NCBI GenBank assembly: GCA_965197475.1
Contig: CBDANF010000003.1
Span: 160,001-224,000 of the forward strand
Length of the DNA stretch: 64,000 nucleotides
Direction of reading: 5' to 3'
Source of the DNA: Candidatus Poribacteria bacterium
GTDB taxonomy: Bacteria; Poribacteria; WGA-4E; WGA-3G
Shown here: one piece after another, positions 1 through 64,000 of the stretch
Layout: each line of letters begins with the position of its first letter
Position numbering within the stretch: the stretch's first letter is position 1
Translations under genes and position numbers: made by a program
The notes under the pieces: generated by a model
What the model was told of the DNA's origin: nothing
Database searches by the model: none
The model's input: only the letters and a program-made list of their open reading frames with translations

Positions 1-443
1 TATAACCAACGATAATAGGGTGGATCGGGATCAGGGCGCGGCACGTCCCTACCGCCCAAGAACACTACATACGGCACATTATTGAATTTTCGCAGAAGAT
101 AAGCACCACCACCCGCAGGAATACCGAAAAAAACTTGAACGATATCCGGTTTAAATTGTTTCGCAAATTTCAACCCGTAAATGCTGGAACTCACTGAGTA
201 TGTCAACATCTCATGGACTGCACATACATTCGGATTTTTCCGTAGCGCGTTCACACGATGCACATGAAAACCTTCTACTTTTTCCATTTTCGCACAACCA
301 CGAAATTGTGAGGTGATCAGGTGGACATCGTGTCCCGCTGCGGCGAAATGTTTCCCTATATAATAACTTACCCAACCACCCCCACCACCAATAGGTGGGA
401 ACTCGTGATTGAACATCAGTATTTTTCGTTGATGAGAAGCCAA
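1..443 (-). CDS. Glycosyltransferase family 4, N-terminal part (runs off the window)
   Basis: Manual translation of the minus strand: LASHQRKILMFNHEFPPIGGGGGWVSYYIGKHFAAAGHDVHLITS...KPDIVQVFFGIPAG, typical GT4 N-terminus; not in the ORF track. Confidence 0.8.
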   Translation of the reverse strand, partial: MASHQRKILMFNHEFPPIGGGGGWVSYYIGKHFAAAGHDVHLITSQFRGCAKMEKVEGFHVHRVNALRKNPNVCAVHEMLTYSVSSSIYGLKFAKQFKPDIVQVFFGIPAGGGAYLLRKFNNVPYVVFLGGRDVPRPDPDPPYYRWL

Positions 444-457
444 TTGATTACCTATAC

Positions 458-1345
458 TTATAGGACGCGATTTTCTGCCAATTGAACAGCGTATTCAATC
501 ATCGCCTTTGCAATATCAATTCCAGTGACCGACTCCAGTTCCTCAAACCCTGGCGACGGGTTAACCTCTAATATGACGGGTCCATCTTTTGTCTGAAGCA
601 GATCAACGCCAGCAATATCTAATTCCAAGGCAGCAGCGGCATCAACGGCGATCCGACTATATTCATCAGTTATTGTTATCGCTTCCCCGTTTGCCCCTTG
701 GTGAATGTTCGATCGGAATTCACCTTGGATTGCACGCCTTTTCATCGCTGCTATTACATTGCCGCCCATGACAAGAATTCGGACATCAACGCCAGCCGCT
801 TCTGCTATAAAAGATTGAATGACATAATCCCGATGGAGGTCACACAGTGCCTCTACCGTTGAAGTGAGAGAAGTAGGTGTATCTAACAACATAACCCCCA
901 TGCCGTGTGTGCCGTAAAACGGTTTTAAAATAAACGGATACTCTCCTATTTCAGGTGCTGCATCCTCTAAAAAAGTGGCGGAACCGACGGTAAGACTTGG
1001 GGGAATGGGCAATCCGTGTTGTGCAAGGATACGTAGGGAGCGAAACTTCTGACGTGCGGCAGCAATCGCACTTGCGCGATTCACTACCGGAATACCGAGC
1101 CATTCAAAATGGGATACAACCTCTCCACCGTATCTTGCTGTCGCGCCGCTGAGCCGTGGAATAACGACATCAAAATCTTCCGCCGGTTGCCCGTTGTATG
1201 TGATACGATTGCCAGTTCCACCGATTTGTAGGTAAAAACCGAACGGATCTCGGACTTGGGCGGTGTGTCCAGCATTTTCAGCGGCTTCAACGAGGCTGCT
1301 GGTTGAGTGGTTTTCGGGTCCACGGGAAAGGATGGCAATATTCAT
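458..1345 (-). CDS. rimK: RimK-family ATP-grasp alpha-L-glutamate ligase
   Basis: MNIAILSR start; DVVIPR, EFRSNIHQG, GVDLL, LEVNPSPG motifs. Confidence 0.85.
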   Translation of the reverse strand: MNIAILSRGPENHSTSSLVEAAENAGHTAQVRDPFGFYLQIGGTGNRITYNGQPAEDFDVVIPRLSGATARYGGEVVSHFEWLGIPVVNRASAIAAARQKFRSLRILAQHGLPIPPSLTVGSATFLEDAAPEIGEYPFILKPFYGTHGMGVMLLDTPTSLTSTVEALCDLHRDYVIQSFIAEAAGVDVRILVMGGNVIAAMKRRAIQGEFRSNIHQGANGEAITITDEYSRIAVDAAAALELDIAGVDLLQTKDGPVILEVNPSPGFEELESVTGIDIAKAMIEYAVQLAENRVL

Positions 1346-1357
1346 AATTAGGATAGT

Positions 1358-1435
1358 ATTCAGTTATCAGTTGTCGGTAATTAAAAGAAAAACTGGCTGG
1401 GTTAAAACCGAAAACTAACACTGGCAACTAACAAA
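1358..1435. repeat. Degenerate 7-bp intergenic repeats in inverted arrangement
   Basis: ttcagttatcagttgtcggt ... accgaaaactaacactggcaactaacaa. Confidence 0.45.
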
Positions 1436-1450
1436 AACAATATGAAAATC

Positions 1451-2488
1451 TTACACTTTATGCGGTTGGTAAGTTTTCTTTAGGAAATCTTCCAACTCCT
1501 CAAATGTATCAAAAATCTTATCACATAAGTTTTCAAAGAAGATACTCCGCGTCTCGTTGTAAACAGCATACACAGGTTTATTATGGCGACTGGCGTAGTT
1601 CATTTCGCTGAGAACACCGGGCGATAATTTGTCAGTAGGATAGAGCACAACGACAAAATCACTTTGGTGAACAAACTGGTAATCCCGCGAAATGGTTCGC
1701 GTTTTTATCTGCTCAATTACGTCATCGTCCAATTCACTCATCGTTTCAGGCACATTCAACACCTCATCATCACTCTCTGCTTTTGAGAAGGTAACGAGTG
1801 CCATATCCTTAATCGTCAGTGGATCGAAGACAATAAAAGAATGACGGAGTTTTGCGCCAAGTTCACGAATTTTCTCAATTTCCTTTGGGGTATCTCTTAG
1901 AAGCGTAATCGGGTAACTGAGGTAAAATTTCGGTTTGTCTGAAAAGAGCAGTTCATAGAAATTCGCAAGTTCGTGTTGCCGTGCAACAGTGTAGTGCGGT
2001 TTTTCTGTAAGGTGCGCGAGTTGTCTGGTGAGGAATTCTTCTTCGTCCAGCCAAACATTAAGTGCTGCTTTTTTGATGCCCGCCCATTGAACGCTTTTCT
2101 CCATCCGTTCGTAGATGTCTGCGATATTGTCAACCACGTTGATATACATATCCGGTGGAAGAATTTCAATGTCTTTAAAAGAAAACCCTTCAAGGAGGCT
2201 TCCACGCCATCGAAAGCACGCGTGCAACCCGATGACAGCGTGTTCATACGCTGCGGCATCTCTTGCGATTTCGTAGAAAGCGGTGCGCCGCGCTAACGAT
2301 AAGACCGCCGGATCCGAATCGAGAACCTTCTCTGTGAAATGGACACGCGATTCCGCAGCAACACGGTGCATATAATCACCAACATTGAAAAAGCCGATGT
2401 TCAGTTCTCTTTGTACGCAAAGTGCTTCAAAATCTGCGATTAACTGCTTGCGTCCAGAACAACTGATGCCGGTACAGAAAATATTCAT
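1451..2488 (-). CDS. P-loop NMP-kinase-like domain (archaeal adenylate-kinase-like) fused to a nucleoside 2-deoxyribosyltransferase-like domain
   Basis: N-terminal IFCTGISCSGRK P-loop; C-terminal FYLSYP...RDYQFVHQSDFVV...SPGVLSEMNYASRHNKPVY. Confidence 0.55.
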   Translation of the reverse strand: MNIFCTGISCSGRKQLIADFEALCVQRELNIGFFNVGDYMHRVAAESRVHFTEKVLDSDPAVLSLARRTAFYEIARDAAAYEHAVIGLHACFRWRGSLLEGFSFKDIEILPPDMYINVVDNIADIYERMEKSVQWAGIKKAALNVWLDEEEFLTRQLAHLTEKPHYTVARQHELANFYELLFSDKPKFYLSYPITLLRDTPKEIEKIRELGAKLRHSFIVFDPLTIKDMALVTFSKAESDDEVLNVPETMSELDDDVIEQIKTRTISRDYQFVHQSDFVVVLYPTDKLSPGVLSEMNYASRHNKPVYAVYNETRSIFFENLCDKIFDTFEELEDFLKKTYQPHKV

Positions 2489-2636
2489 TGTTTCGTAACC
2501 TTTACTTATTCTGAAACTCCGCTTATATACTATGGAGTATATCACGATTGCTGTGTGAATTCAAGGAATTTGTGTATCAAAACGATTTGCGATTTGGACT
2601 TGATGTACGCTATAATTATCTAAAGGCAAGAATATA

Positions 2637-2918
2637 GTGAACATTCGCTTTTACAACAATCCAGAAACTGGATTGCCTCATATCTATGATCATGATGTCA
2701 ACAAGGATGAGGTAGAAGATGTTCTACTGAATCCTGGTGAAAATAGAGCGGGACGTGGACGATCAAGGGTTGTCATCGGTCAAACACAAGCGGGACGCTA
2801 CTTGCGAGTTGTCTATGTACAAGACCCGCAGCCCAACAGTGTTTTTGTGGTTACAGCTTACGAATTGACAGGAAAACCTTTAAAGGCATACCGAAGACGA
2901 AGGAGAAACAGAGGATGA
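2637..2918 (+). CDS. DUF4258/BrnT-like putative toxin
   Basis: HIYDHDVNKDEVEDVL...GQTQAGRYLRVVY...VVTAY; stop overlaps next start; TATAAT at 2611. Confidence 0.65.
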   Translation: MNIRFYNNPETGLPHIYDHDVNKDEVEDVLLNPGENRAGRGRSRVVIGQTQAGRYLRVVYVQDPQPNSVFVVTAYELTGKPLKAYRRRRRNRG

Positions 2919-3136
2919 CGAAGAATAAATTTCCGCCTGGGTGGGATGAAGCGCGCGTACAAAGTGTCATTGTACATTACGAACAACAAACAGAGGATGA
3001 AGCTGTCGCTGAAGATGAGGCTGCATTTCAGGATGAGGCCAGCACATTGATGGCGATTCCTACAGAATTGGTACCCGCCGTGCTTGAACTGATTGACAAA
3101 CACATTGCTGTGAAACAACAAGAAATAAAAAATTGA
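2915..3136 (+). CDS. Small acidic putative antitoxin
   Basis: FPPGWDEARVQSVIVHYEQQTEDEAVAEDEAA; ATGA overlap with the upstream toxin-like gene. Confidence 0.6.
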   Translation: MTKNKFPPGWDEARVQSVIVHYEQQTEDEAVAEDEAAFQDEASTLMAIPTELVPAVLELIDKHIAVKQQEIKN

Positions 3137-3249
3137 AAATTAAATGCGATATCTGCGATATATTTTTGAGACAACTGTTTGTCAAAACGCGGGGTTAAAC
3201 TTTTATTCATTGTTATTTTTATAGCAGTAGCAGTTTGGTACTGTGAGTT

Positions 3250-4047
3250 TTACTGAGCTTCCAAGATTGCAGATTTGAGATCTTCATCCCCCGCTTTCTC
3301 TGCTAAGTCTAATGCTGACTGGATATCTTGATTTCCTTTTTTAGTATCACCGAGCAAATGTTTAGCGAGTCCTCGCCCGTAATAAGCCCTTGCATAATCA
3401 GGTTTCAAGCGGATAGCCTCGTCAAAATCAGCGATAGCGTCTTCGGTATATTCTAAAAATAGCTTAGCGAACCCCCTTTCGTTGTGAGTTTGAGCATCAT
3501 CAGGTTTTAGATGGATAGCGGTGTCAAAATCAGAGATGGCAGCTTCAGCATGTTTTAGACGGAATTTCGCAATGCCTCGGTTGAAGTAGGCTTTATGAGC
3601 ATTAGGGGCTAAGCGAATAGCGATGTCAAAGTCAGAGATGGCATCAAAATATTGTTCCAATCTATTTTTGGACATACCTCGGGCCAAGTAAGACTCTGCA
3701 GCGTTCGGTTGAATCTTAATAGTCTTATCATAGTCAACGATGGCAGCTTCAGCATGTCCCAGTTTATCTTTTGCAACCCCTCGGTTGAAGTAAGCGTCTG
3801 CAGATTTCGGGTTTAGACTGATAACTTTATCAAAGTCGGATATAGCTTCAAAGTGTTGTCCCAGGTTGCCATTCGAAATACCACGGTTAAAATAGACATC
3901 TTCATACTCCGGATTTTGGTTGATAGCTTTATCATACTCTAAAATAGCAGACTGATAATCCTCTTGATTGTAAAACTCATTACCTTTGTAAAAGTGAGTC
4001 TTGGCAGATGTAATTTCATTGATTGAGGCGTTAGTGTTTTCCATCAT
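3250..4047 (-). CDS. Tetratricopeptide repeat protein
   Basis: About 7 34-aa repeats of AYFNRG...AI.DFD.AI.L.P. Confidence 0.9.
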   Translation of the reverse strand: MMENTNASINEITSAKTHFYKGNEFYNQEDYQSAILEYDKAINQNPEYEDVYFNRGISNGNLGQHFEAISDFDKVISLNPKSADAYFNRGVAKDKLGHAEAAIVDYDKTIKIQPNAAESYLARGMSKNRLEQYFDAISDFDIAIRLAPNAHKAYFNRGIAKFRLKHAEAAISDFDTAIHLKPDDAQTHNERGFAKLFLEYTEDAIADFDEAIRLKPDYARAYYGRGLAKHLLGDTKKGNQDIQSALDLAEKAGDEDLKSAILEAQ

Positions 4048-4574
4048 GCCGCATCCTTTGCTTTCTGATAACCGGGGAGTATACTATCTTTTAAATTAAG
4101 CTGACTCTCGTTGGATAAATGTGATCGGGGACTTTTGTCACTTGTCTCACTGTTTCTGTTAATCCATTGCGGAAACGCTTGAATGAGGATATAAAGCAGG
4201 ATTGCTACCACTATAGGGGCAATAATAGAGCTCAGAATCACATGTTGCACTTTAGCAGTTCCCTTGGTCCTTTCCTCAAGCACAGCAACTCTTGTGTTGA
4301 GATCTACTACATTTTTGCTAAGGTTCGCCACATTCTCGCTAAGTTTCTCCAGATTTTTGTTAAGTTCCTCTACGTTTTTGTTGAGTTTCTCTACATTTTT
4401 GTTTAAATCTACCAAATTTATTTTTTCGGTAACCGTTATGACTTGCGAGTCTGGTTGTACTGGCTCGGCTAATGCCCCCGATGTAAGGAAGAAGATAACC
4501 AGAATTACTAAAATTCCCCAAAGAGCACCCTGTACATTTAGCATTGTAAATCTCCTAAACTTTGATTTGACCAT
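4044..4574 (-). CDS. Membrane protein with heptad coiled-coil repeats
   Basis: Hydrophobic N-terminal and internal segments; KNVEKLN KNVEELN KNLEKLS ENVANLS KNVVDLN encoded by 21-bp repeats at about 4301-4413. Confidence 0.65.
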   Translation of the reverse strand: MVKSKFRRFTMLNVQGALWGILVILVIFFLTSGALAEPVQPDSQVITVTEKINLVDLNKNVEKLNKNVEELNKNLEKLSENVANLSKNVVDLNTRVAVLEERTKGTAKVQHVILSSIIAPIVVAILLYILIQAFPQWINRNSETSDKSPRSHLSNESQLNLKDSILPGYQKAKDAA

Positions 4575-4663
4575 ACGAAAATAAGCATACGCCGTATTCA
4601 GTTAATAGGTTATATAATTGTAGCATATCATTCAAGAAAAAAACAGAAAAAGTTGAAGAGTCG

Positions 4664-7600
4664 TCACTTCTCTGGTAAACCGTTAATTATCTTCACCGTC
4701 TCAAGGCTAACGGTAATAACACGCGCGATTAAGTCCACAATATACTGCGGTTCCTCCTCACGATTCGGGTCATTCCGAATTTTACTCCGTGCGTCTACCG
4801 TGACACAATACTGATCAATTATCCACTCCAATGCAGACCGATTGCCTAACTTATATTGGAATACATCGGCAGGAATATTTTCCAGCGTTAAGAAACTGTT
4901 GTAACGAATTTGTGATTTGTCTTTGGACAAAGCCATTTTCTCAACGCGCCAGTTTAGTGGCATTTTTGGAGTTTCCTTAAGTGTTAACCCTTCGTATTTT
5001 GGGACAGTCTCATAGTTGACATGGAGATCCGCTAACTGCTTGCCAGCCTCCGCGAACACCCAAAAGTTTTCAGCAAAAGGGATACGAGGGAAGCTGCGCT
5101 TGAGGTCTTCCTTATACTTTTCGCGATAATTGGGGTGGTGCAAGATGCCGTAGTTATAATAAAAAATATCCCATTTTGTAATGCTTTCGTCTTCGTAGTG
5201 GTTTTGAAATGCCACTAATGCCCAGTCGGTAATGTTTTCGCGTCTGTTTGAGCCATCTTCATTATAGATGAAGAAAGGAAAACATTGATTCGGCGATCCA
5301 TAACCGCCTGTTACTACAAGATTAGGAATGCAGTTTGTGACAAGACAAGTAAAAGGTTTCTCTGGTGTCACATTGACACAGATCACTTGATTTTCCGTTT
5401 CTGCTTCACGGGTTGGAAAGATAGAGGGAAACAAGGATACTATATCAGTCATTATTCGGTCAAAATAGAGATTTGATTTAGTAAACGGACGGTAGAGGGA
5501 ATTCCTTGTCTTGTGGTCAACATATTCAGCAATTTTTTCTTGCTTCAACTTTCTTTTTAAGTCGCGGCTCCACTTTATTTTTGTATCATCGTATAAAACA
5601 AAATCATTTACTTTGGGTTCTGGGACATTTCCACGTTTCCATTCAACGACTTCACGTTTCCAACGATCCAACTCTGCTGTGTAAGTTTTTATCGTTCGTT
5701 GCACATTATTATGCAGAGAATCTTGATTGAAGTTGTAAACCCAGGCATCTCTATTGGTTGACACACCGAGACTGAATTTCCTGAAAATCACACCGTTCAC
5801 GACCGGGCCTTTTATTTTCTTTGCTGCTTTAGTTCCCACCGGAATAAGATCTTCAAAATCTTCTTGGAGTCCTTTAGTGAGCCATGTGTGGCGTGTGTTA
5901 GGTTGAATCTTTTGCCATTTGACATTGCTGGCATTTTGATGTTTGCTTAAGAAGTCAAACGTTTGTGCCTTGCTCTGTAATTCTGTTTCATTGTTGTAAA
6001 AAATACATGGAGTGTCAATAGGTTCTCCCGTTTTCAGGAGCAGCGCGATGCTTACACCGATTTTGATGTCAAACACGTTAGAGTCGACAGGCTGCCCCTT
6101 AAGAATATTTCCTCCTAAATTAAACAGATACAACGCATTGAATTCTTTCGCGAGATGTTTTCGCATCCCATCAAATGCTATTCCATCAATAAAAGTGTTG
6201 TTTGTCACAAACGCAACAATACCGCAGTCACCAATTCGTTTTGATGCCCAGCTAAACGCTCTGACATACGGGTCATATACGTTATATATCAGTTGTGCAT
6301 TGGAATCTTTCACATACGTATCCTTAATCTGTTTGTCCAATGCTTTTTTGTATTCACGATTTTTGTTATTGTCGTTTTCGCTTTCTTGTCGAGCATTGTA
6401 GGGTGGATTACCAATAACGACAAACATGTCCTCTGCTTTTTGTTTGTTAACCCGTTTTGTGTTTTCTTCAGAAAGAAGTGACATCTGTGCTTGGTCAAAC
6501 AATTCAAAAGTATCGGCAAAGACTATTCCCTTAAAGGGTAGGTATTTCCCCGTGGATTGCCAGAACTCTTGCTCAATGTTTAAATTGGCAATGTAGTAAG
6601 GCATTAACAGAACTTCGTTGCAATGTAATTCGCGCTGGTATTTATTCTCTAATGCTGTTGTGCGTATGTCCTGCATCAGTCGGACAATAAAATTACCGGT
6701 ACCAACAAACGGATCAATGATATGAACCCCTGTATCTGAAAGTGATCGACTAAACTTATCTTGTAGGAGATGTTCAACGCTGTTCACCATGAAATCGACA
6801 ATCGGTTGTGGCGTGTAGACAATGCCGTGTGTATCTGCTACCTTAACACAGAAACCTTGAAAAAATCGCTCATAGACGGTGTTAAGGTAGTGTTGTTTTT
6901 CTGAGAAGTCTTTACAACGGGTTGCCGCTTGCTCAATAGCAATGTAGAAAGGGTCCAGAGGTTCAAGAAATTTATCACGACTTACCGCTTGTTGCATGAG
7001 TACTGCACTGACCTTTTCAATCTCAACGGCAATGATATTGCGGCTTGCAAAATCGGACATGTTAAAGACTTTGCGGAAGATACGTTCAGTGAGGATATGC
7101 TGAATGAGCATCTCTTCAACGGCAGCTTGTGAAAGATCGGGATTGATTGCGTTACGACAGGTTTGGTAGAAATCGGCAAATGCTGTCTTGAACGCTGTAT
7201 TGGTTTCGTGCTGCTGCTCAATAAGTTTTTTCAACTTGTCTGCAAGTGCCGGAATCCGATCTCGGAATTTATCAACTGCATCATACCAATAGCTAAAAGC
7301 GGTATCGGAATATGAGAAAAGATATTGAAGTGCTTCAACAAGGTTTTTGGAGTCGGTAATGTCTGTGTTTAGTACTTCCTGTTCGTCCTGAAACAAGATG
7401 GCACGCTCGGGGGTTTGAAACAAAATATTGTCAAACGGATAACCCTTGTCACGTTTCTCCTGAATTGCTTTCGGGAGATCGTCATCTATATCCTTTGCCT
7501 CCCAGTATGCTATCGGGAGTCCGTAATTCATAATTATCGCGCCATCAATAAAGATACGTTTTCCTTCTTTGGTACGCATTGGGTATTGTGGGGCAAAGGT

Positions 7601-7765
7601 TGCTTTCACCTTTTTTGCACAAACATCAAGTAAGATAGCAAAGGGGTTGCTCACAGCACCTTCGTGGGTGAGGTCATAGTTTTCGTATTGTTGCAGTGCC
7701 TTGTAGTAGTCTTTTATAGGCTTGTGTGTGTATTTAAGATTTAGTTTTTCCATAAGGTTTTCCAT
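4664..7765 (-). CDS. Single-polypeptide restriction-modification enzyme (nuclease + N6-adenine MTase + type ISP-like C-terminal specificity domain)
   Basis: IDG...YWEAKD nuclease-like motif, GIVYTP, DPFVGTG, VIGNPPY, GVSTNRDAWVY, YRPF, LGNRSALEWIIDQY. Confidence 0.85.
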   Translation of the reverse strand: MENLMEKLNLKYTHKPIKDYYKALQQYENYDLTHEGAVSNPFAILLDVCAKKVKATFAPQYPMRTKEGKRIFIDGAIIMNYGLPIAYWEAKDIDDDLPKAIQEKRDKGYPFDNILFQTPERAILFQDEQEVLNTDITDSKNLVEALQYLFSYSDTAFSYWYDAVDKFRDRIPALADKLKKLIEQQHETNTAFKTAFADFYQTCRNAINPDLSQAAVEEMLIQHILTERIFRKVFNMSDFASRNIIAVEIEKVSAVLMQQAVSRDKFLEPLDPFYIAIEQAATRCKDFSEKQHYLNTVYERFFQGFCVKVADTHGIVYTPQPIVDFMVNSVEHLLQDKFSRSLSDTGVHIIDPFVGTGNFIVRLMQDIRTTALENKYQRELHCNEVLLMPYYIANLNIEQEFWQSTGKYLPFKGIVFADTFELFDQAQMSLLSEENTKRVNKQKAEDMFVVIGNPPYNARQESENDNNKNREYKKALDKQIKDTYVKDSNAQLIYNVYDPYVRAFSWASKRIGDCGIVAFVTNNTFIDGIAFDGMRKHLAKEFNALYLFNLGGNILKGQPVDSNVFDIKIGVSIALLLKTGEPIDTPCIFYNNETELQSKAQTFDFLSKHQNASNVKWQKIQPNTRHTWLTKGLQEDFEDLIPVGTKAAKKIKGPVVNGVIFRKFSLGVSTNRDAWVYNFNQDSLHNNVQRTIKTYTAELDRWKREVVEWKRGNVPEPKVNDFVLYDDTKIKWSRDLKRKLKQEKIAEYVDHKTRNSLYRPFTKSNLYFDRIMTDIVSLFPSIFPTREAETENQVICVNVTPEKPFTCLVTNCIPNLVVTGGYGSPNQCFPFFIYNEDGSNRRENITDWALVAFQNHYEDESITKWDIFYYNYGILHHPNYREKYKEDLKRSFPRIPFAENFWVFAEAGKQLADLHVNYETVPKYEGLTLKETPKMPLNWRVEKMALSKDKSQIRYNSFLTLENIPADVFQYKLGNRSALEWIIDQYCVTVDARSKIRNDPNREEEPQYIVDLIARVITVSLETVKIINGLPEK

Positions 7766-7882
7766 TAGTGCTAACTTGTTCCTGATGGATTACAAGAGTC
7801 AACGATCCGAAAAAACAGATATACTTTTTAAATTGATACCTATGATTATAGAACAGTTAAACATTCACCATGTAAACGTATA

Positions 7883-7956
7883 TAATTACTATTCCCTATC
7901 TGCTGCTAACGATTTGAGTTTTGCGAGTGCCTCCTGCTCCTCTGTTTGCCACGGAC
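7883..7956 (-). repeat. Leftover 3' tail of the phyH-like gene (copy of 10633-10706)
   Basis: 66/74 nt identical; encodes PWQTEEQEALAKLKSLAADRE* vs native PWQTEEQEALAKLKSLTADRE*. Confidence 0.95.
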
Positions 7957-7993
7957 AGTGCGCGGGTTTTTCTCATGTTCCTTTTGCATGTAA

Positions 7994-8374
7994 CTAATTT
8001 TCTGCTATCTGTGTCGATGTGTTTTGTGTCTCTAACACATCGGTGTACGCTTCAAGGTTTAGGTTTTCAGGGTCTATCGGTTGGATCGAAAGTTGATAGC
8101 CAAGCACTTTAAGGACAACTGTAAGAACATCAATCAAAGGTGTCCCTTCATTAGATAGGACTTTCGCAAGCACTTGTGGGTCCATATCTGTCTGCTTTGC
8201 CAGTTCAGAAACACCACCCTGCGCTTCAACAACGGTATGGAGAGATCTTAGAACTACTGGCGAATCCTCAAAAATTTGATAGTCTTCAAGGATAGCTTGG
8301 AGATAGTTAATTGCGCTTTCTCTGTCAGCAAGTTTTTCAATAAGGTACTCGCGCCATATTCCCATTTTTCTCAC
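7994..8374 (-). CDS. Addiction module antidote (HTH antitoxin)
   Basis: YLQAILED...[19 protein letters not shown]...LSNEGTP; GTG start overlaps the toxin stop. Confidence 0.8.
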
Positions 8375-8513
8375 TGATGTGTCTCCTTGTATTCTTGCCA
8401 ATATATTTTTGCCCGTTCAATATCACGCGTTTGTGATGACTTGTCTCCACCACATAATAAAAGAACGATTGTGTTCCCTACTTGTCCAAAATAGATTCGA
8501 TAACCTGCTCCAA
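8371..8513 (-). pseudogene. RelE/HigB-type addiction module toxin, 3' half only
   Basis: [39 protein letters not shown]; 5' half replaced by a phyH fragment. Confidence 0.85.
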
Positions 8514-8557
8514 TCCGAGACATCCACATCATCAGTGACCAAGCCATGCACAAGTGG
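8514..8557 (-). repeat. Internal 44-bp fragment of the phyH-like gene (copy of 10859-10902)
   Basis: 38/44 identical with all 6 differences at third codon positions; encodes [14 protein letters not shown]. Confidence 0.92.
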
Positions 8558-8713
8558 AGGACATGGGAGGTCCGCGCAAGCGCGGGAAGAAGTCTTCCTA
8601 AATGAGATATAACATATTAAAAATGGTATAAGCATTATTCTTACGCCAATTCATTTTACAATCAAGGTTCGGTTGGATTTATTGTATTGCATTGTTAGTC
8701 CTTTTATTGCATT

Positions 8714-9184
8714 TTAAAATGTCCATTTTTCTCTTTCCATGAATCCCTGCAAGTTAGTAAATGGAACTCCAAAATGGTCGCAAACATTTGGTATTTTAGG
8801 AGCGTTAGGTTTCTCTTTTTCTTCAGTGACAACACAGCCGTTTATTGTTTTGGCTAAGGCAATGATGAATGGATCGGCACACGGGTATCCAGCTAAGCGA
8901 TTTTTCTCATTTACTAAGTTTTGGAAATGTGGTACCAAGAAAATTTGCCTAACAAAGTGCGTTTCTGCAGCACTCGGTTTCACGAAAATGCTTTTATGCC
9001 GTTTTATCCAATCAGATAAATGAGGACGCCGTGTGTACCGTTGTAGTTCCCTTTCAACTTCCTTTACAGAGATAATCTTTCCATCTTTCACTGTTTGATC
9101 GAAATATTGCCAAAAAGTTGGGAATTGGTTCGGGTAATAATTACCAAGTACACTGAAACTATTGGTGTCAAATACGTAGATCAT
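8714..9184 (-). CDS. DUF4411-family PIN-like protein
   Basis: YVFDTNSF...FPTFW...ADPFIIALA...VVTEE...KIPNVC. Confidence 0.85.
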   Translation of the reverse strand: MIYVFDTNSFSVLGNYYPNQFPTFWQYFDQTVKDGKIISVKEVERELQRYTRRPHLSDWIKRHKSIFVKPSAAETHFVRQIFLVPHFQNLVNEKNRLAGYPCADPFIIALAKTINGCVVTEEKEKPNAPKIPNVCDHFGVPFTNLQGFMEREKWTF

Positions 9185-10341
9185 TTGCGAACTGCCTTTC
9201 TGAGCAGGCAGTCTTCAAGCCCAGATAAATTTTTAACCTTGACGTTTAGATGCTCTGAAAGTTGTTCAATCGTGCATTGCCCCTGGTAAAACTTGCTAAA
9301 GGCAAGTTCCATATATCTCGGACCTAAATATGCTGTTTGCGTATTGTAATAGCCTCCTCCACCTGGAGATTCATCTCCAGTTCTTTGTTCTCTATGTGAT
9401 TCATATAATGCTGTCCATCCCTTTATTTTCTGCAGATAAATTTCATTCGTAAGAATCCCCTTATTGACTAACTTTAACAAAATGACTGGACGACTAACTT
9501 TATAAATACTTGCCAATTTTTCTACAGTATCATCATCGTAATCAGGAAACTTAAGGTGAGATTCTAAGTCATCAGATGGCACAAGAAATTCAGCAGCAAA
9601 TTGGTTACAGAATGTCTCAATTTTTTCACCTGTAGGGTTAATGTCACGGGTAATCCCGTTTTTTCCAAGTAACAGGTGTGCTAATTCATGGAACAAAGTA
9701 AAAATTTGTCGGACTGCTGGTCGACTATTATTGAGATAGATTACTGGAAACACATCATGTACAAGGCAAAATCCATCAACAGAATTATCTTTAAATGCAT
9801 CTTTAAAAATGAAAATACCTTTTTCCTGAATACATTCACGCCAATTTTCCAATGCTTCTGTGGGATTTTTCCAATTTGTTTGTTGGTCGACACTGATGTT
9901 CAGATACACTCGAGTCTGTTTTGCTAATTCCAAAGGTGAATCATTAAGCTGGGCGTGAAAGTCTCTAAAAATTTGATTTTCAGATGGATTTTTACCCAGG
10001 CTGAGTTCCATCAAGGAAAGTTGTCGTGTATAAGCTTGTCGCAATAGAATATGGATTCTCGGTTCTAATTGATCAACGTCAGAACTTCGCAGTGCAAGAT
10101 TCTCAGCAATATTTTCTTCTTCCGGAGGTTCAGGAAAAAAGAAAATAGCTACAGGACGCTTGTACTTATCAGCTAAAGTTTCAAGTTGAGCATAAGTCAG
10201 TGCCAGATTGCCAGACTCACATTCATTGATGAATGAAATATCTTTACTTAAAGTTTTGGCAGCCGCTTCCAAGGAATAACCGGAACGTTCGCGTGCCCAT
10301 TTGAGGATTTCAGGATTAATCCCATCAACATACTCAGCCAT
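9181..10341 (-). CDS. XRE HTH + ImmA/IrrE metallopeptidase fusion
   Basis: INPEILKWARERSG HTH; FTLFHELAH HExxH; E..CNQFAAEFLVP. Confidence 0.9.
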   Translation of the reverse strand: MAEYVDGINPEILKWARERSGYSLEAAAKTLSKDISFINECESGNLALTYAQLETLADKYKRPVAIFFFPEPPEEENIAENLALRSSDVDQLEPRIHILLRQAYTRQLSLMELSLGKNPSENQIFRDFHAQLNDSPLELAKQTRVYLNISVDQQTNWKNPTEALENWRECIQEKGIFIFKDAFKDNSVDGFCLVHDVFPVIYLNNSRPAVRQIFTLFHELAHLLLGKNGITRDINPTGEKIETFCNQFAAEFLVPSDDLESHLKFPDYDDDTVEKLASIYKVSRPVILLKLVNKGILTNEIYLQKIKGWTALYESHREQRTGDESPGGGGYYNTQTAYLGPRYMELAFSKFYQGQCTIEQLSEHLNVKVKNLSGLEDCLLRKAVRK

Positions 10342-10638
10342 GATAGTAGCCTCAATATGTAAGCAATTTTTTAAATGCGATCAAGAGAAATAGACTATAC
10401 TTACATAAATTGAAATAAACTTCAGTTAAATATATTATAACCTAATATATAGTTTTAATCAATTGTTTGGTACAGGGTTTTTATTGCCCACCTCCGGTTG
10501 CAAACCGAGTTTCATTGATTTTCCTTATCCTGCGATACCTGCGGATGGATTGTCCTTTCGTTTCGCGGTGCCGTGTCTGTAATCTTGGACCTCTTTTTTT
10601 GTGAACGGCACACGGCGTGTGCCTACTACTTTTAATTA

Positions 10639-11442
10639 CTATTCCCTATCTGCTGTTAACGATTTAAGTTTAGCCAATGCCTCCTGTTCCTCCGTTTGCC
10701 AGGGACGTTCTGCCGGGTTATCCAATTTCTGATGCGGACCGCTGAAGACGAGGATATATGCCCTACGCGCTTGTGCAGTGCTGTTAGGAGCAGAATAGTG
10801 TAAAGTCCGACAGTGATGGAACGTAGCACCGCCTGCTGGTATCGGACAAGCAACCGCTTCCGAGACATCCACATCATCGGTCACCAAACCGTGTACAAGC
10901 GGCTCGTCGTTGATATGACGATGCCAACGCACGTCACCTTTATGAGATTTCGGAATAAATTGCATACATCCGCTCTCAATTGTCGCTTTGTCAAGCGGAA
11001 GCCATACACTCAAACTATGCGGCAAGACTGTCGGATTCCAGTATGCCTCGTCCTGATGCCACGGCGTTTCGTTGCCGTAGTGCGCAGGCTTCAAAATCAT
11101 GTGGCCACCACCACCAACCTTTTCCATTTCTACACCGAGCAGTTTCGCAGCGAGTCTTTGTGCATTTTGGAAATAGATAGATTCGCGGAGTTCTGGAAAT
11201 TGCCCTTCTGGACCTAGTACTTGCGGTAACGTTTCTTTTCCGCTGTGCGCACGGGGACCAGCAAGATCAAAGTAGCGTCCCTGCTCTTCTCCTGTCCGTT
11301 CAGTGAAGAGTTCATCGTAAATGCCTTTGAGCCATTCGATCTCTTCATCGGTTGTGATGCGTGGAATACTCAGATATCCGTTCTCTTGAAAAAAGGCAAC
11401 CTGATCGTCGGTTACGTCAACGTGAAAGTTATTGGTTTTCAT
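10639..11442 (-). CDS. Phytanoyl-CoA dioxygenase (PhyH) family Fe/2OG oxygenase
   Basis: FFQENGY, TPWHQD, SVWLPLD..TIESGCMQFIPKSH, TLHYSAPN, RRA. Confidence 0.92.
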   Translation of the reverse strand: MKTNNFHVDVTDDQVAFFQENGYLSIPRITTDEEIEWLKGIYDELFTERTGEEQGRYFDLAGPRAHSGKETLPQVLGPEGQFPELRESIYFQNAQRLAAKLLGVEMEKVGGGGHMILKPAHYGNETPWHQDEAYWNPTVLPHSLSVWLPLDKATIESGCMQFIPKSHKGDVRWHRHINDEPLVHGLVTDDVDVSEAVACPIPAGGATFHHCRTLHYSAPNSTAQARRAYILVFSGPHQKLDNPAERPWQTEEQEALAKLKSLTADRE

Positions 11443-11446
11443 AAAA

Positions 11447-13270
11447 TCATCGAATTAAAATATCAAAAGGTAAGGCTGTGACGACTCGCTCGTTTTCAAA
11501 TAGGGTTAACCATGTTATTATCCGATGCCATTGCGTACTAAACATAGGAATTGCTGGATGCCGCTGTGCTAACTGCAAAGGTAACGGCACTGAAATTCCC
11601 GCATCCTCTTCAAGCATGCGCTCTAAGAATTGCTCAAAAAAGGGTTTCTGTTCTGGTAGCACGATGATGTCAAATCTATCTTCATCTGTAAATCCCGCTT
11701 TTTCCTTAGCGATAGACAACGCAGTATCAAGTCCTCCGATTTCATCAACGAGACCGAGTTCTTTTGCCTGTTTTCCGGTCCAGACTCGCCCCTGTGCGAC
11801 TGCATCAATTTCATCGTAAGTCTTATTCCTACCCGATGCTGCCTTATTGACAAAATTTTCATAGACCGTCTTCATCATCTTTTCAACACGTTCGCGTTCT
11901 GTCGGCGAAAAACCTCCATAGTCTGAATAGAGCGTGGCGTTTTGGCCATGCGCGATAATCTCTTTTGTCAAACCGATTTTGTTATAGAGTCCCTTCAGAT
12001 TGAGTTTTCCACCGTAGACCCCTATTGAACCAGTAAGCGTTGCGGGTTGTGCAACGATTGTTCCGGCTGCCATTGATATATAATAACCACCAGAGGCAGC
12101 CATATTTGCCATAGATACGATGACAGGTTTTTCACGTTGTGTCAGCATCACCTCTCGCCAAATCATGTCAGACGCGATCGCAGAGCCACCCGGACTATCC
12201 ACGCGTAACACGACCGCCTGAATAGCATCGTCAGAACGCGCTTTTTGAAACGCTTTCTTTAACGTTTTCGGTGTAATCATAGACATTGTGGCAAAAGGCG
12301 AGTCAAAATCGGGTAAAATGGGACCGCTTGCATAGATGAGCGCGATCTGATTATCTGCGGGACGAGCCTTTGCACGCTGTGGTGGATTAAACATACTGAA
12401 CAACTGCATCATTCCCGCAAAACTATTCATATCCGGTATTTTTCGTTTCTTTTCACCGTCTTGTGTGACAACCTGTACCTCTCCCTCTGGTGCCGCTTTG
12501 ATCGCATCCAAGAGTTCATCGTAGTATTGTAATACATCAACGAGCTTTGATTCATGTGCCTCCTTCGCAGTAAAGGGACCACGATCTATTAACTCGGCTG
12601 CAATCTCAGAGGTAATCTCCTCTCTACCCTCGGCAATTTTCTCCAACATTTGGGCATACAAGTCATCAAGCAAACCTGTCATTGACTCACGGAAGGCATC
12701 TGACATGCTGTCGCGCGTGTAAGGTTCAATACCTGATTTGAATTTTCCCATTGCGAGCATATCAGCCTCAATATCCAGTTTTTCCAAAAATCCTTTGTAG
12801 AAAAGAATTTCTGCGCGTAAACCGGTTAGATTGAGACTTCCGGTGGGCATCAGAACGATTTGATCCATCGCAGCAGCGAGGAGGTATTGGGCATTCCCCC
12901 CACTTTCAAGATAGCCGATCATCTCTTTTTCTGCATCGCGAAGTTCACCTAATTTATTTCGGACTTCTTGAAGGCTTGCCCACCCTATACCGACATTCCC
13001 GATTTTGAAGATAATAGCATCCACTTCATCATCATTTTTGAGCGCGTCCAGTTTCTTGAAAAGTCCACGCAATGTTTTCGTTGAAGCGGTGCCAAAAAAA
13101 CTTATCTCTTTAGTATCGGAAAAGGTGCCACTTAATGTGAATTCAACGTATTTTTTGATAGGTGGTGCTGCTTCTTCTTCGGATTGTTCCTGAGCGGACA
13201 GTGGTAGGACGAACAGGAGGACCATAAGCAGAAATGTTGCTGTCTGCCAGAAGTTTTGTAATGGTTTCAT
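11447..13270 (-). CDS. sppA: Signal peptide peptidase SppA (67K type)
   Basis: LRVDSPGGS, AASGGYY, TGSIGV, AQGRVWTG. Confidence 0.92.
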   Translation of the reverse strand: MKPLQNFWQTATFLLMVLLFVLPLSAQEQSEEEAAPPIKKYVEFTLSGTFSDTKEISFFGTASTKTLRGLFKKLDALKNDDEVDAIIFKIGNVGIGWASLQEVRNKLGELRDAEKEMIGYLESGGNAQYLLAAAMDQIVLMPTGSLNLTGLRAEILFYKGFLEKLDIEADMLAMGKFKSGIEPYTRDSMSDAFRESMTGLLDDLYAQMLEKIAEGREEITSEIAAELIDRGPFTAKEAHESKLVDVLQYYDELLDAIKAAPEGEVQVVTQDGEKKRKIPDMNSFAGMMQLFSMFNPPQRAKARPADNQIALIYASGPILPDFDSPFATMSMITPKTLKKAFQKARSDDAIQAVVLRVDSPGGSAIASDMIWREVMLTQREKPVIVSMANMAASGGYYISMAAGTIVAQPATLTGSIGVYGGKLNLKGLYNKIGLTKEIIAHGQNATLYSDYGGFSPTERERVEKMMKTVYENFVNKAASGRNKTYDEIDAVAQGRVWTGKQAKELGLVDEIGGLDTALSIAKEKAGFTDEDRFDIIVLPEQKPFFEQFLERMLEEDAGISVPLPLQLAQRHPAIPMFSTQWHRIITWLTLFENERVVTALPFDILIR

Positions 13271-13322
13271 TTTGTCTCCTTACGGACGGGCATGATGGCA
13301 CCGCCACTACGGTTTTTGTTTT

Positions 13323-13351
13323 ATTTTATAACAAAACGGGGATTGTGTCAA
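13323..13351 (-). promoter_or_regulatory. Sigma70-type promoter of sppA
   Basis: TTGACA-17-TAAAAT on the minus strand. Confidence 0.6.
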
Positions 13352-13429
13352 CTAAAAATGGAAGGGATTCAGGGTCTTGAGTTTTCCTATAGCGGACAGA
13401 TAATTTTTCTGAACAAGTGAAAATCGCAA

Positions 13430-14737
13430 TTAAACAGTTGACTTTCTCAAAATGAGCAAAAATTCTGACTTCATCCCATCAGGGTTCTTATTCTTCCGCA
13501 CACCGAACAGTTGCCGCGTTTTAATCCTATCTTCATAAACTTTTTCAAACCTGAAACCGCGTTCCGTCCAGTATTCTGTCAATATTCGCCACAGTTCAAC
13601 CGTTATACCATCAATACGTGGATTACCAACGAAAATACAGGCGGCTGCGTTCGGTTTCAATCGATTCATCGAATTTTCAAGTGCGTTTAGCGTATGGCAA
13701 AAATAGGAGTCAAGCCGCTTATGCAAGTCTGTACGAGTGAGTTTTTCCCTGACTTTATCCAATGTTTCGGTGTGAATTGTCCTATCTGCTTTCCGATACG
13801 GGATTTCAAGACGTGATAATGCCTTTATTTCCTCATCAGTGTGTCCTAACCAAAAGAGGTCCATCTTTGTAGAGCGGATATATTCCTGTGCTTGGAGATA
13901 GGGAGGCGATGTGATTAATGCGTCACATTCGCGTGGCACAGTAATGTAAGAGGAATCAACACCTCCCTGAAACTCAACCTGATTTTGATGATGTTGCGTG
14001 TGCATCACAAAGTCGTTAAGGCTTCTTAACGTTTTCAAAGAATGGTCGTACACTATCTCTATTAACTGCTCCTTCCAATTCTCGCTGAGCAATTCTTCTA
14101 TCGCCGCTAATTTACGCTTGGATCTGGCTAATTTTGGCGTTCTATGCTCGGTGTAAGAGAAACGTTTGCTTACCTTCAGCAGTGCCGATTTGATAATACC
14201 GGAATAGATGTCTTGTTCTATGCTGTAGATATAACCCCAGTATTGCGATAAAAACTCCAAAATTTCAGGTGCGTACCAGTATTGGACATTAGACCAAGCG
14301 GGGATAAAACGGTGCTTTTTACTTTCTTTCATGCTGTCAAGCAATTTACATAAATGGTCTTTACACAACCGTTCTTTTCCGCGGTAAACCTTCAGCGGCA
14401 TGATGTGATTCAAAAGTAGGTTGAGATCGAGTAGCACAGCATTGCGTTTGCATAGGGACGCTTCAACGCCCACAGTTCCTGAACCTGCGAACGGATCCAC
14501 AATCCAATCCCCTTCCTTTGTGTAGGTGTTGATTGCATATCTGACGACTTGGGGGATAAATTTCGCAGGATACGATACGATGGCGTGTGTCAAGTAGCCG
14601 GTATCGGAAATTTCTGGCACTAAATCCCGGAACGACACTAATTCCACCGTGTCGGATGTCGCATTCTCTTTCGGGAATCCAAATTCAGTATCTATGGGAA
14701 AAAGCGTGAATTGTTCTTCCAGATTAAGGTTTTTCAT
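13430..14737 (-). CDS. Orphan DNA methyltransferase (N4-C/N6-A class)
   Basis: YPAKFIPQ, DPFAGSGT, ITSPPY. Confidence 0.85.
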   Translation of the reverse strand: MKNLNLEEQFTLFPIDTEFGFPKENATSDTVELVSFRDLVPEISDTGYLTHAIVSYPAKFIPQVVRYAINTYTKEGDWIVDPFAGSGTVGVEASLCKRNAVLLDLNLLLNHIMPLKVYRGKERLCKDHLCKLLDSMKESKKHRFIPAWSNVQYWYAPEILEFLSQYWGYIYSIEQDIYSGIIKSALLKVSKRFSYTEHRTPKLARSKRKLAAIEELLSENWKEQLIEIVYDHSLKTLRSLNDFVMHTQHHQNQVEFQGGVDSSYITVPRECDALITSPPYLQAQEYIRSTKMDLFWLGHTDEEIKALSRLEIPYRKADRTIHTETLDKVREKLTRTDLHKRLDSYFCHTLNALENSMNRLKPNAAACIFVGNPRIDGITVELWRILTEYWTERGFRFEKVYEDRIKTRQLFGVRKNKNPDGMKSEFLLILRKSTV

Positions 14738-14791
14738 CAGCTACTTACGAGGTTATAGAGATAGTTTAACTTGCACGCTGTGTCAAAAAGG

Positions 14792-15991
14792 TTATTGCGA
14801 TTCTTCTCCCACTTCTTTCGCTCTTTCAATTTCTTCCTCAGTCAATTGGAAATCAAACACATCTTCCTCTTCTTCTGTTGCTTCCGTTTCTGTATCTGGC
14901 GGGGTAACCTGCTGCACTTCATCTGTGGGTTGCGCTGCCTCCTGAGTTTCAAGTTTTGGCGCAGTCGCACCAAGGATCGTCAATCCCACAATTGCCACAA
15001 CACAAACACTTGTCACCGTCATCGCAACCGGACGTTTCCAGAGAACTTTGCGCTCACTTCTGTCTAAGAAGGGGAGGAATAGCAGTAGCAACATGCCGAC
15101 TGTCGGAATTATAAACGTCCCAAGAATTTCAAAAGGACCTTGGAAGTATTTCAGCAGTTGAAACAGGAAAAGGAAATACCATTCGGGTCGTGGATCGTAA
15201 TTTGCGTTCGTCGGGTCAGCAACATCTTCAAGTGGAACGGGTGCGAACAACGCAGCGCAGGCGAGTATTACAAAGAGAATTAGCATGCCGACAACGTCTT
15301 CAAATACTTGGTCTGGATAGAACGGTTTTCCCGTTTTCATTTCCTCTGGTGTGTTCTTCGGTAGACCTGAGGAACCGTAGAACCTGACAAAGAAGAGGTG
15401 TACGCCAACTAAACCGAAAGCCAACCACGGCAGCCAGATTGTGTGTAATGCGTAAAACCGCGATAGCGTCACCGCGCTAACCTCAGCACCGCCACGCATA
15501 ACCTTTGCGACTACATCGCCTAACACAGGCGCAGTGCTTGAGATTTCAATCCCGACAACCGTTGCCCAATACGCTTTTTCGTCCCACGGCAGCAGATAAC
15601 CTGTAAATCCGAAACCGAGGGTAACTAAGAACAAGAGAACACCGACGACCCACGTGAGTTCACGCGGTGCCTTGTATGATCCATAAAGCACAACTCGGAG
15701 TATATGCAGAAAGACGAGAATAACCATCGCACTTGCCCCCCAGTGGTGCAAGCCTCGTACGAACTTTCCGAACGGCACCTCTTCACTGATATAAGTTACC
15801 GCATTATGGGCATGGTCTGGTGAAGGAGAATAGGATAAGGCTAAAAATGCCCCCGTAGCAGCTTGAAGCAAAAGTAAGAACATCGCCAAACTACCGAGTG
15901 AAAAAAGCAGATTGATATGTTTAGGCAGCGGTTTGCGCAGATGCGCCATCACCCCATCTAACGAGAGGCGATCGTTGAGAAATTGCTTCAT
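14792..15991 (-). CDS. petB: Cytochrome b subunit of a bc-type complex (b6 + subunit IV fused)
   Basis: RGLHHWGAS, GFTGYLLPWD, RFYALH, PFYP, PEWYFL. Confidence 0.9.
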   Translation of the reverse strand: MKQFLNDRLSLDGVMAHLRKPLPKHINLLFSLGSLAMFLLLLQAATGAFLALSYSPSPDHAHNAVTYISEEVPFGKFVRGLHHWGASAMVILVFLHILRVVLYGSYKAPRELTWVVGVLLFLVTLGFGFTGYLLPWDEKAYWATVVGIEISSTAPVLGDVVAKVMRGGAEVSAVTLSRFYALHTIWLPWLAFGLVGVHLFFVRFYGSSGLPKNTPEEMKTGKPFYPDQVFEDVVGMLILFVILACAALFAPVPLEDVADPTNANYDPRPEWYFLFLFQLLKYFQGPFEILGTFIIPTVGMLLLLFLPFLDRSERKVLWKRPVAMTVTSVCVVAIVGLTILGATAPKLETQEAAQPTDEVQQVTPPDTETEATEEEEDVFDFQLTEEEIERAKEVGEESQ

Positions 15992-16459
15992 TTACGCCTC
16001 CTTTACATATAAAACGCCAGCTTCTATTTTGACTTCGAGTTTCTGCAACGGTTCCGGTGGCGGACCAGCAACAACAGCTCCGTTCTTATCAAATACAGCA
16101 CCGTGGCACGGGCAGAGGAAAGATTCTTTACTCTCGTCCCATCGGACAAGGCAACCGAGATGTGAGCATGTCCGTGAAAAGACGTTCCACTCCCCGTTAC
16201 CCATATCCGTCACGTAGACAGAACGTTTTTTCGTGGCTTTCACCCAACCATCTTTCGCTGTAAACGTATAATTGACCTTTTTGAAGCGGCTGTTTTTGAG
16301 ACGGTCTACTAAACCCAAGTCAACCCATTGCGATTCGCCTTTTTTCCACGCAGGCGAGATCGCAAATCCGATCAATGGGATACCTGCTGCTAAACTCACT
16401 AATCCACCAATGCAGGCGGTGGCGATTTGTAAAAAAGAGCGTCTACCCTCTTCTGACAT
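15992..16459 (-). CDS. Rieske 2Fe-2S subunit
   Basis: Tat-like RRSFL; CSHLGC and CPCHG motifs; GPPP. Confidence 0.92.
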   Translation of the reverse strand: MSEEGRRSFLQIATACIGGLVSLAAGIPLIGFAISPAWKKGESQWVDLGLVDRLKNSRFKKVNYTFTAKDGWVKATKKRSVYVTDMGNGEWNVFSRTCSHLGCLVRWDESKESFLCPCHGAVFDKNGAVVAGPPPEPLQKLEVKIEAGVLYVKEA

Positions 16460-16571
16460 CCGATTTCTCCTTCGTAACAATATAAATTTTAGGTATCAAC
16501 TTAGCAATTTGTATTTTGGAGATAATTATATCACAATTCCAATATTTAAAGAAGAGATTCACAAATCAAAG

Positions 16572-17023
16572 CAGAGCCATTCAATTTTCAAAATACATAT
16601 TGTTGTATAGGTTATCATCATGTGTGGCCTGACTTTTCACGCCACACATGATGGACTTCACCTTAGAGATTAGTCTAAAATCATTTGAGGTGAAAAATGA
16701 CAAAACAAAAGTCTCGTCATCTACTTGAAATGTTAGCAGAAGTTCCTGATTCTCGTAAGTCACAAGGCAAACGTCATCCGCTCCCAGTCATTTTAGGTCT
16801 CACGGTTGTTGCAATGCTGTGTGGGTATCGCAGTTATAGTGCTGTTGAAAAGGACACGGTTGGATACAAACACGCACGCTTACTGCCAGCACCGCCCTCA
16901 CAGACTATTTGGCATGCCCGGGGCCTGCACAAGGAAATAGCATATTCACTCCGATATTTTGCCTCACTTCCAGAGGAAGCACTCAAACTCATCGGGATAG
17001 ATACCGAAAATTGAATGGCTCTG
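16572..17023 (+). mobile_element. Internally deleted ISAs1-family element
   Basis: Perfect 18-bp terminal inverted repeats cagagccattcaattttc (16572-16589 / 17006-17023); ORF 16697-17014 starts LAEVPDSRKSQGKRHPLPVILGLTVVAMLCG and has no DDE core. Confidence 0.85.
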
Positions 17024-17114
17024 CAAAAAATGTTTGATAAAGGTTTAGGTTTTAAGTATAATATTAGGGTAGGCAAGCAAACTCCATTATTTTCTATTAT
17101 TGAAGGAAACGATT

Positions 17115-17885
17115 ATGCAAAGAAAAAGCTCCAGATCTCGATACTGTATAGGTGAACTCATTGAACGTGAAGATTTTTCTGAAGATTTAGCTGCTTTCAA
17201 ATTCCGTACCGATCAACAACTCCCTTTTATCCCTGGACAATACGCTACTATCGGTTTTGAAGTTGGTGAAAAAATTGTCCAACGCCCCTATTCTATTGTC
17301 TCCTCACCGCACGAACCTTTTATGGAGGTTTTTGTGGAATTGGTGCCGGAAGGGGCAACGACACCCTTGTTTTGGGAACTGAAACTTGGGGACACTGTAT
17401 TCATCAGAGACCGACTCGTTGGGAAATTTGTGATGGACACGGAGAGCGGTATGACACACCATGTTATGGCTGGCACTGTAACAGGAGCTGCGCCGTATAT
17501 TAGCATTGCTCGTACACAGAAAATTGAGCAGGAACAGGGTAAATCGAGCCCGCACCAGATTCTTGTGATTGTCGGGGCGAGTCGTTCTTGGGAACTTGGG
17601 TATTACATGGATGAACTCAATGAGCTCGACGCACAAGAGGAGTGGTTCACCTTTGTTCCGACGGTGAGCCGCCCATGGGAAGATGCTGAATGGCAAGGTG
17701 AAAGCGGTCGTGCTGAAGATGTTATTCGGAAATATGGAGATCAGTTGGAGTATGATCACACCAACTCGGTTGTTTATGCGTGTGGACATCCGCAAATGAT
17801 TGAGAATGCGAAATCGATCTGGGCACGGGCACGCTTCCCCAAAGAAAGGATTAAAGAGGAGAAATTCTTTGTGATTAAGGAGTAG
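17115..17885 (+). CDS. fpr: Ferredoxin--NADP+ reductase-like FAD/NAD oxidoreductase
   Basis: PGQY, RPYSIVS, PTVSR, YACGHPQMI, EEKFF. Confidence 0.85.
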   Translation: MQRKSSRSRYCIGELIEREDFSEDLAAFKFRTDQQLPFIPGQYATIGFEVGEKIVQRPYSIVSSPHEPFMEVFVELVPEGATTPLFWELKLGDTVFIRDRLVGKFVMDTESGMTHHVMAGTVTGAAPYISIARTQKIEQEQGKSSPHQILVIVGASRSWELGYYMDELNELDAQEEWFTFVPTVSRPWEDAEWQGESGRAEDVIRKYGDQLEYDHTNSVVYACGHPQMIENAKSIWARARFPKERIKEEKFFVIKE

Positions 17886-17932
17886 GGTGGAAAGTTAGGT
17901 AATCTACAAATAAAGAAAGATATTATCGTAAT

Positions 17933-17980
17933 AGCGGCATAGGAGGAAAGAGTCATCTTTCACTTGTGCCGCTGTTTTCT
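17933..17980 (+). terminator. Probable intrinsic terminator
   Basis: agcggca...tgccgct stem followed by gttttct. Confidence 0.45.
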
Positions 17981-18284
17981 TAGTTAGGTGAGAAGTGTCC
18001 ATTTATCATTTGGTGTAAACGTGCGCTCAAAGATAGTAGCAAATGCCACACGATAATGTCATATACGCATTTGTTATTGATTTGGCGTATCCTATATTGA
18101 TTGGAATTACAGAAATAGCAGTGTGCCTTCAGGGCTATTTAGTTTTAAGAATATTCAGTTTGGTTGATTATAACTTTAGAAAAAGTGTATAATTGAGGCA
18201 ATTACTGCCTCCTGAAAATGCCCGCAGTTCTTTTCACCCATGAAAAAGAGGGCAAGTCCAATTTGAACGAATTAACATAAGGAG

Positions 18285-18515
18285 GTGGACAATGAAACAT
18301 CTCAAACAGCAACGCTGTATCAGGTGATGGTCTATTCGTTTATAATTTTTTGCATCCGGAGTTTTCTTCTGGTGGGTTCTATCAAGATTCGGAATGCAAC
18401 GCAGACAGAAATGGATTGCACAGAAAAGTCAAAGCCTGACTGTATACTGAAAAAACAGGAAGCACCCTGTCCAAAATCGAAATTGCCGCCCTGCACACGC
18501 GTGGCAGGGAAATAA
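18285..18515 (+). CDS. Small Cys-rich membrane-anchored hypothetical protein
   Basis: RBS aaggagg; hydrophobic segment, then four Cys in the C-terminal part. Confidence 0.4.
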   Translation: MDNETSQTATLYQVMVYSFIIFCIRSFLLVGSIKIRNATQTEMDCTEKSKPDCILKKQEAPCPKSKLPPCTRVAGK

Positions 18516-18527
18516 AGGAGTACTGAC

Positions 18528-19965
18528 ATGAAATTCTTTAGAAACAACTGGTATTGGATACTTGGTATCGTTATTGGTGTTGGTCTCTCAAGCATCATCC
18601 TTATACAACGCAACCAACAGTGGACAAGTGAAACAGGTAATGTCGTACCTGATCTCTTTACGCAGACAGAAAGTTCTGAAGTATTGTCTCCTGAAAATGG
18701 AAGTCTACGCTCACATCAAAGAATAATACGAACAAATCTGTCACCGGGAAACGAACACCACGGATACGCGCCAAAACCTCTGATATAACACCCTTTGATA
18801 TACCACATCTACTGCCCCACGCTCACAAGGAGAGAGTGCCACATTTGCCTAAGGACATTCAAGAACGTCTTGATGCACTCTACACAGGACTTCCAGAAGT
18901 AGATGCTCATTTGGACGAGAAAAGACTTGAAATTCTCGCCGGAGACAAGGATATTGAAAGTACCGTCCAATTTCTTGAGAAACATGAATACTATAACTCC
19001 GCTATCTTGAAACTTCTTGATACCACGAGAGCCTTTCAATACCTCAAATCATTGCGTGTGCATCAAAACGAAGCCACTGAATACGCAAAACAGGTACTCA
19101 TTGAAAATCCTAATAATTTGGAAGCGCGAATGCATTTAGCTTGCAGAGAAAAAGATGTTGAGGTAGGCGCGGCAGCATATCGCGCTATTCTTGAGATAGA
19201 TCCTAATTTTGTGCCTGCTATGAATGGCTTAGGGAGTCGTCTCCATTACAATCATCCGAAAGAAGCGATTCAAATCCTTAAGAAAGTGAACCAATTAGAT
19301 CCCGCGCGGGATTACTCATTAGGACTATCGTATGAAAGACTCGGGGACTACAAAACTGCTTGGGTCCACTACCGAAAAGCACTTATCCAGAATCCAGATG
19401 GGCAACTTATTTATATGCGAATGGAACATATCGCAGATGGAAACCCTGTCTATTCGCCCATTCAGCGGAACCCTCAAACTTCCGCATCTCTAAAAAAGGA
19501 AAGTGGACAAGTTCCTTCTCCTCAACGGTCTGATATAGATGCCACTGTTTCTAAAACCGAATCGTCGGAGACATCTTTGTGGAATGATGAACTGGCACCA
19601 GTGGATCCCTTAAAACCCGAGGGTCAATATAACCAAGGTGCTGCCGATGCTAAACAGGCATATCAGAAATTCCGAAAACTCGGATTTCAAGACCCTGACG
19701 AATTTCGACAATTCCTTAACTGGCTTGAACGTGTAGAAAACGATCCAAGTCATTCACAAGATTTCCTCTCCCAACAGATGAAATCACATCTCACTGGCGG
19801 AAATACCGCGCAGTTCACCCAGAACGTGTTATCCGTGCCTTTGAAACTCTTAACCGTTATGGACCCGAAGAGGGTTTCAAACGCCTACGAAAAAACGACC
19901 CCGAAGTTGCTGAACAAGTACAACGCTTGCTTACAGAAAAACGAAAACCGCAACGAAAAAAGTAA
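18528..19965 (+). CDS. Membrane-anchored TPR protein with conserved C-terminal motif; two frameshifts (about 18720 and 19819)
   Basis: RBS aaggag; N-terminal TM; TPRs in ORF 18836; alternate frame ends PERVIRAFETLNRYGPEEGFKRLRKNDPEVAEQVQRLL...KK*. Confidence 0.7.
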
Positions 19966-19977
19966 AGGAGAATATTT

Positions 19978-20345
19978 ATGAAACGTACAACTGTTTTTGT
20001 CAGCACTATCTACCTTCTATGTGTTCTCATCACGGCAGGTATTTCAGAAGGTGCCCAACATTAGAAGTCGCGCAACTTTCACACATAGGAAATATCTGCG
20101 GTAGCCATCCCAATTTGAATCAAAAAATGAGTCCAAGTCATCGTCCAGATTTCCGTGGCAGTACACGATTGGACCTCTTGATTTCAAGCAACCTACTCAT
20201 ACCGAAAGGTACATTTGCAGGTCAACGTCTGGCAGTTGAGTTTCATCTCCCCATCGTTCAACATTTTGAAGGAATACAACTCAAAAACAGATGGCAGATT
20301 ACGCTTGGTTGGCAATATGCCTTCTTTAGGGCAAATAGCCACTAA
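19978..20345 (+). pseudogene. Signal-peptide stub followed by the 3' end of an outer-membrane transporter-like gene
   Basis: MKRTTVFVSTIYLLCVLITAGISEGAQH*, then GNICGSHPNLN...RLDLL...GQRLAVEFHLPIVQHFEGIQL...ITLGWQYAF. Confidence 0.5.
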
Positions 20346-20391
20346 ACAGATAAAAGTATTTTCATGCCAAAACCCGAACACAAGAATAACG

Positions 20392-20805
20392 TTATTGGGG
20401 GGTAATTTGAGAGGCGATGAATTCAGGAATGGGAATGGAGCGTATTTTTTCACCCGGATTTGTTATGCAGCAGACTGTGGTAAGTTGTCCACGCGCAATA
20501 TCTTTACCTTCATGGGTAAAAAGAAATTGATATGTCAGTGATTTTGTTCCTTTTTTGGAAACCCAAAGTTGGATGTCCACCTCATCTTCAAATCTCAGCG
20601 GACTAAGATATTCACAGGAAGCGGCAAGCCGAGGCCATCCAATCTTATCCCCATTCCATTCAGTTGCTACACTTGTTCCTAAGCTCCGTAGAAATTCGTG
20701 TTCCGCGGTTTCCATAAAGACAAAAAATCTCGAAAAATGGACAATCCCCGCCATATCAGTATCGGTAAACTCAATTTTCCTTTTGGTTTTATACTTAGTA
20801 CGCAT
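20392..20805 (-). CDS. Acyl-CoA thioesterase (4HBT/YbgC family)
   Basis: DTDMAGIVHFSRFF, CEYLSPLRFED. Confidence 0.9.
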   Translation of the reverse strand: MRTKYKTKRKIEFTDTDMAGIVHFSRFFVFMETAEHEFLRSLGTSVATEWNGDKIGWPRLAASCEYLSPLRFEDEVDIQLWVSKKGTKSLTYQFLFTHEGKDIARGQLTTVCCITNPGEKIRSIPIPEFIASQITPQ

Positions 20806-20906
20806 CTTACGTGATTTTTCTGTAGTCCGCTCACAATCTTTTCACTGTGTTCATAGCAAAAGACCCGTTCTTACTAAGAAATTCCGCTTCTTTGATTGTT
20901 GTAATA

Positions 20907-22307
20907 TCAGTTTTTGGGGAATTTAGGAACATCTTTGTAGAGACTCCACGTCTCGGCATATATTTTCCAATATCCATCAGATGGGTCAATCATTAAATTC
21001 AACTTTTTGGTGCCGATATCAGAATATGCTGGACGAGTGCCCGATGCGGGTGTGCCCTTGAATTCTTGCAGGAAACTGACATCAGCAACCGCCCTATCTC
21101 CGTTAATCTCCAAATTAGTGATCCCAACCTGAATACCTAAGTAGTGGACGTTTAACTGTTTCATTTTCTGACGAAGTTGTTTTTTCGTGAGATAAGTAGG
21201 TGTTTCTGTATCATTCCGAACGGTGACACGGGTGATTAGAGCTCTTTCAGCATAGATTGACATGTAGGTATCAAGGTCTTTTTCTTCCCATGCTTTCTGC
21301 CATTTACCGAGAATCTGACCTATTTTGAGTTGCGTATCAATTGGGGCATCACCGTTATAAATACCTGAACCATTTGTTTCTTCTGGTATAGTGTCAACAT
21401 CCAGTTGGTCCTGCTGAGAAATAGGTTGATCCGTTATATATTCGCCTCTTACCTCATCGTTGATTAGCTTCCAGCGTCGGAAGAAGAATCCCTTCTTTTC
21501 AATAGTTAGGGTGCGCGAATGGGTTTCAACCAGAGTGCCAGTGCTTGTGACACTGATATTGCCAACCACATGTCGGGTTTTTGAGTGTGCGACAGGGGTA
21601 TAGGTCGCTTGGCTTAAGTCAACATTCGATTCTTGGGAAATTTGATCAAGGGCGAGTTGAAAGTTATTTTTTCGCTTTCTCTGAGCAGATTTATCCCAGA
21701 GCGAGGTATACTTCTGTTTATCTTGGGATTCAAGAGTTTTTTTCCATTCCAATACTAACGAAGCAACAGGACTGTTGGATTGTGATGTTGTTTCAACAGA
21801 TCTTTCCGCTTCAAAAGCAGCGAGATCAGCCCCAATTTCTTCACTAACGACCTCATCTCTGACAAGTTTCCAGCGTTGTCGAACGAACCCCGTTTTAACA
21901 ATCGTGAGGGTTCTTGATTGAAGCATCGGTTCGCCGATGGTATGCACGAGAATAGGGATTTCTTCAATTCGCAAATAATCATGGTTTTGAGGATCCTTGC
22001 GTGTCCTATCCACAGCATTAGCAATATTGACTTCAATCTTGAATTCTTCTTCAATAAGATCGGCAGTGTGTTGATAACCTGAATTAAGTTGTTCTCGAGC
22101 GTTTTTTGCCCAGAGAGCATCGTAATTATTGAGATTTCTGGATTCCATTGCATTTTTCCATTTTGCTAAAAATCCAGCAGTCGTTTCACTTGAACGGGTA
22201 AGCAAGATACCCCAAATTGCCAAAATGACAACTAAAACTACAATCCCGCCCCATTTTAGAGAATCTGGCAAAGAGAATTTCGATGCGTTGTCTTGGAAGT
22301 TGTTCAT
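20907..22307 (-). CDS. Membrane-anchored protein with three NTF2/SnoaL-like repeats
   Basis: Three units of WK.A.E......Y..LW...WKL/WKI. Confidence 0.6.
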   Translation of the reverse strand: MNNFQDNASKFSLPDSLKWGGIVVLVVILAIWGILLTRSSETTAGFLAKWKNAMESRNLNNYDALWAKNAREQLNSGYQHTADLIEEEFKIEVNIANAVDRTRKDPQNHDYLRIEEIPILVHTIGEPMLQSRTLTIVKTGFVRQRWKLVRDEVVSEEIGADLAAFEAERSVETTSQSNSPVASLVLEWKKTLESQDKQKYTSLWDKSAQRKRKNNFQLALDQISQESNVDLSQATYTPVAHSKTRHVVGNISVTSTGTLVETHSRTLTIEKKGFFFRRWKLINDEVRGEYITDQPISQQDQLDVDTIPEETNGSGIYNGDAPIDTQLKIGQILGKWQKAWEEKDLDTYMSIYAERALITRVTVRNDTETPTYLTKKQLRQKMKQLNVHYLGIQVGITNLEINGDRAVADVSFLQEFKGTPASGTRPAYSDIGTKKLNLMIDPSDGYWKIYAETWSLYKDVPKFPKN

Positions 22308-22311
22308 CAGC

Positions 22312-23661
22312 TTACCTCCTTAAATCCGGAACATTTTCGTAGATTTGCCAAGTTTCGCGATAGATTTTCCAATCTCCCTGAACTTGATGCATCCAGATTT
22401 CGCGAGTCCAGCTATGGTATAATGCTGTATCATCCTCAGTTTGTGCTGGTGAAACCAACCGGCTAAATCGAAATATCCCGATGACACTCTCTTGCTCAAC
22501 TTCAGTAGATTCTTTTATTTTTTTCCATGGCTGAGCATTCATCTCCCGAAGGTTAGATTCTATCTGACTTCGGTTAATAACACTCGGATTTTCCTTGCTT
22601 TCCACAATAAGAATCTTATTAGCAGTGAAATTCGGTGTGTAAAACGCCAGATGTGCGTCAAGGTTCTTGTTAGTCCAAGATTTTTCCCATTTACGTAGGG
22701 CTGCTTTCCCGGCATTGATTTGTTCCGTCGAAAGCGATGTCCTTCCTGTTCGTTTAGGTTCGTTGCTATGCAGTTGTTTCTCAAAAGTGCGTGCTTTTTC
22801 TTCTTGTCGTTTTACATATTCAGCATGCTCTGCTACAACATTCCGCTTATTCGCCGCAGCAAGCTTGTCAGTATAAATTTTTGCTTGTTCACGCATCTGT
22901 TTTCTGAGCGATTCTGCTTCGGCAATAGCGGCGCGCTTTTGCTTACTTGCGGAATTAGCCATAATTTCAGTCACTTCAAGTTTCCGTGACAACTCCTTCA
23001 CCTGGACACCATAATTACGGACATCTATTTCAGAACTCGCAACTCTTGCTTGAATCGATTTTAAGGATTCATTGAGTTCCGCAACTTTCTGCTCGTTTAT
23101 TTTCCGAGTATTGATCAGTCCATCTTTCTCTGTTTCAAGTGTGCGAATGGTTTGTGCAAGTTTCTTCTCAGTATCACGAAGTTGCTCTATTCCATTTTCT
23201 AAGTCCGAAATTTTTGTTTCTTTTTCAGTTATTTTTTTACGGAGTTCAACTATACGAGCATTTTTTGCCAGAATATTAGCGTTTGCTTCAGCATTCATTG
23301 TATTTTGCAAAGCTTCTCGTTTAGCGATTTTCGCATGAGTGATTGCCTGATTCGCACATCTTAGCGCATCAACTCCATTATTGTTACGCAATGCTTCTCT
23401 TGCCTTTTCAAGCTCAGTTTCTGCCTTTTCAAACTCCTCAAAAGCGAGGGAAGGCGCGTTAACTTCACGAGCAGAATTGATCGCTTCTTCTGTCTGCGAT
23501 AGCAGAGTGTCAACATCTTGAACTTCAATTGTACCCAGTTTTCCTCCGCAGGCAGCAAGGAATATCGGAAAGATGCACAAACAAGACAAAAGAATAGAGT
23601 GATATGACTGATAGTACTTTACAAACATTTCCCTTCCTAAAACACCCCATAATCGTTTCAT
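22312..23661 (-). CDS. Lipoprotein: DUF4398-like + coiled coil + NTF2-like domain
   Basis: LAAC lipobox; AEEAI..A....AP..A; long heptads; WEKSW...WKIYRETW. Confidence 0.6.
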   Translation of the reverse strand: MKRLWGVLGREMFVKYYQSYHSILLSCLCIFPIFLAACGGKLGTIEVQDVDTLLSQTEEAINSAREVNAPSLAFEEFEKAETELEKAREALRNNNGVDALRCANQAITHAKIAKREALQNTMNAEANANILAKNARIVELRKKITEKETKISDLENGIEQLRDTEKKLAQTIRTLETEKDGLINTRKINEQKVAELNESLKSIQARVASSEIDVRNYGVQVKELSRKLEVTEIMANSASKQKRAAIAEAESLRKQMREQAKIYTDKLAAANKRNVVAEHAEYVKRQEEKARTFEKQLHSNEPKRTGRTSLSTEQINAGKAALRKWEKSWTNKNLDAHLAFYTPNFTANKILIVESKENPSVINRSQIESNLREMNAQPWKKIKESTEVEQESVIGIFRFSRLVSPAQTEDDTALYHSWTREIWMHQVQGDWKIYRETWQIYENVPDLRR

Positions 23662-23832
23662 TTTAGACTCCTTACTCTTATGAATTTGTAATTTTTAAAA
23701 TATATGTGTCTATTTTTGTTAACCTATAAATGTTTTCTGTCAAAAGATGGCTTTTTTCTCTCTGTTTTTAATCCAAATTCGTGGCATACACAAACAACGA
23801 ATATATCTTTAGAAGGTTGAAAATTTACTACT

Positions 23833-24948
23833 TCAATCCCAATCGAAAATGGGCAGTGCAAAAACCTGTGGTTGTGATGTTCCCGTTTTCATTTGCACAA
23901 GCGTTTCCTTAATTGCAGTTGCGCGCGTTTTTCCAACGCCTTCAACACCTTCCAGCGCATCAACAGAAGAGGTGATGATCGCATCTAATGAATTGAAGTT
24001 TACAACGATATTTTCAATAATATTCATCGGAATACGCCGTATTTGGCTTAGCATCCGGTAGCCACGTGGTTCTAATGTATCTACATCCGCGTTAAAATCA
24101 TGCGGATAACCGAGGGCTGTACTGATATTACTTTCCACAGATAAATCAGACGCATTAAGTCCAAGAATATGTTCATACGCTTGATATTCGTCTCGTTCTT
24201 CCTCTCTGTAATAATCCTTAATAATCAGTAACGCTCTCTCAATTTCTGCTGTTAATTCAGAAGGAATCAGCTGCAATGATTGTGCCGCTGTACCTAATTC
24301 AATCCGATATCGATTTAATTCGTATTCAGTTCTTCGCACCCGCTCGCAAACTTGTATAGCCATTATAACGTTTGATAATGTGACCGTTCCACTTAGCTCC
24401 GCCCAGTTAAGCGTAGCTAATACTTTTTGCATTGTTTTCACGTACTGGGTAAGAGCAAGCATCGTTTGGTTGGCACCAGATATTAAAATCGGTCGTTCGC
24501 GAAAGAGATAGTGTTGATTTTTCGTGTATAAAGTTAGCGTATTTCGGCGTCTTGACACCGCCAAAACAATATGACCTGTCTCTTTAGCGAATTTTTCTGC
24601 TGCACGGTGCCGCAATCCTGTTTCATTTGAAGAAATAGATGGATTCACCCTTAAAGTGACATTGGCGCGTGCAATGCGCTTCATATCCGATGAAAGGATG
24701 ATTGCACCATCCATTTTTGCTAATTCAGATAGGCGGGTGGGTAGATATGGGCAATTTATCCTAAAACCACCCTCCGTCAAATTTAAAATCTCGGGTGTAT
24801 CTCCAACGACGATCAAACCTCCCGTATTGGCTTGGATAATATAATCAATACCTTCTCGGAGAGAGGTACCTGGCGACAGTAGTTTCAAAACGGCAACGAG
24901 TTCCCGTTCCTTCTGATTTTCGGTTGGAATTCTCAGCACTACTTTCAC
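23833..24948 (-). CDS. disA: Diadenylate cyclase DisA
   Basis: PGT.LREG, ELAKMDGA, ETGLRHR, PRGYR, C-terminal HhH VEGVGKTRA. Confidence 0.93.
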   Translation of the reverse strand: MKVVLRIPTENQKERELVAVLKLLSPGTSLREGIDYIIQANTGGLIVVGDTPEILNLTEGGFRINCPYLPTRLSELAKMDGAIILSSDMKRIARANVTLRVNPSISSNETGLRHRAAEKFAKETGHIVLAVSRRRNTLTLYTKNQHYLFRERPILISGANQTMLALTQYVKTMQKVLATLNWAELSGTVTLSNVIMAIQVCERVRRTEYELNRYRIELGTAAQSLQLIPSELTAEIERALLIIKDYYREEERDEYQAYEHILGLNASDLSVESNISTALGYPHDFNADVDTLEPRGYRMLSQIRRIPMNIIENIVVNFNSLDAIITSSVDALEGVEGVGKTRATAIKETLVQMKTGTSQPQVFALPIFDWD

Positions 24949-25046
24949 CTCCCAATGTTAAAAATAGGGTAACATATTAAAGTGCACAATGTCAAGGTAA
25001 TCTTCGGAATATGTCAACCGCCATACACTGCAGAACTATAATTTTC

Positions 25047-25075
25047 TTGACTTTCAGGTCAAAAAAATGTATAAT
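25047..25075 (+). promoter_or_regulatory. Sigma70-type promoter
   Basis: TTGACT-17-TATAAT. Confidence 0.65.
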
Positions 25076-25319
25076 AAATTGTCTATGTAGAAGAAATGTT
25101 TTATTTTACTTGTTAATTATTCACTGGTTAGGAACGTTCTTGTAAAAGGTTGTTGGGATTATAAATTTAGAACTTAAAACTTCAATAACTATTTCAAATC
25201 AAAACTTATTTATAATAGTCTTTGCAATTAATGTGATACATTGCCGATCAGCGCGCGGACAAAGCGCGCCTACTAGTAGGCTACATATTTTACACAAATT
25301 TCAAAAGCAGCGAGGAAAA

Positions 25320-25853
25320 ATGCAATTAGGTTTATTCAGTTCCTTTATATCAACCACATTTTCAAGTGTCAAAAATCAGTCACCAATTGTAACGCTCAAA
25401 ACAGATAAAGGAAACATAATAATTGAACTTTATACAGAATGTGCCCCAGTAACCGTAGCGAATTTTGTGAAATTAGTTGAGTCAGGATTCTATAACGGTT
25501 TATCCTTTCACCGATTTGTGAAAGGGTTCGTAATCCAAGGTGGTGACCCCGATGGCACCGGAACCGGTGGGCCGGGGTGGACAATCCCTGGTGAATTCCA
25601 AAACGCTGAACTTCGCGATAAGATGCCGCCGCATGAAAAAGGCGTTATCGCAATGGCTCGAAAACCCTCACCTGATTCCGCTGGGAGCCAATTCTATATC
25701 TGTCTAAGTGAAGATACAAGCACGTATACCCATTTAAATGGAAGCTATACAACATTCGGAAGGGTCATTGATGGATTAGATGTCGTAGATATACTTCGAG
25801 AAAGAGATGTAATGACCGAAGTTACGATCACACCCTCATACGAACAGAGTTGA
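25320..25853 (+). CDS. Cyclophilin-type peptidyl-prolyl isomerase
   Basis: FYNGLSFHR, FVIQGGDP, AMAR, SAGSQFYI, YTTFGRV. Confidence 0.93.
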   Translation: MQLGLFSSFISTTFSSVKNQSPIVTLKTDKGNIIIELYTECAPVTVANFVKLVESGFYNGLSFHRFVKGFVIQGGDPDGTGTGGPGWTIPGEFQNAELRDKMPPHEKGVIAMARKPSPDSAGSQFYICLSEDTSTYTHLNGSYTTFGRVIDGLDVVDILRERDVMTEVTITPSYEQS

Positions 25854-25894
25854 TTATTGCCTTTCGAATATTGATCTAGAGAGGATCGTTATAT

Positions 25895-26950
25895 ATGGAA
25901 GAATGGAAACAACTCGTTAGAGATACTGTTAACACGCCAGAGAAACTTGCAGCTGCATTTGATGTTGACGTAGAAGAGATGCGGCGCATACACAAAGAAT
26001 TTCCGATCCGCATCAATCCGTATTACCTCAGCCTTATAGAAAAACCGGGGGACCCTATTTGGAAACAAGTAGTTCCAGACACCCGTGAATTAATCAGCAC
26101 AGGCGTAGAGGACCCACTTCATGAAGAAAACGATAGTGAAGTACCCAACGTCACACACCGATACCCCGACCGCGCCCTCTTTTATGTCAATTACATGTGT
26201 CCTATCTATTGCCGTTTCTGCACTCGCAAACGGAAGGTCGGTGATCCTCACTCAATTTCTGAGAATAATATTGAAACAGGACTTGCCTATATTCGGTCTC
26301 ACCCAGAGATTCGAGATGTTATCATCTCTGGTGGTGATCCACTGATGTTGACAGATAAGAAAATTGAGATGATCGTTGGTGGACTCCGCGAAATAGAACA
26401 TTTAGAGATTATTCGGATCGGTTCACGGGTTCCGGTAACTCTTCCCCAGCGGATTACGCCTGAATTATGCACGATTCTCAAACGTAATCATCCTTTTTAT
26501 ATCAACACCCACTTCAACCATCCCCGTGAGATTACACCCGAAACAGAGAAAGCATGTGGCATGTTAGCCGATGCGGGGATACCGCTCGGAAATCAGACAG
26601 TTCTGCTCAAAGGTGTAAATGACGACCCTGCGGTGATGGTGGAACTGATGAAAGGGTTGTTGCGAATTCGCGTCAAGCCTTACTATATCTATCAAGCTGA
26701 CCTTGTGGTTGGAACTGATCATTTCAGAACAGCGGTTAAAACAGGGTTGAAAATTGTCTCGGCGTTACGCGGGCATATCTCTGGACTTGGTGTTCCACAC
26801 TATGTGATTGATGCGCCAGGTGGCGGTGGAAAAATAGCGTTAATCCCTGATCCCGTTGTCACATTTGATGATGACGAAATCCAGCTCCGCAACTATGAGG
26901 GTAATGTCTACAGTTATCCGAGTAACCCGTTTTTCGATGAGGACTGGTAA
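25895..26950 (+). CDS. kamA: KamA-family radical SAM (lysine 2,3-aminomutase-like)
   Basis: HRYPDR, CPIYCRFCTRKR, SGGDPL, HFNHPRE, DAPGGGGK. Confidence 0.9.
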   Translation: MEEWKQLVRDTVNTPEKLAAAFDVDVEEMRRIHKEFPIRINPYYLSLIEKPGDPIWKQVVPDTRELISTGVEDPLHEENDSEVPNVTHRYPDRALFYVNYMCPIYCRFCTRKRKVGDPHSISENNIETGLAYIRSHPEIRDVIISGGDPLMLTDKKIEMIVGGLREIEHLEIIRIGSRVPVTLPQRITPELCTILKRNHPFYINTHFNHPREITPETEKACGMLADAGIPLGNQTVLLKGVNDDPAVMVELMKGLLRIRVKPYYIYQADLVVGTDHFRTAVKTGLKIVSALRGHISGLGVPHYVIDAPGGGGKIALIPDPVVTFDDDEIQLRNYEGNVYSYPSNPFFDEDW

Positions 26951-26970
26951 TATAAGGATTAAATTCTTTC

Positions 26971-27753
26971 CTATTCGTTCTCTTTCGACTTCTCTGTGTC
27001 TTTGTTAAGAAATGGAGTCAATAGATCAATCGGAATAGGGAAGATAACGGTAGAATTTTTCTCTGCGCTGACTTCTACCAACGCTTGAAGAAATCGTAGT
27101 TGCACAGAAGTCGGTGTTTTACTGAGGATTTCAGCGGCGTTCGTCAATACCTCCGCAGATTCAAATTCGCCTTCCGCATGGGTAACTTTTGCTCGGCGTT
27201 CCCGTTCCGCCTCCGCTTGTTTCGCCATTGCACGCTGCATTTCAACAGGTAGGTCAACGTGCTTGATTTCCATTGCATGCACTTCAACCCCCCACGGTTC
27301 ACACTGCCTTTTAATGATTTCCTCTAAATCCTGATTCAGTTTGTCGCGTTCAGAGAGCAGGTCATCAAGTTCTGCACGTCCAAGCACACTTCGGAGTGTC
27401 GTTTGTGCAATTTGGGCAATGGCAAAACCGAAGTCTTCTACCTCAATTACTGCCTTATCTGGTTCGGTTACTCGGAAAGTTAGGACGGCATTGACACTAA
27501 CGGATACGTTGTCTTTTGTAATCACATCTTGCGGGGTGACATCATTGACAATAACACGTAGGCTAATACGCTGCATCCGCTCAATCCAGAACGGGATCAT
27601 CAGCACAAGACCAGGACCGCGGGTGCCAGTGAAACGTCCTAATCGGAAGATGACAGCGCGTTCGTATTCTTTGAGTATCCGAATACTTGTAGCGAGCAAA
27701 ATAATAACACCAATTGCAATGGCAAAGTGGTATGGTTGAATTCCTTCTGGCAT
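26971..27753 (-). CDS. SPFH/stomatin-like (slipin) protein
   Basis: [41 protein letters not shown]. Confidence 0.93.
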
Positions 27754-27768
27754 TCTCAGCGTTCCTTT

Positions 27769-28788
27769 CTATGCGTTATATCCTGTAATGTCGCGAATTT
27801 TCTGGAAAAAGGCGCGTTTACGCGGTGTGTTGATCTGCCATTGCACAGGTACAGATTGGTAACCGTGGTGGTAGTCATTTTTACCAGGGTCAAAATAACC
27901 CCATGAGGCATATTGACTGACAGCGGCAATGCAGTTATTAATCGGTTTATCAAAATCGAAATGGTCATCTTCATTGAAAAGGATCGGCATTGGACGGTAG
28001 CCTGGTACGTGCCGCGCCTGCTGTACCATTTCAAGGATACGATTTGGATCACTCACACCGTTGCCATGTAGGAGCAAAAAATCGGAAGCGCGGACGACAT
28101 TTTCAAACGGCACTCGACCACCGCCATAACTTGTCCCTACGAGATATCTTCTACCATCATGTGTTGTTGCTTTCACTCTTTCAATGAGTTCATGAACCCT
28201 TTCCGGTTGTAAAATTTCATGGGAATATCTAACATTGCATTCATTATTAACCTCAACAATAACGTTGGTATAGCCGTTATGAAAAAGCCACTGAGTTGCA
28301 TTGTCCGTAGCGCGTATGACAGCATCTTCATCGGTGAGTTGATGGTCTTGTCCGAAGTAGAAGTATCCGAGAATAACGACCATGCCGAGTTCGTCAGCAA
28401 AGTCAATGATGCGCTTTAGATGGGAGAGGTAATCTGGATTGAGGCTTCCATCCGCTTCTATACCTGAGTTATGCCACGGTTGTGCTTTAGAATAACCTTC
28501 TGGACTCCCACCCTGCAAGTTAATTGTAAATGCCAACAGACCTTGCGCGCGCCAAGCAGGCATCGCTGCTAAAAATTCGCGTGTGTTACGTTCGGCATCC
28601 CATTTGCCGGTATCAGGATATTCCCAGCGATGGATAGTTTCTGGATCCCGATCATCAAAAATGCCTTGCACCATGCGGCTGTTGAGGAGCAAACCCTCAA
28701 TTTTGTTGCCTGCGTAGAAACGCCCCGGATAGGTAATTTCACCGTTAATATAAAATGCATCTTCTACGATGCTAACTGCTGTTTTCAT
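27769..28788 (-). CDS. Putative glycoside hydrolase (TIM barrel)
   Basis: FYINGE.TY, ADELGMVV, EVNNE, FNED. Confidence 0.55.
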   Translation of the reverse strand: MKTAVSIVEDAFYINGEITYPGRFYAGNKIEGLLLNSRMVQGIFDDRDPETIHRWEYPDTGKWDAERNTREFLAAMPAWRAQGLLAFTINLQGGSPEGYSKAQPWHNSGIEADGSLNPDYLSHLKRIIDFADELGMVVILGYFYFGQDHQLTDEDAVIRATDNATQWLFHNGYTNVIVEVNNECNVRYSHEILQPERVHELIERVKATTHDGRRYLVGTSYGGGRVPFENVVRASDFLLLHGNGVSDPNRILEMVQQARHVPGYRPMPILFNEDDHFDFDKPINNCIAAVSQYASWGYFDPGKNDYHHGYQSVPVQWQINTPRKRAFFQKIRDITGYNA

Positions 28789-28925
28789 TTTTCACCCTGA
28801 TTATCACAAAAGGTTCTAAAAGTATGATGTAGGTTTATATTTTAACATACTTCAGAGAATATTGCAATAAGATGGTTTAGGAAGAGTGTGTAAAGTTTTG
28901 GCAAAAGTCTGCGACCTCTCATTGT

Positions 28926-28971
28926 AAGGCCAAATTAACATAGCGTACCACACACGCTACGTTGATTTGGC
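28926..28971. repeat. Long intergenic hairpin (REP-like)
   Basis: ggccaaattaacatagcgt ... acgctacgttgatttggcc. Confidence 0.5.
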
Positions 28972-29116
28972 CCACAGTAGAAAACGCAAAGGATTCTTCG
29001 TCCATCGAACCTATATGACAAAATATTTACATAATTTCCTTGACAAATTTTAGTCAAATAATATATGATAGAATTAATGTTAAATAAATTGAACGCATAG
29101 ACAAGTTTTTTGTTTC

Positions 29117-30652
29117 ATGACATCAAAGAAAAAAAGCATCCGTTTGTGGCCGTTACTTATCATCGTTAGTCTCACCGTTTTAGTGATCGGATCAGTGTGG
29201 TTGTTGGATGCAGGTCATCGCCAAGACAAAGTTGCCCTTACGGTTTTACTGCTCATCCTTACGGTTTTTCTGGAAATAGTGTGGTTGTTTGGGTTTTCCC
29301 GCTTGGCATGGCGAGTTAAATTCTTATTCTTTGGTGTTATCCTTTTATGCATCGCTGCGTTTGTAATCCTATTCCGATTTGATGGATTCAGCGGTGACCT
29401 TGCCCCGAAATTTGAATGGCGATGGCGCGAGGCTCCGCAGCATTCTGTTGGCACATCCTACGCGCAGGATACCTCAGCAAAGTTCCTGACAGATTATCCA
29501 CAGTTCCTTGGACCTAACCGAAACGCTGTAATAACTAATATCAAACTAAACACGGATTGGAAAAATAATCCGCCAGAGTTAGTGTGGAGGCAACCTGTCG
29601 GTGCTGGTTGGTCAGGTTTTGCTGTCGTAGGAGATTCTGCAATTACGCAGGAACAGGAAGACGAATGGGAGAAGGTCGTCTGTTATGACTTACACAGCGG
29701 CAAAGAAAAGTGGACACACAGAGATAAGGCGAGGTATTATACGGCACTTGGTCAACTCGGTCCGCGTGCAACACCAACTATTGACGGTGACCGTGTCTTT
29801 ACTGTCGGAGGAACAGGTATTCTAAACTGTTTGGATTTTGAAACAGGTAAACAGATTTGGTCAACAAATATCTTTGAGGAAAACGGCGCGGCAGCCCCAC
29901 CTTGGGGTGTAAGTGTTTCACCACTCGTTCTTGATGAACTTGTTATTGTAAGTGCTGGTGGTGCAGTGGCGTATTACAAAGAGACAGGTGAAATCGCTTG
30001 GACAGGACAGAGGATTCAGAGTGCCTATAGTTCCCCCGTTCTTCTAACCTTGGCAGGAACTGAGCAGGTCGTGTTGTTCGACGACGGTCTTGTCACATCT
30101 CATGAACCTACTACTGGTAAACTCTTATGGAAGCACCCGTGGACCGCTGCTGGCGTAGAATGTGTGGCACAACCGACCCCACTTCCTGGGGATAAACTTC
30201 TTGTCTCAACTGCGTACGGAATCGGTGCTAAATTATTTCAGATTTCAAAAAGTAACCCATCAGAGAAATTCAACGTTAATAAATTCAACGTTAACCTATT
30301 ATGGGAAACCACATACCTCAAAGCTAAATTCACGACTATCATTTATTATGAAGGCTATTTATACGGTCTTGACGACGGAATCTTCGTATGTATTGATCCA
30401 TCTGATGGGACACGTCAATGGAAGCGGGGGCGTTATGGTCATGGACAGACACTCTTAATCTCAGATGTCTTGTTGGTACTCACCGAATCCGGTGAAATCG
30501 TTTTATTAGAACCGAACCCAGAAGTTCATAAAGAACTCGCGCGTTTCCCTGCGTTAACTGGACAGACATGGAACAACCCAGCACTCACAGGCAATTATCT
30601 ACTTGTTCGTAATAACCGAGAAGCAGCTTGTTACCGGTTGCTAACTGAATAA
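29117..30652 (+). CDS. PQQ-binding-like beta-propeller protein with N-terminal TMs
   Basis: YPQFLGPNRN, GPRATP, YSSP, TWNNPAL...LLVRN. Confidence 0.88.
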   Translation: MTSKKKSIRLWPLLIIVSLTVLVIGSVWLLDAGHRQDKVALTVLLLILTVFLEIVWLFGFSRLAWRVKFLFFGVILLCIAAFVILFRFDGFSGDLAPKFEWRWREAPQHSVGTSYAQDTSAKFLTDYPQFLGPNRNAVITNIKLNTDWKNNPPELVWRQPVGAGWSGFAVVGDSAITQEQEDEWEKVVCYDLHSGKEKWTHRDKARYYTALGQLGPRATPTIDGDRVFTVGGTGILNCLDFETGKQIWSTNIFEENGAAAPPWGVSVSPLVLDELVIVSAGGAVAYYKETGEIAWTGQRIQSAYSSPVLLTLAGTEQVVLFDDGLVTSHEPTTGKLLWKHPWTAAGVECVAQPTPLPGDKLLVSTAYGIGAKLFQISKSNPSEKFNVNKFNVNLLWETTYLKAKFTTIIYYEGYLYGLDDGIFVCIDPSDGTRQWKRGRYGHGQTLLISDVLLVLTESGEIVLLEPNPEVHKELARFPALTGQTWNNPALTGNYLLVRNNREAACYRLLTE

Positions 30653-30745
30653 ATGGTTGCCGGACAACAGTATCACTACAATACTTCAAAAGCTATCATA
30701 ACCCCACTTATCGGGACATTTTATAAAAAGAGGAAGACAAAACTA

Positions 30746-31657
30746 ATGAAAGGATATCTTGACAATTTCTTCAGATTATTGGTTTGTTGTGGACTCGGCA
30801 TCTTACTCTGTGAGCCCACAGTAATTCATGCTGGGTATGACCCTTCAATTGATTCTCCCCTTGAACAAAATATAGATGACTACATCAAAAGATACAGAAA
30901 GCGAGGCCCGCTGGCATCAACAGAGCGAACCAGTTTTGTTGTCTATGATCTCTCAAAAGGAGAAAAATTAGTTTCTATCAACGAAGATCGCAAGATGATG
31001 GCCGCCTCATTAATAAAAAACTTTGTTATGCTTGCATATTTTCACGAGGTGAAGCAGGGACGCTTAACACATACTAATAGAAATCGTACGCATCTGAAAC
31101 AAATGATTAAAGTAAGTTCAAACACTTCAACAAACTATTTTATTAATTTGGTTGGTGGACCTGCTAAAGCTAACCGTATCCTCAAAGCCAATTATCCCTA
31201 TTTTAAACAGACTCGTATTGTTGAAAGAATCCCTTCAACCGGACGTACATATCGCAACACGACCAGTGCACATGATCTGAATAGGTTCTATGTGCAGTTA
31301 TGGCACAATAAGCTGCCTTACTCAGATAAAATGAAATATTACCTTGAGCTTCCGAACGGGGATTATATCTATAAAAAGACTCGTATTCCCTCATCTGTCA
31401 AGGTTTACAATAAAACGGGGACTGTTTACGGGTTGATAGGCGATAGCGGAATTTTAGTTATGCGTGATCCGCAAGGAAAACTCCGTCCTTATGTCTTTAC
31501 CGGACTGATTGAAGATAAGACTAAAACCAGTACGCGAAGGCGGGGAATATCCTTTGGTGCGTGGGTTGGTCAACGGGCAAATATCCTACGTAGGGTTTCA
31601 GAAAGAGCATACGGTTATATTTATAACAGTTACGGTGGTAGATTTATCATTCGCTAA
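30746..31657 (+). CDS. Class A beta-lactamase-like serine hydrolase
   Basis: ASLIK (SxxK), SSN, NKTG. Confidence 0.8.
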   Translation: MKGYLDNFFRLLVCCGLGILLCEPTVIHAGYDPSIDSPLEQNIDDYIKRYRKRGPLASTERTSFVVYDLSKGEKLVSINEDRKMMAASLIKNFVMLAYFHEVKQGRLTHTNRNRTHLKQMIKVSSNTSTNYFINLVGGPAKANRILKANYPYFKQTRIVERIPSTGRTYRNTTSAHDLNRFYVQLWHNKLPYSDKMKYYLELPNGDYIYKKTRIPSSVKVYNKTGTVYGLIGDSGILVMRDPQGKLRPYVFTGLIEDKTKTSTRRRGISFGAWVGQRANILRRVSERAYGYIYNSYGGRFIIR

Positions 31658-31678
31658 TTGCTTATCTAAGGCGATCCT

Positions 31679-32317
31679 ATGGCATCTATTGTTAACATTG
31701 GTCGGCGAATCGAACTCGTACCGATTGACCCACATTTCATGGATATTACGATAGGTCTTTACCGTCAACAACTTGATGATTGGGCTGTTTTTCGGGTGCA
31801 TACCTATAGTCGTATTGAAGGGGCTGCAACGCGAATTCAAGACGTGGTGCAGTCAATGAAGATATTAGGTGGCATGGAGGAAACTTCAGATGGGCTGCTC
31901 TATTTTCCTTGTGGTGAAAGACATGAGGCTGCTTGTCGCCGTGTTTTTTTGGAGGCATGCAAACTTGAACCGAATAAGCAGGTCAAACCGCGTCCTTTGA
32001 ATATTCTTGATAAAAAATCGCAGTTAACTATTACAGTAGATTCAGTAGGTTTCGGCATCTACCGTGTTAGTTCAAATGGTGAAGGACTTAGTGCTGCAAG
32101 GCGGATTTCTGCGATTGCTGGTGGCTTGAGAAAATTGGGTGAAATGGGATCCGTACGGGAACTTGAAAATGATACAGCCAAATTTTTATGTGGGCAGTCG
32201 CACGATGAACTTGTCGGTTTGCTATTAGTTCGTGCACCAAACGTCCGAGTCATTTTACGTGAACAGGAAGCAGGCGCAGCACGCGGCGTACTATCTGCGC
32301 CAAGCCAACAAACATGA
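31679..32317 (+). CDS. Hypothetical protein
   Basis: 212-aa ORF in operon context; no motif recognised. Confidence 0.65.
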   Translation: MASIVNIGRRIELVPIDPHFMDITIGLYRQQLDDWAVFRVHTYSRIEGAATRIQDVVQSMKILGGMEETSDGLLYFPCGERHEAACRRVFLEACKLEPNKQVKPRPLNILDKKSQLTITVDSVGFGIYRVSSNGEGLSAARRISAIAGGLRKLGEMGSVRELENDTAKFLCGQSHDELVGLLLVRAPNVRVILREQEAGAARGVLSAPSQQT

Positions 32318-32327
32318 GGTAATCGTA

Positions 32328-33371
32328 GTGCATAGCGAAAAAAGTCAAGACATCAAACCGATGAATGGTCGTGAGCGTGTGCTTGCCGCACTCCGCAATG
32401 AACCGACCGATCGCACACCAATTTGTAATCCTACCTCTGTTGCAACCGTTGAACTGATGGACTTGGTTGACGCACCCTTTCCGCAGGCAAATCGTGAACC
32501 GGAACTGATGGCGAGACTCGCAGCAACCGGCTACACTGAACTCGGTTTTGACACCATTATGCCGGTGTTCACGATTATCCAAGAATCCAGTGCGATCGGA
32601 TGCAAAATTCAGTGGGAACAGAAGGATAACTGGCCGACCGTCAAAATGCGTGAACCGATCTGGGAAGATGTTGACGATATCACAATCCCTAACGATTTCT
32701 TAACACACCCAGACACGCAATGTGTGCTTGAAGCGATTAAGATTCTGAAGAAAGAATATGGTGATGAAGTTGCCGTAATAGGCAAAACGATGGGACCTTG
32801 GTCGCTTGGATATCACTGCTTCGGCGTAGAACCTTTTCTATTGCTATCCCTTGATGATCCGGGCAAAACAAAACTCGCGCTGGATCGGATGAAGGAAGCC
32901 ACTGTACAATTTGGTATTGCGCAAATAGAAGCAGGAGCAGACGCGCTCACACTCCCCGACCACGCAACTGGTGATCTTGTTAGTGGGGAATACTACCAAC
33001 GTTATCTCCGCGACCTACACATTGAATTCGTAGAACGGATCCCGATACCTCTCATCCTCCATATTTGCGGACGCACGGTTGATCGGATGGAGTACATCGC
33101 GCAAACAGGTATGGCAGCCTTTCATTACGACTCCAAAAATGAACCGCAAGAATCGATGGATATTGTACAGAAACGGATCGCACTGGTTGGCAACATCAAC
33201 AATCCCGAAACGCTCTTTGCAAAAGAACCGGAAGACGTTAAAGCAGAAGTCGTAAAAAACCTTGAGGCAGGCGTGCCTTTGATCGGACCGGAGTGTGCAA
33301 TTCCGCTTCAAACCACAATTGAAAACCTGCAAGCAATTCCACAAGCGGTGCAAGAGTGGTATAAAGAGTAG
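32328..33371 (+). CDS. MtaA/CmuA-family methyltransferase (URO-D fold)
   Basis: RERVLAAL, GPWSL, ILHICG, LVGNI, GPECAIP. Confidence 0.85.
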   Translation: MHSEKSQDIKPMNGRERVLAALRNEPTDRTPICNPTSVATVELMDLVDAPFPQANREPELMARLAATGYTELGFDTIMPVFTIIQESSAIGCKIQWEQKDNWPTVKMREPIWEDVDDITIPNDFLTHPDTQCVLEAIKILKKEYGDEVAVIGKTMGPWSLGYHCFGVEPFLLLSLDDPGKTKLALDRMKEATVQFGIAQIEAGADALTLPDHATGDLVSGEYYQRYLRDLHIEFVERIPIPLILHICGRTVDRMEYIAQTGMAAFHYDSKNEPQESMDIVQKRIALVGNINNPETLFAKEPEDVKAEVVKNLEAGVPLIGPECAIPLQTTIENLQAIPQAVQEWYKE

Positions 33372-33401
33372 TTATAACTCCTATGTTTTCTCAAAAAAAA
33401 T

Positions 33402-33430
33402 TTGACATTGTTTGCAAATCATGATATACT
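33402..33430 (+). promoter_or_regulatory. Sigma70-type promoter
   Basis: TTGACA-17-TATACT. Confidence 0.6.
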
Positions 33431-33794
33431 ATACATTCAGACTAATTTATATTTCATTCTGGGAACGACTCATGAAAAGCGGATTGCTATTAAAAAACAA
33501 ACGTACAAGGTGTTTACCATCTAAGCAATTTGTCATATTGCAACAGTTTGATATGTTTATTTTAACTTCTAGAGTCCCCCCTTTTTACATTAGTTAATTA
33601 TTTTATCACAAAACAATATCAGGAGTCTTCGTGGTTGCGCTGCCTTTTTGTGTGCGCTTCGTTGGGACTCTTTTTTTGTTACGGGTAGGTTCTTGCGTAC
33701 AGAAACGCAAGGCACAGAAAAATTGTTTGCCTTAAACCGAAGACGTGTTAAGATGTAACTTTATACATTAGTTTTCTAAACAGGAGATAACGAA

Positions 33795-35225
33795 ATGAAA
33801 CATTTTTCTAACAAGCTTTTTCTTGGTGGACTAATAGTAGGGGGTTTGATTCTTACCCTTGGTGTTTTCCTTATTCTTGATGCGATTATAACCCCTTATT
33901 TTTATAAAAGCAAGTTCCCAGAAAATACTGTTGCGGCACGAATTTTACCAAATGGAGAGGTCGAGTACTACCCACTAAAACAGGTTAATTCTACTGAAAG
34001 TGAAGATAGTTCTACCAAACCTGATGCTGCTGGGACCTACTTTGAAGGCACTACAATTCCTAAATTAACAGAACAGGATTTGTGGGTTGCAATGATGACA
34101 TGGCATAAAGGACCGCAAACCGTTGAAGCACTCATGGATTCCTATTATGTAGCGTACATGCAAGATGAATCGCGTAGAAGAATTGATAAAAGATATCCTC
34201 CCGAACAGTGGCTGCAATATTTGCTTGATAAAGGAGTTATCTTCCACAATTTTCTTGAATATGCTCAGTATATGGATGCGCGAGTGGTAACAGATAAGTT
34301 TGATAACAACCCCGCATTGGTTCAAGAAGAATCAGAGATATTTGGAATACCTGTATCAGATTTAGATAGAATCAAAAAAAGACATCTTGAGCATCACCTT
34401 CTTTTTCTAAAGCGGAAGCACGCGATGGAACGCACAGTAGGTGAACCTGTTACAGGGGGTATCCATATAGGGGACAAGGTTCTACCGTTTTATAAAAACC
34501 GAGAAGTTGTCTATGTGCAACGCGAAGAAAATAAGACTTCTGCAGAATTCCTTGGTTCATCGCTTAATGATGTCCAAATTTTTAATCTCCTGTTCAGAGG
34601 AATTGAACCTGAAGGTATTGAGGTTATCTACATTGATAAATTGGGCAATCAACTTTCAGAGAAACCCGCACCTATACCCCGTGAACAAGTGCGAAAAATG
34701 ATGGCAGAAGGTGAAGCACCCCCTCCCGAAGAATGGTGGGCTCCAAACGCACCTATACCAGACTCTGAAGACTTTGAAGAATTCCTGCCGCCAGAAAGGA
34801 CAGATACCGAATTGGATCTCCGAAAACAACGCGCAAGAGAAGAATTTGAAAAGTTGGAAGAAGCCGCACAAACTGACGTTGAAAAGTTCATGCATGAGGT
34901 CCGGCAACTTGAAGAATTTGCTACGATGTCCGACGCAGAAATTGCCGCTGAACTTGAAAAACAGTTACGCCAACAACTACTACCGGAACTTCCAACTGAA
35001 GAAAGTCTTGAGGACGCACTCCGTGAAATGATCACCCCAAAACCGGCAACGCCGGAACGTTTTGAAAAAGCGATGAATATTTTGCAGAGCCACGGAGCAA
35101 AAGAGGGTTTGAAAAGACTCGCAAAGGATGATCCGGAACTCGCTCAATACTTCCTCAGAAACCCACAAAAGGTGCCGCCAAAACGTTCACAACCCTCAAA
35201 CACTCAAGACTCACAGAAGGAGTAG
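33795..35225 (+). CDS. Membrane-anchored hypothetical protein with conserved C-terminal motif
   Basis: N-terminal TM; ends TPERFEKAMNILQSHGAKEGLKRLAKDDPELAQYF. Confidence 0.8.
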   Translation: MKHFSNKLFLGGLIVGGLILTLGVFLILDAIITPYFYKSKFPENTVAARILPNGEVEYYPLKQVNSTESEDSSTKPDAAGTYFEGTTIPKLTEQDLWVAMMTWHKGPQTVEALMDSYYVAYMQDESRRRIDKRYPPEQWLQYLLDKGVIFHNFLEYAQYMDARVVTDKFDNNPALVQEESEIFGIPVSDLDRIKKRHLEHHLLFLKRKHAMERTVGEPVTGGIHIGDKVLPFYKNREVVYVQREENKTSAEFLGSSLNDVQIFNLLFRGIEPEGIEVIYIDKLGNQLSEKPAPIPREQVRKMMAEGEAPPPEEWWAPNAPIPDSEDFEEFLPPERTDTELDLRKQRAREEFEKLEEAAQTDVEKFMHEVRQLEEFATMSDAEIAAELEKQLRQQLLPELPTEESLEDALREMITPKPATPERFEKAMNILQSHGAKEGLKRLAKDDPELAQYFLRNPQKVPPKRSQPSNTQDSQKE

Positions 35226-35229
35226 TTTT

Positions 35230-35526
35230 ATGAAAAACATGTACCTCTTATACGGTATTGCCATCATCGCCGTTGTGGGAATTTTTGTATGCAGTGTTAG
35301 GTTCACAAGCGGCACATCATCAATGGACACGCCGCAACAATCGGCATACACGTCAAAGTCTAAACAAGCGTTAAAGAAAAAATCCTATGCTTGTTGTGAT
35401 GAGAAACAGAAGCGCATGCGCGAAATGATGCGTCAATGGCTCAACGAAAAACCACAGGAGAATCCTTCAAACAAAGAGATTTCTGCGACAGACGCAGAAA
35501 CCAAACGAGCGCAAATCGCTCGTTAA
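35230..35526 (+). CDS. Small membrane-anchored Cys-Cys protein
   Basis: N-terminal TM, KKKSYACCDEK. Confidence 0.65.
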   Translation: MKNMYLLYGIAIIAVVGIFVCSVRFTSGTSSMDTPQQSAYTSKSKQALKKKSYACCDEKQKRMREMMRQWLNEKPQENPSNKEISATDAETKRAQIAR

Positions 35527-35610
35527 ACGCAAAAGAAGGTTTTCTTGCAAAACCGAATCTAATCCAAATGTAATTAGATATCGTAACATATTCTACAAAA
35601 GGAGAATCAA

Positions 35611-36061
35611 ATGTTTACTTATGTAAATAGGGGGCACTTTACTTATTGCAATTCTTATAATTGGCATAAGCAGCTTTCTCATCCCTACTCTAACTCAGGC
35701 ACTTCCAGTAGCACTATGGGCTCGTTGTTCGGTTGGGAGTCCGTGGTGGACTAGCCAAACAATAGCAAAAGCGTCAGTCTCGTGGTCACATCCTGTATGG
35801 ATTCAAGATAGGATTCTAGTGCATGCTCATAATGGGAAGTTTAGTTGTCACGCGCGTGTCGGTGCTAACGAACCTAAAAAAGCGGAAGATATTCCGTTCT
35901 TCGTGTCCAGTTTGTTGGGTCCTGTGAATAAAGGTCATAAAGAACAGGATTTGGGATATACGCGCTGGGAAGGTGATGCTTACGCGAGTAGTGCAATTTC
36001 GGAATATGGAAATCCAACTAATTGGAAATTCTGTTCATCTGATGGACATAGTTCTTTTTGA
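35611..36061 (+). CDS. Secreted hypothetical protein (frameshift in a G5 run at about 35632)
   Basis: RBS aggag; removing one G gives MFTYVNRGTLLIAILIIGISSFLIPTLTQALP..., continuous with ORF 35819-36061. Confidence 0.55.
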
Positions 36062-36138
36062 TAGAACTTTTCAGCATTATGAAAGAATCACCGTTTCTCA
36101 AAGATAAACGGTGATTCTTCAAAAAGGAGGATATTCTC

Positions 36139-37527
36139 GTGTTAAACAATAGAACAGTAATTGTAATAAGTGTGTTTTCTATCGTTGTGATGGGGATAGC
36201 GTTCATTTTATTCAAACCTAAACAACAAGTGAGTGAAGAAGCACAAGCACATCTTGATAATCTTTATTCTCTTTCTGGAAAACTAACGCCTGAGAAAAAA
36301 CAAGTTTATTTTGATAATGCCTTTGCTTTAGAAAAACTTTCAGGTCAGCATGAGCGTCTGCCTGAAAAAGAAATGGAAAAAATGCGGGACCATCTTCGGA
36401 CATTGATCATCGAGAATCCAGACTTGGTGCTGAGTGCACAGGAGTACGATCAGCGGTATGGGCACATACTTGGACATACGCATGGCCATCGGCATGGTGA
36501 GGATTTATATCAGGAAACACAAAAAGCACTTGAGCAAGTTAATGCAGCTATAGCCGAATTGGAAGCGTCAGACGTGCCCGAAGGTGTTAAAGAAAGTCTT
36601 CGATCTATCCTAAATCTCAGACGCGAGACTCTTTTGATTTCCGACTCAGAGATTGATGAGTTAACTAACGTTTATATTGAGTTTTTAAAGAATGATCCAG
36701 AGGTAACTGGTGTCACGAAAGACGCAAGAACTGGTGAATATATTCCGACCTACGCTAATATGATAAGAGTCTATAGACGTCGGACGCATCATGTTGATGG
36801 CACATTAGAAGATGAAGTTACGGGCATGAGCACGAGTGCAAACACCCCAGAGAATCAAGCGGTAATAGAAGCGTATGAAACAGCGTTAGACATGACACCT
36901 CCTTCGGAAACACCACCCGCACCTCCGGAAATTGAGGGTTTGCGTTTTTCTGTTGAATACGAAGACGTGTATCTCAATTCGGAAAAAGAGGTTATAACAG
37001 ATAAAACGGATCAACCGATGGATGGGGCTACTTCTCCTCCTACATCTGATGTGCCAGCTACCCAGGTGGAGCAACCTAAAGTAGAAGAGGTTTGGACAGA
37101 AATCACAGACGATGTCTTTTCGTTGCAGGACTCATTGAAAGATATTGACGATCCACAAACGCAGAGTGAGATCACTATTTTTCTTGAGGAAGCTCTTGGT
37201 GTGCCGTTTGATCGGTTTTTAGAAATGAGTGATGCGGAGATTGAAGAGGATCTAAGAAAAATATTTGCGCCCAGCGATGCGGAGATTGAAGCAAAATTTA
37301 AAGATTTGCTCATGCCTCACCATCCCCCGATGGCAGACACAACAACGTTTGAAAGCAACTTAGAAAGCAGTCTTAGTAAAAAATTTTCAGTGCTGCGTGC
37401 TAAGCGCGCAATTGCTACCATCAATCATCTTGGACTTAATGAAGGACTTCGCCAGCTCAAAGAGGTGGATCCTGAAGTAGCAAAGCAACTAGAAGTCTAC
37501 CTCCAAAAACAAGAAGGGGAAAACTAA
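36139..37527 (+). CDS. Membrane-anchored hypothetical protein with His-rich patch and conserved C-terminal motif
   Basis: TM; HILGHTHGHRH; MSDAEI shared with 33795; ends FSVLRAKRAIATINHLGLNEGLRQLKEVDPEVAKQLE. Confidence 0.8.
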   Translation: MLNNRTVIVISVFSIVVMGIAFILFKPKQQVSEEAQAHLDNLYSLSGKLTPEKKQVYFDNAFALEKLSGQHERLPEKEMEKMRDHLRTLIIENPDLVLSAQEYDQRYGHILGHTHGHRHGEDLYQETQKALEQVNAAIAELEASDVPEGVKESLRSILNLRRETLLISDSEIDELTNVYIEFLKNDPEVTGVTKDARTGEYIPTYANMIRVYRRRTHHVDGTLEDEVTGMSTSANTPENQAVIEAYETALDMTPPSETPPAPPEIEGLRFSVEYEDVYLNSEKEVITDKTDQPMDGATSPPTSDVPATQVEQPKVEEVWTEITDDVFSLQDSLKDIDDPQTQSEITIFLEEALGVPFDRFLEMSDAEIEEDLRKIFAPSDAEIEAKFKDLLMPHHPPMADTTTFESNLESSLSKKFSVLRAKRAIATINHLGLNEGLRQLKEVDPEVAKQLEVYLQKQEGEN

Positions 37528-37808
37528 TGGTAAAATTGACTTGTTTTTCAATTATACTCCTGATTTTGTTTGCTGTATCGGGTTACATTCTCACGCGTCC
37601 TGGTCGTTCTTCAGTCCCAACACAGTTTTCAAAATCTGTGTCTGCTGTTGTCTCAACTACGAGGCAAGACACAGTGAAAAAATGTAAGTGTTGCACATTG
37701 GAGGAATTGCGTAAAAAGCTTAGATCTAGACACAAGAATATGCAGACAGCACCCAATAGTCGGAATCACAATATTGGAAATAAAAGCAGAGCACTAGATA
37801 AACTTTGA
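37527..37808 (+). CDS. Small membrane-anchored Cys-Cys protein
   Basis: N-terminal TM, KKCKCCTLEELRKK. Confidence 0.65.
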   Translation: MVKLTCFSIILLILFAVSGYILTRPGRSSVPTQFSKSVSAVVSTTRQDTVKKCKCCTLEELRKKLRSRHKNMQTAPNSRNHNIGNKSRALDKL

Positions 37809-39543
37809 AAAATATAAAATTATTCTCTACCCTATCGCAACAGACCGTCCGTTCTGCTGCGGGGGTTTTTCTCATTGTGTGCTTCTTTTTCATTGTGAAC
37901 AGTCCGCGTCTCCTCTCTTTAGATGCACATTGGTCAAGTGATGAAGCGCGTTGGCTTCGTCGTAGTGCGGCGTTTATGGATACTGTTGAGCAGGGACGCT
38001 TTTCAGAAACCCTGATTGCGTATCATCCGGGCGTGATGACGATGTGGGTTACTGGGCTTCGTGCCTTTTTTAGTCCTCCGCGATTGGATGCCCTAAACCT
38101 TGTTCTCGCTCGGTGGTTCATCGGTATTGTCATATCAGTTGGCATCGGTATTGCCTGCCTTTTAGTTTATAGACTCTTTGGACGGTGGGTAGCACTTATA
38201 AGTTTCGCGTGTCTCGCCTACTCACCACTTTTTTTAGCACAAACACGGCGTGTCCACACGGACGCGCTTGCCACCGTTTTTATCCTTTTAACAGTACTAC
38301 TTCTCTTGTTGTACTGTGAGAATCGGCAACACCGTCGATATCTTATCTTTTCAGGCATCGCTTTTGGATTGGCGGTCTTGAGCAAGAGTTACGCCTTGAT
38401 ACTTTTAATCTGGGTGCCATTCTGTATCTTTCTATATCGCCCCTCTCAACAGAAAATCGGAGGTCGCTTTTCCGTGTACGTTGCCGAAATCCTCTGTTTT
38501 CTCAATTGTACGTTACTTACCGTGCTCGCTGTCTGGCCTATTTTTTGGGCACCCTTTTTTGGAATCTTGGCACTATGTTTTTTAGGTCTCACCTTTGTTC
38601 TATACAACGCGATAAAAAACGAACATTGCCCTTTTGCTCTCATAGCAATAGCAGGTGCCGGACTGATTCTTGTCGGGTTCATGCAACCCAAACCGTCTGG
38701 CTTATTTTGGATAAAGTTGGTTGGGCAGTTACAACACCGCACGAAGTGGAACACTTCTTTCTCGGAAAAGTGGCTAATGATCCAGGATGGCTTTTCTATC
38801 CTTTTGTGTTGACTATCAACAGCACGCCGTTGATGCTGCCACTCGTATTTCTCGGATGTTTTCTCCTTTGGAAGTATCGGAAAAATTCAGCGGAAATATC
38901 TAAGCATTTCAAACTTATACTTGCTTTAGTAAGTGTAGTTATCCTCTTCACCGTGTGCCTTTCACTCACAAGCAAAAAGTTCAGTCGATACTTGCTGCCT
39001 GTTTTCCCGATATTGGAAATTCTTGCTGCCGTCGGGTTCGTGGAGTTAATCCGCTGGAGTTATGCGTATTTCAAGATTGAGACAATTGGTGTTAAACGTA
39101 CACTTGCTGGATTCGCATGCCTATGTTTCTTTTTCATTCAGATATTACCTGTACTCATGTTACACCCCTATTACGGCACCTATTACAACCCCTGTTGGAA
39201 AGTGACAGACATTACAAAGATAATCACTGTAGGAGATGCCTCTGGCTTGGATATCGCAGCGAACTATTTGAATCAAAAACCGAATGCGCGCCGCATGCAG
39301 GTACAGGTATCCCCGTTATCAACAACGTTGGTAAGATTTTATTTTCACGGACATGCCTATCGTGCAGATAGACGCATTTCGCAAACACCCGATTATGAAA
39401 TCGTTTATATCCGAGATTCACAAGTAGGGCGCGTTCCACAAACAGGCACTCTAAATGGTGAACTTGAACACGTTATAACTCTTAACGGTATTGACCACGT
39501 TTGGATTTACCGCATCCCAAATAAGGAAAATCCTAACGGGTAA
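37805..39543 (+). CDS. ArnT/GT39-like membrane glycosyltransferase (frameshift at about 38675)
   Basis: SDE, YHPG, HTD, LSK, RYLLP; the frames join if one G is added to a G run. Confidence 0.75.
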
Positions 39544-39581
39544 AGCATCACCACTTTTCTCTTGCGAGGAGAAAGGAAACT

Positions 39582-40532
39582 GTGAAAACTTTCCGCCAAT
39601 ACTTTGGAATTTTCATTGCAGTGACGCTCCTCATTTTTCTTATCAAACCCTTTGTTCAGACACGTACCCAGTTGGAAGGTGTCACTTTTCAAATTCAGTG
39701 GCGGTGGTTCCTCCCGTCGTTTGGACTCATCCTCCTTTATCGTAGTGCGTATATTGTTCCTTTCGCACAATTCTTACGCGGCATAGTACCGTCCCAAGTT
39801 TCTTTTCGCGATGTTTTTACGCTGTTTCATCTTGCAAACATCACCCGATACCTACCCGGGCGGATTTGGGGGATTGTCAGACTCCTCACCCTTAGCGAAC
39901 GGTTCGGATTCAGCAAAACTGCTGTTGGTGTAAGTCTCACCTTGCACGTCGGCATAGAGGCCGTACTTGGCGGACTCTATGCTATGTCACTGGTCTTTTC
40001 AAAACAGATGCGAAGCACTGCATATCTTGTACTTGAAAGGGGTACAGGTCACGCATTGCTTTTTGCACTCTTCGGGATTGTCATCGCTACTGGTGCCTTG
40101 TTTTTGATAACAAAGGTGTCTTCTAAGGCACAGCATTTCCTGAAAACACTCCGGGAAATAGGCTCACCCCTTTTGCAAAAACATTTTCTGAAACAGTGGT
40201 TTAACATTTTTCAAGCTCACATTCTACTGTGGTTCTGCCAAGGTCTTGCATTTTTCCTTTTTGTAAAAAGCCTGGCCTCTGTGCAATGGAAAGACATTGG
40301 TGTTTTCTCTGCTTGCTACGCTTTTGCATGGATTGTCGGCTTTTTAAGTTTCCTCACACCTGGCGGTTTAGGCGTACGTGAAGGGCTGCTTGGGTTGTTA
40401 TTAGCAAACTATATGGCCACATCACAAGCAACCATCATTGCTCTATTGTGTCGGGTTTGGATGTTGTCTTCCGAGATTATTTTAGCTGGAACAGCATTTT
40501 TACTCTACAAAAGATCGGACAGACAAAGTTGA
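39582..40532 (+). CDS. Lysylphosphatidylglycerol synthase TM-domain (UPF0104) flippase-like protein
   Basis: RYLPGRIW, PGGLGVREG, multiple TMs. Confidence 0.85.
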   Translation: MKTFRQYFGIFIAVTLLIFLIKPFVQTRTQLEGVTFQIQWRWFLPSFGLILLYRSAYIVPFAQFLRGIVPSQVSFRDVFTLFHLANITRYLPGRIWGIVRLLTLSERFGFSKTAVGVSLTLHVGIEAVLGGLYAMSLVFSKQMRSTAYLVLERGTGHALLFALFGIVIATGALFLITKVSSKAQHFLKTLREIGSPLLQKHFLKQWFNIFQAHILLWFCQGLAFFLFVKSLASVQWKDIGVFSACYAFAWIVGFLSFLTPGGLGVREGLLGLLLANYMATSQATIIALLCRVWMLSSEIILAGTAFLLYKRSDRQS

Positions 40533-40559
40533 AAACAATACTAACCACGTTGATAACCT

Positions 40560-41606
40560 CTATACTGTAAGTTCAGCCAACTTAACAGCCCGACCACCCG
40601 CTTCTGCAGACTGATCAGCAGCAAAGACAACACGATGCGTTTCAAAGGCGGTATCAAAGTCAGTCAGCGGCATCGTTTCGTTTCGTCCAATGCTATCTAT
40701 GAACGCTTGGAATTGGGGTTCATACGGATGGTCGCTTACATCCCCGGAGTCAATGAGCGATGTTTCAAGGTTGCTCCATCTGCTTTTGTCCATGCCTTTA
40801 AGTTTCGCTGAGTAGATACGGTTGTCAAGTAGGCTTCCTTCGCTTCCAACAAGGTGAATGTGGAAGTAGTATGGCTGCAGGCAATCAACACAGGAAGTGA
40901 CTTTACCGATTTTCTGACCTCCTTCAAACTTAAGTAGACTCACACTGGTTGTTTTGTACTCGTAAGGTTGAAATGCTTCACCTTTAGATTGCGTGTGATA
41001 ACTGGTGACCTCTTCAACATTTCCATCCATAAAGAAGAGAAGGGCATCAAGCGCATGGCACCCCGCAGTGAGTAAGGTACTGCCGCCAAAGTCCTTTTTG
41101 ATGTTCCATTCATATTGTCCGTACCAAGGTCCGATGCCGTGGTAGTAGTCAACTTCTGCGTAGTGGAGTTCACCGAGCAATCCGTTGTCAATTACGGAGC
41201 GTATCATTGTAAAATGTGCGCTATAACGGCACTCAAAACAGACGCATACGTTGACACCAGTGGTTTTCACGGCTTCCCGGATAGCTTTGGCATCTTCATA
41301 GGTAAGGCAGATCGGTTTTTCGATGATGAGATGCTTCCCTGCTTTTGCGGCAGCGATCGCTTGTTCTGCATGAAAAGGATGCGGGGTGCAAATATCTATA
41401 ATGTCAATATCTGGATCTGCAAGCATCTTTTCATAATCTGTATATGCCTTAAGTGGTGTGCCATAAGTATCTGCTAATACGGATTCATCATGTTCGCGGC
41501 GTGAACAGATAGTGGTGACATCCGCCCCCGTAACAGCTTTGAACGCTTCAATATGCGCGCCAGCGACCCAACCGAGACCGACAATTCCAACGTTTAGGTT
41601 ACCCAT
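40560..41606 (-). CDS. Gfo/Idh/MocA oxidoreductase
   Basis: [24 protein letters not shown]. Confidence 0.92.
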
Positions 41607-41758
41607 TTAAAACTCCTTATCTCAATAGTTTTAGATATTTTAGCACAATTGCGGAAATTATTAAGATAAAAAATTCTGTTGATAAAATAAAGGTTATTTT
41701 TTACAATATGTAATATTAGTTCGACTAAAGTAGTATAATCATTACAAGGAGCTAAACA

Positions 41759-42979
41759 GTGCGAATAGTTTTTTCTAAATCAAGTTTTGCTTTTGTCATC
41801 GTAATGCTAACCTTCGTTATGGGCATAGCGGGCAGTTCATCCGCAAAAACACAAGAGAGCATTTTCACTGTTATAGAGACAGAAGATCCGGAATATCCCA
41901 CAATTGCGGCTTCTATCCAACTACCGTTTCGCGTCAGTCCAAACAACACTGTCGTCCTTGCCGGAAAACACGCGTATGTCACAACCGAAAAGCATTTGCA
42001 CGTCATTGATGTTTCTATTCCGCAACGGCCCTCTTATCTGACATCTCTCGCGTTTCGTAGTAAAATTGGCAATGCCTTTGTCTCTGGACACTATGTCATT
42101 GTAGCGGATGCTAAAAAGTTTCATTTCGTTGATGTTTCTGAGCCATCGCACCCCGTAATTCAATCTTCCATGCATCTACCCCATCAACACGCAATCAAAG
42201 ACCTTGATGTCCTTGGATCTTATCTTTATGTGATGGGCGCGAATGACTACCTGTACACTTTTTCCATAGGTGGTGCACAAGCACAACTTGTCAAGGCAGT
42301 TAAAATGTCAAGACGCTGGTGGTTGTTGAGCTTGAAAGCCGGAAGTCCTGAGGTGAAACAGGTTCTGCTTTCGACTTCAGACCCTCTTCCCGCAGGTCTC
42401 TCAAAACCACTCCTGTCTCGACGTGGGTTTTTACAACTCAGCAGCAGACAGGAAAAAGTCCGCGCAACGTCTGATTTTCTGGCAGTGGAGAGTCTGACAA
42501 ACCCAACGTGTGATCTGCTGATTTACGATGCGCGCAGAATTAATGATAGTCAGTCAAGTTTCTATGTTTGGTACTTTAACGTACAGTACCACTGTCTTAG
42601 GCATCTTTCCGCGACAGGGCACAAGACACTCACTCGCAGAAAACCGACAATTGCGTATGCTGTCGGAAACACCGGAGAGATGCAGCAAATTGCCCTCGAT
42701 CAGCCAAGTGAGACGATAGATGTCAACAACAAACGATTAGTGGGACCCGTCACAGATTTTCAATTTTCGAAGGATCTGCTTTACGTAACCAACGCAAAAG
42801 GATTCTTTTCTATTCACCGTATTCCTAAAGCGGGAAACCTTACAATAGAGATTCCCACGGAAGAAGACAGGGATAGGGTTATATCCGTCACACCGATTCA
42901 GGCAAATCATCCCATTAGCATTGCTGTTGGGAAACATTACGTCTGTGTGTTGGCTGCACCGAAAGATTCACGAAGATAA
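41759..42979 (+). CDS. Secreted LVIVD-repeat protein
   Basis: Signal peptide; GKHAYV...LHVIDVSIP, FHFVDVSEP. Confidence 0.65.
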   Translation: MRIVFSKSSFAFVIVMLTFVMGIAGSSSAKTQESIFTVIETEDPEYPTIAASIQLPFRVSPNNTVVLAGKHAYVTTEKHLHVIDVSIPQRPSYLTSLAFRSKIGNAFVSGHYVIVADAKKFHFVDVSEPSHPVIQSSMHLPHQHAIKDLDVLGSYLYVMGANDYLYTFSIGGAQAQLVKAVKMSRRWWLLSLKAGSPEVKQVLLSTSDPLPAGLSKPLLSRRGFLQLSSRQEKVRATSDFLAVESLTNPTCDLLIYDARRINDSQSSFYVWYFNVQYHCLRHLSATGHKTLTRRKPTIAYAVGNTGEMQQIALDQPSETIDVNNKRLVGPVTDFQFSKDLLYVTNAKGFFSIHRIPKAGNLTIEIPTEEDRDRVISVTPIQANHPISIAVGKHYVCVLAAPKDSRR

Positions 42980-43041
42980 TAACCTATAATAATTAACATC
43001 CGTTGATAGTGCCATTTGGTTTCTAAAAATGCTAAAATATT

Positions 43042-43070
43042 TTGACATGAAAGAGAGAATATGCTATAAT
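43042..43070 (+). promoter_or_regulatory. Consensus sigma70 promoter upstream of guaB
   Basis: TTGACA-17-TATAAT with extended -10 TG. Confidence 0.8.
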
Positions 43071-43210
43071 TTATTATAATTGGCGATACGTGTTTTTAGG
43101 ACAACATTAGCGAGCCTTTTCACCCACCTCAATCCGCATTATAGTAGATTTTAGAATTACTTGGACATTGTTATCGGTCCAGTTGGGAAACAGTTCCTAC
43201 CGCATATTTT

Positions 43211-43266
43211 GTAGCACAAACTTTTAGTTTGTGTCGTCCTTGCGCAAACTGAAAGTGGACGCTACA
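43211..43266. repeat. REP-like hairpin element in the guaB leader
   Basis: gtagcacaaacttttagtttgtg ... gcaaactgaaagtggacgctac. Confidence 0.5.
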
Positions 43267-43299
43267 GCAGTGTCCAGATAATTACAGATTTTACTATAA

Positions 43300-44817
<1,518 letters not shown>

Positions 44818-44857
44818 ACTATTGAGACTCAGTAAGTCAAGCAAAGGGAGAAAAACG

Positions 44858-45961
44858 ATGAAAATCCGTATTGAAATCCTCACAACTTTACTATTGACGA
44901 CCGTTACTCTGCTCGCTGGCTGCTCTGGCTGCGGACAGAAAACCGCCCCCGAACACGCAGACCCTTATAACCAAGCAGAACACGGACCCGTCGCGGCGAA
45001 TAGCCGAAAGCCCGTAAAACTAACCATTGTTGAACCGAGTTTTGAGAGACTGATAGAACAGTTCAAAGCAGATGTCACTGAAAATAAGGGGGACCCAGAG
45101 ATGCTCAAACGCAAAAGAAAAGCAATTGCCAACCCCGATATACTGTGGGATGGCATCGGATTTGAGGTGCCCCCCACACTAAATTTCGATGAAATCCCAA
45201 GACTGCCGGGCTACAATCCAACACGCGATAAGATAAAAGTCCGCTCTTATTCTGAAAAAGGAAAACCTATACACGGGGTCTATGATCATGACAAAGAAGT
45301 GTATCCTTTTGCGGGCAAAGTTATCTACAAAACAAAAGATCAAGAGGAGAGGTTGGATGCTGTACGGCAAAACTGGAGGCATTTGAATCCAAATTCCGAC
45401 CCAGATGATACTAACTACTATCGAAAACGTGCTCCGATTGTGTATGAGGGAATAGATACACTCATTGCTGCAAAACATCTGAGTCAAGCGTTTAGCCCTG
45501 CTAAAAAAGCTCTTGGCGTTGAATATGCGGAGCGTGCAATACGTGAAAATCCGAACTCTGTTGAAGCGATGCGTATTTGGGTCAAATGCCATCCTGAAGA
45601 TCAAAAGATTGAGGCATACCAACAGCTGCTTTCAAAGTTCCCCAACGATGCGTTTGCTCACGAGCAAATCGCCGGCTACTACTACCGCGAAGAAGATACG
45701 GTTTCCGCCCTGGACCACATGCTGAAGGCTTGTCTGTTAGATAGTCGTATCGCGAAAACGAATGACTTATTAGCCAAATGTTATTTCAAACTCAGTGAAT
45801 GGGAGAAAGCCGTTGCTGCGTATCAGGGCATGGATTATTTTGTCAGTCCGAATTTTCTCTTTGAGAGTCCTGACAAAATAACTAAAGCCAAAGATGAGGT
45901 GCATAAGCAGCGAAAAGGGTATTCAGTTATAGAATTAACACAAGAAGGATATGACAAATGA
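44858..45961 (+). CDS. Variable TPR lipoprotein A1
   Basis: Lipobox LLAG-CSGC; C-terminal TPRs; paralog of A2-A4. Confidence 0.85.
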   Translation: MKIRIEILTTLLLTTVTLLAGCSGCGQKTAPEHADPYNQAEHGPVAANSRKPVKLTIVEPSFERLIEQFKADVTENKGDPEMLKRKRKAIANPDILWDGIGFEVPPTLNFDEIPRLPGYNPTRDKIKVRSYSEKGKPIHGVYDHDKEVYPFAGKVIYKTKDQEERLDAVRQNWRHLNPNSDPDDTNYYRKRAPIVYEGIDTLIAAKHLSQAFSPAKKALGVEYAERAIRENPNSVEAMRIWVKCHPEDQKIEAYQQLLSKFPNDAFAHEQIAGYYYREEDTVSALDHMLKACLLDSRIAKTNDLLAKCYFKLSEWEKAVAAYQGMDYFVSPNFLFESPDKITKAKDEVHKQRKGYSVIELTQEGYDK

Positions 45962-46101
45962 AATATCGCATTTCTGTTTTGACATTGTTTAGTGTGCTGA
46001 ATCCGTCCGCTGCGGATGGTCCACCGAGTGTTTCTATAGAGTCAGCGAATTTGGATGCGTATAATGGGTGGTTACCGAGAAAGCCATCCGCACGATATTG
46101 A
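45958..46101 (+). pseudogene. 5' stub of secreted protein B, type 1
   Basis: MKYRISVLTLFSVLNPSAADGPPSVSIESANLDAYNGWLP, then runs out of frame into the guaB tail. Confidence 0.7.
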
Positions 46102-46150
46102 TATTACGGAGGAAGCACCGAACTATACGGTTGCTAACCTTGCTACATAA
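46070..46150 (+). repeat. guaB 3' tail copy 1 (81 bp, matches 44737-44817); similarity continues through the intergenic spacer
   Basis: Encodes [26 protein letters not shown]. Confidence 0.95.
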
Positions 46151-46190
46151 ACTGTTGAGACTCAGCAAGTCAAGCAAAAGGAGAAAAACA

Positions 46191-47300
46191 ATGGAACTTC
46201 GTATAGAAAAGTTCTTAACTTTATTTATGATCGCGATTATATTCCTCGCGGGTTGTTCGGGGTGTGCACAAAAAAACGCTCTAAAAGGGATTGAACCGAC
46301 CAAGGATTACAACGAACAATCTAAATACGGACCGGTCGCAGCGAACACGCGCAAACAGGCAAAACTAAAGCCTTTCCTTGAACCGAGTTTTGAGAACCTT
46401 ATAGAACAGTTCAAAGCCGATGTCAAAGCCAACCGCGGTGACCCTGAAGTCCTCGCTCGCAAAAAACAGGCGATAAAGAACCCTAATTTGCTATGGCGAC
46501 CTTCATTTCGAGTCCCGAAAAAAAACAGGCAAAATCCGAGAACTTATCCTGAATATAATCCCTCTGCCGACGAGATCAGAATCCTAACCCATAATAAAAA
46601 AGGGGAACCATTACGCGCCAGATATTTCGATCATCCAGGTGTTCCTAACGGTCTTGAGATTGAATTCACAGGCAAAGCCTATTACCTCACGAAAGAACAG
46701 GAAGAAAGAATGAAATTAGTTTTACATTCAGACGATCTTCCACAAGATGAGCGACAACGTGAATATTATAAAATTATGTTTGAGGGTATAAATACGTTTA
46801 CAGCTGCAAAGTATTTGAGCAAAGAGACTTCCAGTATTGCAGAAACCATAGGTCTTGAATACGCTGAACGTGCCATGCGCGAACACCCAAACTCTCTTGA
46901 AGCTATGCATCTTTGGGCTAAATGCGTTCCATGGGAACCTATAGAAAATAAAAGAGATGCGTATGAAAAGTTATTGACGAAGTTTCCTAACGATGCCTCA
47001 GCACATTCTATACTTGGTTTCATATATTGGTCTCGTCTGGACTCTCCTGAGTTAGCCATCCCGCATTACCAAAAATCTATTCAACTTGATAGTCGTGGCG
47101 AAGCTGGCAAAAAGCATTGGTTAGCTTTCTGTTATGAGAAACTTGGAGAATATGAGAAAGCGGTCGCAGTCTATCAGAGCATCTCTGTAGTAGACACATA
47201 CGGTCCTCGTGGTTATATGATCCCTATGTCATTAAATTACGTACAAGACGTGGTATATAAACAACGAACAGGTCGTTCCTTTTATGACTTAGACGATTAG
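46191..47300 (+). CDS. Variable TPR lipoprotein A2
   Basis: Lipobox FLAG-CSGC; EPSFENLIEQFKADV, EYAERAMREHPNS, TPRs. Confidence 0.85.
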   Translation: MELRIEKFLTLFMIAIIFLAGCSGCAQKNALKGIEPTKDYNEQSKYGPVAANTRKQAKLKPFLEPSFENLIEQFKADVKANRGDPEVLARKKQAIKNPNLLWRPSFRVPKKNRQNPRTYPEYNPSADEIRILTHNKKGEPLRARYFDHPGVPNGLEIEFTGKAYYLTKEQEERMKLVLHSDDLPQDERQREYYKIMFEGINTFTAAKYLSKETSSIAETIGLEYAERAMREHPNSLEAMHLWAKCVPWEPIENKRDAYEKLLTKFPNDASAHSILGFIYWSRLDSPELAIPHYQKSIQLDSRGEAGKKHWLAFCYEKLGEYEKAVAVYQSISVVDTYGPRGYMIPMSLNYVQDVVYKQRTGRSFYDLDD

Positions 47301-47311
47301 GAGGGTATTGA

Positions 47312-47758
47312 ATGAAAAAATACTATCTCACAATTTTACTTTTCACATTACTCCCGTTTGCACACGCACAAAACGTCTGTATAGAACCAATGTGGGACAC
47401 GTTTAATCAGTGGTTGCCTGAAGATGGGGACACGGTCACTTTTCTTGTGACCGTCTCGGAGGCAAGGTCCAAAGGGTCGATTGTATTAAATCTGACCAAT
47501 GTATCTACTTGGGAAGGGACATGCATGAACAAAGGGACAGGCGACGATGCTGATCTATACTTTACCAGAACAGATCAGGTATTAGCGGGTAGGATTCGTT
47601 CTGCTATGGGATATTGTGGCACGCCAGATATTGAGTCGTTACGCAGAGATGTCCAATTTGTCCGTATGTCAAGCAGCGGTTACAGAGAAAGCCATCCGCA
47701 CGATATTGATATTACGGAGGAAGCACCGAACTATACGGTCGCTAACCTGAACACATAA
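47312..47758 (+). pseudogene. 5' stub of secreted protein B, type 2, fused in frame to the last 55 codons of guaB
   Basis: Signal peptide ...FAHAQNVCIEP..WLP..; from 47592 IRSAMGYCG...VANLNT*. Confidence 0.85.
47592..47758 (+). repeat. guaB 3' tail copy 2 (167 bp, matches 44651-44817)
   Basis: 7 nt differences, 5 of them synonymous. Confidence 0.97.
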
Positions 47759-47798
47759 ATTGTTGAGACTCAGTAAGTCAAGCAAAGGGAGAAAACCG

Positions 47799-48897
47799 AT
47801 GAAAATCCGTATTGAAATCCTCACAACTTTACTATTGACGACCGTTACTCTGCTCGCTGGCTGCTCTGGCTGCGGACAGAAAACCGCCCCCGAACACGCA
47901 GACCCTTATAACCAAGCAGAACACGGACCCGTCGCGGCGAATAGCCGAAAGCCCGTAAAACTAACCATTGTTGAACCGAGTTTTGAGAGACTGATAGAAC
48001 AGTTCAAAGCAGATGTCACTGAAAATAAGGGGGACCCAGAGATGCTCAAACGCAAAAGAAAAGCAATTGCCAACCCCGATATACTGTGGGATGGCATCGG
48101 ATTTGAGGTGCCCCCCACACTAAATTTCGATGAAATCCCAAGACCGCCGGGCTACAATCCGACACGCGACGAGATAGTCATCCGCTCTCCTTTTGAAAGA
48201 GGTAAACCTATACGCGGGGTCTATCATCCCTGTGGAACATGACAAAGAAATATATCCTTTCGCTGGAAAAATTATCTACATCACAAAAGAGCAAAAGGAA
48301 AGGAAGGATGCTGCGCGCCAAAACTGGCATAATGCGAATCCGAACTCAAGAGCGGATGTTGACTATTACCGAGAACAGTATGCGATTACATTTGAAGGAA
48401 TAGACACACTCACAGCAGCAAAATATTTGAGTCAATTCAGTGATCCTAATCATCCCAGCACAAAAATTATCGGCATTGAATATGCAGCGCGTGCGATGCG
48501 TGAGCATCCGAACTCTGTTGAAGCGATGCGTATTTGGGTCAAATGCCATCCTGAAGATCAAAAGATTGAGGCATACCAACAGCTGCTTTCAAAGTTCCCC
48601 AACGATGCGTTTGCTCACGAGCAAATCGCCGACTACTACTACCGCGAAGAAGATACGGTTTTCGCCCTGGACCACATGCTGAAGGCTTGTCAGTTAGATA
48701 GTCGTATCGCGAAAACGAATGACTTATTAGCCAAATGTTATTTCAAACTCAGTGAATGGGAGAAAGCCGTTGCTGCGTATCAGGGCATGGATTATTTTGT
48801 CAGTCCGAATTTTCTCTTTGAGAGTCCTGACAAAATAACTAAAGCCAAAGATGAGGTGCATAAGCAGCGAAAAGGGTATTCAGTTATAGAATTATAG
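47799..48897 (+). CDS. Variable TPR lipoprotein A3 (frameshift in a C run at about 48230; last codons cut by IS630)
   Basis: Both ends near-identical to A1, middle divergent. Confidence 0.8.
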
Positions 48898-49801
48898 TAA
48901 ATCCCGTAATTACTTATACACTTTTATAATATCATCAATAGAAGTCTGAGCATTATATTGACGTATCCGCTTGATGTTGGCGAAATCCTTCTCAATCGGA
49001 TTCAACTCCGGTGAATACGGCGGTAAAAACAACAAACTCGCACCGCAATCCCGGATCAATGCTGCCGTCTGTGAACCTTTGTGGAAAGACGCATTATCCA
49101 TAATCACAACATGGCTATCGTCAAGCAATGGACACAACATTTCCGAAAGCCAACTGTTGAAGGCGATCACATCGCAACTGCCCTTGAAAAGCACAGGTGC
49201 TGTGAAACATCCATCAAGCCGTGCCGCAATCAGCGTCGTGGTGGTATACCGATGGCTTGGCACTTTATCTTCAACACGGACACCTTTCGGGCATAAGCAT
49301 ACCGACGGAAAGTGGTTTCAGTGAAACCACTTTCGTCAAGATAAACCGGTTTTTTGCCATGCTCCTGTGTCTCTTGTTGAAGTGCCGAAAGATACTCTTG
49401 GCGTTTTATCGGACACTGTTCTTTGTAGGTCGTTGTCTTTTTTTTCGCGTAATATTGAGTTTTGAGAAGGCATAAAAGATGCCGTTTGTTGAAACACCGA
49501 AGTGTTTGGCACGTTCGGCGAGTGTGCTATCGGGAAAATCGGCAACATGTTATTGAAGCGCATCATAATCAATGTGTCGGGGCCCTTTGGGACCCGGCTT
49601 CTCATAGGCAAAGGGGTTTTCTGCTTCTAACCAGTTATAGATCGTCCTTCTTGAGACACCGAAGGTGCGTTCTGCGGCGGCTTTACTGCCACCATTATTG
49701 ATGAAATCAAGCACGCTTTTGCGTCCATCTGTTGAATATGCCATAATCATAAAGGCTAACATAAATCACAGAAAATGTAAACTTATTTTCAGGATCTACT
49801 A
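48895..49801 (-). mobile_element. IS630-family element, probably defective
   Basis: Imperfect 26-bp IRs tagtaaatcc.../...ggatctacta; TA duplication at 48893-94 and 49802-03; MAYSTD..., LDESGF, MDNASFH, LPPYSPELNPIE; A8G slippery site at about 49440; in-frame TAA at 49550. Confidence 0.92.
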
Positions 49802-49823
49802 TAAGACAAGAAGGATATGACAA

Positions 49824-49967
49824 ATGAAATATCGCATTTCTGTTTTGACATTGTTTAGTGTGCTGAATCCGTCCGCTGCGGATGGTCCACCGAGTGTTTC
49901 TATAGAGTCAGCGAATTTGGATGCGTATAATGGGTGGTTACCGAGAAAGCCACCCTCACGATATTGA
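49824..49967 (+). pseudogene. 5' stub of secreted protein B, type 1 (second copy)
   Basis: Matches 45958-46069 with the same junction. Confidence 0.75.
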
Positions 49968-50016
49968 TATTACGGAGGAAGCACCGAACTATACGGTTGC
50001 TAACCTTGCTACATAA
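49936..50016 (+). repeat. guaB 3' tail copy 3 (81 bp)
   Basis: Same as copy 1 except CAT CCG changed to CAC CCT (both His-Pro). Confidence 0.95.
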
Positions 50017-50056
50017 ACTGTTGAGACTCAGCAAGTCAAGCAAAAGGAGAAAAACA

Positions 50057-51088
50057 ATGGAACTTCGTATAGAAAAGTTCTTAACTTTATTTATGATCGC
50101 GATTATATTCCTCGCGGGTTGTTCGGGGTGTGCACAAAAAAACGCTCTAAAAGGGATTGAACCGACCAAGGATTACAAAGAACAATCAAAATACGGACCG
50201 ATCGCAGCGAACAGTCGCAAACCGGCAAAACTGCCCCCGTTCCCCGAACCGAGTTTCGAAAACCTGATAGAACAGTTCAAAGCGGATGTCGCAGCGAACC
50301 GTGGTAATCCGGGAGCATTGGAACGCAAACGAAAAGCGATTGCTAATCCCAATATTTTAGATTGGCCCTTCTTTGTCTCTGCTGGTGATTACAAAAAAGG
50401 GGAACAACCACTGTCTAAATTATACAGATATGAGACTATCACTATCAAAACAACAGCGGAACAAGAGAAAAGACTGGATGCCTTAAGGTCAGAGGAGCTC
50501 CCATCTGATGTACACAAACGAAAAAGAAACGAGATTTATTTTGGGGGTGTTGATACCCTTACCGCTGCAAAGTATTTTATGACGCGTGGCAGTAGAAATG
50601 CCTCCACCTATGGGGTTGAATATGCCGAGCATGCCATGCGCGAAAATCCAAATTCCGTTGAAGCTATGCACGTCTGGGCGAGATGCAGCAGCAACACTAA
50701 GGACAAAGAAAAGGGAATTGCGGTATTCCGCAAGATGCTGTCCAAGTTCCCGAACGCTGCCGCAGCCCACATTGGACTCGCACAGAATCTCTTTTATCAG
50801 GCTCTGAAGGTTCAAAGGGAGTTTGGTGCTGGTTCTCATATAAATCTTGTGGAAGAAGCACTTCACCACACACAGACAGCGATACAACTTGACAGCCGCA
50901 TCCCACGGTATAACTACTTATTAGCGCGGTGTTATTTTGAACTGGGAGAATGGGAAAAGACGCTTATTGTCTACCATGGAATGCCTTCTATTGGTATGGG
51001 AGCTGCTTTTAATTTGACATTTCAGAGAGCTCATGGAAATCTCGCGAAACAAAGGGGTGAATATTCTCTCTTTAGAGGGACTGAATGA
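50057..51088 (+). CDS. Variable TPR lipoprotein A4
   Basis: N-terminus near-identical to A2, remainder divergent; TPRs. Confidence 0.85.
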   Translation: MELRIEKFLTLFMIAIIFLAGCSGCAQKNALKGIEPTKDYKEQSKYGPIAANSRKPAKLPPFPEPSFENLIEQFKADVAANRGNPGALERKRKAIANPNILDWPFFVSAGDYKKGEQPLSKLYRYETITIKTTAEQEKRLDALRSEELPSDVHKRKRNEIYFGGVDTLTAAKYFMTRGSRNASTYGVEYAEHAMRENPNSVEAMHVWARCSSNTKDKEKGIAVFRKMLSKFPNAAAAHIGLAQNLFYQALKVQREFGAGSHINLVEEALHHTQTAIQLDSRIPRYNYLLARCYFELGEWEKTLIVYHGMPSIGMGAAFNLTFQRAHGNLAKQRGEYSLFRGTE

Positions 51089-51172
51089 TAAAGATGCTCT
51101 CCTCTGCATAATATTTGTGGGCGCAATTTTAATCTATAAACCCATAATAGAAAACAATAATGGATAAACAAT

Positions 51173-51482
51173 ATGAAAAATTATTATCTCACTATTTTAT
51201 TTTTACTGTTTACATCACTCCCGTTTGCCCACGCACAAAACGTCTGTATAGAACCGTTAAATAAAACAGAGTTTAATGCGTGGCTACCTGAAGATGGGGA
51301 CACGGTCACTTTTCTTGTGACCGTCGCAGGTGCCCAATCCACAGGTTCCATCGAGTTAAATCTTACCAATGTATCTACTTGGGAAGGGACATGCATGAAC
51401 AAAGGGACAGGCAACGATGCTGATCTATACTTTACCAGAACAGATCAGGTATTAGCGGGTAGGATTCGTTCTGCTATGGGAT
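51173..51482 (+). pseudogene. 5' stub of secreted protein B, type 2, plus the start of guaB tail copy 4 (51462-51482), cut by IS3
   Basis: MKNYYLTILF...WLPEDGD...DQVLAG-RIRSAMG. Confidence 0.85.
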
Positions 51483-51561
51483 TGTACTGCCACCGGAAAT
51501 TCGGGCCGCTCTCTAAGACAAGATTATGGTATAATATCCATCTCCTTGAAAGGAGTATCCG

Positions 51562-51852
51562 ATGGCGAAACGAAAACGAAGAAACTTCACCCCCGAGTTT
51601 AAAGCCGAAGTTGTTCTTGAGGCTCTCAGCGTTGAAAGTTCCCAAGCAGAAGTGTGTCGGCGACATAACCTCATCGATGAACAACTTTCAAAGTGGAAGC
51701 GACAGCTTCTTGAAAAAGCGGCGACCCTCTTTGAACCCGCTGATAAACAGTCTGATGCCTCTGCGGAGCGGATCGCCCAACTTGAGCAACTCGTTGGGCG
51801 GTTGACCTTGGCACTTGACATCCAAAAAAAAGCCTCAACTTACTTGAGTTAG
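51562..51852 (+). CDS. IS3 transposase OrfA
   Basis: RRNFTPEFKAEVVLE HTH. Confidence 0.9.
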   Translation: MAKRKRRNFTPEFKAEVVLEALSVESSQAEVCRRHNLIDEQLSKWKRQLLEKAATLFEPADKQSDASAERIAQLEQLVGRLTLALDIQKKASTYLS

Positions 51853-51857
51853 CCTCG

Positions 51858-52688
51858 ATGGAGCAGCGAGAAATGGTTACGGCATTACGGACAGACTTTT
51901 CGGTTCGGCAGATATGTGAGACACTCGGTTTCAACCGAAGCAACCTCTATTATCACTCCAAGCAGGCCCCGTGTGAAGCGGGCCTCCAGGATGAAATAGA
52001 GACGTTATCTTTGCTATATCCAACATACGGATATAGGCGTCCCACACAGTTGTTGGTGCGTAACGGATACACCATCGGGTATAAACGTGTTGCCCGATTG
52101 ATGAAGTCCGCCAACCTCTCGGTTTCTGTCAAGCGTGTCTGTCAAACCACGACATCCGTTGCGGGTGTGCGTCCCTGGAGCAATCGCCTTGAAAACCTTG
52201 ATGTCTCCCGATGTAATCAGGTCTGGGTGGGCGATATTACCTACGTCCGCCTCAAAGGACACTTTATCTATGTTTGTCTGCTCATGGATGTCTTCACTCG
52301 CATGATCAGAGGGTGGCATATCAGTCAACACTTGACGCAATCTCTGACGTTGAAACCCTTGGAGACAGCATTATGTCAAAGTGTCCCAGAGATCCATCAT
52401 TCTGATCAAGGCGTTCAATATCTTTCAAATGCGTCCATCTCACTGCTTAGGCATCATGGGATTGAGATTTCAGTCGCCCGGAGAGGGTGTCCTTGGGAGA
52501 ACGGATATGCTGAAAGACTTATCCGCACGCTCAAGGAAGAAGAAGTTCATCTCAATGACTATGAGGACATCCACGAAGCAAGAACCCGCATTGGGCATTT
52601 TATTACACAAGTGTATAATCACAAACGCCCTCACTCTGCGTTAGGGTATTTGACACCTGTGGAATTTGAGCAAAAAAACTTGTCTTAA
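51858..52688 (+). CDS. IS3 transposase OrfB (rve integrase core)
   Basis: YGYRR, WVGDITY, HHSDQGVQY, ENGYAER, YNHKRPHSALGYLTP. Confidence 0.93.
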   Translation: MEQREMVTALRTDFSVRQICETLGFNRSNLYYHSKQAPCEAGLQDEIETLSLLYPTYGYRRPTQLLVRNGYTIGYKRVARLMKSANLSVSVKRVCQTTTSVAGVRPWSNRLENLDVSRCNQVWVGDITYVRLKGHFIYVCLLMDVFTRMIRGWHISQHLTQSLTLKPLETALCQSVPEIHHSDQGVQYLSNASISLLRHHGIEISVARRGCPWENGYAERLIRTLKEEEVHLNDYEDIHEARTRIGHFITQVYNHKRPHSALGYLTPVEFEQKNLS

Positions 52689-52727
52689 CTTTGCTAAATT
52701 TTGGTCTGAATAAACGGTAGCACTTCA

Positions 52728-53014
52728 TTATGTTTACCATTAATAATATAAATTTTTATATCATTATTAGCTAATCGTTTTAGTTTAAAGGTTTTAGATC
52801 CGAATCCATTTCGTATCATTTCACTACGATAAAAATCTTGAGTTCCTTTCATCCACTTAATTATATCGTCTTTCATTTTCTCAATAGGAGGTGCATCTGT
52901 AGGCCTAAAATAGATTGTATTAACTACAAAAGATTCTTGTGAATGGACATTTATAGATATACCTATAAATAATATAACTAAAAGATAAAGTAATTTTTTA
53001 AATTGATTTTGCAT
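52728..53014 (-). pseudogene. AT-rich secreted protein gene truncated at its 3' side by IS3
   Basis: Signal peptide, VNTIYFRPTD...QDFYRSEMIRNGFGSKTF; the ORF runs into the IS end. Confidence 0.7.
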
Positions 53015-53017
53015 ATT

Positions 53018-54243
53018 TTATTGCTCCGAGTCAATTAAAGCCTGATAGGTAAACCTCCTGAATTGCCCTTGAAAAGGATAACGGTTATTGAGAATCTGCG
53101 TCATCAGAATTCCTATGAGTTCTTTTTCGGGGTCAACCCAAAAGTTAGTAGCAGCTAAACCACCCCCACTGAGTGATCCATGCGACCGTTTATTTTTTAC
53201 GTTATTCTCACGCGTAACAACATGGAATCCAAATCCGAAAGCCCCTCCTTCTCTGTGATATTGTTGATGTGGATAACGCATCAGTTCAACGGTCTTGGTC
53301 TTTAAAATGTGCACACCTTCCAATTCACCACCATTGAGTAACATCTGACAGAAACGGAGGTAATCCGCAGCAGTAGAAACAAGCCCACCACCACCAGAAG
53401 GAAGAAAGTGACGTTATCGGTTGCAAGCGGAGGTTTTCCGACAAGTTTTAGTCCACCTTCTTCAGTAGGTCTATATATAGCCGCAAATCGTTCTACTTTT
53501 GTTTGTGGCACCGAAAACCCAGTATCTATCATGCCGAGTGGTTTAAAAATCTTCGTCTGTAAAAATTCTTCAAACGGCATTTCCGAAACTACCTCTACAA
53601 GATAACCGAGAACATCCGTAGAAACACCGTATTTCCATCTTTTACCGGGTTCGAAAACAAGCGGGATATCACTAAGTTTCTCTACCTTCTCTGCTAACGT
53701 TGAATCACGTTCAAATACTTTCAATTTGGCGTAAAGTTTATCAATAGGTCTGTCGCCCCACCCGTAAGTCAATCCGGAAGTATGCGTGAGTAGATGCTTG
53801 ATCGTCATCTTATTCTTAGCGTCATGTGTTTCTGTCTGCTCATTGTTAAAAACCTTCATGTCTTTGAATGCGGGAATATAGTTTTCAACAGGATCATCAA
53901 GTTTAATATACCCCTCATCGTAGAGTATCATCACAGCAACGCTGGTAATCGGTTTCGACATTGAATAGATACGGAATATCGTATCCGCTTCAACCGGTTT
54001 TTTATTTTCAACATCTCGCATGCCGATGGTCTCAAAATGTGCAATTTTCCCTTTCCTCGCGATGACAGTAAGGAATCCTGGTAGTTGTCCTTTGTCGACG
54101 TAGCCTTGCAGGACCAGACGGATACGTTCCAGACGTTCGGAAGAAACACCAACATCTTCCGGCTCTGCCATCGGGAGTCCCTGTGCAAATGCGAGTGCAG
54201 TGATACAAAATAGCAGTAAAAGTAAGCACGTTAATCGTTTCAA
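53018..54243 (-). CDS. Class C beta-lactamase-like serine hydrolase (frameshift at about 53401)
   Basis: FRIYSMSK, LLTHTSG, PGKRWKY; adding one C restores PSGGGGLVSTAADYLRF. Confidence 0.85.
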
Positions 54244-54273
54244 TCTATTCTCCTTTTTTAGTTTCGGTTATGG

Positions 54274-54506
54274 TACATCCTACATTCCGCACTTCTAATT
54301 ACCGATTTTCGATATTTATTTCTCAAACCCGCGTGGTCCCTACATAGAGCAAGCAATTTCAGGTGAACCAGAGAAAAAGACAAGTGGCAAATGGAATCTT
54401 AATTCACAACGCTAAATCTCTATTATCCTGTGCGAATCCTATCGTGACGCGGGTTTGTCCTATAAATATTAAAATTTGTTAAAACAAGTGCGGAATGTGG
54501 GATATA
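54274..54506. mobile_element. MITE-like element
   Basis: 19/21 terminal inverted repeats tacatcctacattccgcactt / aagtgcggaatgtgggatata, TA at both ends, inner IR aaacccgcgt/acgcgggttt, no ORF. Confidence 0.65.
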
Positions 54507-54589
54507 ACAAAGTGTGTTTATCTTATCAAAAAATAAGTTTTAAGTCAATGATTTGATTGCCAATGGGGTGTGAAAATATTTTGTTAATT

Positions 54590-54700
54590 TCTGAATCTCG
54601 GATTGCGCAGATTACGCAGATTGAAAAAGCGTAGCATTGGGGAAATGCATGCGCGTTTGTCTGAATCTCGGATTATCACAGATTACGCGGATTTTGAATC
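54590..54700 (+). repeat. Two copies of tctgaatctcggatt + 9-bp (cgcagatta-like) repeats; third copy at about 55445-55492
   Basis: Direct comparison of the three sites. Confidence 0.7.
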
Positions 54701-54767
54701 TTCGTGATTAGGATCATCTTTTAGACTGATGACTCAAGAGGTCCGCTAATTATCTGCGGAATTTGAT

Positions 54768-54826
54768 TTATCTACCAGCTTGCTGAGCGGCTTTTTCTAT
54801 CCAATTTCCAAGATTCTGGCAGCCAT
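54768..54826 (-). pseudogene. Remnant C-terminus of a ThsB/DUF1863-like TIR gene
   Basis: NGCQNLGNWIEKAAQQAGR*; an ATG overlaps the upstream stop (TAATG). Confidence 0.55.
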
Positions 54827-55266
54827 TATAAGCTAAAATAACCGATCGCAAGTACAAAAAGCACCTCTATCAAGTAAAAAATAATAAGCGTAACTGAAAA
54901 AATAGCAGATATCCAACTACTTTTCGGTTTGCCTTTATGCTTGCCAATATCCATCTTGAAATCGGTGTCAGTTTGCGCTCTGATATCATCATAGACATGT
55001 CGGAACAACCGTTCCTGCCAGAGAAAGTAACCGTCTAAAATCCAAAATCCTACAATAGGAAGAAAAAGAACTAAAACATAATATGAATTTTGCATATCCT
55101 CCTTGGCGATTAATACCATTGCTGCAACGAGAACTATCATACTCCAACTTTTTAAAAAGAAACTGTTCCGTCCCAAACGGTTAATAACAGCTTGCGTCAT
55201 TTCCAGATGCTTTACGACCTTTTCAATACCGTTCATGGATTTATCATCCTTCACCATGTTTTGCAA
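54826..55266 (-). CDS. Multi-TM putative defence effector (TIR-associated type)
   Basis: KHLEMTQAVINRLGRNSFFLKSW...FWILDGYFLWQERLFRHVYD. Confidence 0.65.
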   Translation of the reverse strand: MQNMVKDDKSMNGIEKVVKHLEMTQAVINRLGRNSFFLKSWSMIVLVAAMVLIAKEDMQNSYYVLVLFLPIVGFWILDGYFLWQERLFRHVYDDIRAQTDTDFKMDIGKHKGKPKSSWISAIFSVTLIIFYLIEVLFVLAIGYFSL

Positions 55267-55543
55267 TCCGAGTGTTTGTTAAACTCTACAATTTATAGGT
55301 GAATTTGTCAATATTATTTGAGGGCGTTGGAACGTTGGTATGGGTTGTGCATTTGGCACACGGGTTATATGGACAGGATTTGTACTCTATAATGGCGTTC
55401 CTTTGCTATTTGAATCGCACTCGCCACAATTGCAATATATTCGTTTCAGAATCGCGGATTTGTGCAGATTTCGCAGATGACGCGGATTGAAAATCTGTGA
55501 CATCAGGCGATCTCCGCTAAAAAGGCAGTTTTCTGTTTTACTG

Positions 55544-56850
55544 CTATGCCTGCGGGGGTGTTAGTAGCATTACGGCGATGTCTTCTGGGATTTAACGTTA
55601 TGTTTCTGCTCAAAGTCGGCAATGCTATCATAATGCCCAAAGAATTCAATTATTATACCTTCTTTTGCATCCTTTGTCTCCACGAAGTCCGATCTAAATT
55701 TTTCCCATTCGTGAAGGTTTAGCCAAATCCAACACCGATTACGATATGCATTTGCCTATTCAGCATTTATTTTTATTGCTTTGTCATAGTTTTTGATTGC
55801 AAGTTCAACTTTTCCTTTTTTAAGATAAGCTAAACCAAGGTTATTATGTGCCTCAGCTAAATTAGGATTAAATTGTATCGCTTTCTTAAAATATTTAATC
55901 GCACGATCATACTGACCTTTTTTGCCGTAACTTTTACCGAGATTTGTGTAGGTTTTAGCATCATTGGGCTTGAGTCGTATTGCTTTATTCAAATCCTTGA
56001 TGGCACAGTTTAACCTGCCCTTATTGTTGTAAGCATTTCCACGATTAGTATAAGCTTTGGCTAAATCCGGATCCAGTTGTATCGCTTTAGTATAGTTCTT
56101 GAAAGCATGGCCAACATGACTTTTCATGTCATAAGCAACGCCGCGATTGTAATATACCTCAGCATCGTTGGGGTTGAGTTGTATTGATCTGTTAAAATCT
56201 TTGATAGCAAGATCATGTTCACCCTTTACACCGTAAGCAACACCGCGATAATTATAAGCTCCAGCATTTTTCGGGTTCAGTTCAATTGCACGGGAATAAG
56301 CTGCAATTGCTCTATCAAATTGCTTTAGCATCATCATGAAATTACCCTTTTCTACTATCCAATAAGACAATATCTTAATTTCTTCCGATGCTATAGTAGG
56401 TGAAGGTTGTAGCTGAGATTGCATTTCTTCAACGACTTTTCGAATACCATCTACTACACTTTTCCAACCTTTACTTTCTGGCTGCCATTCGTTAATTGGC
56501 TTGACTCCTTCAGGAAGTGCCTGAAATTCGCTGAGTTGGTGGTTTTCCCAATCGCAATGCTCAAGGATAATCGGAATCACTCTTATATTTGGATTTAACG
56601 CAGCAGTCAATTCCTTATTGCAATTTTCAGAAGCAAGACTATACGGACAAGTAAGGTAGAGCAGAATGTCCGAATCGGCAAGGTTGGTGAAAATTGCATC
56701 CCGCCATTTGTCTCCGGGTAAAATTTCGTTGTCGTGCCAGACATCAATTAAACCATTTTGCTTCATTACAGCAAGGTAAGTAATTAATTTGTCCTTTGCT
56801 TCGGTATTTTTATGCGCGTAGGTAATGAAAACCTTTAATCCTTTACTCAT
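55544..56850 (-). CDS. TIR-domain + TPR protein; premature TAG at 55756 cuts off the C-terminal tail
   Basis: KVFITYAHKN..VWHD.EILPG..W..SLASENCNKE..VIPIIL; TPRs; reading continues ANAYRNRCWIWLNLHEWEK after the stop. Confidence 0.85.
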
Positions 56851-57008
56851 TCATTTCTCTCCACAATTGCAATATCTTCAGGACTAAACCATATAATGAT
56901 TATAACAGAGGCTCAGTTCATTTTCAAGAGGAAACGTTGGGATAAGGTTGTGTGTTTGGGCAAGGTCTTAGATTAAAGTCTGCACAGCCATTTCGATTCA
57001 CAAAAATG

Positions 57009-57037
57009 TTGACATCTAATCATATATCCTATACAAT
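57009..57037 (+). promoter_or_regulatory. Sigma70-type promoter
   Basis: TTGACA-17-TACAAT. Confidence 0.65.
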
Positions 57038-57175
57038 TCCATTTAGAAACCATCTCATAATATGGAATATCGCGCTGGAAAAGCGGGTTTACTGGCATTT
57101 ATGAGACATGTTTTTATAAAAAACTGAGGATGAATACCATCCAAAACATAGAAAGAATTGCCTAAGGAGGCGGAC

Positions 57176-58345
57176 ATGGCAGAACAGATTAAAATGGGTT
57201 TAGTCGGATGTGACGGTATGTCCGGTGCCCACATGAACGCTTATCGCGAGTTGTGGTCGAAAGAGGTCCGAGAATTCGATATTATTGCTGCGTGTGATAT
57301 AGACAAAGGCAGAGCCGAGGCGCGCGCGAATCAGGCACATGAGTTCCAAGGCGGCACAAAACCTGCTGTTTATACGGAACTTGACGAGATGCTTGATAAG
57401 CACCCCGATTTAGAATGCGTAGATATCTGTGCGTTGCATAGTGCACATCACGTGCTTGCCGTGCCAGCATTGGAAGCAGGCAAACATGTCATCATCGAAA
57501 AACCTTTTGGTATTACGATGCGCGCATGCAAACTGATGATGGAAGCAGCGGAGCGCAACGATAAAATTATTTCTGTAGCGGAAAACTATAGATTGAGTCG
57601 TATGGAACGTACGCGGAGTTGGGTAATTGCGCAGGGACGCGTCGGTGAACCCCGTATGTTCTTCTGGATTGAGGTAGGCGAGGGTTTAGGCAAGTGGGGT
57701 TGGCGCAACTTCAAGATGGATGCTGGCGGCGGATGGGCATTAGATGGCGGTGTGCATTTCACAGATCTGATGCGATATATCCTCGGTTTGGAAGCTGAGG
57801 AAGTTTATGCTATCAACAAAGCTTATGAACCTTTCCGCTACGATAATGCAGGCGCACGTGAAGGCGGATATGCGGTTGATGTTGAAGACGCTATGATCGC
57901 AACAATCAAGTTTGAACAAGGTGTTACTGCACAGTGGACATGGGTCGGTTCCGCTCCTGCCCACGGTTTCGGTCAGAAAGTCATTTACGGTAGTGAGGGC
58001 GCGCTTGATTGGGGTAGAGGTTTGGTGCCACGCGGTGGCGAGGCAATTTCTAATGATGATTTACAGAAGGAATTCACGGATAGCCTCAGTGATGACGAAC
58101 GTGAATACTATTTCCCTGCTGGAATTGGTAATACGGTTGCGATTGAACTGAAATACTTTGCTGATGCAATCCGTAGTGGTGGCAAACCTGAAGTGGATGC
58201 CGTGGAAGGAATGAGATCTGAAGCTATCTGCATGGCAGCCTATGAATCTGGATATTGGGGTCGCCCAGTGACAATTGCCGAGATTGAAAACTGTGAACTG
58301 GAAGGTTACCAGAAGGAAATCAACGACAAGTTGGGCATTAAATAA
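57176..58345 (+). CDS. Gfo/Idh/MocA oxidoreductase
   Basis: GLVGC, IEKP, VAENYR, DGGVHFTD. Confidence 0.9.
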   Translation: MAEQIKMGLVGCDGMSGAHMNAYRELWSKEVREFDIIAACDIDKGRAEARANQAHEFQGGTKPAVYTELDEMLDKHPDLECVDICALHSAHHVLAVPALEAGKHVIIEKPFGITMRACKLMMEAAERNDKIISVAENYRLSRMERTRSWVIAQGRVGEPRMFFWIEVGEGLGKWGWRNFKMDAGGGWALDGGVHFTDLMRYILGLEAEEVYAINKAYEPFRYDNAGAREGGYAVDVEDAMIATIKFEQGVTAQWTWVGSAPAHGFGQKVIYGSEGALDWGRGLVPRGGEAISNDDLQKEFTDSLSDDEREYYFPAGIGNTVAIELKYFADAIRSGGKPEVDAVEGMRSEAICMAAYESGYWGRPVTIAEIENCELEGYQKEINDKLGIK

Positions 58346-58371
58346 CGTGAGTTCTACAAAACTTAGTAGTG

Positions 58372-58414
58372 AATCAACGCCAAATTCGGACATGGTATTT
58401 GGCGTTGATTTTGT
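58372..58414 (+). terminator. Intrinsic terminator
   Basis: 14-bp stem aatcaacgccaaat / atttggcgttgatt followed by T-rich sequence. Confidence 0.7.
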
Positions 58415-58502
58415 CTTATTTTAACGCACCTTCATGCTTATACCCGGGCTTTTAGCATGAGTATTATAAACACATTCTTGAACAATTCATGAGGAAAATT
58501 GA

Positions 58503-59204
58503 GTGAAAACATTTGGACCGCGATTATGTTTTATCGGATTAATCGCTATCTTTTTTATGCTGTTTACACCTGACGTTGTACAAGCGTTTGGTATTGAAGA
58601 TAGAAATCTCATTTACGAACAAGGCGATATTCTCCGTCGTCCCAAAAACCTCCGAGGAAGACGGCAAGGCTTCATTTTTAGTATCGGTGCTGGTGTCGGC
58701 AATACAAGTTTTACTTCGCCACTTGCAGAATATTGGGGAAGCGCGTACGAAGGTAGTTTGCCAGATCCGCGTAGCACTACATCCGCCTTTGCCACAGAGC
58801 TTAAAGTCGGGCACGGCTTTACAGATCAGTTCCTTCTCTACTACACCAGCCGCATCTCATGGCTGCCGCTATCAAACCTTTACCGAGACACTATGATAGC
58901 AAACGGGTTAGCTGGTATAGGAATGACGATCTATCCGCTCCGAAGCAGTGATTTTTACATAGTAGGTTCTGCCGGTTTCGCGGTTCTTGTAACGTGGCAA
59001 CCCCCTTTCAAATTGGAGAGGGCAAGACAGACTGGTCTGGCTGTATCTGGTGGAATCGGTTATGAGCTTTTACCCCATCTGAACATCGACTTTACAGCTA
59101 ATTTCGGAAACGCAAATTCGACACAACTTGATGACGTAAATGAGATAACACTCACCAATGAGATTGTCACTTTTTTGGTGACTGTTAACCTCATTTTCTA
59201 TTAG
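58503..59204 (+). CDS. Outer-membrane beta-barrel-like protein
   Basis: Signal peptide, alternating strands, GGIGYE, C-terminal aromatic residue. Confidence 0.65.
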   Translation: MKTFGPRLCFIGLIAIFFMLFTPDVVQAFGIEDRNLIYEQGDILRRPKNLRGRRQGFIFSIGAGVGNTSFTSPLAEYWGSAYEGSLPDPRSTTSAFATELKVGHGFTDQFLLYYTSRISWLPLSNLYRDTMIANGLAGIGMTIYPLRSSDFYIVGSAGFAVLVTWQPPFKLERARQTGLAVSGGIGYELLPHLNIDFTANFGNANSTQLDDVNEITLTNEIVTFLVTVNLIFY

Positions 59205-59226
59205 CACGTTTTGTGGGGAAAAATCC

Positions 59227-59937
59227 ATGCATCCAAATAGATTTTTAAGTTATGCTACAACTGCGTTGCTTTTGATAGTCCTGTTTGTGGGTATCCTGAG
59301 TTGTGGAGATATCAGTGACGAAGAAACTACTGATCGGATCCGGTTCACTGAATTTGTGCTTTTTCCGACTTCGCCTTACGTTGATAAATCATATATAGAA
59401 CAGGTGCCCGCAGATGACGTAGCGTTTTTAGAAATTGACTTTGATGCTGAAAAAGCGGCAATTCAACAAGTCTATAACGATTTTTATAATGCCTATAACG
59501 ATAGAAGTATAAGTACTTTTTCAAAGATTTTGCATAAGGGAATTAACATTGATATTGGTTTTTACTACAAAGAGTGTGATGAATTTACCAATCGGGCTAC
59601 TAACTGGACTACCGTTAATACGGTTATTCAGGCTTCATGGATTATTCCCTCTTGTCCGCTAAATGACCCAAAGTGGGGACCAAATCCTACGTTGAAAGAA
59701 TTTTATATTAGGCCCAAGAATATAAGTGCCCTTTGGGACGAAGCGAGCGTGAAAGGGTTCAATTGTTGGAATGGAACTACTGATCGCCCCGGGGAGACAT
59801 ATATTTATCTGGTTAAAATAAATAACAAATGGTTGATTTATCAACTCGCAAGCCTTTCACCGGAGGACGCTGCTATCTACAACGGAAAACCGCCGCTCCC
59901 CAAATATTTTAACGATTCTAAATATAAGGCACCTTAA
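59227..59937 (+). CDS. Hypothetical lipoprotein (NTF2-like)
   Basis: ILSC lipobox; AIQQVYNDFYNAYN...KINNKWLI. Confidence 0.65.
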   Translation: MHPNRFLSYATTALLLIVLFVGILSCGDISDEETTDRIRFTEFVLFPTSPYVDKSYIEQVPADDVAFLEIDFDAEKAAIQQVYNDFYNAYNDRSISTFSKILHKGINIDIGFYYKECDEFTNRATNWTTVNTVIQASWIIPSCPLNDPKWGPNPTLKEFYIRPKNISALWDEASVKGFNCWNGTTDRPGETYIYLVKINNKWLIYQLASLSPEDAAIYNGKPPLPKYFNDSKYKAP

Positions 59938-59979
59938 CGTTAACCTGATCCAAACCATTATCACGAATTTGAGGAAACT

Positions 59980-61332
59980 ATGGCAAAACCAACCGATATC
60001 CGCATCCTTGACGTTCAATATGATTTTGAGGAACACCAATACCGTACCCCGCTCAAGTTCGGGGGTGTGCCAACAGATCGTTGTGTCCTTTTTAACGTTC
60101 GGGTGCAAGTCCAGACGTATAACGGAAAAGAAGCGGAAGGAAGAGGTTCTATGCCGCTGGGCAACGTCTGGGCATTTCCACCGCGCTATGTGCCTTTTGA
60201 CCAAAGCCTCGCTGCAATGAAAACACTTGCCGAATTGACAGCTGATGCGACACGAGATTGCACACTCTGTGCACATCCTCTTGAACTCTCTGAGGTGCTT
60301 GAACCCGAATTTTTACAAATCGCAGACGGACTGTCGCAGACGATGCAGCTTATATCCCCGATACCGAAACTCTGTACTGTTGTCACGACAAGTCCGATTG
60401 ACGCAGCAATCCATGACGGGTTTGGAAAAGCAAACGGTATCAATAGTTACAACGGATTAGACGAAGATTTCATTCAGGCAGATCTGTCGCATTTTCTGGA
60501 CAGAGAGTTCACAGGAAAATATCTTGATCAGTATACGACACGACATCCGAAGCCGAACATGCCGATCTATCACCTTGTCGGTGCGTTGGACCCGCTTACG
60601 GAAGCGGATATTACAAAACGTCTTGATGATGGATTACCGGAAACACTACCGGAATGGATTGTAGCCGACGGGTTGACACATCTAAAGATAAAGTTAAATG
60701 GTGATAATCTTGATTGGGATGTAGCACGCGTGCTGGCGATTGATGAAATCACCGCAGAAACACAGGCAAAACGAGGCGTTAGCAAGTGGCACTACTCCGC
60801 AGATTTCAACGAAACATGCCAAGATGTGGAATACCTGTTGGAATTTCTTAATCGGATTCAGGAAGGGGATGGATATGCCTTTGAACGTCTTGCTTACATT
60901 GAGCAACCGACTGACCGCGACTTAGAGGCGCACCCGGAAAATAAGATGCACAAAGCTGCCGAAATAAAACCGGTGGTGATTGATGAATCCCTCACCGATT
61001 TTGAAACACTCCTATTGGCACGTGAACAAGGGTATTCTGGTGTTGCACTCAAGGCGTGTAAAGGACAATCACAGGCGTTGCTGATGGGTGCTGCTGCGCA
61101 AGAGTTCGGGATGTTCCTCGCGGTGCAGGATTTGACGTGCCCGGGGGCATCGTTTTTACACTCTGCTGGACTCGCGGCGCGCATCCGTGGCGTAACCGCT
61201 ATTGAGGGAAACGCGCGCCAATTTTGCCCAAGTGCAAATGATGGTTGGCGAGACGAATATCCATCAATTTTCAACATTACCGATGGCACTGTAGGAACAC
61301 AAGTGCTTACCGGTCCTGGGCTTGGACATTGA
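59980..61332 (+). CDS. Mandelate racemase/enolase-superfamily protein
   Basis: HLKIKL, ADFNE, YIEQP, IDES, ALK. Confidence 0.85.
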   Translation: MAKPTDIRILDVQYDFEEHQYRTPLKFGGVPTDRCVLFNVRVQVQTYNGKEAEGRGSMPLGNVWAFPPRYVPFDQSLAAMKTLAELTADATRDCTLCAHPLELSEVLEPEFLQIADGLSQTMQLISPIPKLCTVVTTSPIDAAIHDGFGKANGINSYNGLDEDFIQADLSHFLDREFTGKYLDQYTTRHPKPNMPIYHLVGALDPLTEADITKRLDDGLPETLPEWIVADGLTHLKIKLNGDNLDWDVARVLAIDEITAETQAKRGVSKWHYSADFNETCQDVEYLLEFLNRIQEGDGYAFERLAYIEQPTDRDLEAHPENKMHKAAEIKPVVIDESLTDFETLLLAREQGYSGVALKACKGQSQALLMGAAAQEFGMFLAVQDLTCPGASFLHSAGLAARIRGVTAIEGNARQFCPSANDGWRDEYPSIFNITDGTVGTQVLTGPGLGH

Positions 61333-61663
61333 TACTTGATATTTCTCTTTCCGCGTCCACGACAGTGATATTCGTTACAACGTTCCTCTGTTCCGGATGC
61401 TGAACAGGAAAATCTTTTATCGTCTCATTGATCAACTCTTGCACTATCGTTTTAACTCGATCAAACGGTATACATTCCAAAACGATGATGGCACGATGTT
61501 TTGACGGGTCTATATTGTATGTCAATCCATACTGGATACCAAGGCGCATTAACTCTGGTTCAACGTTGATAGATATGTGTCTGCGTTCCTGCTCTGTGAT
61601 ATAAAAGCTATCAACGATGAAGTGGGTGTGAATCCACGCTTCTCGTTCTTCAATGATCTTCAT
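61307..61663 (-). CDS. Hypothetical protein
   Basis: ORF with TTGACA-17-TACAAT promoter at 61700-61672. Confidence 0.6.
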   Translation of the reverse strand: MKIIEEREAWIHTHFIVDSFYITEQERRHISINVEPELMRLGIQYGLTYNIDPSKHRAIIVLECIPFDRVKTIVQELINETIKDFPVQHPEQRNVVTNITVVDAEREISSINVQAQDR

Positions 61664-61758
61664 AATTCTGCATTGTAACATGAAAAGCGATAGGTGTCAA
61701 CGTTACGGAAGGGGTAGGGTATAAACTGTCGGATTGACTGAGTATATAGTGGAAAAGG

Positions 61759-62649
61759 TTATTTTTTTATTTCTGGACGCGGGCGCACTATTCGAAACCC
61801 AATTGTGTGTGTGGAGTCCAGAGGATAGAACTTAAATCGTAAACCTGAACGCAGAAATGGGCTGCCGGCATCCCACGCACCACCGCGAATTACGCGTGCC
61901 CGTAACACATCTCGAAAACGTAGGTTAAGCGGATTCAGCCTCACATTCTTGCTGTTCTGTTGGTAGAAAGAGGGGTTATATTCATCAAGGCACCACTCCC
62001 AGACGTTTCCAGCAAGATCGGCAATGCCATCCGGAGAAGCACCTTTTGGAAATTGTCCGACAGGAGTTGGACGATTATAGCGACGAGCGAAATTCGCATG
62101 GTGCCGTGCTTTCGGAGGATCGTTTCCCCACGGGTATGTTCGTCCTTCTGTGCCACGAGCCGCGCGTTCCCACTGTGCTTCTGTTGGCAAACTCCCACCA
62201 ATCCATTCTGCAAACGCTTGCGCATCAAACCAAGTGACACCGACGACAGGTTGTGCATCGGCGTTGAAGTTTTCATCTTTCCATGTCTCTTCGCCTTGAT
62301 GTCCGCGGGGTGTAGGTCGTCCTGTTGCTTCAATGAAAGCGCGGTATTGTGCGTTCGTGATTTCGTAGCGTGAGATTTGGTATGCAGAGAGATAGACACT
62401 GTGTCATGGAATTTCAGCGTCAAAGGTGTGCTTTTCCAGTAGGGAACTTCGTAATTTCGCGTCTGTGTAGGCGGTTTCTGCTTCCTCTTGTATGGAACCC
62501 ATAAGGAATTCGCCTTCTGGAATCCTAACCCACTCTATGGTGGTGAGTGTTTTTTCAGCGGCAGGACTTAATTCAGCGGTAATAACACCTTCCCAAACGC
62601 CAAGAAGGAATACCAGAATCGTAAGGCAGACGCATCGCATTCCAGACAA
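61759..62649 (-). pseudogene. Formylglycine-generating enzyme (FGE-sulfatase) family protein with an in-frame TGA at 62404
   Basis: IPEGEFLMGS, EIP*HSVYL, LPTEAQWERAARG, DLAGNVWEW, IGFR all in one frame. Confidence 0.85.
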
Positions 62650-62655
62650 AATCCT

Positions 62656-63318
62656 TTAATTTTCGCTGAGTTTCTCTTCAAAATTGAACTTTCTTAAAGA
62701 AAATCTGGTCCATACTTTATCCAAATTTTCGCCATCACTAGAGGAACCACCGTACGATCCAACGCTATAAGTATCACTAATACTAGCACTTAATTTGTTA
62801 GCTATCTTAAATATATCTTCTACATGGCGAAGGCTTTGCGAATTGATCACACGACATCGTAAAATATCCGGAGGTTCAGAGTAATTTTCATCATATTTCA
62901 GATAAGCATAATCTTTTAAAATGCTTTTGAGAATGTTTACAGAAGTATCATCGGATTTCTTAGCAGGACAGTCTTCATTATAAGTTGGGGAATTATAATA
63001 AGGCAAGAGTCTCACCACACTTGGATTTTTCCGGACAATTTTAGTGATCTCTATAGCCGCTTCCTGCAGAGTTTTTTCCAACTCCTTGCGGGTAATTCCT
63101 TGCAGCTGATCGTCTCTAAGGGTTGCAGTGAAAACACCTTTGCTCATATCCATCGGTAAACCTTCTCTTTGTTCAACGCCATTGCGCGCATACCGAACAT
63201 GTCCGAAGAAAGTTGGACCGTAACCCTGCACATTAAGTATTTCTACTCAAAGGAACTGAATGAATTTATAACCTGGTAAGTCTTTTAAGTCAATGATTAG
63301 TTTATCATATTCACTCAT
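62656..63318 (-). CDS. Hypothetical protein; RBS-preceded ATG at 63318 with an in-frame TGA at about 63248
   Basis: MSEYDKLIIDLKDLPGYKFIQFL*VEILNVQGY..., in frame with ORF 62656-63231. Confidence 0.55.
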
Positions 63319-63344
63319 TAATAACTCCTCCTCTGTGATAGACG

Positions 63345-63955
63345 CTAATCGAATCCGGAAAATTCTACATCAAAACGATTCTTAACACAGGATGGGGATA
63401 TATGTCCGTAACCCAGAATCTCAGCATCCCGTAGCGCATTAATTAACGTTTCTAACGGAAGTGTTAAGTTGTAGTCGCAACGCCTTCCTGGTCCTGGTGG
63501 TTCAGGTTGTCTACCTATCAGAAAATTCGACATGTTTTGTGGGTCAACAACCCCAGAAGAAAGTTTGGCAGCCCATTGTGTTGATAGAAAGGAAATTCTT
63601 TTCGGACATCAACATTAGCAGGATCCTGTAAACTTAGTGCTACTTCCTTGATCGGATCAAATAGTTTGAGATCTGTAGGTAAAGAATTGTCGATCTCTAT
63701 TTCGTAAACATAGCCTGGATTATTTCTTGTAGGTATTATGCCAGCAGTTCCACTCCACATTGCATAATGCCATGCTACTGCATAAGATCGGGTAAGAGAA
63801 ATATACGGACTGTTAAAAGTCCCTGCAGCAATGTGATCTATTAATGCTTCAGTCGTCTGCGTAGTTTCTGGTGACCTCGCCGCAAAACCTACTTGACGGG
63901 AGTCGTTGGCATGCCAATGCGTTCCAACTCCCGCCCCCTTATAGAATGTAGCCAT
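63345..63955 (-). CDS. Putative ADP-ribosyltransferase (pertussis/enterotoxin-like fold), frameshift at about 63552
   Basis: FYKG..GF..HI..SPYISLTRS..VA..YA..GYVYEI..RDAEIL; adding one G joins the two ORFs. Confidence 0.55.
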
Positions 63956-64000
63956 AAATGTTTAGACCTGAAAGGCATGGTAACAGGCAGCATCATGGAC

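Follow-up and report, generated by a model that had tools for sequence, protein, structure and literature searches.

Described arrays and the phyH locus

Arrays of orphan gene ends are known from Rhs, CDI and T6SS loci, reportedly with Jackson 2009 and Poole 2011 among the orphan-array papers cited by Kirchberger et al. 2017. According to the latter study (PMC5361080), a constant gene is followed there by co-oriented orphan 3′ ends that stem from the alleles of other strains, small protective genes are retained between these ends, and homologous as well as homology-facilitated illegitimate recombination with entry beside the constant gene is the proposed route. The locus analyzed here, an interval behind the dioxygenase gene phyH in Candidatus Poribacteria, shares these properties, with antitoxins in the place of the immunity genes, and we propose the same route for it. 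It differs from the Rhs, CDI and T6SS arrays in that the anchor is a metabolic-type dioxygenase gene and not a polymorphic toxin, the cargo consists of unrelated defence and toxin-antitoxin cassettes, and the core gene downstream has its 5′ end orphaned likewise. The displaced end also lacks a variable toxin domain, so that there is no obvious selection for the displacement itself.

Chromosomal integrons contain small cassettes of one orientation, often toxin-antitoxin pairs, with a repeat behind each, and the array in the window (the whole 64-kb stretch of DNA analyzed) resembles them in these respects. It does not class as an integron; intI is absent here, and coding sequence makes up the repeat where an integron has an attC hairpin. 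Integrative elements and their integrase-less, cis-mobilizable remnants accrete in tandem at the 3′ end of a gene, and Dehalococcoides harbors ssrA-linked island arrays. Common to such arrays and the window are an intact target gene and direct repeats of its 3′ end that bound each unit, whereas the 35 islands surveyed here contain no integrase, the repeat length depends on the cassette type, and the smallest units measure only about 0.9 kb. Tandem accretion and ssrA-linked arrays are reportedly the subject of PMC5704250 and PMC3146451. Defence-island hotspots, as far as described in excerpts from PMC10250203, PMC10121019, and PMC5635113, share with the window a variable, defence-rich content between syntenic core genes and a fast turnover, often with no recognisable mobile-element gene. 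The same descriptions report neither cassettes bounded by repeated flanking-gene ends nor a sub-kilobase cassette moving with a scar across species, both of which are found here.

Backbone and cargo of the phyH–AAA/NDT interval

The window was compared, as a further source, with 80 Candidatus Poribacteria loci. The backbone order was sppA, phyH, a variable region, the AAA/NDT gene, and rimK; sppA and phyH were found in 80/80 loci and the AAA/NDT gene in 67/80 (tblastn). The backbone genes of the window lie on the minus strand: sppA on the left-hand side (signal peptide peptidase, 11447..13270, TIGR00705, E 1.6e-103), directly upstream of phyH with a tblastn match in every locus; the intact hotspot anchor phyH, encoding a PhyH-family Fe/2OG dioxygenase (10639..11442, PF05721, E 9.9e-34); and the right-hand AAA_17 + nucleoside-deoxyribosyltransferase-like gene (1451..2545). 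The gap between phyH and the AAA/NDT gene, measurable in 66 loci, was ≤300 bp in 44, 301–1000 bp in 5, and >1000 bp in 17 of them, and amounts to 8093 bp in the window (8.1-kb insert). This high variability across the 80 loci supports the preliminary description, which counted on a neighborhood that is not invariant. Hotspot cargo included Type ISP/IIL, Type III, GmrSD, ThsB-TIR, PDC-S31, PDC-S57, PDC-M63A, and toxin-antitoxin genes (10 kb was taken per locus; five islands extend further). The phyH–AAA_17/NDT-like interval of Candidatus Poribacteria is probably a recombination hotspot, where small cassettes with defence or toxin-antitoxin genes become stacked, change their order, and erode.

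The window phyH product is 83–93% identical (amino acids) to those of the 80 loci, and the gene is a mosaic whose nearest allele shifts along its length. It ends in LTADRE; LAADRE, a C-terminus expected in relatives, is the commonest one (20/80 loci). The 3′ end with the stop codon and six further nucleotides (10633..10722, minus strand; repeat search, blastn) represents the in-use copy of the tail discussed below. Just past the stop codon lies a GTAG-headed, REP-like hairpin (10607..10629, minus strand), scored as terminator-like on the plus strand, of which the window holds one copy at a chance expectation of 0. This hairpin was found in 25/81 sources, also at unrelated sites and on either strand.

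The preliminary gene calls within the interval (phyH, XRE/ImmA, DUF4411, RM, coiled-coil, TPR, and the convergent pair) were all confirmed. The restriction-modification (RM) gene (4664..7765, minus strand) encodes a DrdV-like Type IIL enzyme of 1033 aa (Pfam ISP_coupler, N6_Mtase, Type_ISP_C) with an N-terminal nuclease, a connector, an N6-adenine methyltransferase (NPPY at 453), and a target recognition domain in this order; PADLOC assigned it to REase_MTase_IIG. Residues 17–1031 match PDB 7lo5_A (E 3.5e-185), which we take to be DrdV, in agreement with its length of 1029 aa; LlaGI and LlaBIII match over residues 192–1032 only. The likeness to DrdV, as described in 10.1101/2021.01.06.425610, comprises full-length homology and a shared, helicase-less domain order; orthologues in relatives are ~74% identical to the window enzyme. 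By homology, the enzyme is predicted to methylate one strand of an asymmetric site and to cleave unmodified DNA. Four-fold-site differences between the RM gene and its orthologues (0.454 and 0.433) are at the level of the backbone (0.34–0.50), which identifies the gene as the older occupant, as had been supposed. An arrangement with the RM gene directly behind phyH, likewise anticipated for relatives, occurred in 0/80 loci; L014, L015, L052, and L056 contain remnants or broken copies of the gene.

The remaining cargo comprises a coiled-coil protein (4044..4574, minus strand) with heptad (21-nt) repeats, hydrophobic stretches at both ends, and weak profile matches to coiled-coil only, for which tblastn gave matches in 0/80 loci. 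The gene for a 265-aa TPR-repeat protein (3250..4047, minus strand; TPR_11, E 5.8e-40) overlaps it by 4 nt and has matches of only 26–37% identity, in 7/80 loci; neither gene received a defence annotation. A convergent toxin-antitoxin-like pair on the plus strand consists of a DUF4258 protein (2637–2918; PF14076, E 5.6e-07) and a small acidic protein (2915–3136), the latter being conserved in 9/80 loci and the former in 0/80; positions 2672–2881 are absent from L004, L009, and L015.

Orphan phyH ends and the cassettes that carry them

The two phyH 3′ pieces that the preliminary description had placed downstream of the intact gene were both recovered, on the minus strand. The first (8514..8557, gene nt 540–584; blastn, E 6e-10) comprises 44 bp and differs from 10859–10902 by six mismatches; the second, a 74-bp tail (7883–7956), differs from 10633–10706 by eight (E 1.6e-23) and includes the stop codon (7889–7891) and six bases beyond it. 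Against other alleles, this tail reaches position 7972, giving about 90–97 bp with the last ~84 nt of the gene (7883..7972; repeat search, blastn). While the tail with its stop codon stood, the adjacent "gene stub" turned out to be mostly further, more diverged phyH homology. A promoter-like TTTACA-17-TATAAT was not borne out: the hexamers lie at 7876–7871 and 7850–7845 with a spacing of 20 nt, a promoter scan did not call the pair, and promoter-like sites in the region showed no enrichment (24 versus 22.1 in shuffles).

As counted previously, 13 of the 14 mismatches are silent, the sole replacement being T→A, which gives LAADRE. Private bases amount to 1/90 in the tail and 0/44 in the 44-bp piece, and together with the silent changes this argues that the differences arose in functional genes. 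The 44-bp piece is best matched by the L007 allele (93%; own allele 86%), and the window's own phyH ranks only 7th and 16th of 81 as a match for the fragments; the fragments thus fit orthologous alleles (up to 93%) better than the resident gene. No phyH paralogue was found in the window. Judged by these comparisons, both fragments are foreign alleles that have barely decayed.

The cassette next to phyH encodes an XRE HTH + M78/ImmA zinc-peptidase protein, a putative RmrA-like antitoxin/sensor (9181..10341, minus strand; PF06114, E 2e-21; HTH_31; HELAH at residue 218), and, with a 4-nt overlap, a DUF4411 PIN-like nuclease as putative toxin (8714..9184, minus strand; PF14367, E 4e-33). The former matches PADLOC RmrA models to E 5.6e-24 and chain A of PDB 9vzy, a homologous pair solved as a complex, with E 3.8e-30; the latter matches chain D with E 3.8e-18. 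The pair resembles RosmerTA (RmrA/RmrT) and the HTH-DUF955 + DUF4411 three-component systems (10.1101/2022.05.11.491447, PMC10440598, PMC5499597), the last source also describing the DUF4411.1 class as VapC-like. In common is a small toxin gene that follows, and overlaps, the gene of an HTH + M78 zinc-peptidase antitoxin; the difference lies in the toxin, a PIN-like DUF4411 protein for which none of the PADLOC RmrT models gave a match. Homology predicts that the two proteins form an abortive-infection type toxin-antitoxin module. The 3′ flank of the cassette (8558..8713, minus strand) and its junction to phyH nt 540 are base-for-base the same in L040, where the junction runs on as a 272-bp phyH fragment (window 9108→8522 versus L040 12572–13156, 91.0% identity). 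From this alignment, the 44-bp piece is read as the stump of the 272-bp phyH tail carried by the cassette. Four-fold-site differences were 0.10–0.22 for ImmA/DUF4411, and 0.13 and 0.10 for the ImmA unit versus 0.54–0.67 in the backbone; the high-identity block of the unit begins ~25 nt before the phyH stop codon.

The second cassette contains, as originally described, a toxin remnant and an intact antitoxin. Only codons 66–112 and the stop codon are left of the HI1419-type RelE/ParE toxin (8371..8513, minus strand), as determined by tblastn with the intact 112-aa toxin of L001 (TIGR02683, E 4.4e-38; q66–112, 96%). The orphaned HI1420-type HTH antitoxin (7994..8365, minus strand) comprises 123 aa from ATG and is 96–97% identical (amino acids) to those of L001 and L002; it scores above the Pfam cut-off for PF21716 (E 3.7e-08), whereas its TIGR02684 score of 33.5 bits stays under the NCBIfam cut-off (53.7). 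The 74-bp tail lies within a 625-bp block with 97.8% identity to L001 11045–11669. The units of three genomes are 97.8%, 97.9%, and 97.0% identical to that of the window versus 86.3%, 85.9%, and 83.8% for the backbone, and the antitoxin differs at 1/57, 0/57, and 2/56 four-fold sites (0–0.04) versus 0.29–0.47 in backbone genes. On this evidence, the 74-bp tail belongs to the RelE/HI1419–HI1420 toxin-antitoxin cassette and travels with it. The unit occurs with the same ends in the window and in L001, L002, L004 (two copies), L009, and L020; such constancy of both ends from genome to genome is also what a site-specific process would produce. The 5′ truncation of the toxin falls exactly where the 44-bp piece ends, by which the remnant is recognized as the product of a later deletion that joined two units, and not of an insertion. 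Toxin loss is recurrent in many lineages of this cassette family. Inactivated toxins with persisting antitoxins at high-turnover spots are described by Belot et al. 2026 (PMC13617665); compared with that report, the recurrent loss in many lineages of one cassette family, and the retention of intact antitoxins beside a cassette still moving in the population, are distinctive here.

Extra phyH 3′ fragments were found in 16/80 loci in addition to the window, without exception downstream of phyH and sharing its strand. These orphan ends separate permuted cassettes whose order differs between genomes, their lengths vary by cassette type (about 45, 59, 85–97, 272, and 313 bp), and the allele of the own genome was the best match for only 3/22 fragments. 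Fragments of the AAA/NDT gene 5′ end lie inside the islands of 8 loci, and L039 contains a chimeric duplicate of sppA 5′ and phyH 3′ sequence. Tails are missing at cassette boundaries in L008 and, in L006 and L012, between c1 and the toxin-antitoxin genes.

Proposed history and alternative explanations

The postulate of at least two insertions behind phyH held, these being the XRE/ImmA + DUF4411 and the toxin-antitoxin cassettes, and it is likely that the two small phyH fragments are recombination scars marking where they were spliced in. Each cassette would bear an orphaned phyH 3′ end at its far side, replaced in some cassettes elsewhere by a 5′ end from the downstream core gene. As the comparison of loci shows, the old DrdV-like Type IIL RM gene already resided in the hotspot when the RelE(HI1419)/HI1420 cassette with its ~90-bp phyH tail arrived by recent horizontal transfer. 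A RosmerTA-like cassette (XRE-M78 + DUF4411) with a phyH fragment from nt 540 was placed beside phyH. Finally, a single deletion of roughly 470 bp, as estimated from L040 and L001, took all but 44 bp of this fragment, the spacer, and toxin codons 1–65, leaving the antitoxin orphaned. The simplest entry point for new cassettes would be next to phyH, so that their order would reflect age; the toxin-antitoxin cassette, though farther from phyH, has nearer relatives elsewhere than the ImmA cassette, so that divergence gives no confirmation of which of the two was inserted first.

We favor homologous or illegitimate recombination at the tails, by analogy to C-terminal displacement arrays. Donor DNA would have been anchored through phyH homology, either in homology-facilitated illegitimate recombination or as a circularised piece integrating by a single crossover, and the tails left as scars could then serve as portable homology with which cassette and tail are copied to other genomes or array positions. 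The blocks of high identity set in close to the phyH stop codon and not inside the gene body, so that the homologous arm on this side would be short, about 90–125 bp at roughly 90% identity; such arms are marginal for RecA-type recombination.

An integron-like or att-site process, which we regard as unlikely, would use the phyH tail, perhaps together with the GTAG hairpin, as the site of a site-specific recombinase, which another genomic locus or a helper element would supply and which would excise and insert the cassettes in trans, much as happens with attC cassettes or with the cis-mobilizable remnants that integrative elements leave behind. It would account for toxin-antitoxin cassette ends that are identical in at least 7 copies from 6 sources, for the near-identity of this cassette across species, for co-oriented and permuted cassettes, and for the left edge of the toxin-antitoxin cassette, which falls within the conserved GTAG hairpin in other genomes. 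However, no tyrosine/serine recombinase was detected among the 127 cluster representatives that stand for 35 islands, within the 10 kb taken per locus (beyond which five islands continue), nor in the 64-kb window, where only an IS3-type rve transposase (51858–52688) was found. Moreover, fragment lengths and start points differ with cassette type, the hairpin is absent from several tails including 7883–7972, and the AAA/NDT 5′ end, a second, unrelated sequence, is also internal, which general recombination explains better.

The simple model of the preliminary description is improbable; it derives both pieces from one older resident phyH 3′ end, pushed downstream by a new phyH end with ImmA-DUF4411 and later split by the toxin-antitoxin insertion. 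The pieces do follow gene order and orientation, differ from the functional gene almost only silently, and are both close to alleles of the group formed by L004, L007, and L008. Yet toxin-antitoxin genes and 74-bp tail form a single block, 97–98% identical in L001, L002, and L004, where the blocks have their own tail and an intact toxin preceded by the phyH stop region; the toxin truncation at the 44-bp end has the signature of a deletion, and the 44-bp piece is contiguous with the DUF4411 flank as in L040. Each piece, therefore, belongs to its own cassette. Local duplication of the own phyH, in-place decay of a paralogue, or metagenome assembly artefacts across repeats are scarcely credible as sources of the fragments: local duplication does occur, as the long fragments of L039 and L040 (93–98% identical to their own phyH) indicate, but duplication or paralogue decay in the window is contradicted by the silent differences, the few private bases (≤1 per fragment), and the allele ranks, and artefacts by recurrence of the structures in independent records titled complete chromosomes (L001, L002, L004, L009, and L012).

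By homology, the orphan antitoxin may counteract copies of the mobile toxin that newly enter the cell. The genome of this sponge symbiont (Poribacteria) would, in our probable interpretation, maintain a site for the exchange of defence and toxin-antitoxin cassettes behind the conserved dioxygenase gene phyH.

The phyH locus as a defence-island hotspot

A search with the product of phyH (10639-11442(-); a PhyH-family dioxygenase according to Pfam) gave 163 confirmed stretches, the best 80 of which (loci of other genomes, given L numbers; 83-93% identity) were compared over 10 kb per side. The titles of these 80 loci name Candidatus or uncultured Poribacteria in 77 cases and "uncultured bacterium" in three. 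With a single genome for each species in the collection, the comparisons are between species. The backbone order in this set was sppA-phyH-gap-AAA_17/NDT gene-rimK. Of the 66 loci in which the gap between phyH and the AAA/NDT gene was measurable, 44 had ≤300 bp, 5 had 301-1000 bp, and 17 had >1000 bp; in the other 14 loci the AAA/NDT gene was absent from the covered DNA (13) or inverted (1). The corresponding gap of the window spans 8093 bp, with a G+C content (0.36-0.43) below that of phyH and sppA (0.43-0.50). In the 34 occupied loci and the window, 236 ORFs of at least 60 aa remained after nested ones were dropped; they formed 127 clusters, and one representative of each was scanned against Pfam. 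The cargo of these 35 islands comprised Type ISP/IIL and Type III enzymes, GmrSD, methyltransferases, a ThsB-like TIR protein, PDC-S31, PDC-S57, PDC-M63A, Hypoth_Ymh, two toxin-antitoxin-like pairs, and a few IS transposases. The phyH locus is thus a defence-island hotspot with defence-enriched variable content between syntenic core genes. Hotspots of this kind between core genes are described in the accessible parts of PMC10250203, PMC10121019, and PMC5635113, and as such the locus is ordinary.

Among the single-gene cassettes of the hotspot, the most frequent one encodes a protein of 164-183 aa with an acidic C-terminus (cluster c1); L009:11385-11876 is one copy, and 14 more were counted in 13 loci of the best 80. 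An 85-bp phyH tail often follows it; the window lacks c1, and no match to it was found in Pfam, NCBIfam, PADLOC, or PDB. Upstream of sppA, the window carries an N6/N4 DNA methyltransferase gene (13430-14737(-)), whose distance to sppA varies by kilobases among the 25 of the best 80 loci that carry it; this hints at a second variable spot. Far from the hotspot, a protein encoded at 55756-56850(-) is a fusion of a TIR domain and TPR repeats.

Gene content of the stack downstream of phyH

The gene order assigned to the stack in the preliminary description (phyH, an XRE/ImmA gene with DUF4411, toxin remnant and antitoxin, restriction-modification gene, coiled-coil and TPR genes, and a convergent pair) was correct. 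The gene following phyH encodes an XRE-type HTH domain and an M78/ImmA zinc peptidase (HExxH motif HELAH at residue 218) that matched PADLOC RmrA models; it overlaps the DUF4411 gene by 4 nt (9181-9184). PDB entry 9vzy includes chains homologous to each of the two proteins, and no PADLOC RmrT model matched the DUF4411 protein. DUF4411 is listed as a PIN-like, VapC-type putative toxin in the part of PMC5499597 available, and RosmerTA systems are outlined as a variable toxin paired with a Zn-peptidase antitoxin in the corresponding parts of 10.1101/2022.05.11.491447 and PMC10440598. The two genes have the RosmerTA configuration and are, as such, a putative toxin-antitoxin/defence pair (ImmA-DUF4411 cassette).

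The product of the restriction-modification gene (RM gene, 4664-7765(-)) aligned with PDB 7lo5_A (1029 aa), which we take to be DrdV, over query residues 17-1031 (E 3.5e-185), and PADLOC model PDLC03621 (1024 positions) covered residues 41-1029. A pattern search located D74-x13-E88-x-K90, fitting D-x13-ExK, which is presumably the N-terminal nuclease motif, and NPPY at 453, presumably that of an N6-adenine methyltransferase. Type ISP enzymes are distinguished from Type IIL enzymes by a translocase/helicase domain. Pfam found no ResIII, Helicase_C, or Mrr domain in the RM protein, and alignment with LlaGI and LlaBIII was limited to residues 192-1032; by contrast, a 1601-aa protein of L010 carries ResIII/Helicase_C/Mrr-type domains. 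Because the 7lo5 match is full length and both motifs occur without helicase or Mrr domains, the gene is predicted to encode a DrdV/MmeI-like Type IIL enzyme, and a Type ISP identity was ruled out. An enzyme of this type would methylate one strand and cleave at a fixed distance from its asymmetric site. The length of 7lo5 agrees with that in the part of the DrdV preprint available (10.1101/2021.01.06.425610). Intact orthologues of the RM gene occur in L008 and L009; the one in L019 is cut off where the contig ends, only stubs are left in L014 and L015, and the copies of L052 and L056 are broken. A Hypoth_Ymh gene lies directly upstream of the DrdV-like gene in L015, L019, and L052; its 3' end is its sole leftover in L009 (12891-12937), and the window has unrelated sequence at that place. 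A promoter with 17-nt spacing had been proposed upstream of the RM gene, but TTTACA and TATAAT are 20 nt apart there and a promoter scan called neither, so it was rejected. Promoter-like and terminator-like sites in the region showed no excess over shuffles.

The coiled-coil and TPR genes had no defence annotation. Among the best 80 loci, no counterpart of the coiled-coil gene was found (0/80), and the TPR gene gave only 26-37% matches in 7/80. The coiled-coil gene contains five 21-nt tandem repeats (4290-4415) that correspond to heptad repeats, and its product has hydrophobic stretches at both ends. In the convergent pair, one gene encodes a DUF4258 protein and the other a small acidic protein.

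Orphan gene ends and the toxin-antitoxin cassette

Both phyH pieces noted earlier in the stack were recovered by a repeat search and by blastn: a 44-bp piece (8514-8557 versus 10859-10902, 6 mismatches, E 6e-10) and a 74-bp tail (7883-7956 versus 10633-10706, 8 mismatches, E 1.6e-23). As claimed, 13 of the 14 mismatches are silent in the phyH frame, the sole replacement turning LTADRE into LAADRE. The tail is real and extends to 7972 when aligned with other alleles; the "gene stub" reported in front of it turned out to be mostly further phyH homology. Bases absent from all 81 functional alleles occur at 1/90 positions of the tail and 0/44 of the shorter piece; the fragments of the window have hardly decayed.

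Additional phyH 3' fragments were present in 16 of the best 80 loci and in the window, always downstream of phyH and sharing its strand. Their length is mostly 45-100 bp and reaches 272 bp in L040 and 313 bp in L039. They separate and bound cassettes, the order of which differs between genomes: phyH-c1-tail-TA-tail-RM in L009, phyH-TA-tail-c1-tail-TA-tail-... in L004, and phyH-TA-c1-tail-ImmA-DUF4411 in L012. The genome's own phyH allele was the best match for only 3/22 fragments, so that an origin as copies of the resident gene was rejected; concerted evolution of the tails with it holds for those three alone and was rejected as a general account. At the opposite island edge the phyH tails are mirrored by orphan 5' ends of the AAA_17/NDT gene, found inside the islands of 8 of the best 80 loci (L002:16471-16704, L004:16863-17008, L007:17058-17203, L009:16732-16868, and in L011, L015, L017, and L003) and not in the window. 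In L039, a chimeric duplicate joins sppA 5' and phyH 3' sequence.

The unit of HI1419-type toxin and HI1420-type antitoxin (TA cassette) had the same two ends in all occurrences: it starts just past the phyH stop region, in a GTAG-headed hairpin, and ends with a phyH tail of ~90 nt. In the window, only codons 66-112 of the RelE/ParE toxin are left, and the 123-aa HTH antitoxin is intact (PF21716, 33.6 bits, cut-off 27; below the NCBIfam cut-off with 33.5 versus 53.7). The intact toxin of L001 scored 129.6 bits with TIGR02683 (cut-off 62.85); against PDB, the intact HI1419-type toxin gave chance-level matches only. The sequence 3' of DUF4411 aligned base for base with L040 up to an identical junction at phyH nt 540, beyond which phyH runs on for 272 bp to the gene end in L040, whereas the window enters toxin codon 66 after 44 bp. 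The 44-bp piece therefore differs in kind from the 74-bp tail. Because the junction is that of L040 and is followed by the switch to toxin codon 66, the former order was ImmA-DUF4411, phyH from nt 540 to its end, stop region, toxin, antitoxin, and tail, from which one deletion removed the middle and killed the toxin. L018 has DUF4411 followed by the antitoxin, with neighbours as in the window and a larger loss.

Loss of the toxin with the antitoxin kept recurs. In the best 80 loci and the window, the toxin was intact in nine copies (L001, L004b, L006, L008, L009, L012, L019, L020, and L046; a and b denote the two L004 copies); broken toxins numbered three (L002, with an insert of ~87 nt; L004a, with a stop codon; and the truncated one of the window), the antitoxin stood without toxin in six loci (L015, L016, L018, L021, L050, and L052), and only degenerate antitoxin remains were left in three (L035, L053, and L056). 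The insert that splits the toxin gene of L002 (10849-11276) has terminal inverted repeats and resembles a miniature transposable element. The recurrent loss of the toxin matches the erosion that the accessible portion of PMC13617665 describes for chromosomal toxin-antitoxin systems. The pattern suggests that the kept antitoxins may have an anti-addiction role against the still-circulating cassette. The DUF4258 gene (2637-2918) is intact solely in the window when set against the best 80 loci; in L004, L009, and L015, the small acidic ORF is still present and 210 nt corresponding to window 2672-2881 are missing, a further case of a toxin-like gene gone with its partner kept.

Relative ages and routes of cassette movement

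The identity of window 8513-7889 to L001, L002, and L004 was 97.8%, 97.9%, and 97.0%, respectively, compared with 86.3%, 85.9%, and 83.8% for the sppA-phyH backbone. As a measure of age, differences from other loci at four-fold degenerate sites were determined. Towards L001, L002, and L004, they amounted to 0.29-0.47 for backbone genes and to 1/57, 0/57, and 2/56 for the antitoxin; towards L040, ImmA and DUF4411 gave 0.13 and 0.10 and the backbone genes 0.54-0.67. The TA cassette and its tail have been transferred recently between lineages. Since antitoxin and ImmA/DUF4411 differences lie far below the backbone, both small cassettes were exchanged between the lineages long after these had split. 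The RM gene differed from its counterparts in L008 and L009 by 0.454 and 0.433, with 0.34-0.50 for the backbone genes; its age is thus that of the backbone, which bears out its earlier designation as the older occupant. The gene phyH itself is a mosaic: over its first 270 nt the nearest alleles are those of L003, L011, and L012, and from there on those of L001 and L002. A breakpoint at nt 540 would be expected if the functional 3' part had arrived with the ImmA cassette; it was rejected, as the nearest allele switches near nt 270.

The tails would arise when donor DNA is anchored by homology in phyH and its other end is joined illegitimately or, if the piece is circular, through a single crossover; once in place, they could serve as portable homology for later moves. 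With linear DNA, the simplest route would put new cassettes beside phyH, so that the ImmA cassette would have come last and the RM gene first. The high-identity blocks begin only at about the phyH stop codon, so that one homologous arm would be short, which counts against the homology route. A site-specific enzyme moving the TA unit would also fit and would account for its constant ends. However, the 127 cluster representatives of the 35 islands (10 kb covered; five islands, those of L003, L010, L012, L048, and L057, run further) included neither a tyrosine nor a serine recombinase, and none was found in the rest of the 64-kb window, where mobile-element genes were limited to an IS3-type transposase with rve domains (51858-52688(+)), 40 kb off. 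General recombination in the flanks is favoured over a single specific site, because the AAA/NDT 5' orphans, the L039 chimera, and the mosaic phyH fit it better.

We regard as improbable, though worth stating, an integron built on a gene tail, in which the phyH tail and the GTAG hairpin behind the stop codon would be the recombination site of a new cassette-exchange system of sponge symbionts. Sub-kb defence/TA cassettes would each carry a copy of the host gene end, and a trans-acting recombinase or host machinery would move them between species and array positions, the host gene always being restored. Visual inspection of the tail and of the sequence after the stop codon revealed no convincing dif/Xer-like or attC-like site. 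The hairpin (10607-10629, REP-like) occurs once in the 64-kb window. It was found in 25/81 sources (best 80 loci plus window), where it lies at unrelated sites and in either orientation, and L067:16718-16834 holds a tandem run of it; it is too sparse to account alone for the array. A phage or plasmid carrier was not supported, as the 2756-bp ImmA-to-tail segment had no match in the phage collection and only two in the plasmid collection (≤5% of the query, cyanobacterial plasmids).

The closest parallel is C-terminal displacement at Rhs/CDI/T6SS loci, for which the accessible part of PMC5361080 describes a constant gene trailed by an accumulation of orphan 3' ends and orphan immunity genes, with homology-facilitated illegitimate recombination as the proposed route. 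Co-oriented downstream orphan 3' ends from other alleles are shared, and the phyH locus works like such an array; it is not a member, because its anchor is a PhyH-family dioxygenase and not a polymorphic toxin whose C-terminal domain varies. Integrase-driven tandem islands and cis-mobilizable elements share direct repeats of a gene 3' end that bound the units, but no cognate integrase was found in the 35 islands (five extend past the 10 kb covered). Integron arrays bear a resemblance, but their integrase was absent from the 35 islands and the window, and unlike in integrons the repeats of the phyH locus are ends of coding sequences. The literature searched contained no account of this hotspot, nor of defence cassettes bounded by gene ends in Poribacteria.

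To our knowledge, defence islands are usually described as variable inter-core regions, and entry without a mobile-element gene is little discussed. Here the scars are legible, with orphan ends of both flanking genes marking the joints, and an age order was obtained for parts of the stack. A 0.9-kb TA cassette with its scar is near-identical in species with 30-45% silent-site difference. This gives a concrete, testable picture of cassette traffic without an integrase in uncultivated sponge symbionts, and orphan gene ends offer a simple search key for such hotspots elsewhere.

Follow-up and report, generated by a model that had tools for sequence, protein, structure and literature searches.

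In experiments, homology-facilitated illegitimate recombination (HFIR) is usually accompanied by loss of recipient DNA. Insertion with long target duplication was reportedly described by Nobusato et al. in 2000. The available portion of the paper by Furuta, Abe and Kobayashi (2010; PMC2853133) describes such insertions as gene blocks of less than 20 kb, without a mobility gene, between direct repeats of tens to hundreds of bp that vary in length, correspond to a single-copy target in the empty-site genome and in some cases overlap the 3' end of a gene. According to the same text, they come mostly from naturally competent species and carry restriction-modification (RM) genes, mostly as single insertions, the repeats permit amplification, and RM-caused DNA breakage was proposed as the driver. 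At rhs loci, laterally transferred variable ends recombine at conserved upstream sequence and displace older ends downstream into arrays of dissociated "tips", for which the accessible part of Jackson et al. (2009; PMC2935791) proposes integrase-independent homologous recombination through circular intermediates. T6SS effector-immunity arrays of V. cholerae likewise grow by sequential insertion beside a conserved upstream region, with older genes shifted downstream; the sections available of Kirchberger et al. (2017; PMC5361080) explicitly liken them to integrons without an integrase, propose HFIR with one homologous anchor, and place HFIR orders of magnitude below homologous recombination in frequency.

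The Poribacteria loci described here are a variant of insertion with long target duplication, rhs C-terminal displacement and the arrays for which HFIR was proposed; they constitute no new category, and the idea already has precedents in print. As far as the accessible text of those papers goes, they share with long target duplication a mobility-gene-free block between direct repeats of a single-copy target, but their cargo is mostly non-RM, their insertions are stacked, their target is systematically the end of a core gene, and their orphan copies show synonymous-only divergence and mosaic alleles. New ends also recombine at conserved upstream sequence and displace older ones downstream without an integrase in rhs, whose anchor is, in the part at hand, the toxin gene's own conserved core and whose cargo is its C-terminus plus an immunity gene, whereas in the Poribacteria unrelated housekeeping genes (guaB, phyH, atpC, mdh and others) serve as anchors, with independent genes as cargo. 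Sequential, integrase-free insertion by a conserved upstream region is equally common to the T6SS arrays, but there, as described in the available sections, the old effector is displaced and its immunity gene alone is kept, and duplicates of core-gene tails are not a hallmark; moreover, V. cholerae is known to be competent while Poribacteria are uncultured. As in laboratory HFIR, each junction class could owe its first junction to one homologous anchor and one illegitimate join, but the Poribacteria show only a handful of junction classes, which are reused. Integrons and integrase-borne islands at gene 3' ends resemble the arrays in their ordered, repeat-separated cassettes, the newest lying by a fixed entry point, but the Poribacteria arrays are without intI or another integrase, an attC-like element or a fixed crossover point.

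The window is a 64,000-nucleotide stretch of a sponge-symbiont Poribacteria genome (G000), a 5.7-Mb metagenome assembly (92.7% complete, 7% contamination) that was scanned whole for orphan gene ends; the relatives' genomes are likewise metagenome assemblies. Housekeeping-gene ends apparently gather accessory genes here, every batch leaving a short copy of the gene end, and the cassettes apparently accumulate via ordinary recombination with no dedicated integrase. Within the window, the pattern is found behind phyH and guaB (Table 1), both of them core genes (phyH orthologue in 40 of 40 genus genomes, guaB in 21 of 21), and the tail copies matched by blastn at both loci are far beyond chance expectation.

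Table 1 Features of the phyH and guaB loci in the window.
Feature	Coordinates	Strand	Evidence
Type ISP/IIG restriction-modification enzyme, further island cargo	4664..7765	-	PF18135, PF22240, PF02384; PADLOC REase_MTase_IIG
Orphan phyH tail: codons 241-267, stop, +6 nt	7883..7972	-	75/90 nt, 22/27 aa
Cargo 2: HI1420-type antitoxin (HigA-like)	7994..8374	-	PF21716
Gp49/HigB-type toxin gene, 3' 47 codons (5' half gone)	8371..8513	-	Sequence reading
Orphan phyH fragment, codons 181-195	8514..8557	-	38/44 nt, 14/15 aa, E 2e-8
Cargo 1b: DUF4411 protein	8714..9184	-	PF14367 E 4e-33
Cargo 1a: HTH + M78 (ImmA/IrrE-type) protein, RmrA-like	9181..10341	-	PF06114, HTH; PADLOC RmrA E 5.6e-24
phyH-like dioxygenase, intact core anchor	10639..11442	-	PF05721 E 1e-33
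guaB (IMP dehydrogenase, IMPDH), intact core anchor	43306..44817	+	PF00478 E 5e-154
A1: TPR lipoprotein cassette (lipobox LAGC)	44858..45961	+	TPR matches; start and signal peptide read from sequence
C stub: first ~37 codons of secreted-protein gene, joins guaB tail	45958..46069	+	Sequence reading
Orphan guaB tail, 81 nt, junction class 196	46070..46150	+	Within 161-nt match, 86%, E 1.6e-44
A2: TPR lipoprotein cassette	46191..47300	+	44% aa identity to A1
B stub: N-terminal ~90 codons of secreted protein	47312..47580	+	In frame with following guaB tail
Orphan guaB tail, 178 nt, junction class 99/100	47581..47758	+	Within 261-nt match, 95.0%, E 2.9e-95
A1': A1 copy, frameshifted near 48233	47799..48897	+	92-100% identical save one 66-69% patch
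914-bp multi-copy repeat element inserted in unit 2	48891..49804	.	>=15 copies
Second C stub (49824-49935) + 81-nt guaB tail (49936-50016)	49824..50016	+	Sequence comparison
A3: TPR lipoprotein cassette	50057..51088	+	39-45% aa identity to A1 and A2
Second B stub (51173-51450) + 32 nt guaB (51451-51482), third unit's beginning, IS-cut	51173..51482	+	
IS3-family insertion sequence, orfA 51562-51852, orfB 51858-52688	51483..52727	+	PF01527, rve

Behind phyH, the codon-181 fragment differs from the intact gene at six positions, all of them third codon positions; its left junction is common to the relative G038 (also locus L027), and its right side ends at the join into the toxin gene, of which a full-length version at a relative's locus (L021) matches PF05973. 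The HI1420-type antitoxin is accompanied by a phyH tail in several relatives, and in G000 the tail copies the gene's last 84 nt plus 6 nt past the stop (blastn E 1.9e-20). Among relatives, the Type ISP/IIG enzyme gene is variably present or absent; phyH tails occur in nine of the 17 genus genomes examined, and one relative (G040) has an empty site, with the flanking gene directly after phyH. The first-pass annotation had read the motif ATG AGA AAA at 7975 as a truncated gene start preceding the phyH tail. This reading is not supported: the gene flanking the island downstream starts with ATGAATATT, and the motif cannot count as such a start because it is part of the right end of the higBA cassette, which is conserved in every relative examined.

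As that annotation proposed, truncated gene starts stand in front of the guaB tails: the C stub, a 112-nt signal-peptide stub, occurs twice and the B stub lies ahead of the 178-nt tail. Downstream of guaB there are three orphan 3' copies plus the 32-nt piece cut by the IS. The second C stub is contained in a 139-nt stretch (49802-49940) that is 99.3% identical to 45936-46074, and the tail joined to it falls within a 161-nt match (85%, E 8e-43). Position 48233, the site of the A1' frameshift, has one base fewer in contigs from two other runs. What had been taken for an intact B gene at 51173-51805 is the B stub and 32 nt of guaB running into the IS3-family element, which has at least 20 other copies at ≥98.4% identity among the matches listed. 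The 914-bp stretch was rejected as cargo, being a repeat element with at least 15 copies of at least 880 nt and at least 93% identity among the matches listed. In the relative G005 the site is simple, with guaB, a single A gene (83% aa identity to A3) and a B-like gene.

The duplicated tails are more widespread than first noted. Genome-wide, 38 orphan gene tails from 29 anchor ORFs were found, and 29 of the 38 lie downstream of their own intact gene (binomial p 0.0017). The architecture claimed for guaB and phyH is general; atpC, mdh, pncB and a trxB-like gene are among the other anchors. Because mirror-image head duplicates also occur upstream of genes (24 of 29 orphan heads; binomial p 0.0005), the pattern is not confined to 3' ends. 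The phyH and atpC cargo includes defence or toxin-antitoxin genes; at guaB and a PEP-hydrolase-like gene it includes variable TPR or WD40 repeat proteins, and the array of the latter gene holds a WD40 pair 76% identical in amino acids. Two weaker candidates in the window found no support: at 19978-20345 the best match of the upstream gene spans only 31 nt (E 0.016), and near 55331-55365 nothing beyond a 44-nt match (75%) was seen, which involves the neighbouring gene's 5' flank and not its tail.

We judge it probable, though well short of certain, that these copies are scars of a recombination-driven, integrase-independent accretion of accessory cassettes at core-gene ends. A possible but rather unlikely alternative is that the stacks arose in situ, without foreign DNA, by tandem duplication of a gene tail, the downstream genes and the next gene's head through unequal or illegitimate recombination, and were later shaped by divergence, deletions, IS insertions and occasional gene conversion. 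The stub-tail joint is the canonical novel joint of such a duplication, which predicts the head and tail polarity equally well, and the guaB array reads as two-and-a-bit units of about 3 kb (44640-47612; 47581-51482, with the repeat element inserted; then the 32 nt of a third) whose cargo genes are paralogous, as in the PEP-hydrolase array. The two units are nevertheless mosaic, with handles 98-100% identical beside an A2/A3 body at 39-68%, and tandem duplication does not sit easily with cargo bodies (39-45% aa identity) far more diverged than the adjoining tails (90-94% nt identity), or with the unrelated M78-DUF4411 and higBA cargoes of the phyH stack.

Divergence of the tails bears on the same question. 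The 14 guaB-derived fragments of G000 and the relative G003 differ from their own gene at 20, 14 and 127 first, second and third codon positions, a pN/pS of 0.067 where a neutrally decaying duplicate would be expected to show about 0.5 or more; all 13 complete tails are free of internal stops and retain the stop codon, and one 234-nt tail has 16 synonymous against two replacement differences. Eight phyH tails (14/5/52) and 16 tails at other loci (35/42/97) likewise differ mainly at third positions, although such pooled counts overstate independence because the tails are related to one another. The window's three guaB tails alone give 5/3/16 (p 0.0009 against one third, and 0.027 against a third-position null of 0.45 that is our own rough estimate), including 1/1/4 among the six differences of the tail at 46070-46150 and 3/1/6 among the ten of that at 47581-47758, which retains its stop codon. 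Differences are thus concentrated at third positions and not spread evenly over codon positions, which fits the earlier suggestion that old alleles stay behind, and by their sequence the tails look like pieces of functional alleles. With other tails present genome-wide as well, neither of the two refuting outcomes named by the first-pass annotation was observed.

Several tails are closer to alleles of other species than to their own gene, which tandem duplication would not predict. One guaB tail of G003 is 2.5% from the guaB of G000 and 14.1% from its own, and for the G000 phyH tail at 7883-7972 the own allele ranks 13th of 16, the closest belonging to another species (d 0.107 versus 0.179). 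The tails combine stretches of G000-type and G003-type alleles, the switch points between them being clear, and the mosaic alleles together with the synonymous-only divergence point to homologous recombination with foreign alleles. In the long tails of G003 the 5' end is own-type and the 3' end G000-type, an orientation that one insertion into G003 would not most simply produce and that requires cassettes to have been exchanged afterwards. In G038, only 6 of 256 nt separate the long phyH tail from the gene itself (97.6% identical; codon positions 3/2/1). The tail thus agrees, in having no third-position concentration, with tandem duplication, and looks like a recent local copy or gene conversion.

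Cassettes are also far more alike between species than the core flanks, again at odds with duplication in situ. A2 is 99.2% identical in amino acids to a gene of G003, while guaB is 93% identical between the two genomes. The M78-DUF4411 cassette of G000 matches that of G038 at 95.3% (1543 nt) and 91.2% (588 nt), and the cargo 1a protein at 95.9% (aa), compared with 85% for phyH and about 81% for the core flank. In both species the cassette joins phyH at codon 181, but 12 of the next 44 nt of tail differ between them, with no difference from the own gene in G038 and four to six from G000-clade alleles in G000; the same junction thus carries a lineage-specific tail.

Accretion of cassettes by recombination would proceed in two steps. 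In the first, rare step, the far end of the cargo would join illegitimately into the 3' part of the upstream core gene, by HFIR, closure of a circular fragment or tandem duplication, to give a module of core-gene 3' end, cargo, junction and orphan tail; the intact gene would survive because the duplicated target extends through its stop codon. In the second, which the sequence patterns support, the module would have core-gene homology on both sides, with the tail as one arm, and homologous recombination could bring it into a naive genome or ahead of older modules, either through two crossovers of a linear fragment or through one crossover of a circle in the tail. The junction would move along with the cassette, and the orphan tail past the crossover would be the recipient's earlier functional gene end. 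Repeated rounds would build stacks with the newest cassette adjoining the intact gene, recombination between tails could delete or shuffle cassettes, and a mirror process at the other side might produce orphan heads upstream of the flanking gene. In keeping with such accretion, contig C1, from a second strain, has an extra 308 nt and a new tail between atpC and the same cargo.

Junction positions fall into few classes (43/44, 99/100, 152 and 196 of the last 276 nt of guaB; codons 181, 241, 246 and 254 of phyH), and the same ones recur across related species and cassette alleles. Illegitimate joins must therefore be rare, and the earlier proposal that every stacking event is an HFIR event is not supported; most cassette spread is better explained by homologous recombination using the tail. 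Recurrence, at guaB 196 in at least seven copies and at phyH codon 241 in five genomes, would also suit site-specific integration by a trans-acting tyrosine or serine integrase, Xer or an unknown enzyme at att sites in core-gene 3' ends, where integrase-less elements could accrete in tandem and where islands entering with a replacement end leave such tails. This is very improbable, given that the genome holds a single match to PF00589 (C3:2069666), distant from both loci, and none to PF00239, that each gene has at least four junction positions, that no common motif was found at the 13 junctions compared, and that orphan heads give the mirror pattern at 5' ends; the recurrent junctions represent one event, inherited or transferred, and not repeated targeting, because the same cassette sequence adjoins them. 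Within the reach of these searches, the integrase-free stacking postulated at the outset is upheld. Homologues of comEC, dprA and comM are present, but the same searches also match 10, 11 and 13 of 14 control genomes, so their presence is uninformative about competence.

Most improbable of all is that strain variants of one locus were wrongly placed in tandem during metagenome assembly. The contamination of G000 and its 32-kb contig C1, from a strain ~78-92% identical, would allow it, but the same junction classes appear in independent assemblies of other species, several on single contigs, and collapse of alleles would not yield sharp joints to unrelated sequence, an IS or a repeat element.

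At guaB and phyH, two core genes of the window, the intact gene is followed by accessory genes and by orphan tails, short copies of its own 3' end lying away from it (see the table). The guaB array is made of TPR lipoprotein genes (A1, A2, A1' and A3) alternating with guaB tails and with stubs, that is, truncated starts, of two secreted-protein genes (B and C). What the first-pass annotation had taken for an intact B gene is a B stub, 32 nt of guaB and then an IS3-family element beginning exactly at 51483, and the array therefore consists of two tandem units, each of ~3 kb, and the opening bases of a third. The 32-nt patch had also been considered as an att core or a chance match, and was rejected as either: it represents a class 99/100 guaB tail (the junction class being the position in the anchor gene at which the orphan copy begins) cut by the IS3 element. 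From the end of A1 through the C stub and the 81-nt tail to ~120 nt into A2/A3, the units are 98-100% identical, and beyond this the identity of the A2/A3 gene bodies falls to 39-68%. The IS3-family element, with at least 20 other copies at ≥98.4% identity in the genome, a number that points to recent activity, and a 914-bp repeat element in unit 2 are secondary interruptions of these units. The repeat element contains short ORFs on both strands (48971-49324, plus; 48910-49263, minus), none with a Pfam match.

Features of the phyH and guaB loci in the window
Feature	Position	Strand	Remarks
phyH orphan tail	7883-7972	minus	last 27 codons, stop and 6 further bases
Gp49/HigB-type toxin gene, then HI1420-type antitoxin gene		minus	toxin: last 47 codons
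phyH piece, 44 nt	8514-8557	minus	codons 181-195
HTH-M78 gene and DUF4411 gene		minus	next after phyH
phyH	10639-11442	minus	intact anchor
guaB	43306-44817	plus	intact anchor
A1, then C stub and guaB tail	46070-46150 (tail)	plus	112-nt C stub joined to last 81 nt of guaB
A2, then B stub and guaB tail	47581-47758 (tail)	plus	B stub joined in frame to last 178 nt of guaB
A1'		plus	copy of A1, 95-96% identical
Repeat element, 914 bp	48891-49804		in unit 2; at least 15 near-full-length copies, 93-97% identical, on contigs C2 and C3
Second C stub and guaB tail	49824-50016	plus	81-nt tail
A3, then second B stub		plus	
guaB piece, 32 nt	51451-51482	plus	after second B stub
IS3-family element	51483-52727		orfA matches HTH_Tnp_1, orfB matches rve

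The ATG of the C stub overlaps the stop codon of A1 (ATGA, 45958-45961), so translation of the lost C gene was probably coupled to that of an A gene. A frameshift splits A1' into two ORFs, and contigs of two other sequencing runs (X10 and X12) have one base fewer at 48233, the frameshift thus being either absent from other populations or a consensus error. A promoter for the A genes within the last 81 nt of guaB, considered as a reason for tail retention, was rejected after a sigma-70 scan gave no match there; the counts equalled the shuffled expectation, and the scan is uninformative for this phylum. That the array was produced by metagenome assembly is unlikely; the Logan contigs of other runs are short and none spans the stretch. 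Some of their joints skip whole cassettes (44736>46180 in X12 and X1, 47677>50046 in X7, 47205>51172 and 47392>51338 in X12), with sides of only 26-52 nt that may be repeat artefacts, and these were excluded from the evidence.

Tails of guaB were confined to the source genome (G000) and a relative of the same genus, G003 (2/21 genomes searched), and guaB stood without tails in 11 of 13 genus genomes, with a simple form in G005, where guaB is followed by an A3-like gene (83% amino acid identity) and a B-like gene. The genes downstream of the array were not found within ~15 kb of guaB in nine relatives' loci, so no two-sided empty site could be defined for guaB. Both G000 and G003 have a second guaB-tail array elsewhere on the chromosome, without an intact guaB. 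That of G000, at ~335-346 kb of contig C2, holds six tails of four classes between A-family genes. A 404-nt direct repeat with 96% identity brackets this array and takes in the 3' end of another gene. In the surrounding segment (G000:C2:330001-350000, L011), the array lies between two copies of a block comprising a gene tail and a 420-aa protein gene with four fn3 domains, and the two fn3 ORFs have identical Pfam scores.

The phyH locus does have an empty counterpart. This core gene, found in 40/40 genus genomes, lies in a frame conserved across relatives (sppA - phyH - variable region - 364-aa gene - rimK), and in G040 (locus L024) phyH directly adjoins the flanking gene. In the window, a direct repeat of 84-90 nt encloses an insert of <20 kb carrying the HTH-M78 and DUF4411 genes, the toxin remnant and the antitoxin, with no integrase or transposase within the inserted block; a Type IIG restriction-modification gene sits outside the repeats, beyond the last phyH tail. 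By blastn, one to three phyH tails were present in each of 9 of the 17 genomes examined, and a shorter remnant was seen by eye in two genomes otherwise scored as tail-less. The mirror arrangement was found at the other border, where heads of the 364-aa gene are copied upstream of the intact gene in 5/16 relatives (L022, L023, L030, L035 and L036) as 5' stubs of ~20-80 codons. The 'ATG AGA AAA' preceding the phyH tail, previously read as a truncated gene start, is not the start of the downstream flanking gene: in every relative compared, it forms part of the conserved right end of the higBA cassette.

Beyond the window, orphan copies proved to be widespread in the 5.70-Mb source genome (three contigs; the window is G000:C3:160001-224000; 92.7% complete, 7% contamination). 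The last and first 300 nt of 4188 non-overlapping ORFs of ≥120 aa were compared with the genome, keeping same-strand matches ≤20 kb away that reached the stop (or start) codon, began (or ended) inside the 300 nt, had ≥80% identity over ≥40 nt and did not themselves end an ORF of comparable length. This comparison retrieved 38 orphan tails, derived from 29 anchor ORFs, and 29 orphan heads; 29 of the tails lie downstream of the intact gene (binomial p 0.0017) and 24 of the heads upstream (binomial p 0.0005), bearing out the earlier expectation of further tail copies. Some anchor ORFs are themselves stub::tail fusions and the loci are thus fewer than 29, with a recognizable intact anchor at ≥12. 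These include guaB, phyH, an Ldh/Mdh gene, an NAPRTase gene, a TrxB-like gene, a 2-hydroxyacid dehydrogenase gene, atpC (ATP synthase epsilon; on C3 and on a foreign-strain contig, C1), a PEP-hydrolase-like gene with two tails, genes of a PSD/PSCyt protein, a TPR-LamG protein and a sigma-54 response regulator, and gene Y on C2. The cargo is mixed: a PD-T4-4_A-like ATPase and a Uma2 nuclease at atpC; two WD40 paralogues (76% amino acid identity) at the PEP-hydrolase-like locus, with a Type ISP enzyme right after the second tail; and several ORFs without a family match. With tails at many loci, mixed cargo, and heads as well, the phenomenon is general and not restricted to 3' ends. Two weaker candidates of the first-pass annotation, at 19978-20345 and 55331-55365, had no significant match to the tail of any neighbouring gene. 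A 5-codon stub before the PEP-hydrolase tails, tried as the head of a neighbouring gene, matched none of the neighbouring gene starts. More broadly, the source genome encodes PSD/PSCyt proteins, sulfatases and numerous TPR, WD40, LRR and fn3 proteins, and the cassette proteins have homologues with 75-94% identity in other Candidatus Poribacteria metagenome-assembled genomes.

At atpC, C1 has an extra 308 nt and a new tail between the gene and the same cargo, an arrangement that reads as the next stacking step. C1 (32,385 bp) is a patchwork of stretches matching C2 and C3 in several places at 78-92% identity, syntenic from 12.6 kb onward with C3 1.603-1.622 Mb, and is probably another strain's DNA binned into the source genome.

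The tails differ from the intact genes as functional alleles do. In 14 guaB-derived fragments of G000 and G003, each set against the intact guaB of its own genome, differences fell 20/14/127 at codon positions 1/2/3, comprising 131 synonymous and 30 replacement differences (pN/pS 0.067; 0.01-0.09 for true orthologues; ≥ ~0.5 under neutral decay, a rough expectation rather than a fitted model). All 13 complete guaB tails were free of internal stops and kept the stop codon. The same third-position excess was seen in phyH tails (14/5/52; n=8), in ungapped downstream tails at other loci (35/42/97; n=16) and in the three guaB tails of the window alone (5/3/16, p 0.0009 versus one third), the tails being related to one another so that pooled p values overstate the case. 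The exception was a 256-nt phyH tail of G038 whose six differences from its own gene are spread 3/2/1, as expected of a recent local copy or gene conversion. Plain tandem duplication followed by neutral decay, for which an even spread over codon positions had been set beforehand as the expectation, is matched neither by these counts nor by unit identities swinging between 39 and 100%. The pattern points to tails being pieces of once-functional alleles, in line with the earlier proposal that old alleles stay behind as scars.

The original description of the arrays as integrase-free also held. A single Phage_integrase match (PF00589, C3:2069666) and no Resolvase match (PF00239) were found in the 92.7%-complete genome, no integrase was linked to an island, and no common motif was found across 13 junctions, at which homology starts abruptly. 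There is no fixed crossover site, guaB and phyH having four junction classes each. Those of phyH begin at codon 181 (G000, G038), 241 (G000, G003, G045, G027, G007), 246 (G027, G044, G006) and 254 (G047). A recurring junction brings the same adjoining cassette sequence, indicating one inherited or transferred event rather than repeated targeting.

Several tails lie nearer to the allele of another species than to that of their own genome. One guaB tail of G003 differs by 2.5% from the guaB of G000 and by 14.1% from its own, and the phyH tail of G000 by 10.7% from the G006 allele and by 17.9% from its own. At the 26 sites separating the guaB ends of G000 and G003, the tails are mosaics with clean switch points, and A2 shares 99.2% amino acid identity with a G003 gene, against 93% identity for guaB. 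The most telling case for transfer with crossover inside the tail is the M78-DUF4411 cassette. Its identity between G000 and G038 is 95.3% and 91.2%, and in both genomes it meets phyH at one and the same codon, with a core flank only ~81% identical. The 44 nt of tail beside that junction show 12 differences between the two genomes, matching the own gene in G038 and resembling G000-clade alleles in G000. A shared junction with a lineage-specific tail is what would be expected of a cassette entering through a crossover in the tail, which would leave the recipient's former gene end on the far side as the orphan copy. In the G038 locus (L027), the DUF4411 gene (3759-4463) matches in two pieces, aa 1-40 and 27-156, and may be disrupted there.

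The phyH locus of the source genome can be read as a G003-like state (phyH - higB - higA - tail) that received a G038-like module, M78 - DUF4411 with a tail starting at codon 181, and later a further illegitimate join of phyH codon 195 to the middle of higB. Only a few shared bases are visible at this codon 195::toxin joint. Homology-facilitated illegitimate recombination (HFIR), closure of a circular fragment and tandem duplication would all yield the same joint and are indistinguishable here. From the observed structures, polarity, shared junctions, coding-like tails, allele mosaics and lack of integrases, we infer that rare illegitimate joins created the junction classes, and that later homologous recombination, for which the tail provides an arm, adds, stacks, exchanges and removes cassettes. 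This could proceed by double crossover of a linear fragment, both arms lying on overlapping parts of the same gene end, or by single crossover of a circle. HFIR at each stacking step, as first proposed, is probably not the main route, since junctions recur together with their cassettes as inherited or transferred events. The initial observation was largely confirmed and extended, apart from the intact B gene, the 'ATG AGA AAA' stub and the two weaker candidates.

We tentatively propose, considering the reading as a whole to fall somewhat short of probable, that in Poribacteria an integrase-free, RecA-type cassette system uses housekeeping-gene ends as entry points. Each cassette would carry a short copy of the end of its anchor gene as a portable homology arm, allowing it to insert, stack, swap between the two chromosomal arrays and pop out, and renewal of the arm from the recipient's functional gene at every transfer would keep the tails coding-like. 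Homologues of the competence genes comEC (one match), dprA (four family matches) and comM (a ComM-like gene) are present in the source genome, and the same searches, positive in 10, 11 and 13 of 14 control genomes, respectively, do not discriminate competence. Four DprA-family domains (PF02481) above the cut-off are an unusual number for one genome.

The closest description of these arrays is insertion with long target duplication, reportedly described by Nobusato in 2000. PMC2853133 describes restriction-modification genes that lack mobility genes and lie between direct repeats of the target, which are long and of variable length; most cases are in competent species, and the mechanism is left unresolved there. 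The phyH locus shares direct repeats of >30 bp matching a single copy in a genome with an empty site, the size of the insert and the lack of mobility genes in the block. It departs from the Furuta 2010 criterion in that no R and M gene homologues lie between the repeats, the cargo being toxin-antitoxin/defence genes (phyH) or TPR lipoproteins (guaB). The array logic also matches rhs C-terminal displacement, a process proposed to involve homologous recombination and circular intermediates (PMC2935791), and T6SS effector-immunity arrays, for which HFIR was proposed and a parallel to integrons drawn (PMC5361080). In rhs/CDI-type arrays, however, a polymorphic toxin gene provides the anchor with its conserved part and the orphans are toxin tips with immunity genes, whereas the anchors here encode IMPDH, a PhyH-family dioxygenase, ATP synthase epsilon, Ldh/Mdh, NAPRTase and others. 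Unlike integrons, the arrays have no integrase and carry core-gene coding sequence between cassettes, and unlike site-specific integrative islands they have no linked integrase and several crossover positions per target gene. Housekeeping anchors, mixed cargo, involvement of both gene ends and many loci per genome set them apart from these systems, as do tails whose sequences give direct evidence of their renewal from functional alleles. Among the papers listed by a literature search, none describes such tail-scar arrays in Poribacteria.

If correct, the proposal would describe a functional analogue of the integron that relies on homologous recombination alone and builds up both defence islands and arrays of variable proteins for interaction with the host (TPR lipoproteins, WD40/LRR proteins). 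Loci of variable surface proteins, like defence islands, in many cases occupy fixed hot spots between core genes without mobile-element machinery, and how they grow is debated. The record in this genus is unusually legible: there are dozens of tails and heads, species share junctions, and the tails retain the synonymous-only mark of alleles that were once functional. A recombination-only route to new cassettes can therefore be put directly to the test, with population genomics and with a simple construct in a transformable model bacterium. The question also concerns the ways in which uncultured sponge symbionts diversify their phage defences and their eukaryote-like repeat proteins. Elsewhere in the window, a TIR domain fused to TPR repeats is encoded on the minus strand (55756-56850) and was scored by PADLOC as ThsB-like (E 8e-26).

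Follow-up and report, generated by a model that had tools for sequence, protein, structure and literature searches.

The window, i.e. the whole 64-kb stretch of DNA analysed here, lies on a Candidatus Poribacteria chromosome and contains guaB followed by four units, each consisting of a guaB 3′ fragment (a tail), a gene A and the 5′ stump of a gene B (Table 1). The TPR-lipoprotein genes of this locus form a tandem array that is hypervariable. Ahead of it, the site upstream of guaB is the only strong match to a promoter consensus, and no terminator-like sites were found on the + strand between the array genes; this candidate promoter, a consensus match only, would drive the whole array. The source organism is a sponge symbiont, and the assembly is evidently a metagenome-assembled genome, in which the window's protein P0180 sits on a contig of 4.17 Mb.

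Table 1. Features of the guaB locus and the array behind it (window coordinates).
Feature	Position	Strand	Description
Sigma-70-like promoter	43042..43070	+	TTGACA-17-TATAAT upstream of guaB; consensus match only (12/12, TG extension)
guaB	43306..44817	+	IMP dehydrogenase, intact, 503 aa; 88% amino-acid identity to intact L005 guaB
A1	44858..45961	+	TPR lipoprotein, 367 aa; presumed lipobox LAGC; first 330 nt 100% identical to A3
B1f	45958..46069	+	5′-most ~37 codons of a B-family gene, truncated at "WLP"
Tail 1	46070..46150	+	guaB 44737–44817; junction J1; ends NLAT
A2	46191..47300	+	TPR lipoprotein, 369 aa, MELRIEK type; 47% identical to A1
B2 fragment	47312..47581	+	5′ ~90 codons of a large B (signal peptide and N-domain); in frame into tail 2
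Tail 2	47582..47758	+	guaB 44641–44817; junction J2; Pfam IMPDH match (E = 2.1e-9)
A3	47799..48897	+	A1-type, broken: one extra base at 48233, last codons clipped by IS630
IS630-family element	48895..49801	-	decayed, 907 bp; TA target duplication; transposase frames broken; DDE_3, HTH_Tnp_IS630
B1f′	49824..49935	+	second copy of the B1 fragment
Tail 3	49936..50016	+	junction J1; ends NLAT; differs from tail 1 by CAC CCT
A4	50057..51088	+	TPR lipoprotein, 343 aa; first ~45 codons as A2, remainder only ~40–45% identical
B3 fragment	51173..51451	+	5′ ~93 codons of a B gene; J2 junction, as in B2
Tail 4 stub	51452..51482	+	guaB 44641–44671; truncated by IS3 element
IS3-family element	51483..52727	+	orfA 51562–51852, orfB 51858–52688; rve; array ends here

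In Pfam, the A proteins match TPR only and the B stumps match nothing, and no toxin or immunity families were detected among the array ORFs scanned. The predicted model of A1 has a pLDDT of 86, with TPR structures matching its C-terminal half; we take its LAGC motif to be the lipobox. Full-length relatives of B (1030–1127 aa) occur in two of the other loci compared (L002 and L005). Downstream of the IS3 element, tail 4 does not resume and no full-length B gene follows. Poribacterial TPR proteins have been discussed, in general terms, as host-interaction candidates (PMC3909097).

Comparable loci place the array in context. In L005 the order is simply guaB, A, the large secreted FN3/Ig protein B and nuoI, and guaB-A-B-nuoI is the ancestral state. 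L001, also on a Poribacteria chromosome, carries a near-identical array with five tails and identical J1 junctions, its positions 9880–12474 matching window positions 44737–47331 at 97.5%. The B1f protein is 100% identical to three copies in L001, and the first 960 nt of A3 are ~98% identical to the intact L001 copy 3′ of tail Ta. This array has no intact guaB alongside within the 21 kb examined and is flanked by queG and pheA, so growth "at guaB" is unsupported for L001. L002 has an array of like architecture, and L004 has A-B arrays without any guaB tail. Seven short ORFs in other assemblies (P0179, P0181, P0182, P0183, P0186, P0187, and P0204) consist of a foreign start fused to the guaB end, including an uninterrupted B3-type::tail ORF in P0179.

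The segment copied in the tails is the last 230 nt of guaB (44588–44817); every tail terminates at the guaB stop codon, and the encoded protein sequence is near-invariant. The 64 kb contain four copies of a 23-nt core from the guaB end (44776, 46109, 47717, and 49975), against none in 100 shuffles, and three copies of a motif from further upstream in guaB, namely those of guaB itself, tail 2, and the stub at 51461. The preliminary description had counted seven differences in 167 bp between tail 2 and guaB, which is exactly what we find against guaB 44651–44817 (GCA/GCT, TGC/TGT, the two-nucleotide Ser/Pro change TCT/CCA, CGA/CGT, CGA/AGA, and ACT/ACG), but the true start lies about 10 nt earlier, at 47582 (guaB 44641). 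The additional stretch contributes one silent change (TTG/TTA) and two non-synonymous ones right at the junction (V447A and G449R), giving ten differences between full tail 2 and the resident guaB, seven silent-type and three not. Tails 1 and 3 share their junction and differ solely by CAT CCG versus CAC CCT, both changes being silent in the guaB frame, as had been described. That these two copies are untranslated in this frame is likely, yet in-frame ATGs exist at the junction (46055 and 46064), with no obvious ribosome site. For tail 2, translation in the frame of guaB is quite possible, judging by a 148-aa ORF (47312–47758) in which the B2 reading frame runs in frame through the tail.

Each unit begins within the last ~230 nt of guaB and ends within the 5′ portion of B or of a gene close by, and each joint leaves two scars, a guaB tail and a B stump. 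At J1, the B sequence "TGGTTACC" is joined to the guaB sequence "CGGTTACC" over a 7-bp microhomology, GGTTACC (46070–46076); the microhomology is GCGGG at J3 and about 3 nt, approximately CAG, at J2. Tails start at guaB positions 44737 (J1), 44641 (J2), ~44588 (J3), and ~44590 (L002). The fusion ORFs add three new junction positions (P0182, P0183/P0186, and P0204), with a different upstream partner each time, bringing the count to at least seven types of junction, every one of them in the final ~95 codons.

Head-to-tail units with distal-to-proximal microhomology joints, and a two-unit block repeating with a period of 2941 nt, are the pattern of tandem duplication. The copies do not show the uniform divergence of neutrally decaying duplicates: block identity is patchy, from 100% to below 50%, and the mosaic blocks along the array range from 100% down to ~40%. 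A1 and A3 agree throughout their first 330 nt (100% identity), and a stretch of ~780 nt around tails 1 and 3 is ~98% identical; the tail, spacer, and signal-peptide region is 90–100% identical, and the A bodies are 40–47% identical. The array has been remodelled by unequal crossing-over and gene conversion between conserved stretches, namely the tail, the 40-nt spacer, the start of A that encodes the signal peptide, and the 3′ end of A together with B1f. Patchy identity together with tail variation that is almost only silent means that allele exchange is needed on top of duplication.

The variation in the tails follows the codons of guaB. When the window copies were pooled with four L001 tails (eight same-lineage sequences), 28 of 38 minimal changes fell at guaB third codon positions (p = 4.3e-7 against an expectation of 1/3); the 38 changes are not all independent, as the non-silent pair at J2 and the 4-nt cluster CTGAAC -> CTTGCT may each represent a single event. 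Single-step classification of the pooled changes gave 29 synonymous and 9 non-synonymous, with synonymous sites making up only 22%, and a null in which one lineage stays functional (0.385 silent) still gave p = 2.4e-6. The silent bias, initially noted with the caveat of a small sample, thus holds up better than those few changes suggested, even though the silent pair between tails 1 and 3 is weak evidence alone (chance about 0.05–0.1). Tail 2 and the resident guaB differ by 6 silent-type changes per 36.3 silent sites and 1 per 125.7 non-silent sites; with pS ~0.17 and pN ~0.01, neither sequence has drifted for the corresponding time. Tail Ta differs from the window guaB by 18 silent-type changes and 3 others. 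As a control, differences between the genuine A3 and Aa genes are spread much more evenly over codon positions (14, 17, and 24). The orthologous A2 genes beside the tails, 99% identical between the window and L001, differ by a dS of 0.009 only. Because tail differences are nearly exclusively at silent sites, most tail divergence probably arose inside a working guaB, and the codon-periodic variation supports the earlier suggestion that the tails carry the imprint of a working gene rather than neutral decay of the resident copy. Selection on tail 2 as a translated protein is a possible contributor for that one copy only, since it is in frame with B2.

Comparison with intact guaB alleles gives this divergence a direction. 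At six of the seven differences, tail 2 has the base of the intact guaB of another species (L005), and Pro460, which it encodes, is shared by 29 of the 39 intact guaB proteins compared from Poribacteria, including the five closest. Ser460 of the resident guaB is unusual (7 of the 39 intact representatives and none of the five closest), which together makes the resident guaB the odd one out. The tail-only replacements Y444F, R466C/H, and P434S occur in none of the 39 intact proteins and are the few real decay hits. The idea that the tails derive from functional guaB alleles of other strains gains from the bases shared between tail 2 and L005. An NLAT end occurs in one of the 39 intact representatives, a distant one. 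The DNA comparison, which covers one complete intact 3′ end (L005), yielded no intact allele with a full tail haplotype, and none that also has the matching A type behind it. The intact L005 guaB ends in NLNT, yet an A2-like gene follows, so the linkage of tail to A type is not universal.

The preliminary description had also proposed that the tails serve as landing pads for incoming A alleles. The J1 junction is followed either by NLAT and an A2-type gene (tail 1, tail 3, and Te) or by NLNT and an A1-type gene (Td), and two haplotypes behind a unique junction imply a crossover inside the 72-bp tail. This gives the proposal indirect support; however, the majority of the mosaic breakpoints fall either where A begins or inside it, and the L004 arrays have no tails at all. 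For these two reasons we regard the tails mainly as passive junction scars that add homology, and not as a dedicated device.

Taken together, we favour a reading, with a probability of about 0.6, in which divergent, once-functional guaB ends and A genes were exchanged between lineages and recently copied or pushed inward as junction scars. The tails themselves are the scars left where segments were repeatedly duplicated or inserted at sites of microhomology, and the array would have grown by repeated addition of such segments. Homologous recombination with its anchor in guaB would swap guaB ends, along with the adjacent A, among lineages that have diverged, and the former guaB end would have been pushed inward, or copied, only recently. 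The likeliest route of addition would be one homologous crossover in guaB combined with one illegitimate joint, as in homology-facilitated illegitimate recombination; alternatively, the tail of an incoming array could recombine out of register with the resident guaB end. The tails would have no function of their own beyond providing extra homology.

The exchange between lineages could be dispensed with if all events took place within one genome, the units arising by microhomology duplications and the tails being overwritten by conversion from the resident guaB, so that they represent snapshots over time. The near-identical A1/A3 and tail 1/tail 3 blocks leave no doubt that gene conversion operates here, and CCC484 is common to three of four L001 tails whereas three of four window copies have CCG, a pattern that hints at within-genome homogenisation; the L004 arrays, moreover, show that duplication needs no guaB handle. 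Under this scheme, however, a pS of ~0.17 (tail 2) to 0.36 (Ta) predicts ~20–30 non-silent changes in the tails, of which 1–3 are seen. In two genomes the NLAT tails have kept their link with A2-type genes and have not been converted to the resident NLNT, and at six of the seven sites it is tail 2 that looks ancestral and the resident end derived. We therefore consider a purely internal origin unlikely.

Long selection on both copies would also leave silent differences if a whole [guaB-A-B5′] segment had been duplicated and later deletions had left only the tails. That duplication endpoints can reach beyond guaB is seen in L009, where an A gene and a B stump lie upstream of the intact guaB and a copy of the guaB-upstream region precedes that A. 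Against this, none of the nine loci has two intact guaB genes, a redundant copy is unlikely to be held at a dN/dS of ~0.05–0.1 over a pS of 0.2–0.4, and at least seven independent deletions must all have stopped in the last ~95 codons, which makes this history quite improbable.

A function of the tails, whether as translated peptides, as B2::tail fusions, or through an RNA or translation-coupling element for A expression, is very doubtful. The in-frame passage from B2 into tail 2, like the in-frame fusions annotated in other assemblies, would fit translation, as would the junction ATGs of the J1 tails, and different species have kept the 40-nt spacer that carries the ribosome site. The J1 and J3 tails, however, do not continue the reading frame of the ORF upstream, the P0183 and P0186 fusions are heavily decayed, and tail Tb carries a 1-nt deletion. 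An RNA role would not yield third-position periodicity; no Rfam families scored above threshold and none of 27 predicted RNA pairs covaries.

If small islands had inserted site-specifically at the 3′ end of guaB and each had supplied a new end, as islands do in tRNA or guaA genes, cargo would likewise be separated by direct repeats of the target end. In the description of tycheposons, partial copies of the target gene separate cargo and newcomers are proposed to push older units inward (bioRxiv 10.1101/2020.12.28.424599). Here, in contrast, Pfam detected no tyrosine or serine recombinase among 48 window ORFs (8 in the array and 40 others), only IS630 and IS3 transposases, nor any recombinase among six ORFs scanned in L001 and L002, where none stands out in the ORF lists either; no tRNA gene was found. 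Unlike islands at tRNA genes or gene 3′ ends, the array has no fixed attachment core, an identical core at the unit boundaries being absent across the tail starts compared; repeat lengths are unequal (81, 177, and ~230 nt) and the boundaries are variable, unrelated microhomologies. The units are also tiny, at only 1.3–1.6 kb, and hold A with a broken stump of the downstream gene, which leaves integrase-driven accretion highly improbable. An artefact, in which strain variants of one guaB-A locus were mis-strung, is about as improbable: such similar repeats are hard to assemble from metagenomes, but the B::guaB junctions are structural novelties beyond what allele mis-joins create, and assemblies made independently contain them too (three J1 junctions in L001, J2 in P0179, and J3 in P0181 and P0187).

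The proposed exchange at guaB ends has partial parallels in known systems. The array resembles orphan rhs-CT and cdiA-CT loci, where fragments repeating the conserved part of a main gene lie behind its full-length copy, each with different downstream content; the repeated stretch provides homology for recombination between main gene and fragment, and content is exchanged between strains. A main gene with homologous fragments is present here too, with four tails in the window and five in L001, but what is repeated is the 3′ end of a gene for a housekeeping enzyme, constant in protein sequence, and the variable cargo is a separate TPR-lipoprotein gene rather than a C-terminal domain of the same ORF. 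The tails stop at the guaB stop codon, no toxin in the same ORF with an immunity gene is evident, and recombination with a tail would leave the guaB product unchanged. Homology-facilitated illegitimate recombination, reportedly seen in transformation experiments, offers a candidate mechanism whose geometry would fit: a crossover in guaB, a foreign A and a return to recipient DNA through a microhomology joint of 3–7 bp. Such joints occur here and the tails' silent divergence is compatible with a foreign source, although no donor allele was recovered with one complete intact 3′ end (L005) available as DNA. This process usually deletes recipient DNA, whereas the array duplicates part of its anchor, the guaB end. 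Mycoplasma vlp/vsp and Borrelia vmp loci are tandem lipoprotein paralogues with a conserved upstream region and signal peptide, divergent bodies and recombination between copies. The A array likewise combines a conserved 5′ cassette with variable bodies; unlike those loci, its copies all share one orientation behind guaB and apparently form a single transcription unit, and no phase-variation switch such as an invertible promoter or homopolymer tract was noticed.

If the tails are young copies of divergent, once-functional guaB ends, DNA of other lineages would have entered this locus. The silent variation preserved in the tails points to exchange between lineages.

Downstream of the intact guaB gene, the window carries a same-strand array in which genes for a TPR lipoprotein (A) and remnants of a gene for a large secreted protein (B) alternate with copies of the guaB 3′ end, here called tails. 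The tail core is present in four copies in the 64 kb, against none in 100 shuffles, and the array as a whole consists of two units duplicated together as one block, with a repeat period of 2941 nt.

Features of the guaB array, with positions in the window
Feature	Position	Strand	Remark
guaB (IMP dehydrogenase), intact	43306-44817	+	array members follow on the same strand
A1	44858-45961	+	first A gene 3′ of guaB
B1f	between A1 and tail 1	+	37-codon B stump
Tail 1	46070-46150	+	equals guaB 44737-44817; junction J1
A2	46191-47300	+	A gene behind tail 1
B2 stump	47312-47581	+	reads in frame into tail 2
Tail 2	47582-47758	+	equals guaB 44641-44817
A3	47799-48897	+	frame broken by a single additional base at 48233
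IS630 element, decayed, 907 bp	48895-49801		TA target duplication
B1f′ and tail 3	tail 3, 49936-50016	+	directly ahead of A4
A4	50057-51088	+	A gene behind tail 3
B3 stump	51173-51451	+	adjoins tail 4 stub
Tail 4 stub, 31 nt	51452-51482	+	interrupted by IS3 element
IS3 element	51483 to ~52727		distal boundary of the array at tail 4

A serine beta-lactamase-family gene adjoining the IS3 element (52694-54243, minus strand) appears to be split into three successive ORFs of 106, 108 and 313 aa and is probably a pseudogene. Elsewhere in the window, a Type ISP restriction-modification enzyme (1033 aa), a DUF4411 protein and a Peptidase_M78/HTH protein form a probable defence cluster (4664-10341, minus strand), with an additional DNA methylase at 13430-14737. 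The protein encoded at 55756-56850 (minus strand) begins with a TIR domain and continues with numerous TPR repeats, and two long overlapping ORFs at 37805-39543 (plus strand), the first of them a PMT_2-type glycosyltransferase, may reflect either a frameshift in one gene or an overlap that is programmed.

The preliminary description had reported seven differences in 167 bp between tail 2 and guaB, and CAT CCG against CAC CCT between tails 1 and 3. Alignment reproduced both exactly, but the true start of tail 2 lies 10 nt further upstream, so that the joint contributes three more differences, of which one is silent and the other two are not. Two further points amend that description: the B2 reading frame continues into tail 2, and tails with the J1 junction carry in-frame ATGs at the joint. 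The latter open a 31-codon ORF across the tail in the guaB frame (MRIMGGYRESH..., 46055-46150 and 49921-50016), for which no obvious ribosome-binding site was seen.

That tail variation is mostly synonymous was borne out, and strengthened by pooling with a related locus, L001. This 21-kb piece of the 6.07-Mb Poribacteria chromosome OZ244616.1 contains five further tails (Ta to Te); its positions 9880-12474 match window 44737-47331 at 97.5%, and the A2 genes of the two differ by a dS of 0.009. The pooled set comprised eight sequences (window guaB, tails 1-3, Ta, Tc, Td and Te), Tb being excluded because a 1-nt deletion prevents in-frame reading. Third codon positions of guaB take 28 of the 38 minimal changes (p = 4.3e-7), and 29 changes are silent and nine not, with silent sites amounting to 22%; some of the 38 may be linked events. 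As a control between real genes, A3 and Aa (the L001 A gene behind Ta) show 55 differences, distributed 14/17/24 over the codon positions.

Tail 2 differs from the resident guaB end by ~0.17 per silent site and ~0.01 per non-silent site, and Ta from window guaB by 0.36 and 0.02, respectively. Had one partner drifted over that time, some 20-30 non-silent changes would be expected in it, against the 1-3 present in the tails. The bulk of the divergence therefore accrued when each partner still served as a functional guaB in a lineage of its own, and the tails, judged from these substitution patterns, appear to have lost function only recently. Overwriting within the genome by resident guaB alone cannot yield this pattern; it may have contributed, and CCC484 is common to three of the four L001 tails.

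Comparison with intact genes bears on the proposed derivation from functional alleles of other strains. In its favour, tail 2 shares the base of locus L005 at six of the seven differing sites, L005 belonging to another species and being the sole complete intact 3′ end compared as DNA. Among 39 intact Poribacteria-like guaB representatives, 29 have the Pro460 of tail 2, the five closest being among these, and seven have the Ser460 of the resident guaB. Against it, the C-terminal NLAT of tails 1, 3 and Te occurs in one of the 39 intact proteins, the distant P0073. The tail-only replacements Y444F, R466C, R466H and P434S occur in none of them and are genuine decay hits, few in number. Derivation of the tails from functional guaB alleles of other lineages is the best-supported reading, to which we assign a probability of roughly 0.6.

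Recombination has affected the tails and their surroundings. Identity between the two blocks ranges from 100% over ~330 nt (A1 44858-45190 and A3 47799-48131) to below 50% in the A2/A4 bodies. The tails immediately upstream of the identical segments differ by 4-7%, a contrast that suggests gene conversion of very recent date, with a tract beginning at the start codon. A1 is a mosaic of L001 copies, in which stretches with a pS of 0 adjoin others of 0.3, and A3 and Aa are ~98% alike across 960 nt while the tails ahead of them diverge by 7% and belong to different junction types. The unique J1 joint precedes either NLAT with an A2-type gene (tail 1, tail 3, Te) or NLNT with an A1-type gene (Td), and these two haplotypes behind one joint therefore place a crossover within the tail, at 44737-44808. 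Within arrays, the haplotype of a tail end agrees with the kind of A start behind it in all nine cases that could be read in window and L001; an exception across species is L005, which ends in NLNT followed by an A2-like gene.

The joints themselves are varied. J1 links B 'TGGTTACC' to guaB 'CGGTTACC', J2 has about 3 nt common to both sides, and J3, which occurs in L001, fuses guaB at GCGGG to the opening 14 codons of a different gene. In locus L002 the joint lies at ~44590 and is preceded by a mid-gene piece of long B. Reading 15 sequences drawn from 38 database matches revealed seven short ORFs in other assemblies in which a foreign start is fused to the guaB end, with three additional joint positions and some copies heavily decayed. 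Altogether there are at least seven junction types, every one inside the final ~95 guaB codons. Fusions of this kind, 88-165 aa long, are annotated by gene callers as short IMP dehydrogenase-domain proteins (P0181-P0187, P0204), and some have decayed far beyond the window tails; such arrays may also break assemblies.

In locus L009 (1-1731), an A gene sits ahead of intact guaB together with a B stump of 28 codons, and the A gene is preceded not by a tail but by a duplicate of the promoter-like region upstream of guaB, so that the start of the duplicated segment can be beyond guaB. Locus L004 has A-B units arrayed without any guaB sequence. These layouts, together with the varied joints, indicate that tails are scars of a general amplification or insertion of A-B segments and no special device. 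The suggestion that tails act as recombination landing pads finds support that is only indirect, in the crossover inside the J1 tail. The geometry presumably agrees with homology-facilitated illegitimate recombination. The five-tail array of L001 (1-14000) is flanked by queG (minus strand) on one side and by an IS followed by pheA (minus strand) on the other, and no intact guaB is present in the 21 kb. Window and L001 flanks share nothing, DNA matches being confined to the array; in one of the two genomes, either guaB or the array has changed its location.

Dedicated machinery found no support: Pfam scans of 48 window ORFs and six ORFs of L001 and L002 detected no recombinase and the tail starts have no common core, the window is without a tRNA gene to which an island could be linked, Rfam showed no known RNA element in tail or spacer (its one match, to an irrelevant lncRNA, was below threshold and lay in the IS3 element), RNAalifold found compensatory change in 0 of 27 pairs, and no promoter-like site of at least 10/12 falls in the tails (the promoter-like sites found number 21, against a shuffle mean of 14.9, sd 4.1). 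Among known systems, orphan rhs/cdiA modules (PMC3967940) are one of the two nearest analogues, but the guaB tails have neither a toxin-domain continuation nor an immunity gene. Tycheposons, with tandem island accretion and partial target copies (bioRxiv 10.1101/2020.12.28.424599), are the other, whereas the guaB array lacks an integrase and a fixed core. No published account of the Poribacteria guaB-tail locus was found in the literature searched.

By its lipobox (LAGC), the A protein is a lipoprotein; TPR repeats are its sole Pfam finding. AlphaFold, supplied with 38 members of the family, gave a model (pLDDT 86) that resembles generic TPR structures in its C-terminal half, the best matches being designed consensus TPR proteins (E = 2.6e-5), and structure comparison matched no solved structure to the N-terminal half; the fold is thus uninformative about function. 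Positive selection on A gave no signal (dN/dS 0.24-0.53, every 60-codon block at or below 1). The family is narrow, 45 of 58 database matches having E below 1e-85 and the next 1.6e-13, and its nine loci in species-representative genomes all lie on uncultured MAG contigs, eight from Candidatus Poribacteria and L009 from an uncultured bacterium. B genes in the window are 5′ stumps only. Full B genes with the same start encode secreted proteins of 1127 aa (L005) and 1030 aa (L002), with nuoI next; L005 shows the simple arrangement of intact guaB, A, long B and nuoI. Long B has three fibronectin-III domains and one Ig-like domain, and an HExxHxxGxxH zinc motif was spotted by eye. A host-interaction role has long been suspected for "eukaryote-like" proteins such as secreted TPR lipoproteins and FN3/Ig proteins. 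PMC3909097 discusses poribacterial proteins with TPR or fibronectin domains as candidates for interaction with the host.

A broader joint reading, which we regard as tentative and rather unlikely, is that the guaB end is a portable homology handle. Cassettes of guaB end, spacer and TPR-lipoprotein gene would cross diverged lineages by homologous recombination, integrase-free, and every newcomer would displace the prior working guaB end inward; the tail stack would therefore be dated and readable, preserving earlier guaB alleles and the succession in which lipoproteins for host interaction arrived. Tails inside the array would multiply the points of entry, so that the locus would become a self-reinforcing acquisition hotspot.

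The tails offer a general test, in that a non-coding fragment of a gene whose variation follows the codon period must recently have belonged to a functional gene of another lineage. Applied here, the test points to recombination between lineages of uncultured sponge symbionts with no mobile-element gene involved. Poribacteria multiply and reshuffle secreted TPR lipoproteins, the adjoining large FN3/Ig gene being drawn into the same events, and the expansion proceeds by recurrent microhomology joints and recombination next to a housekeeping gene. If confirmed in populations, the tail stack would record the sequence of acquisitions at the locus.
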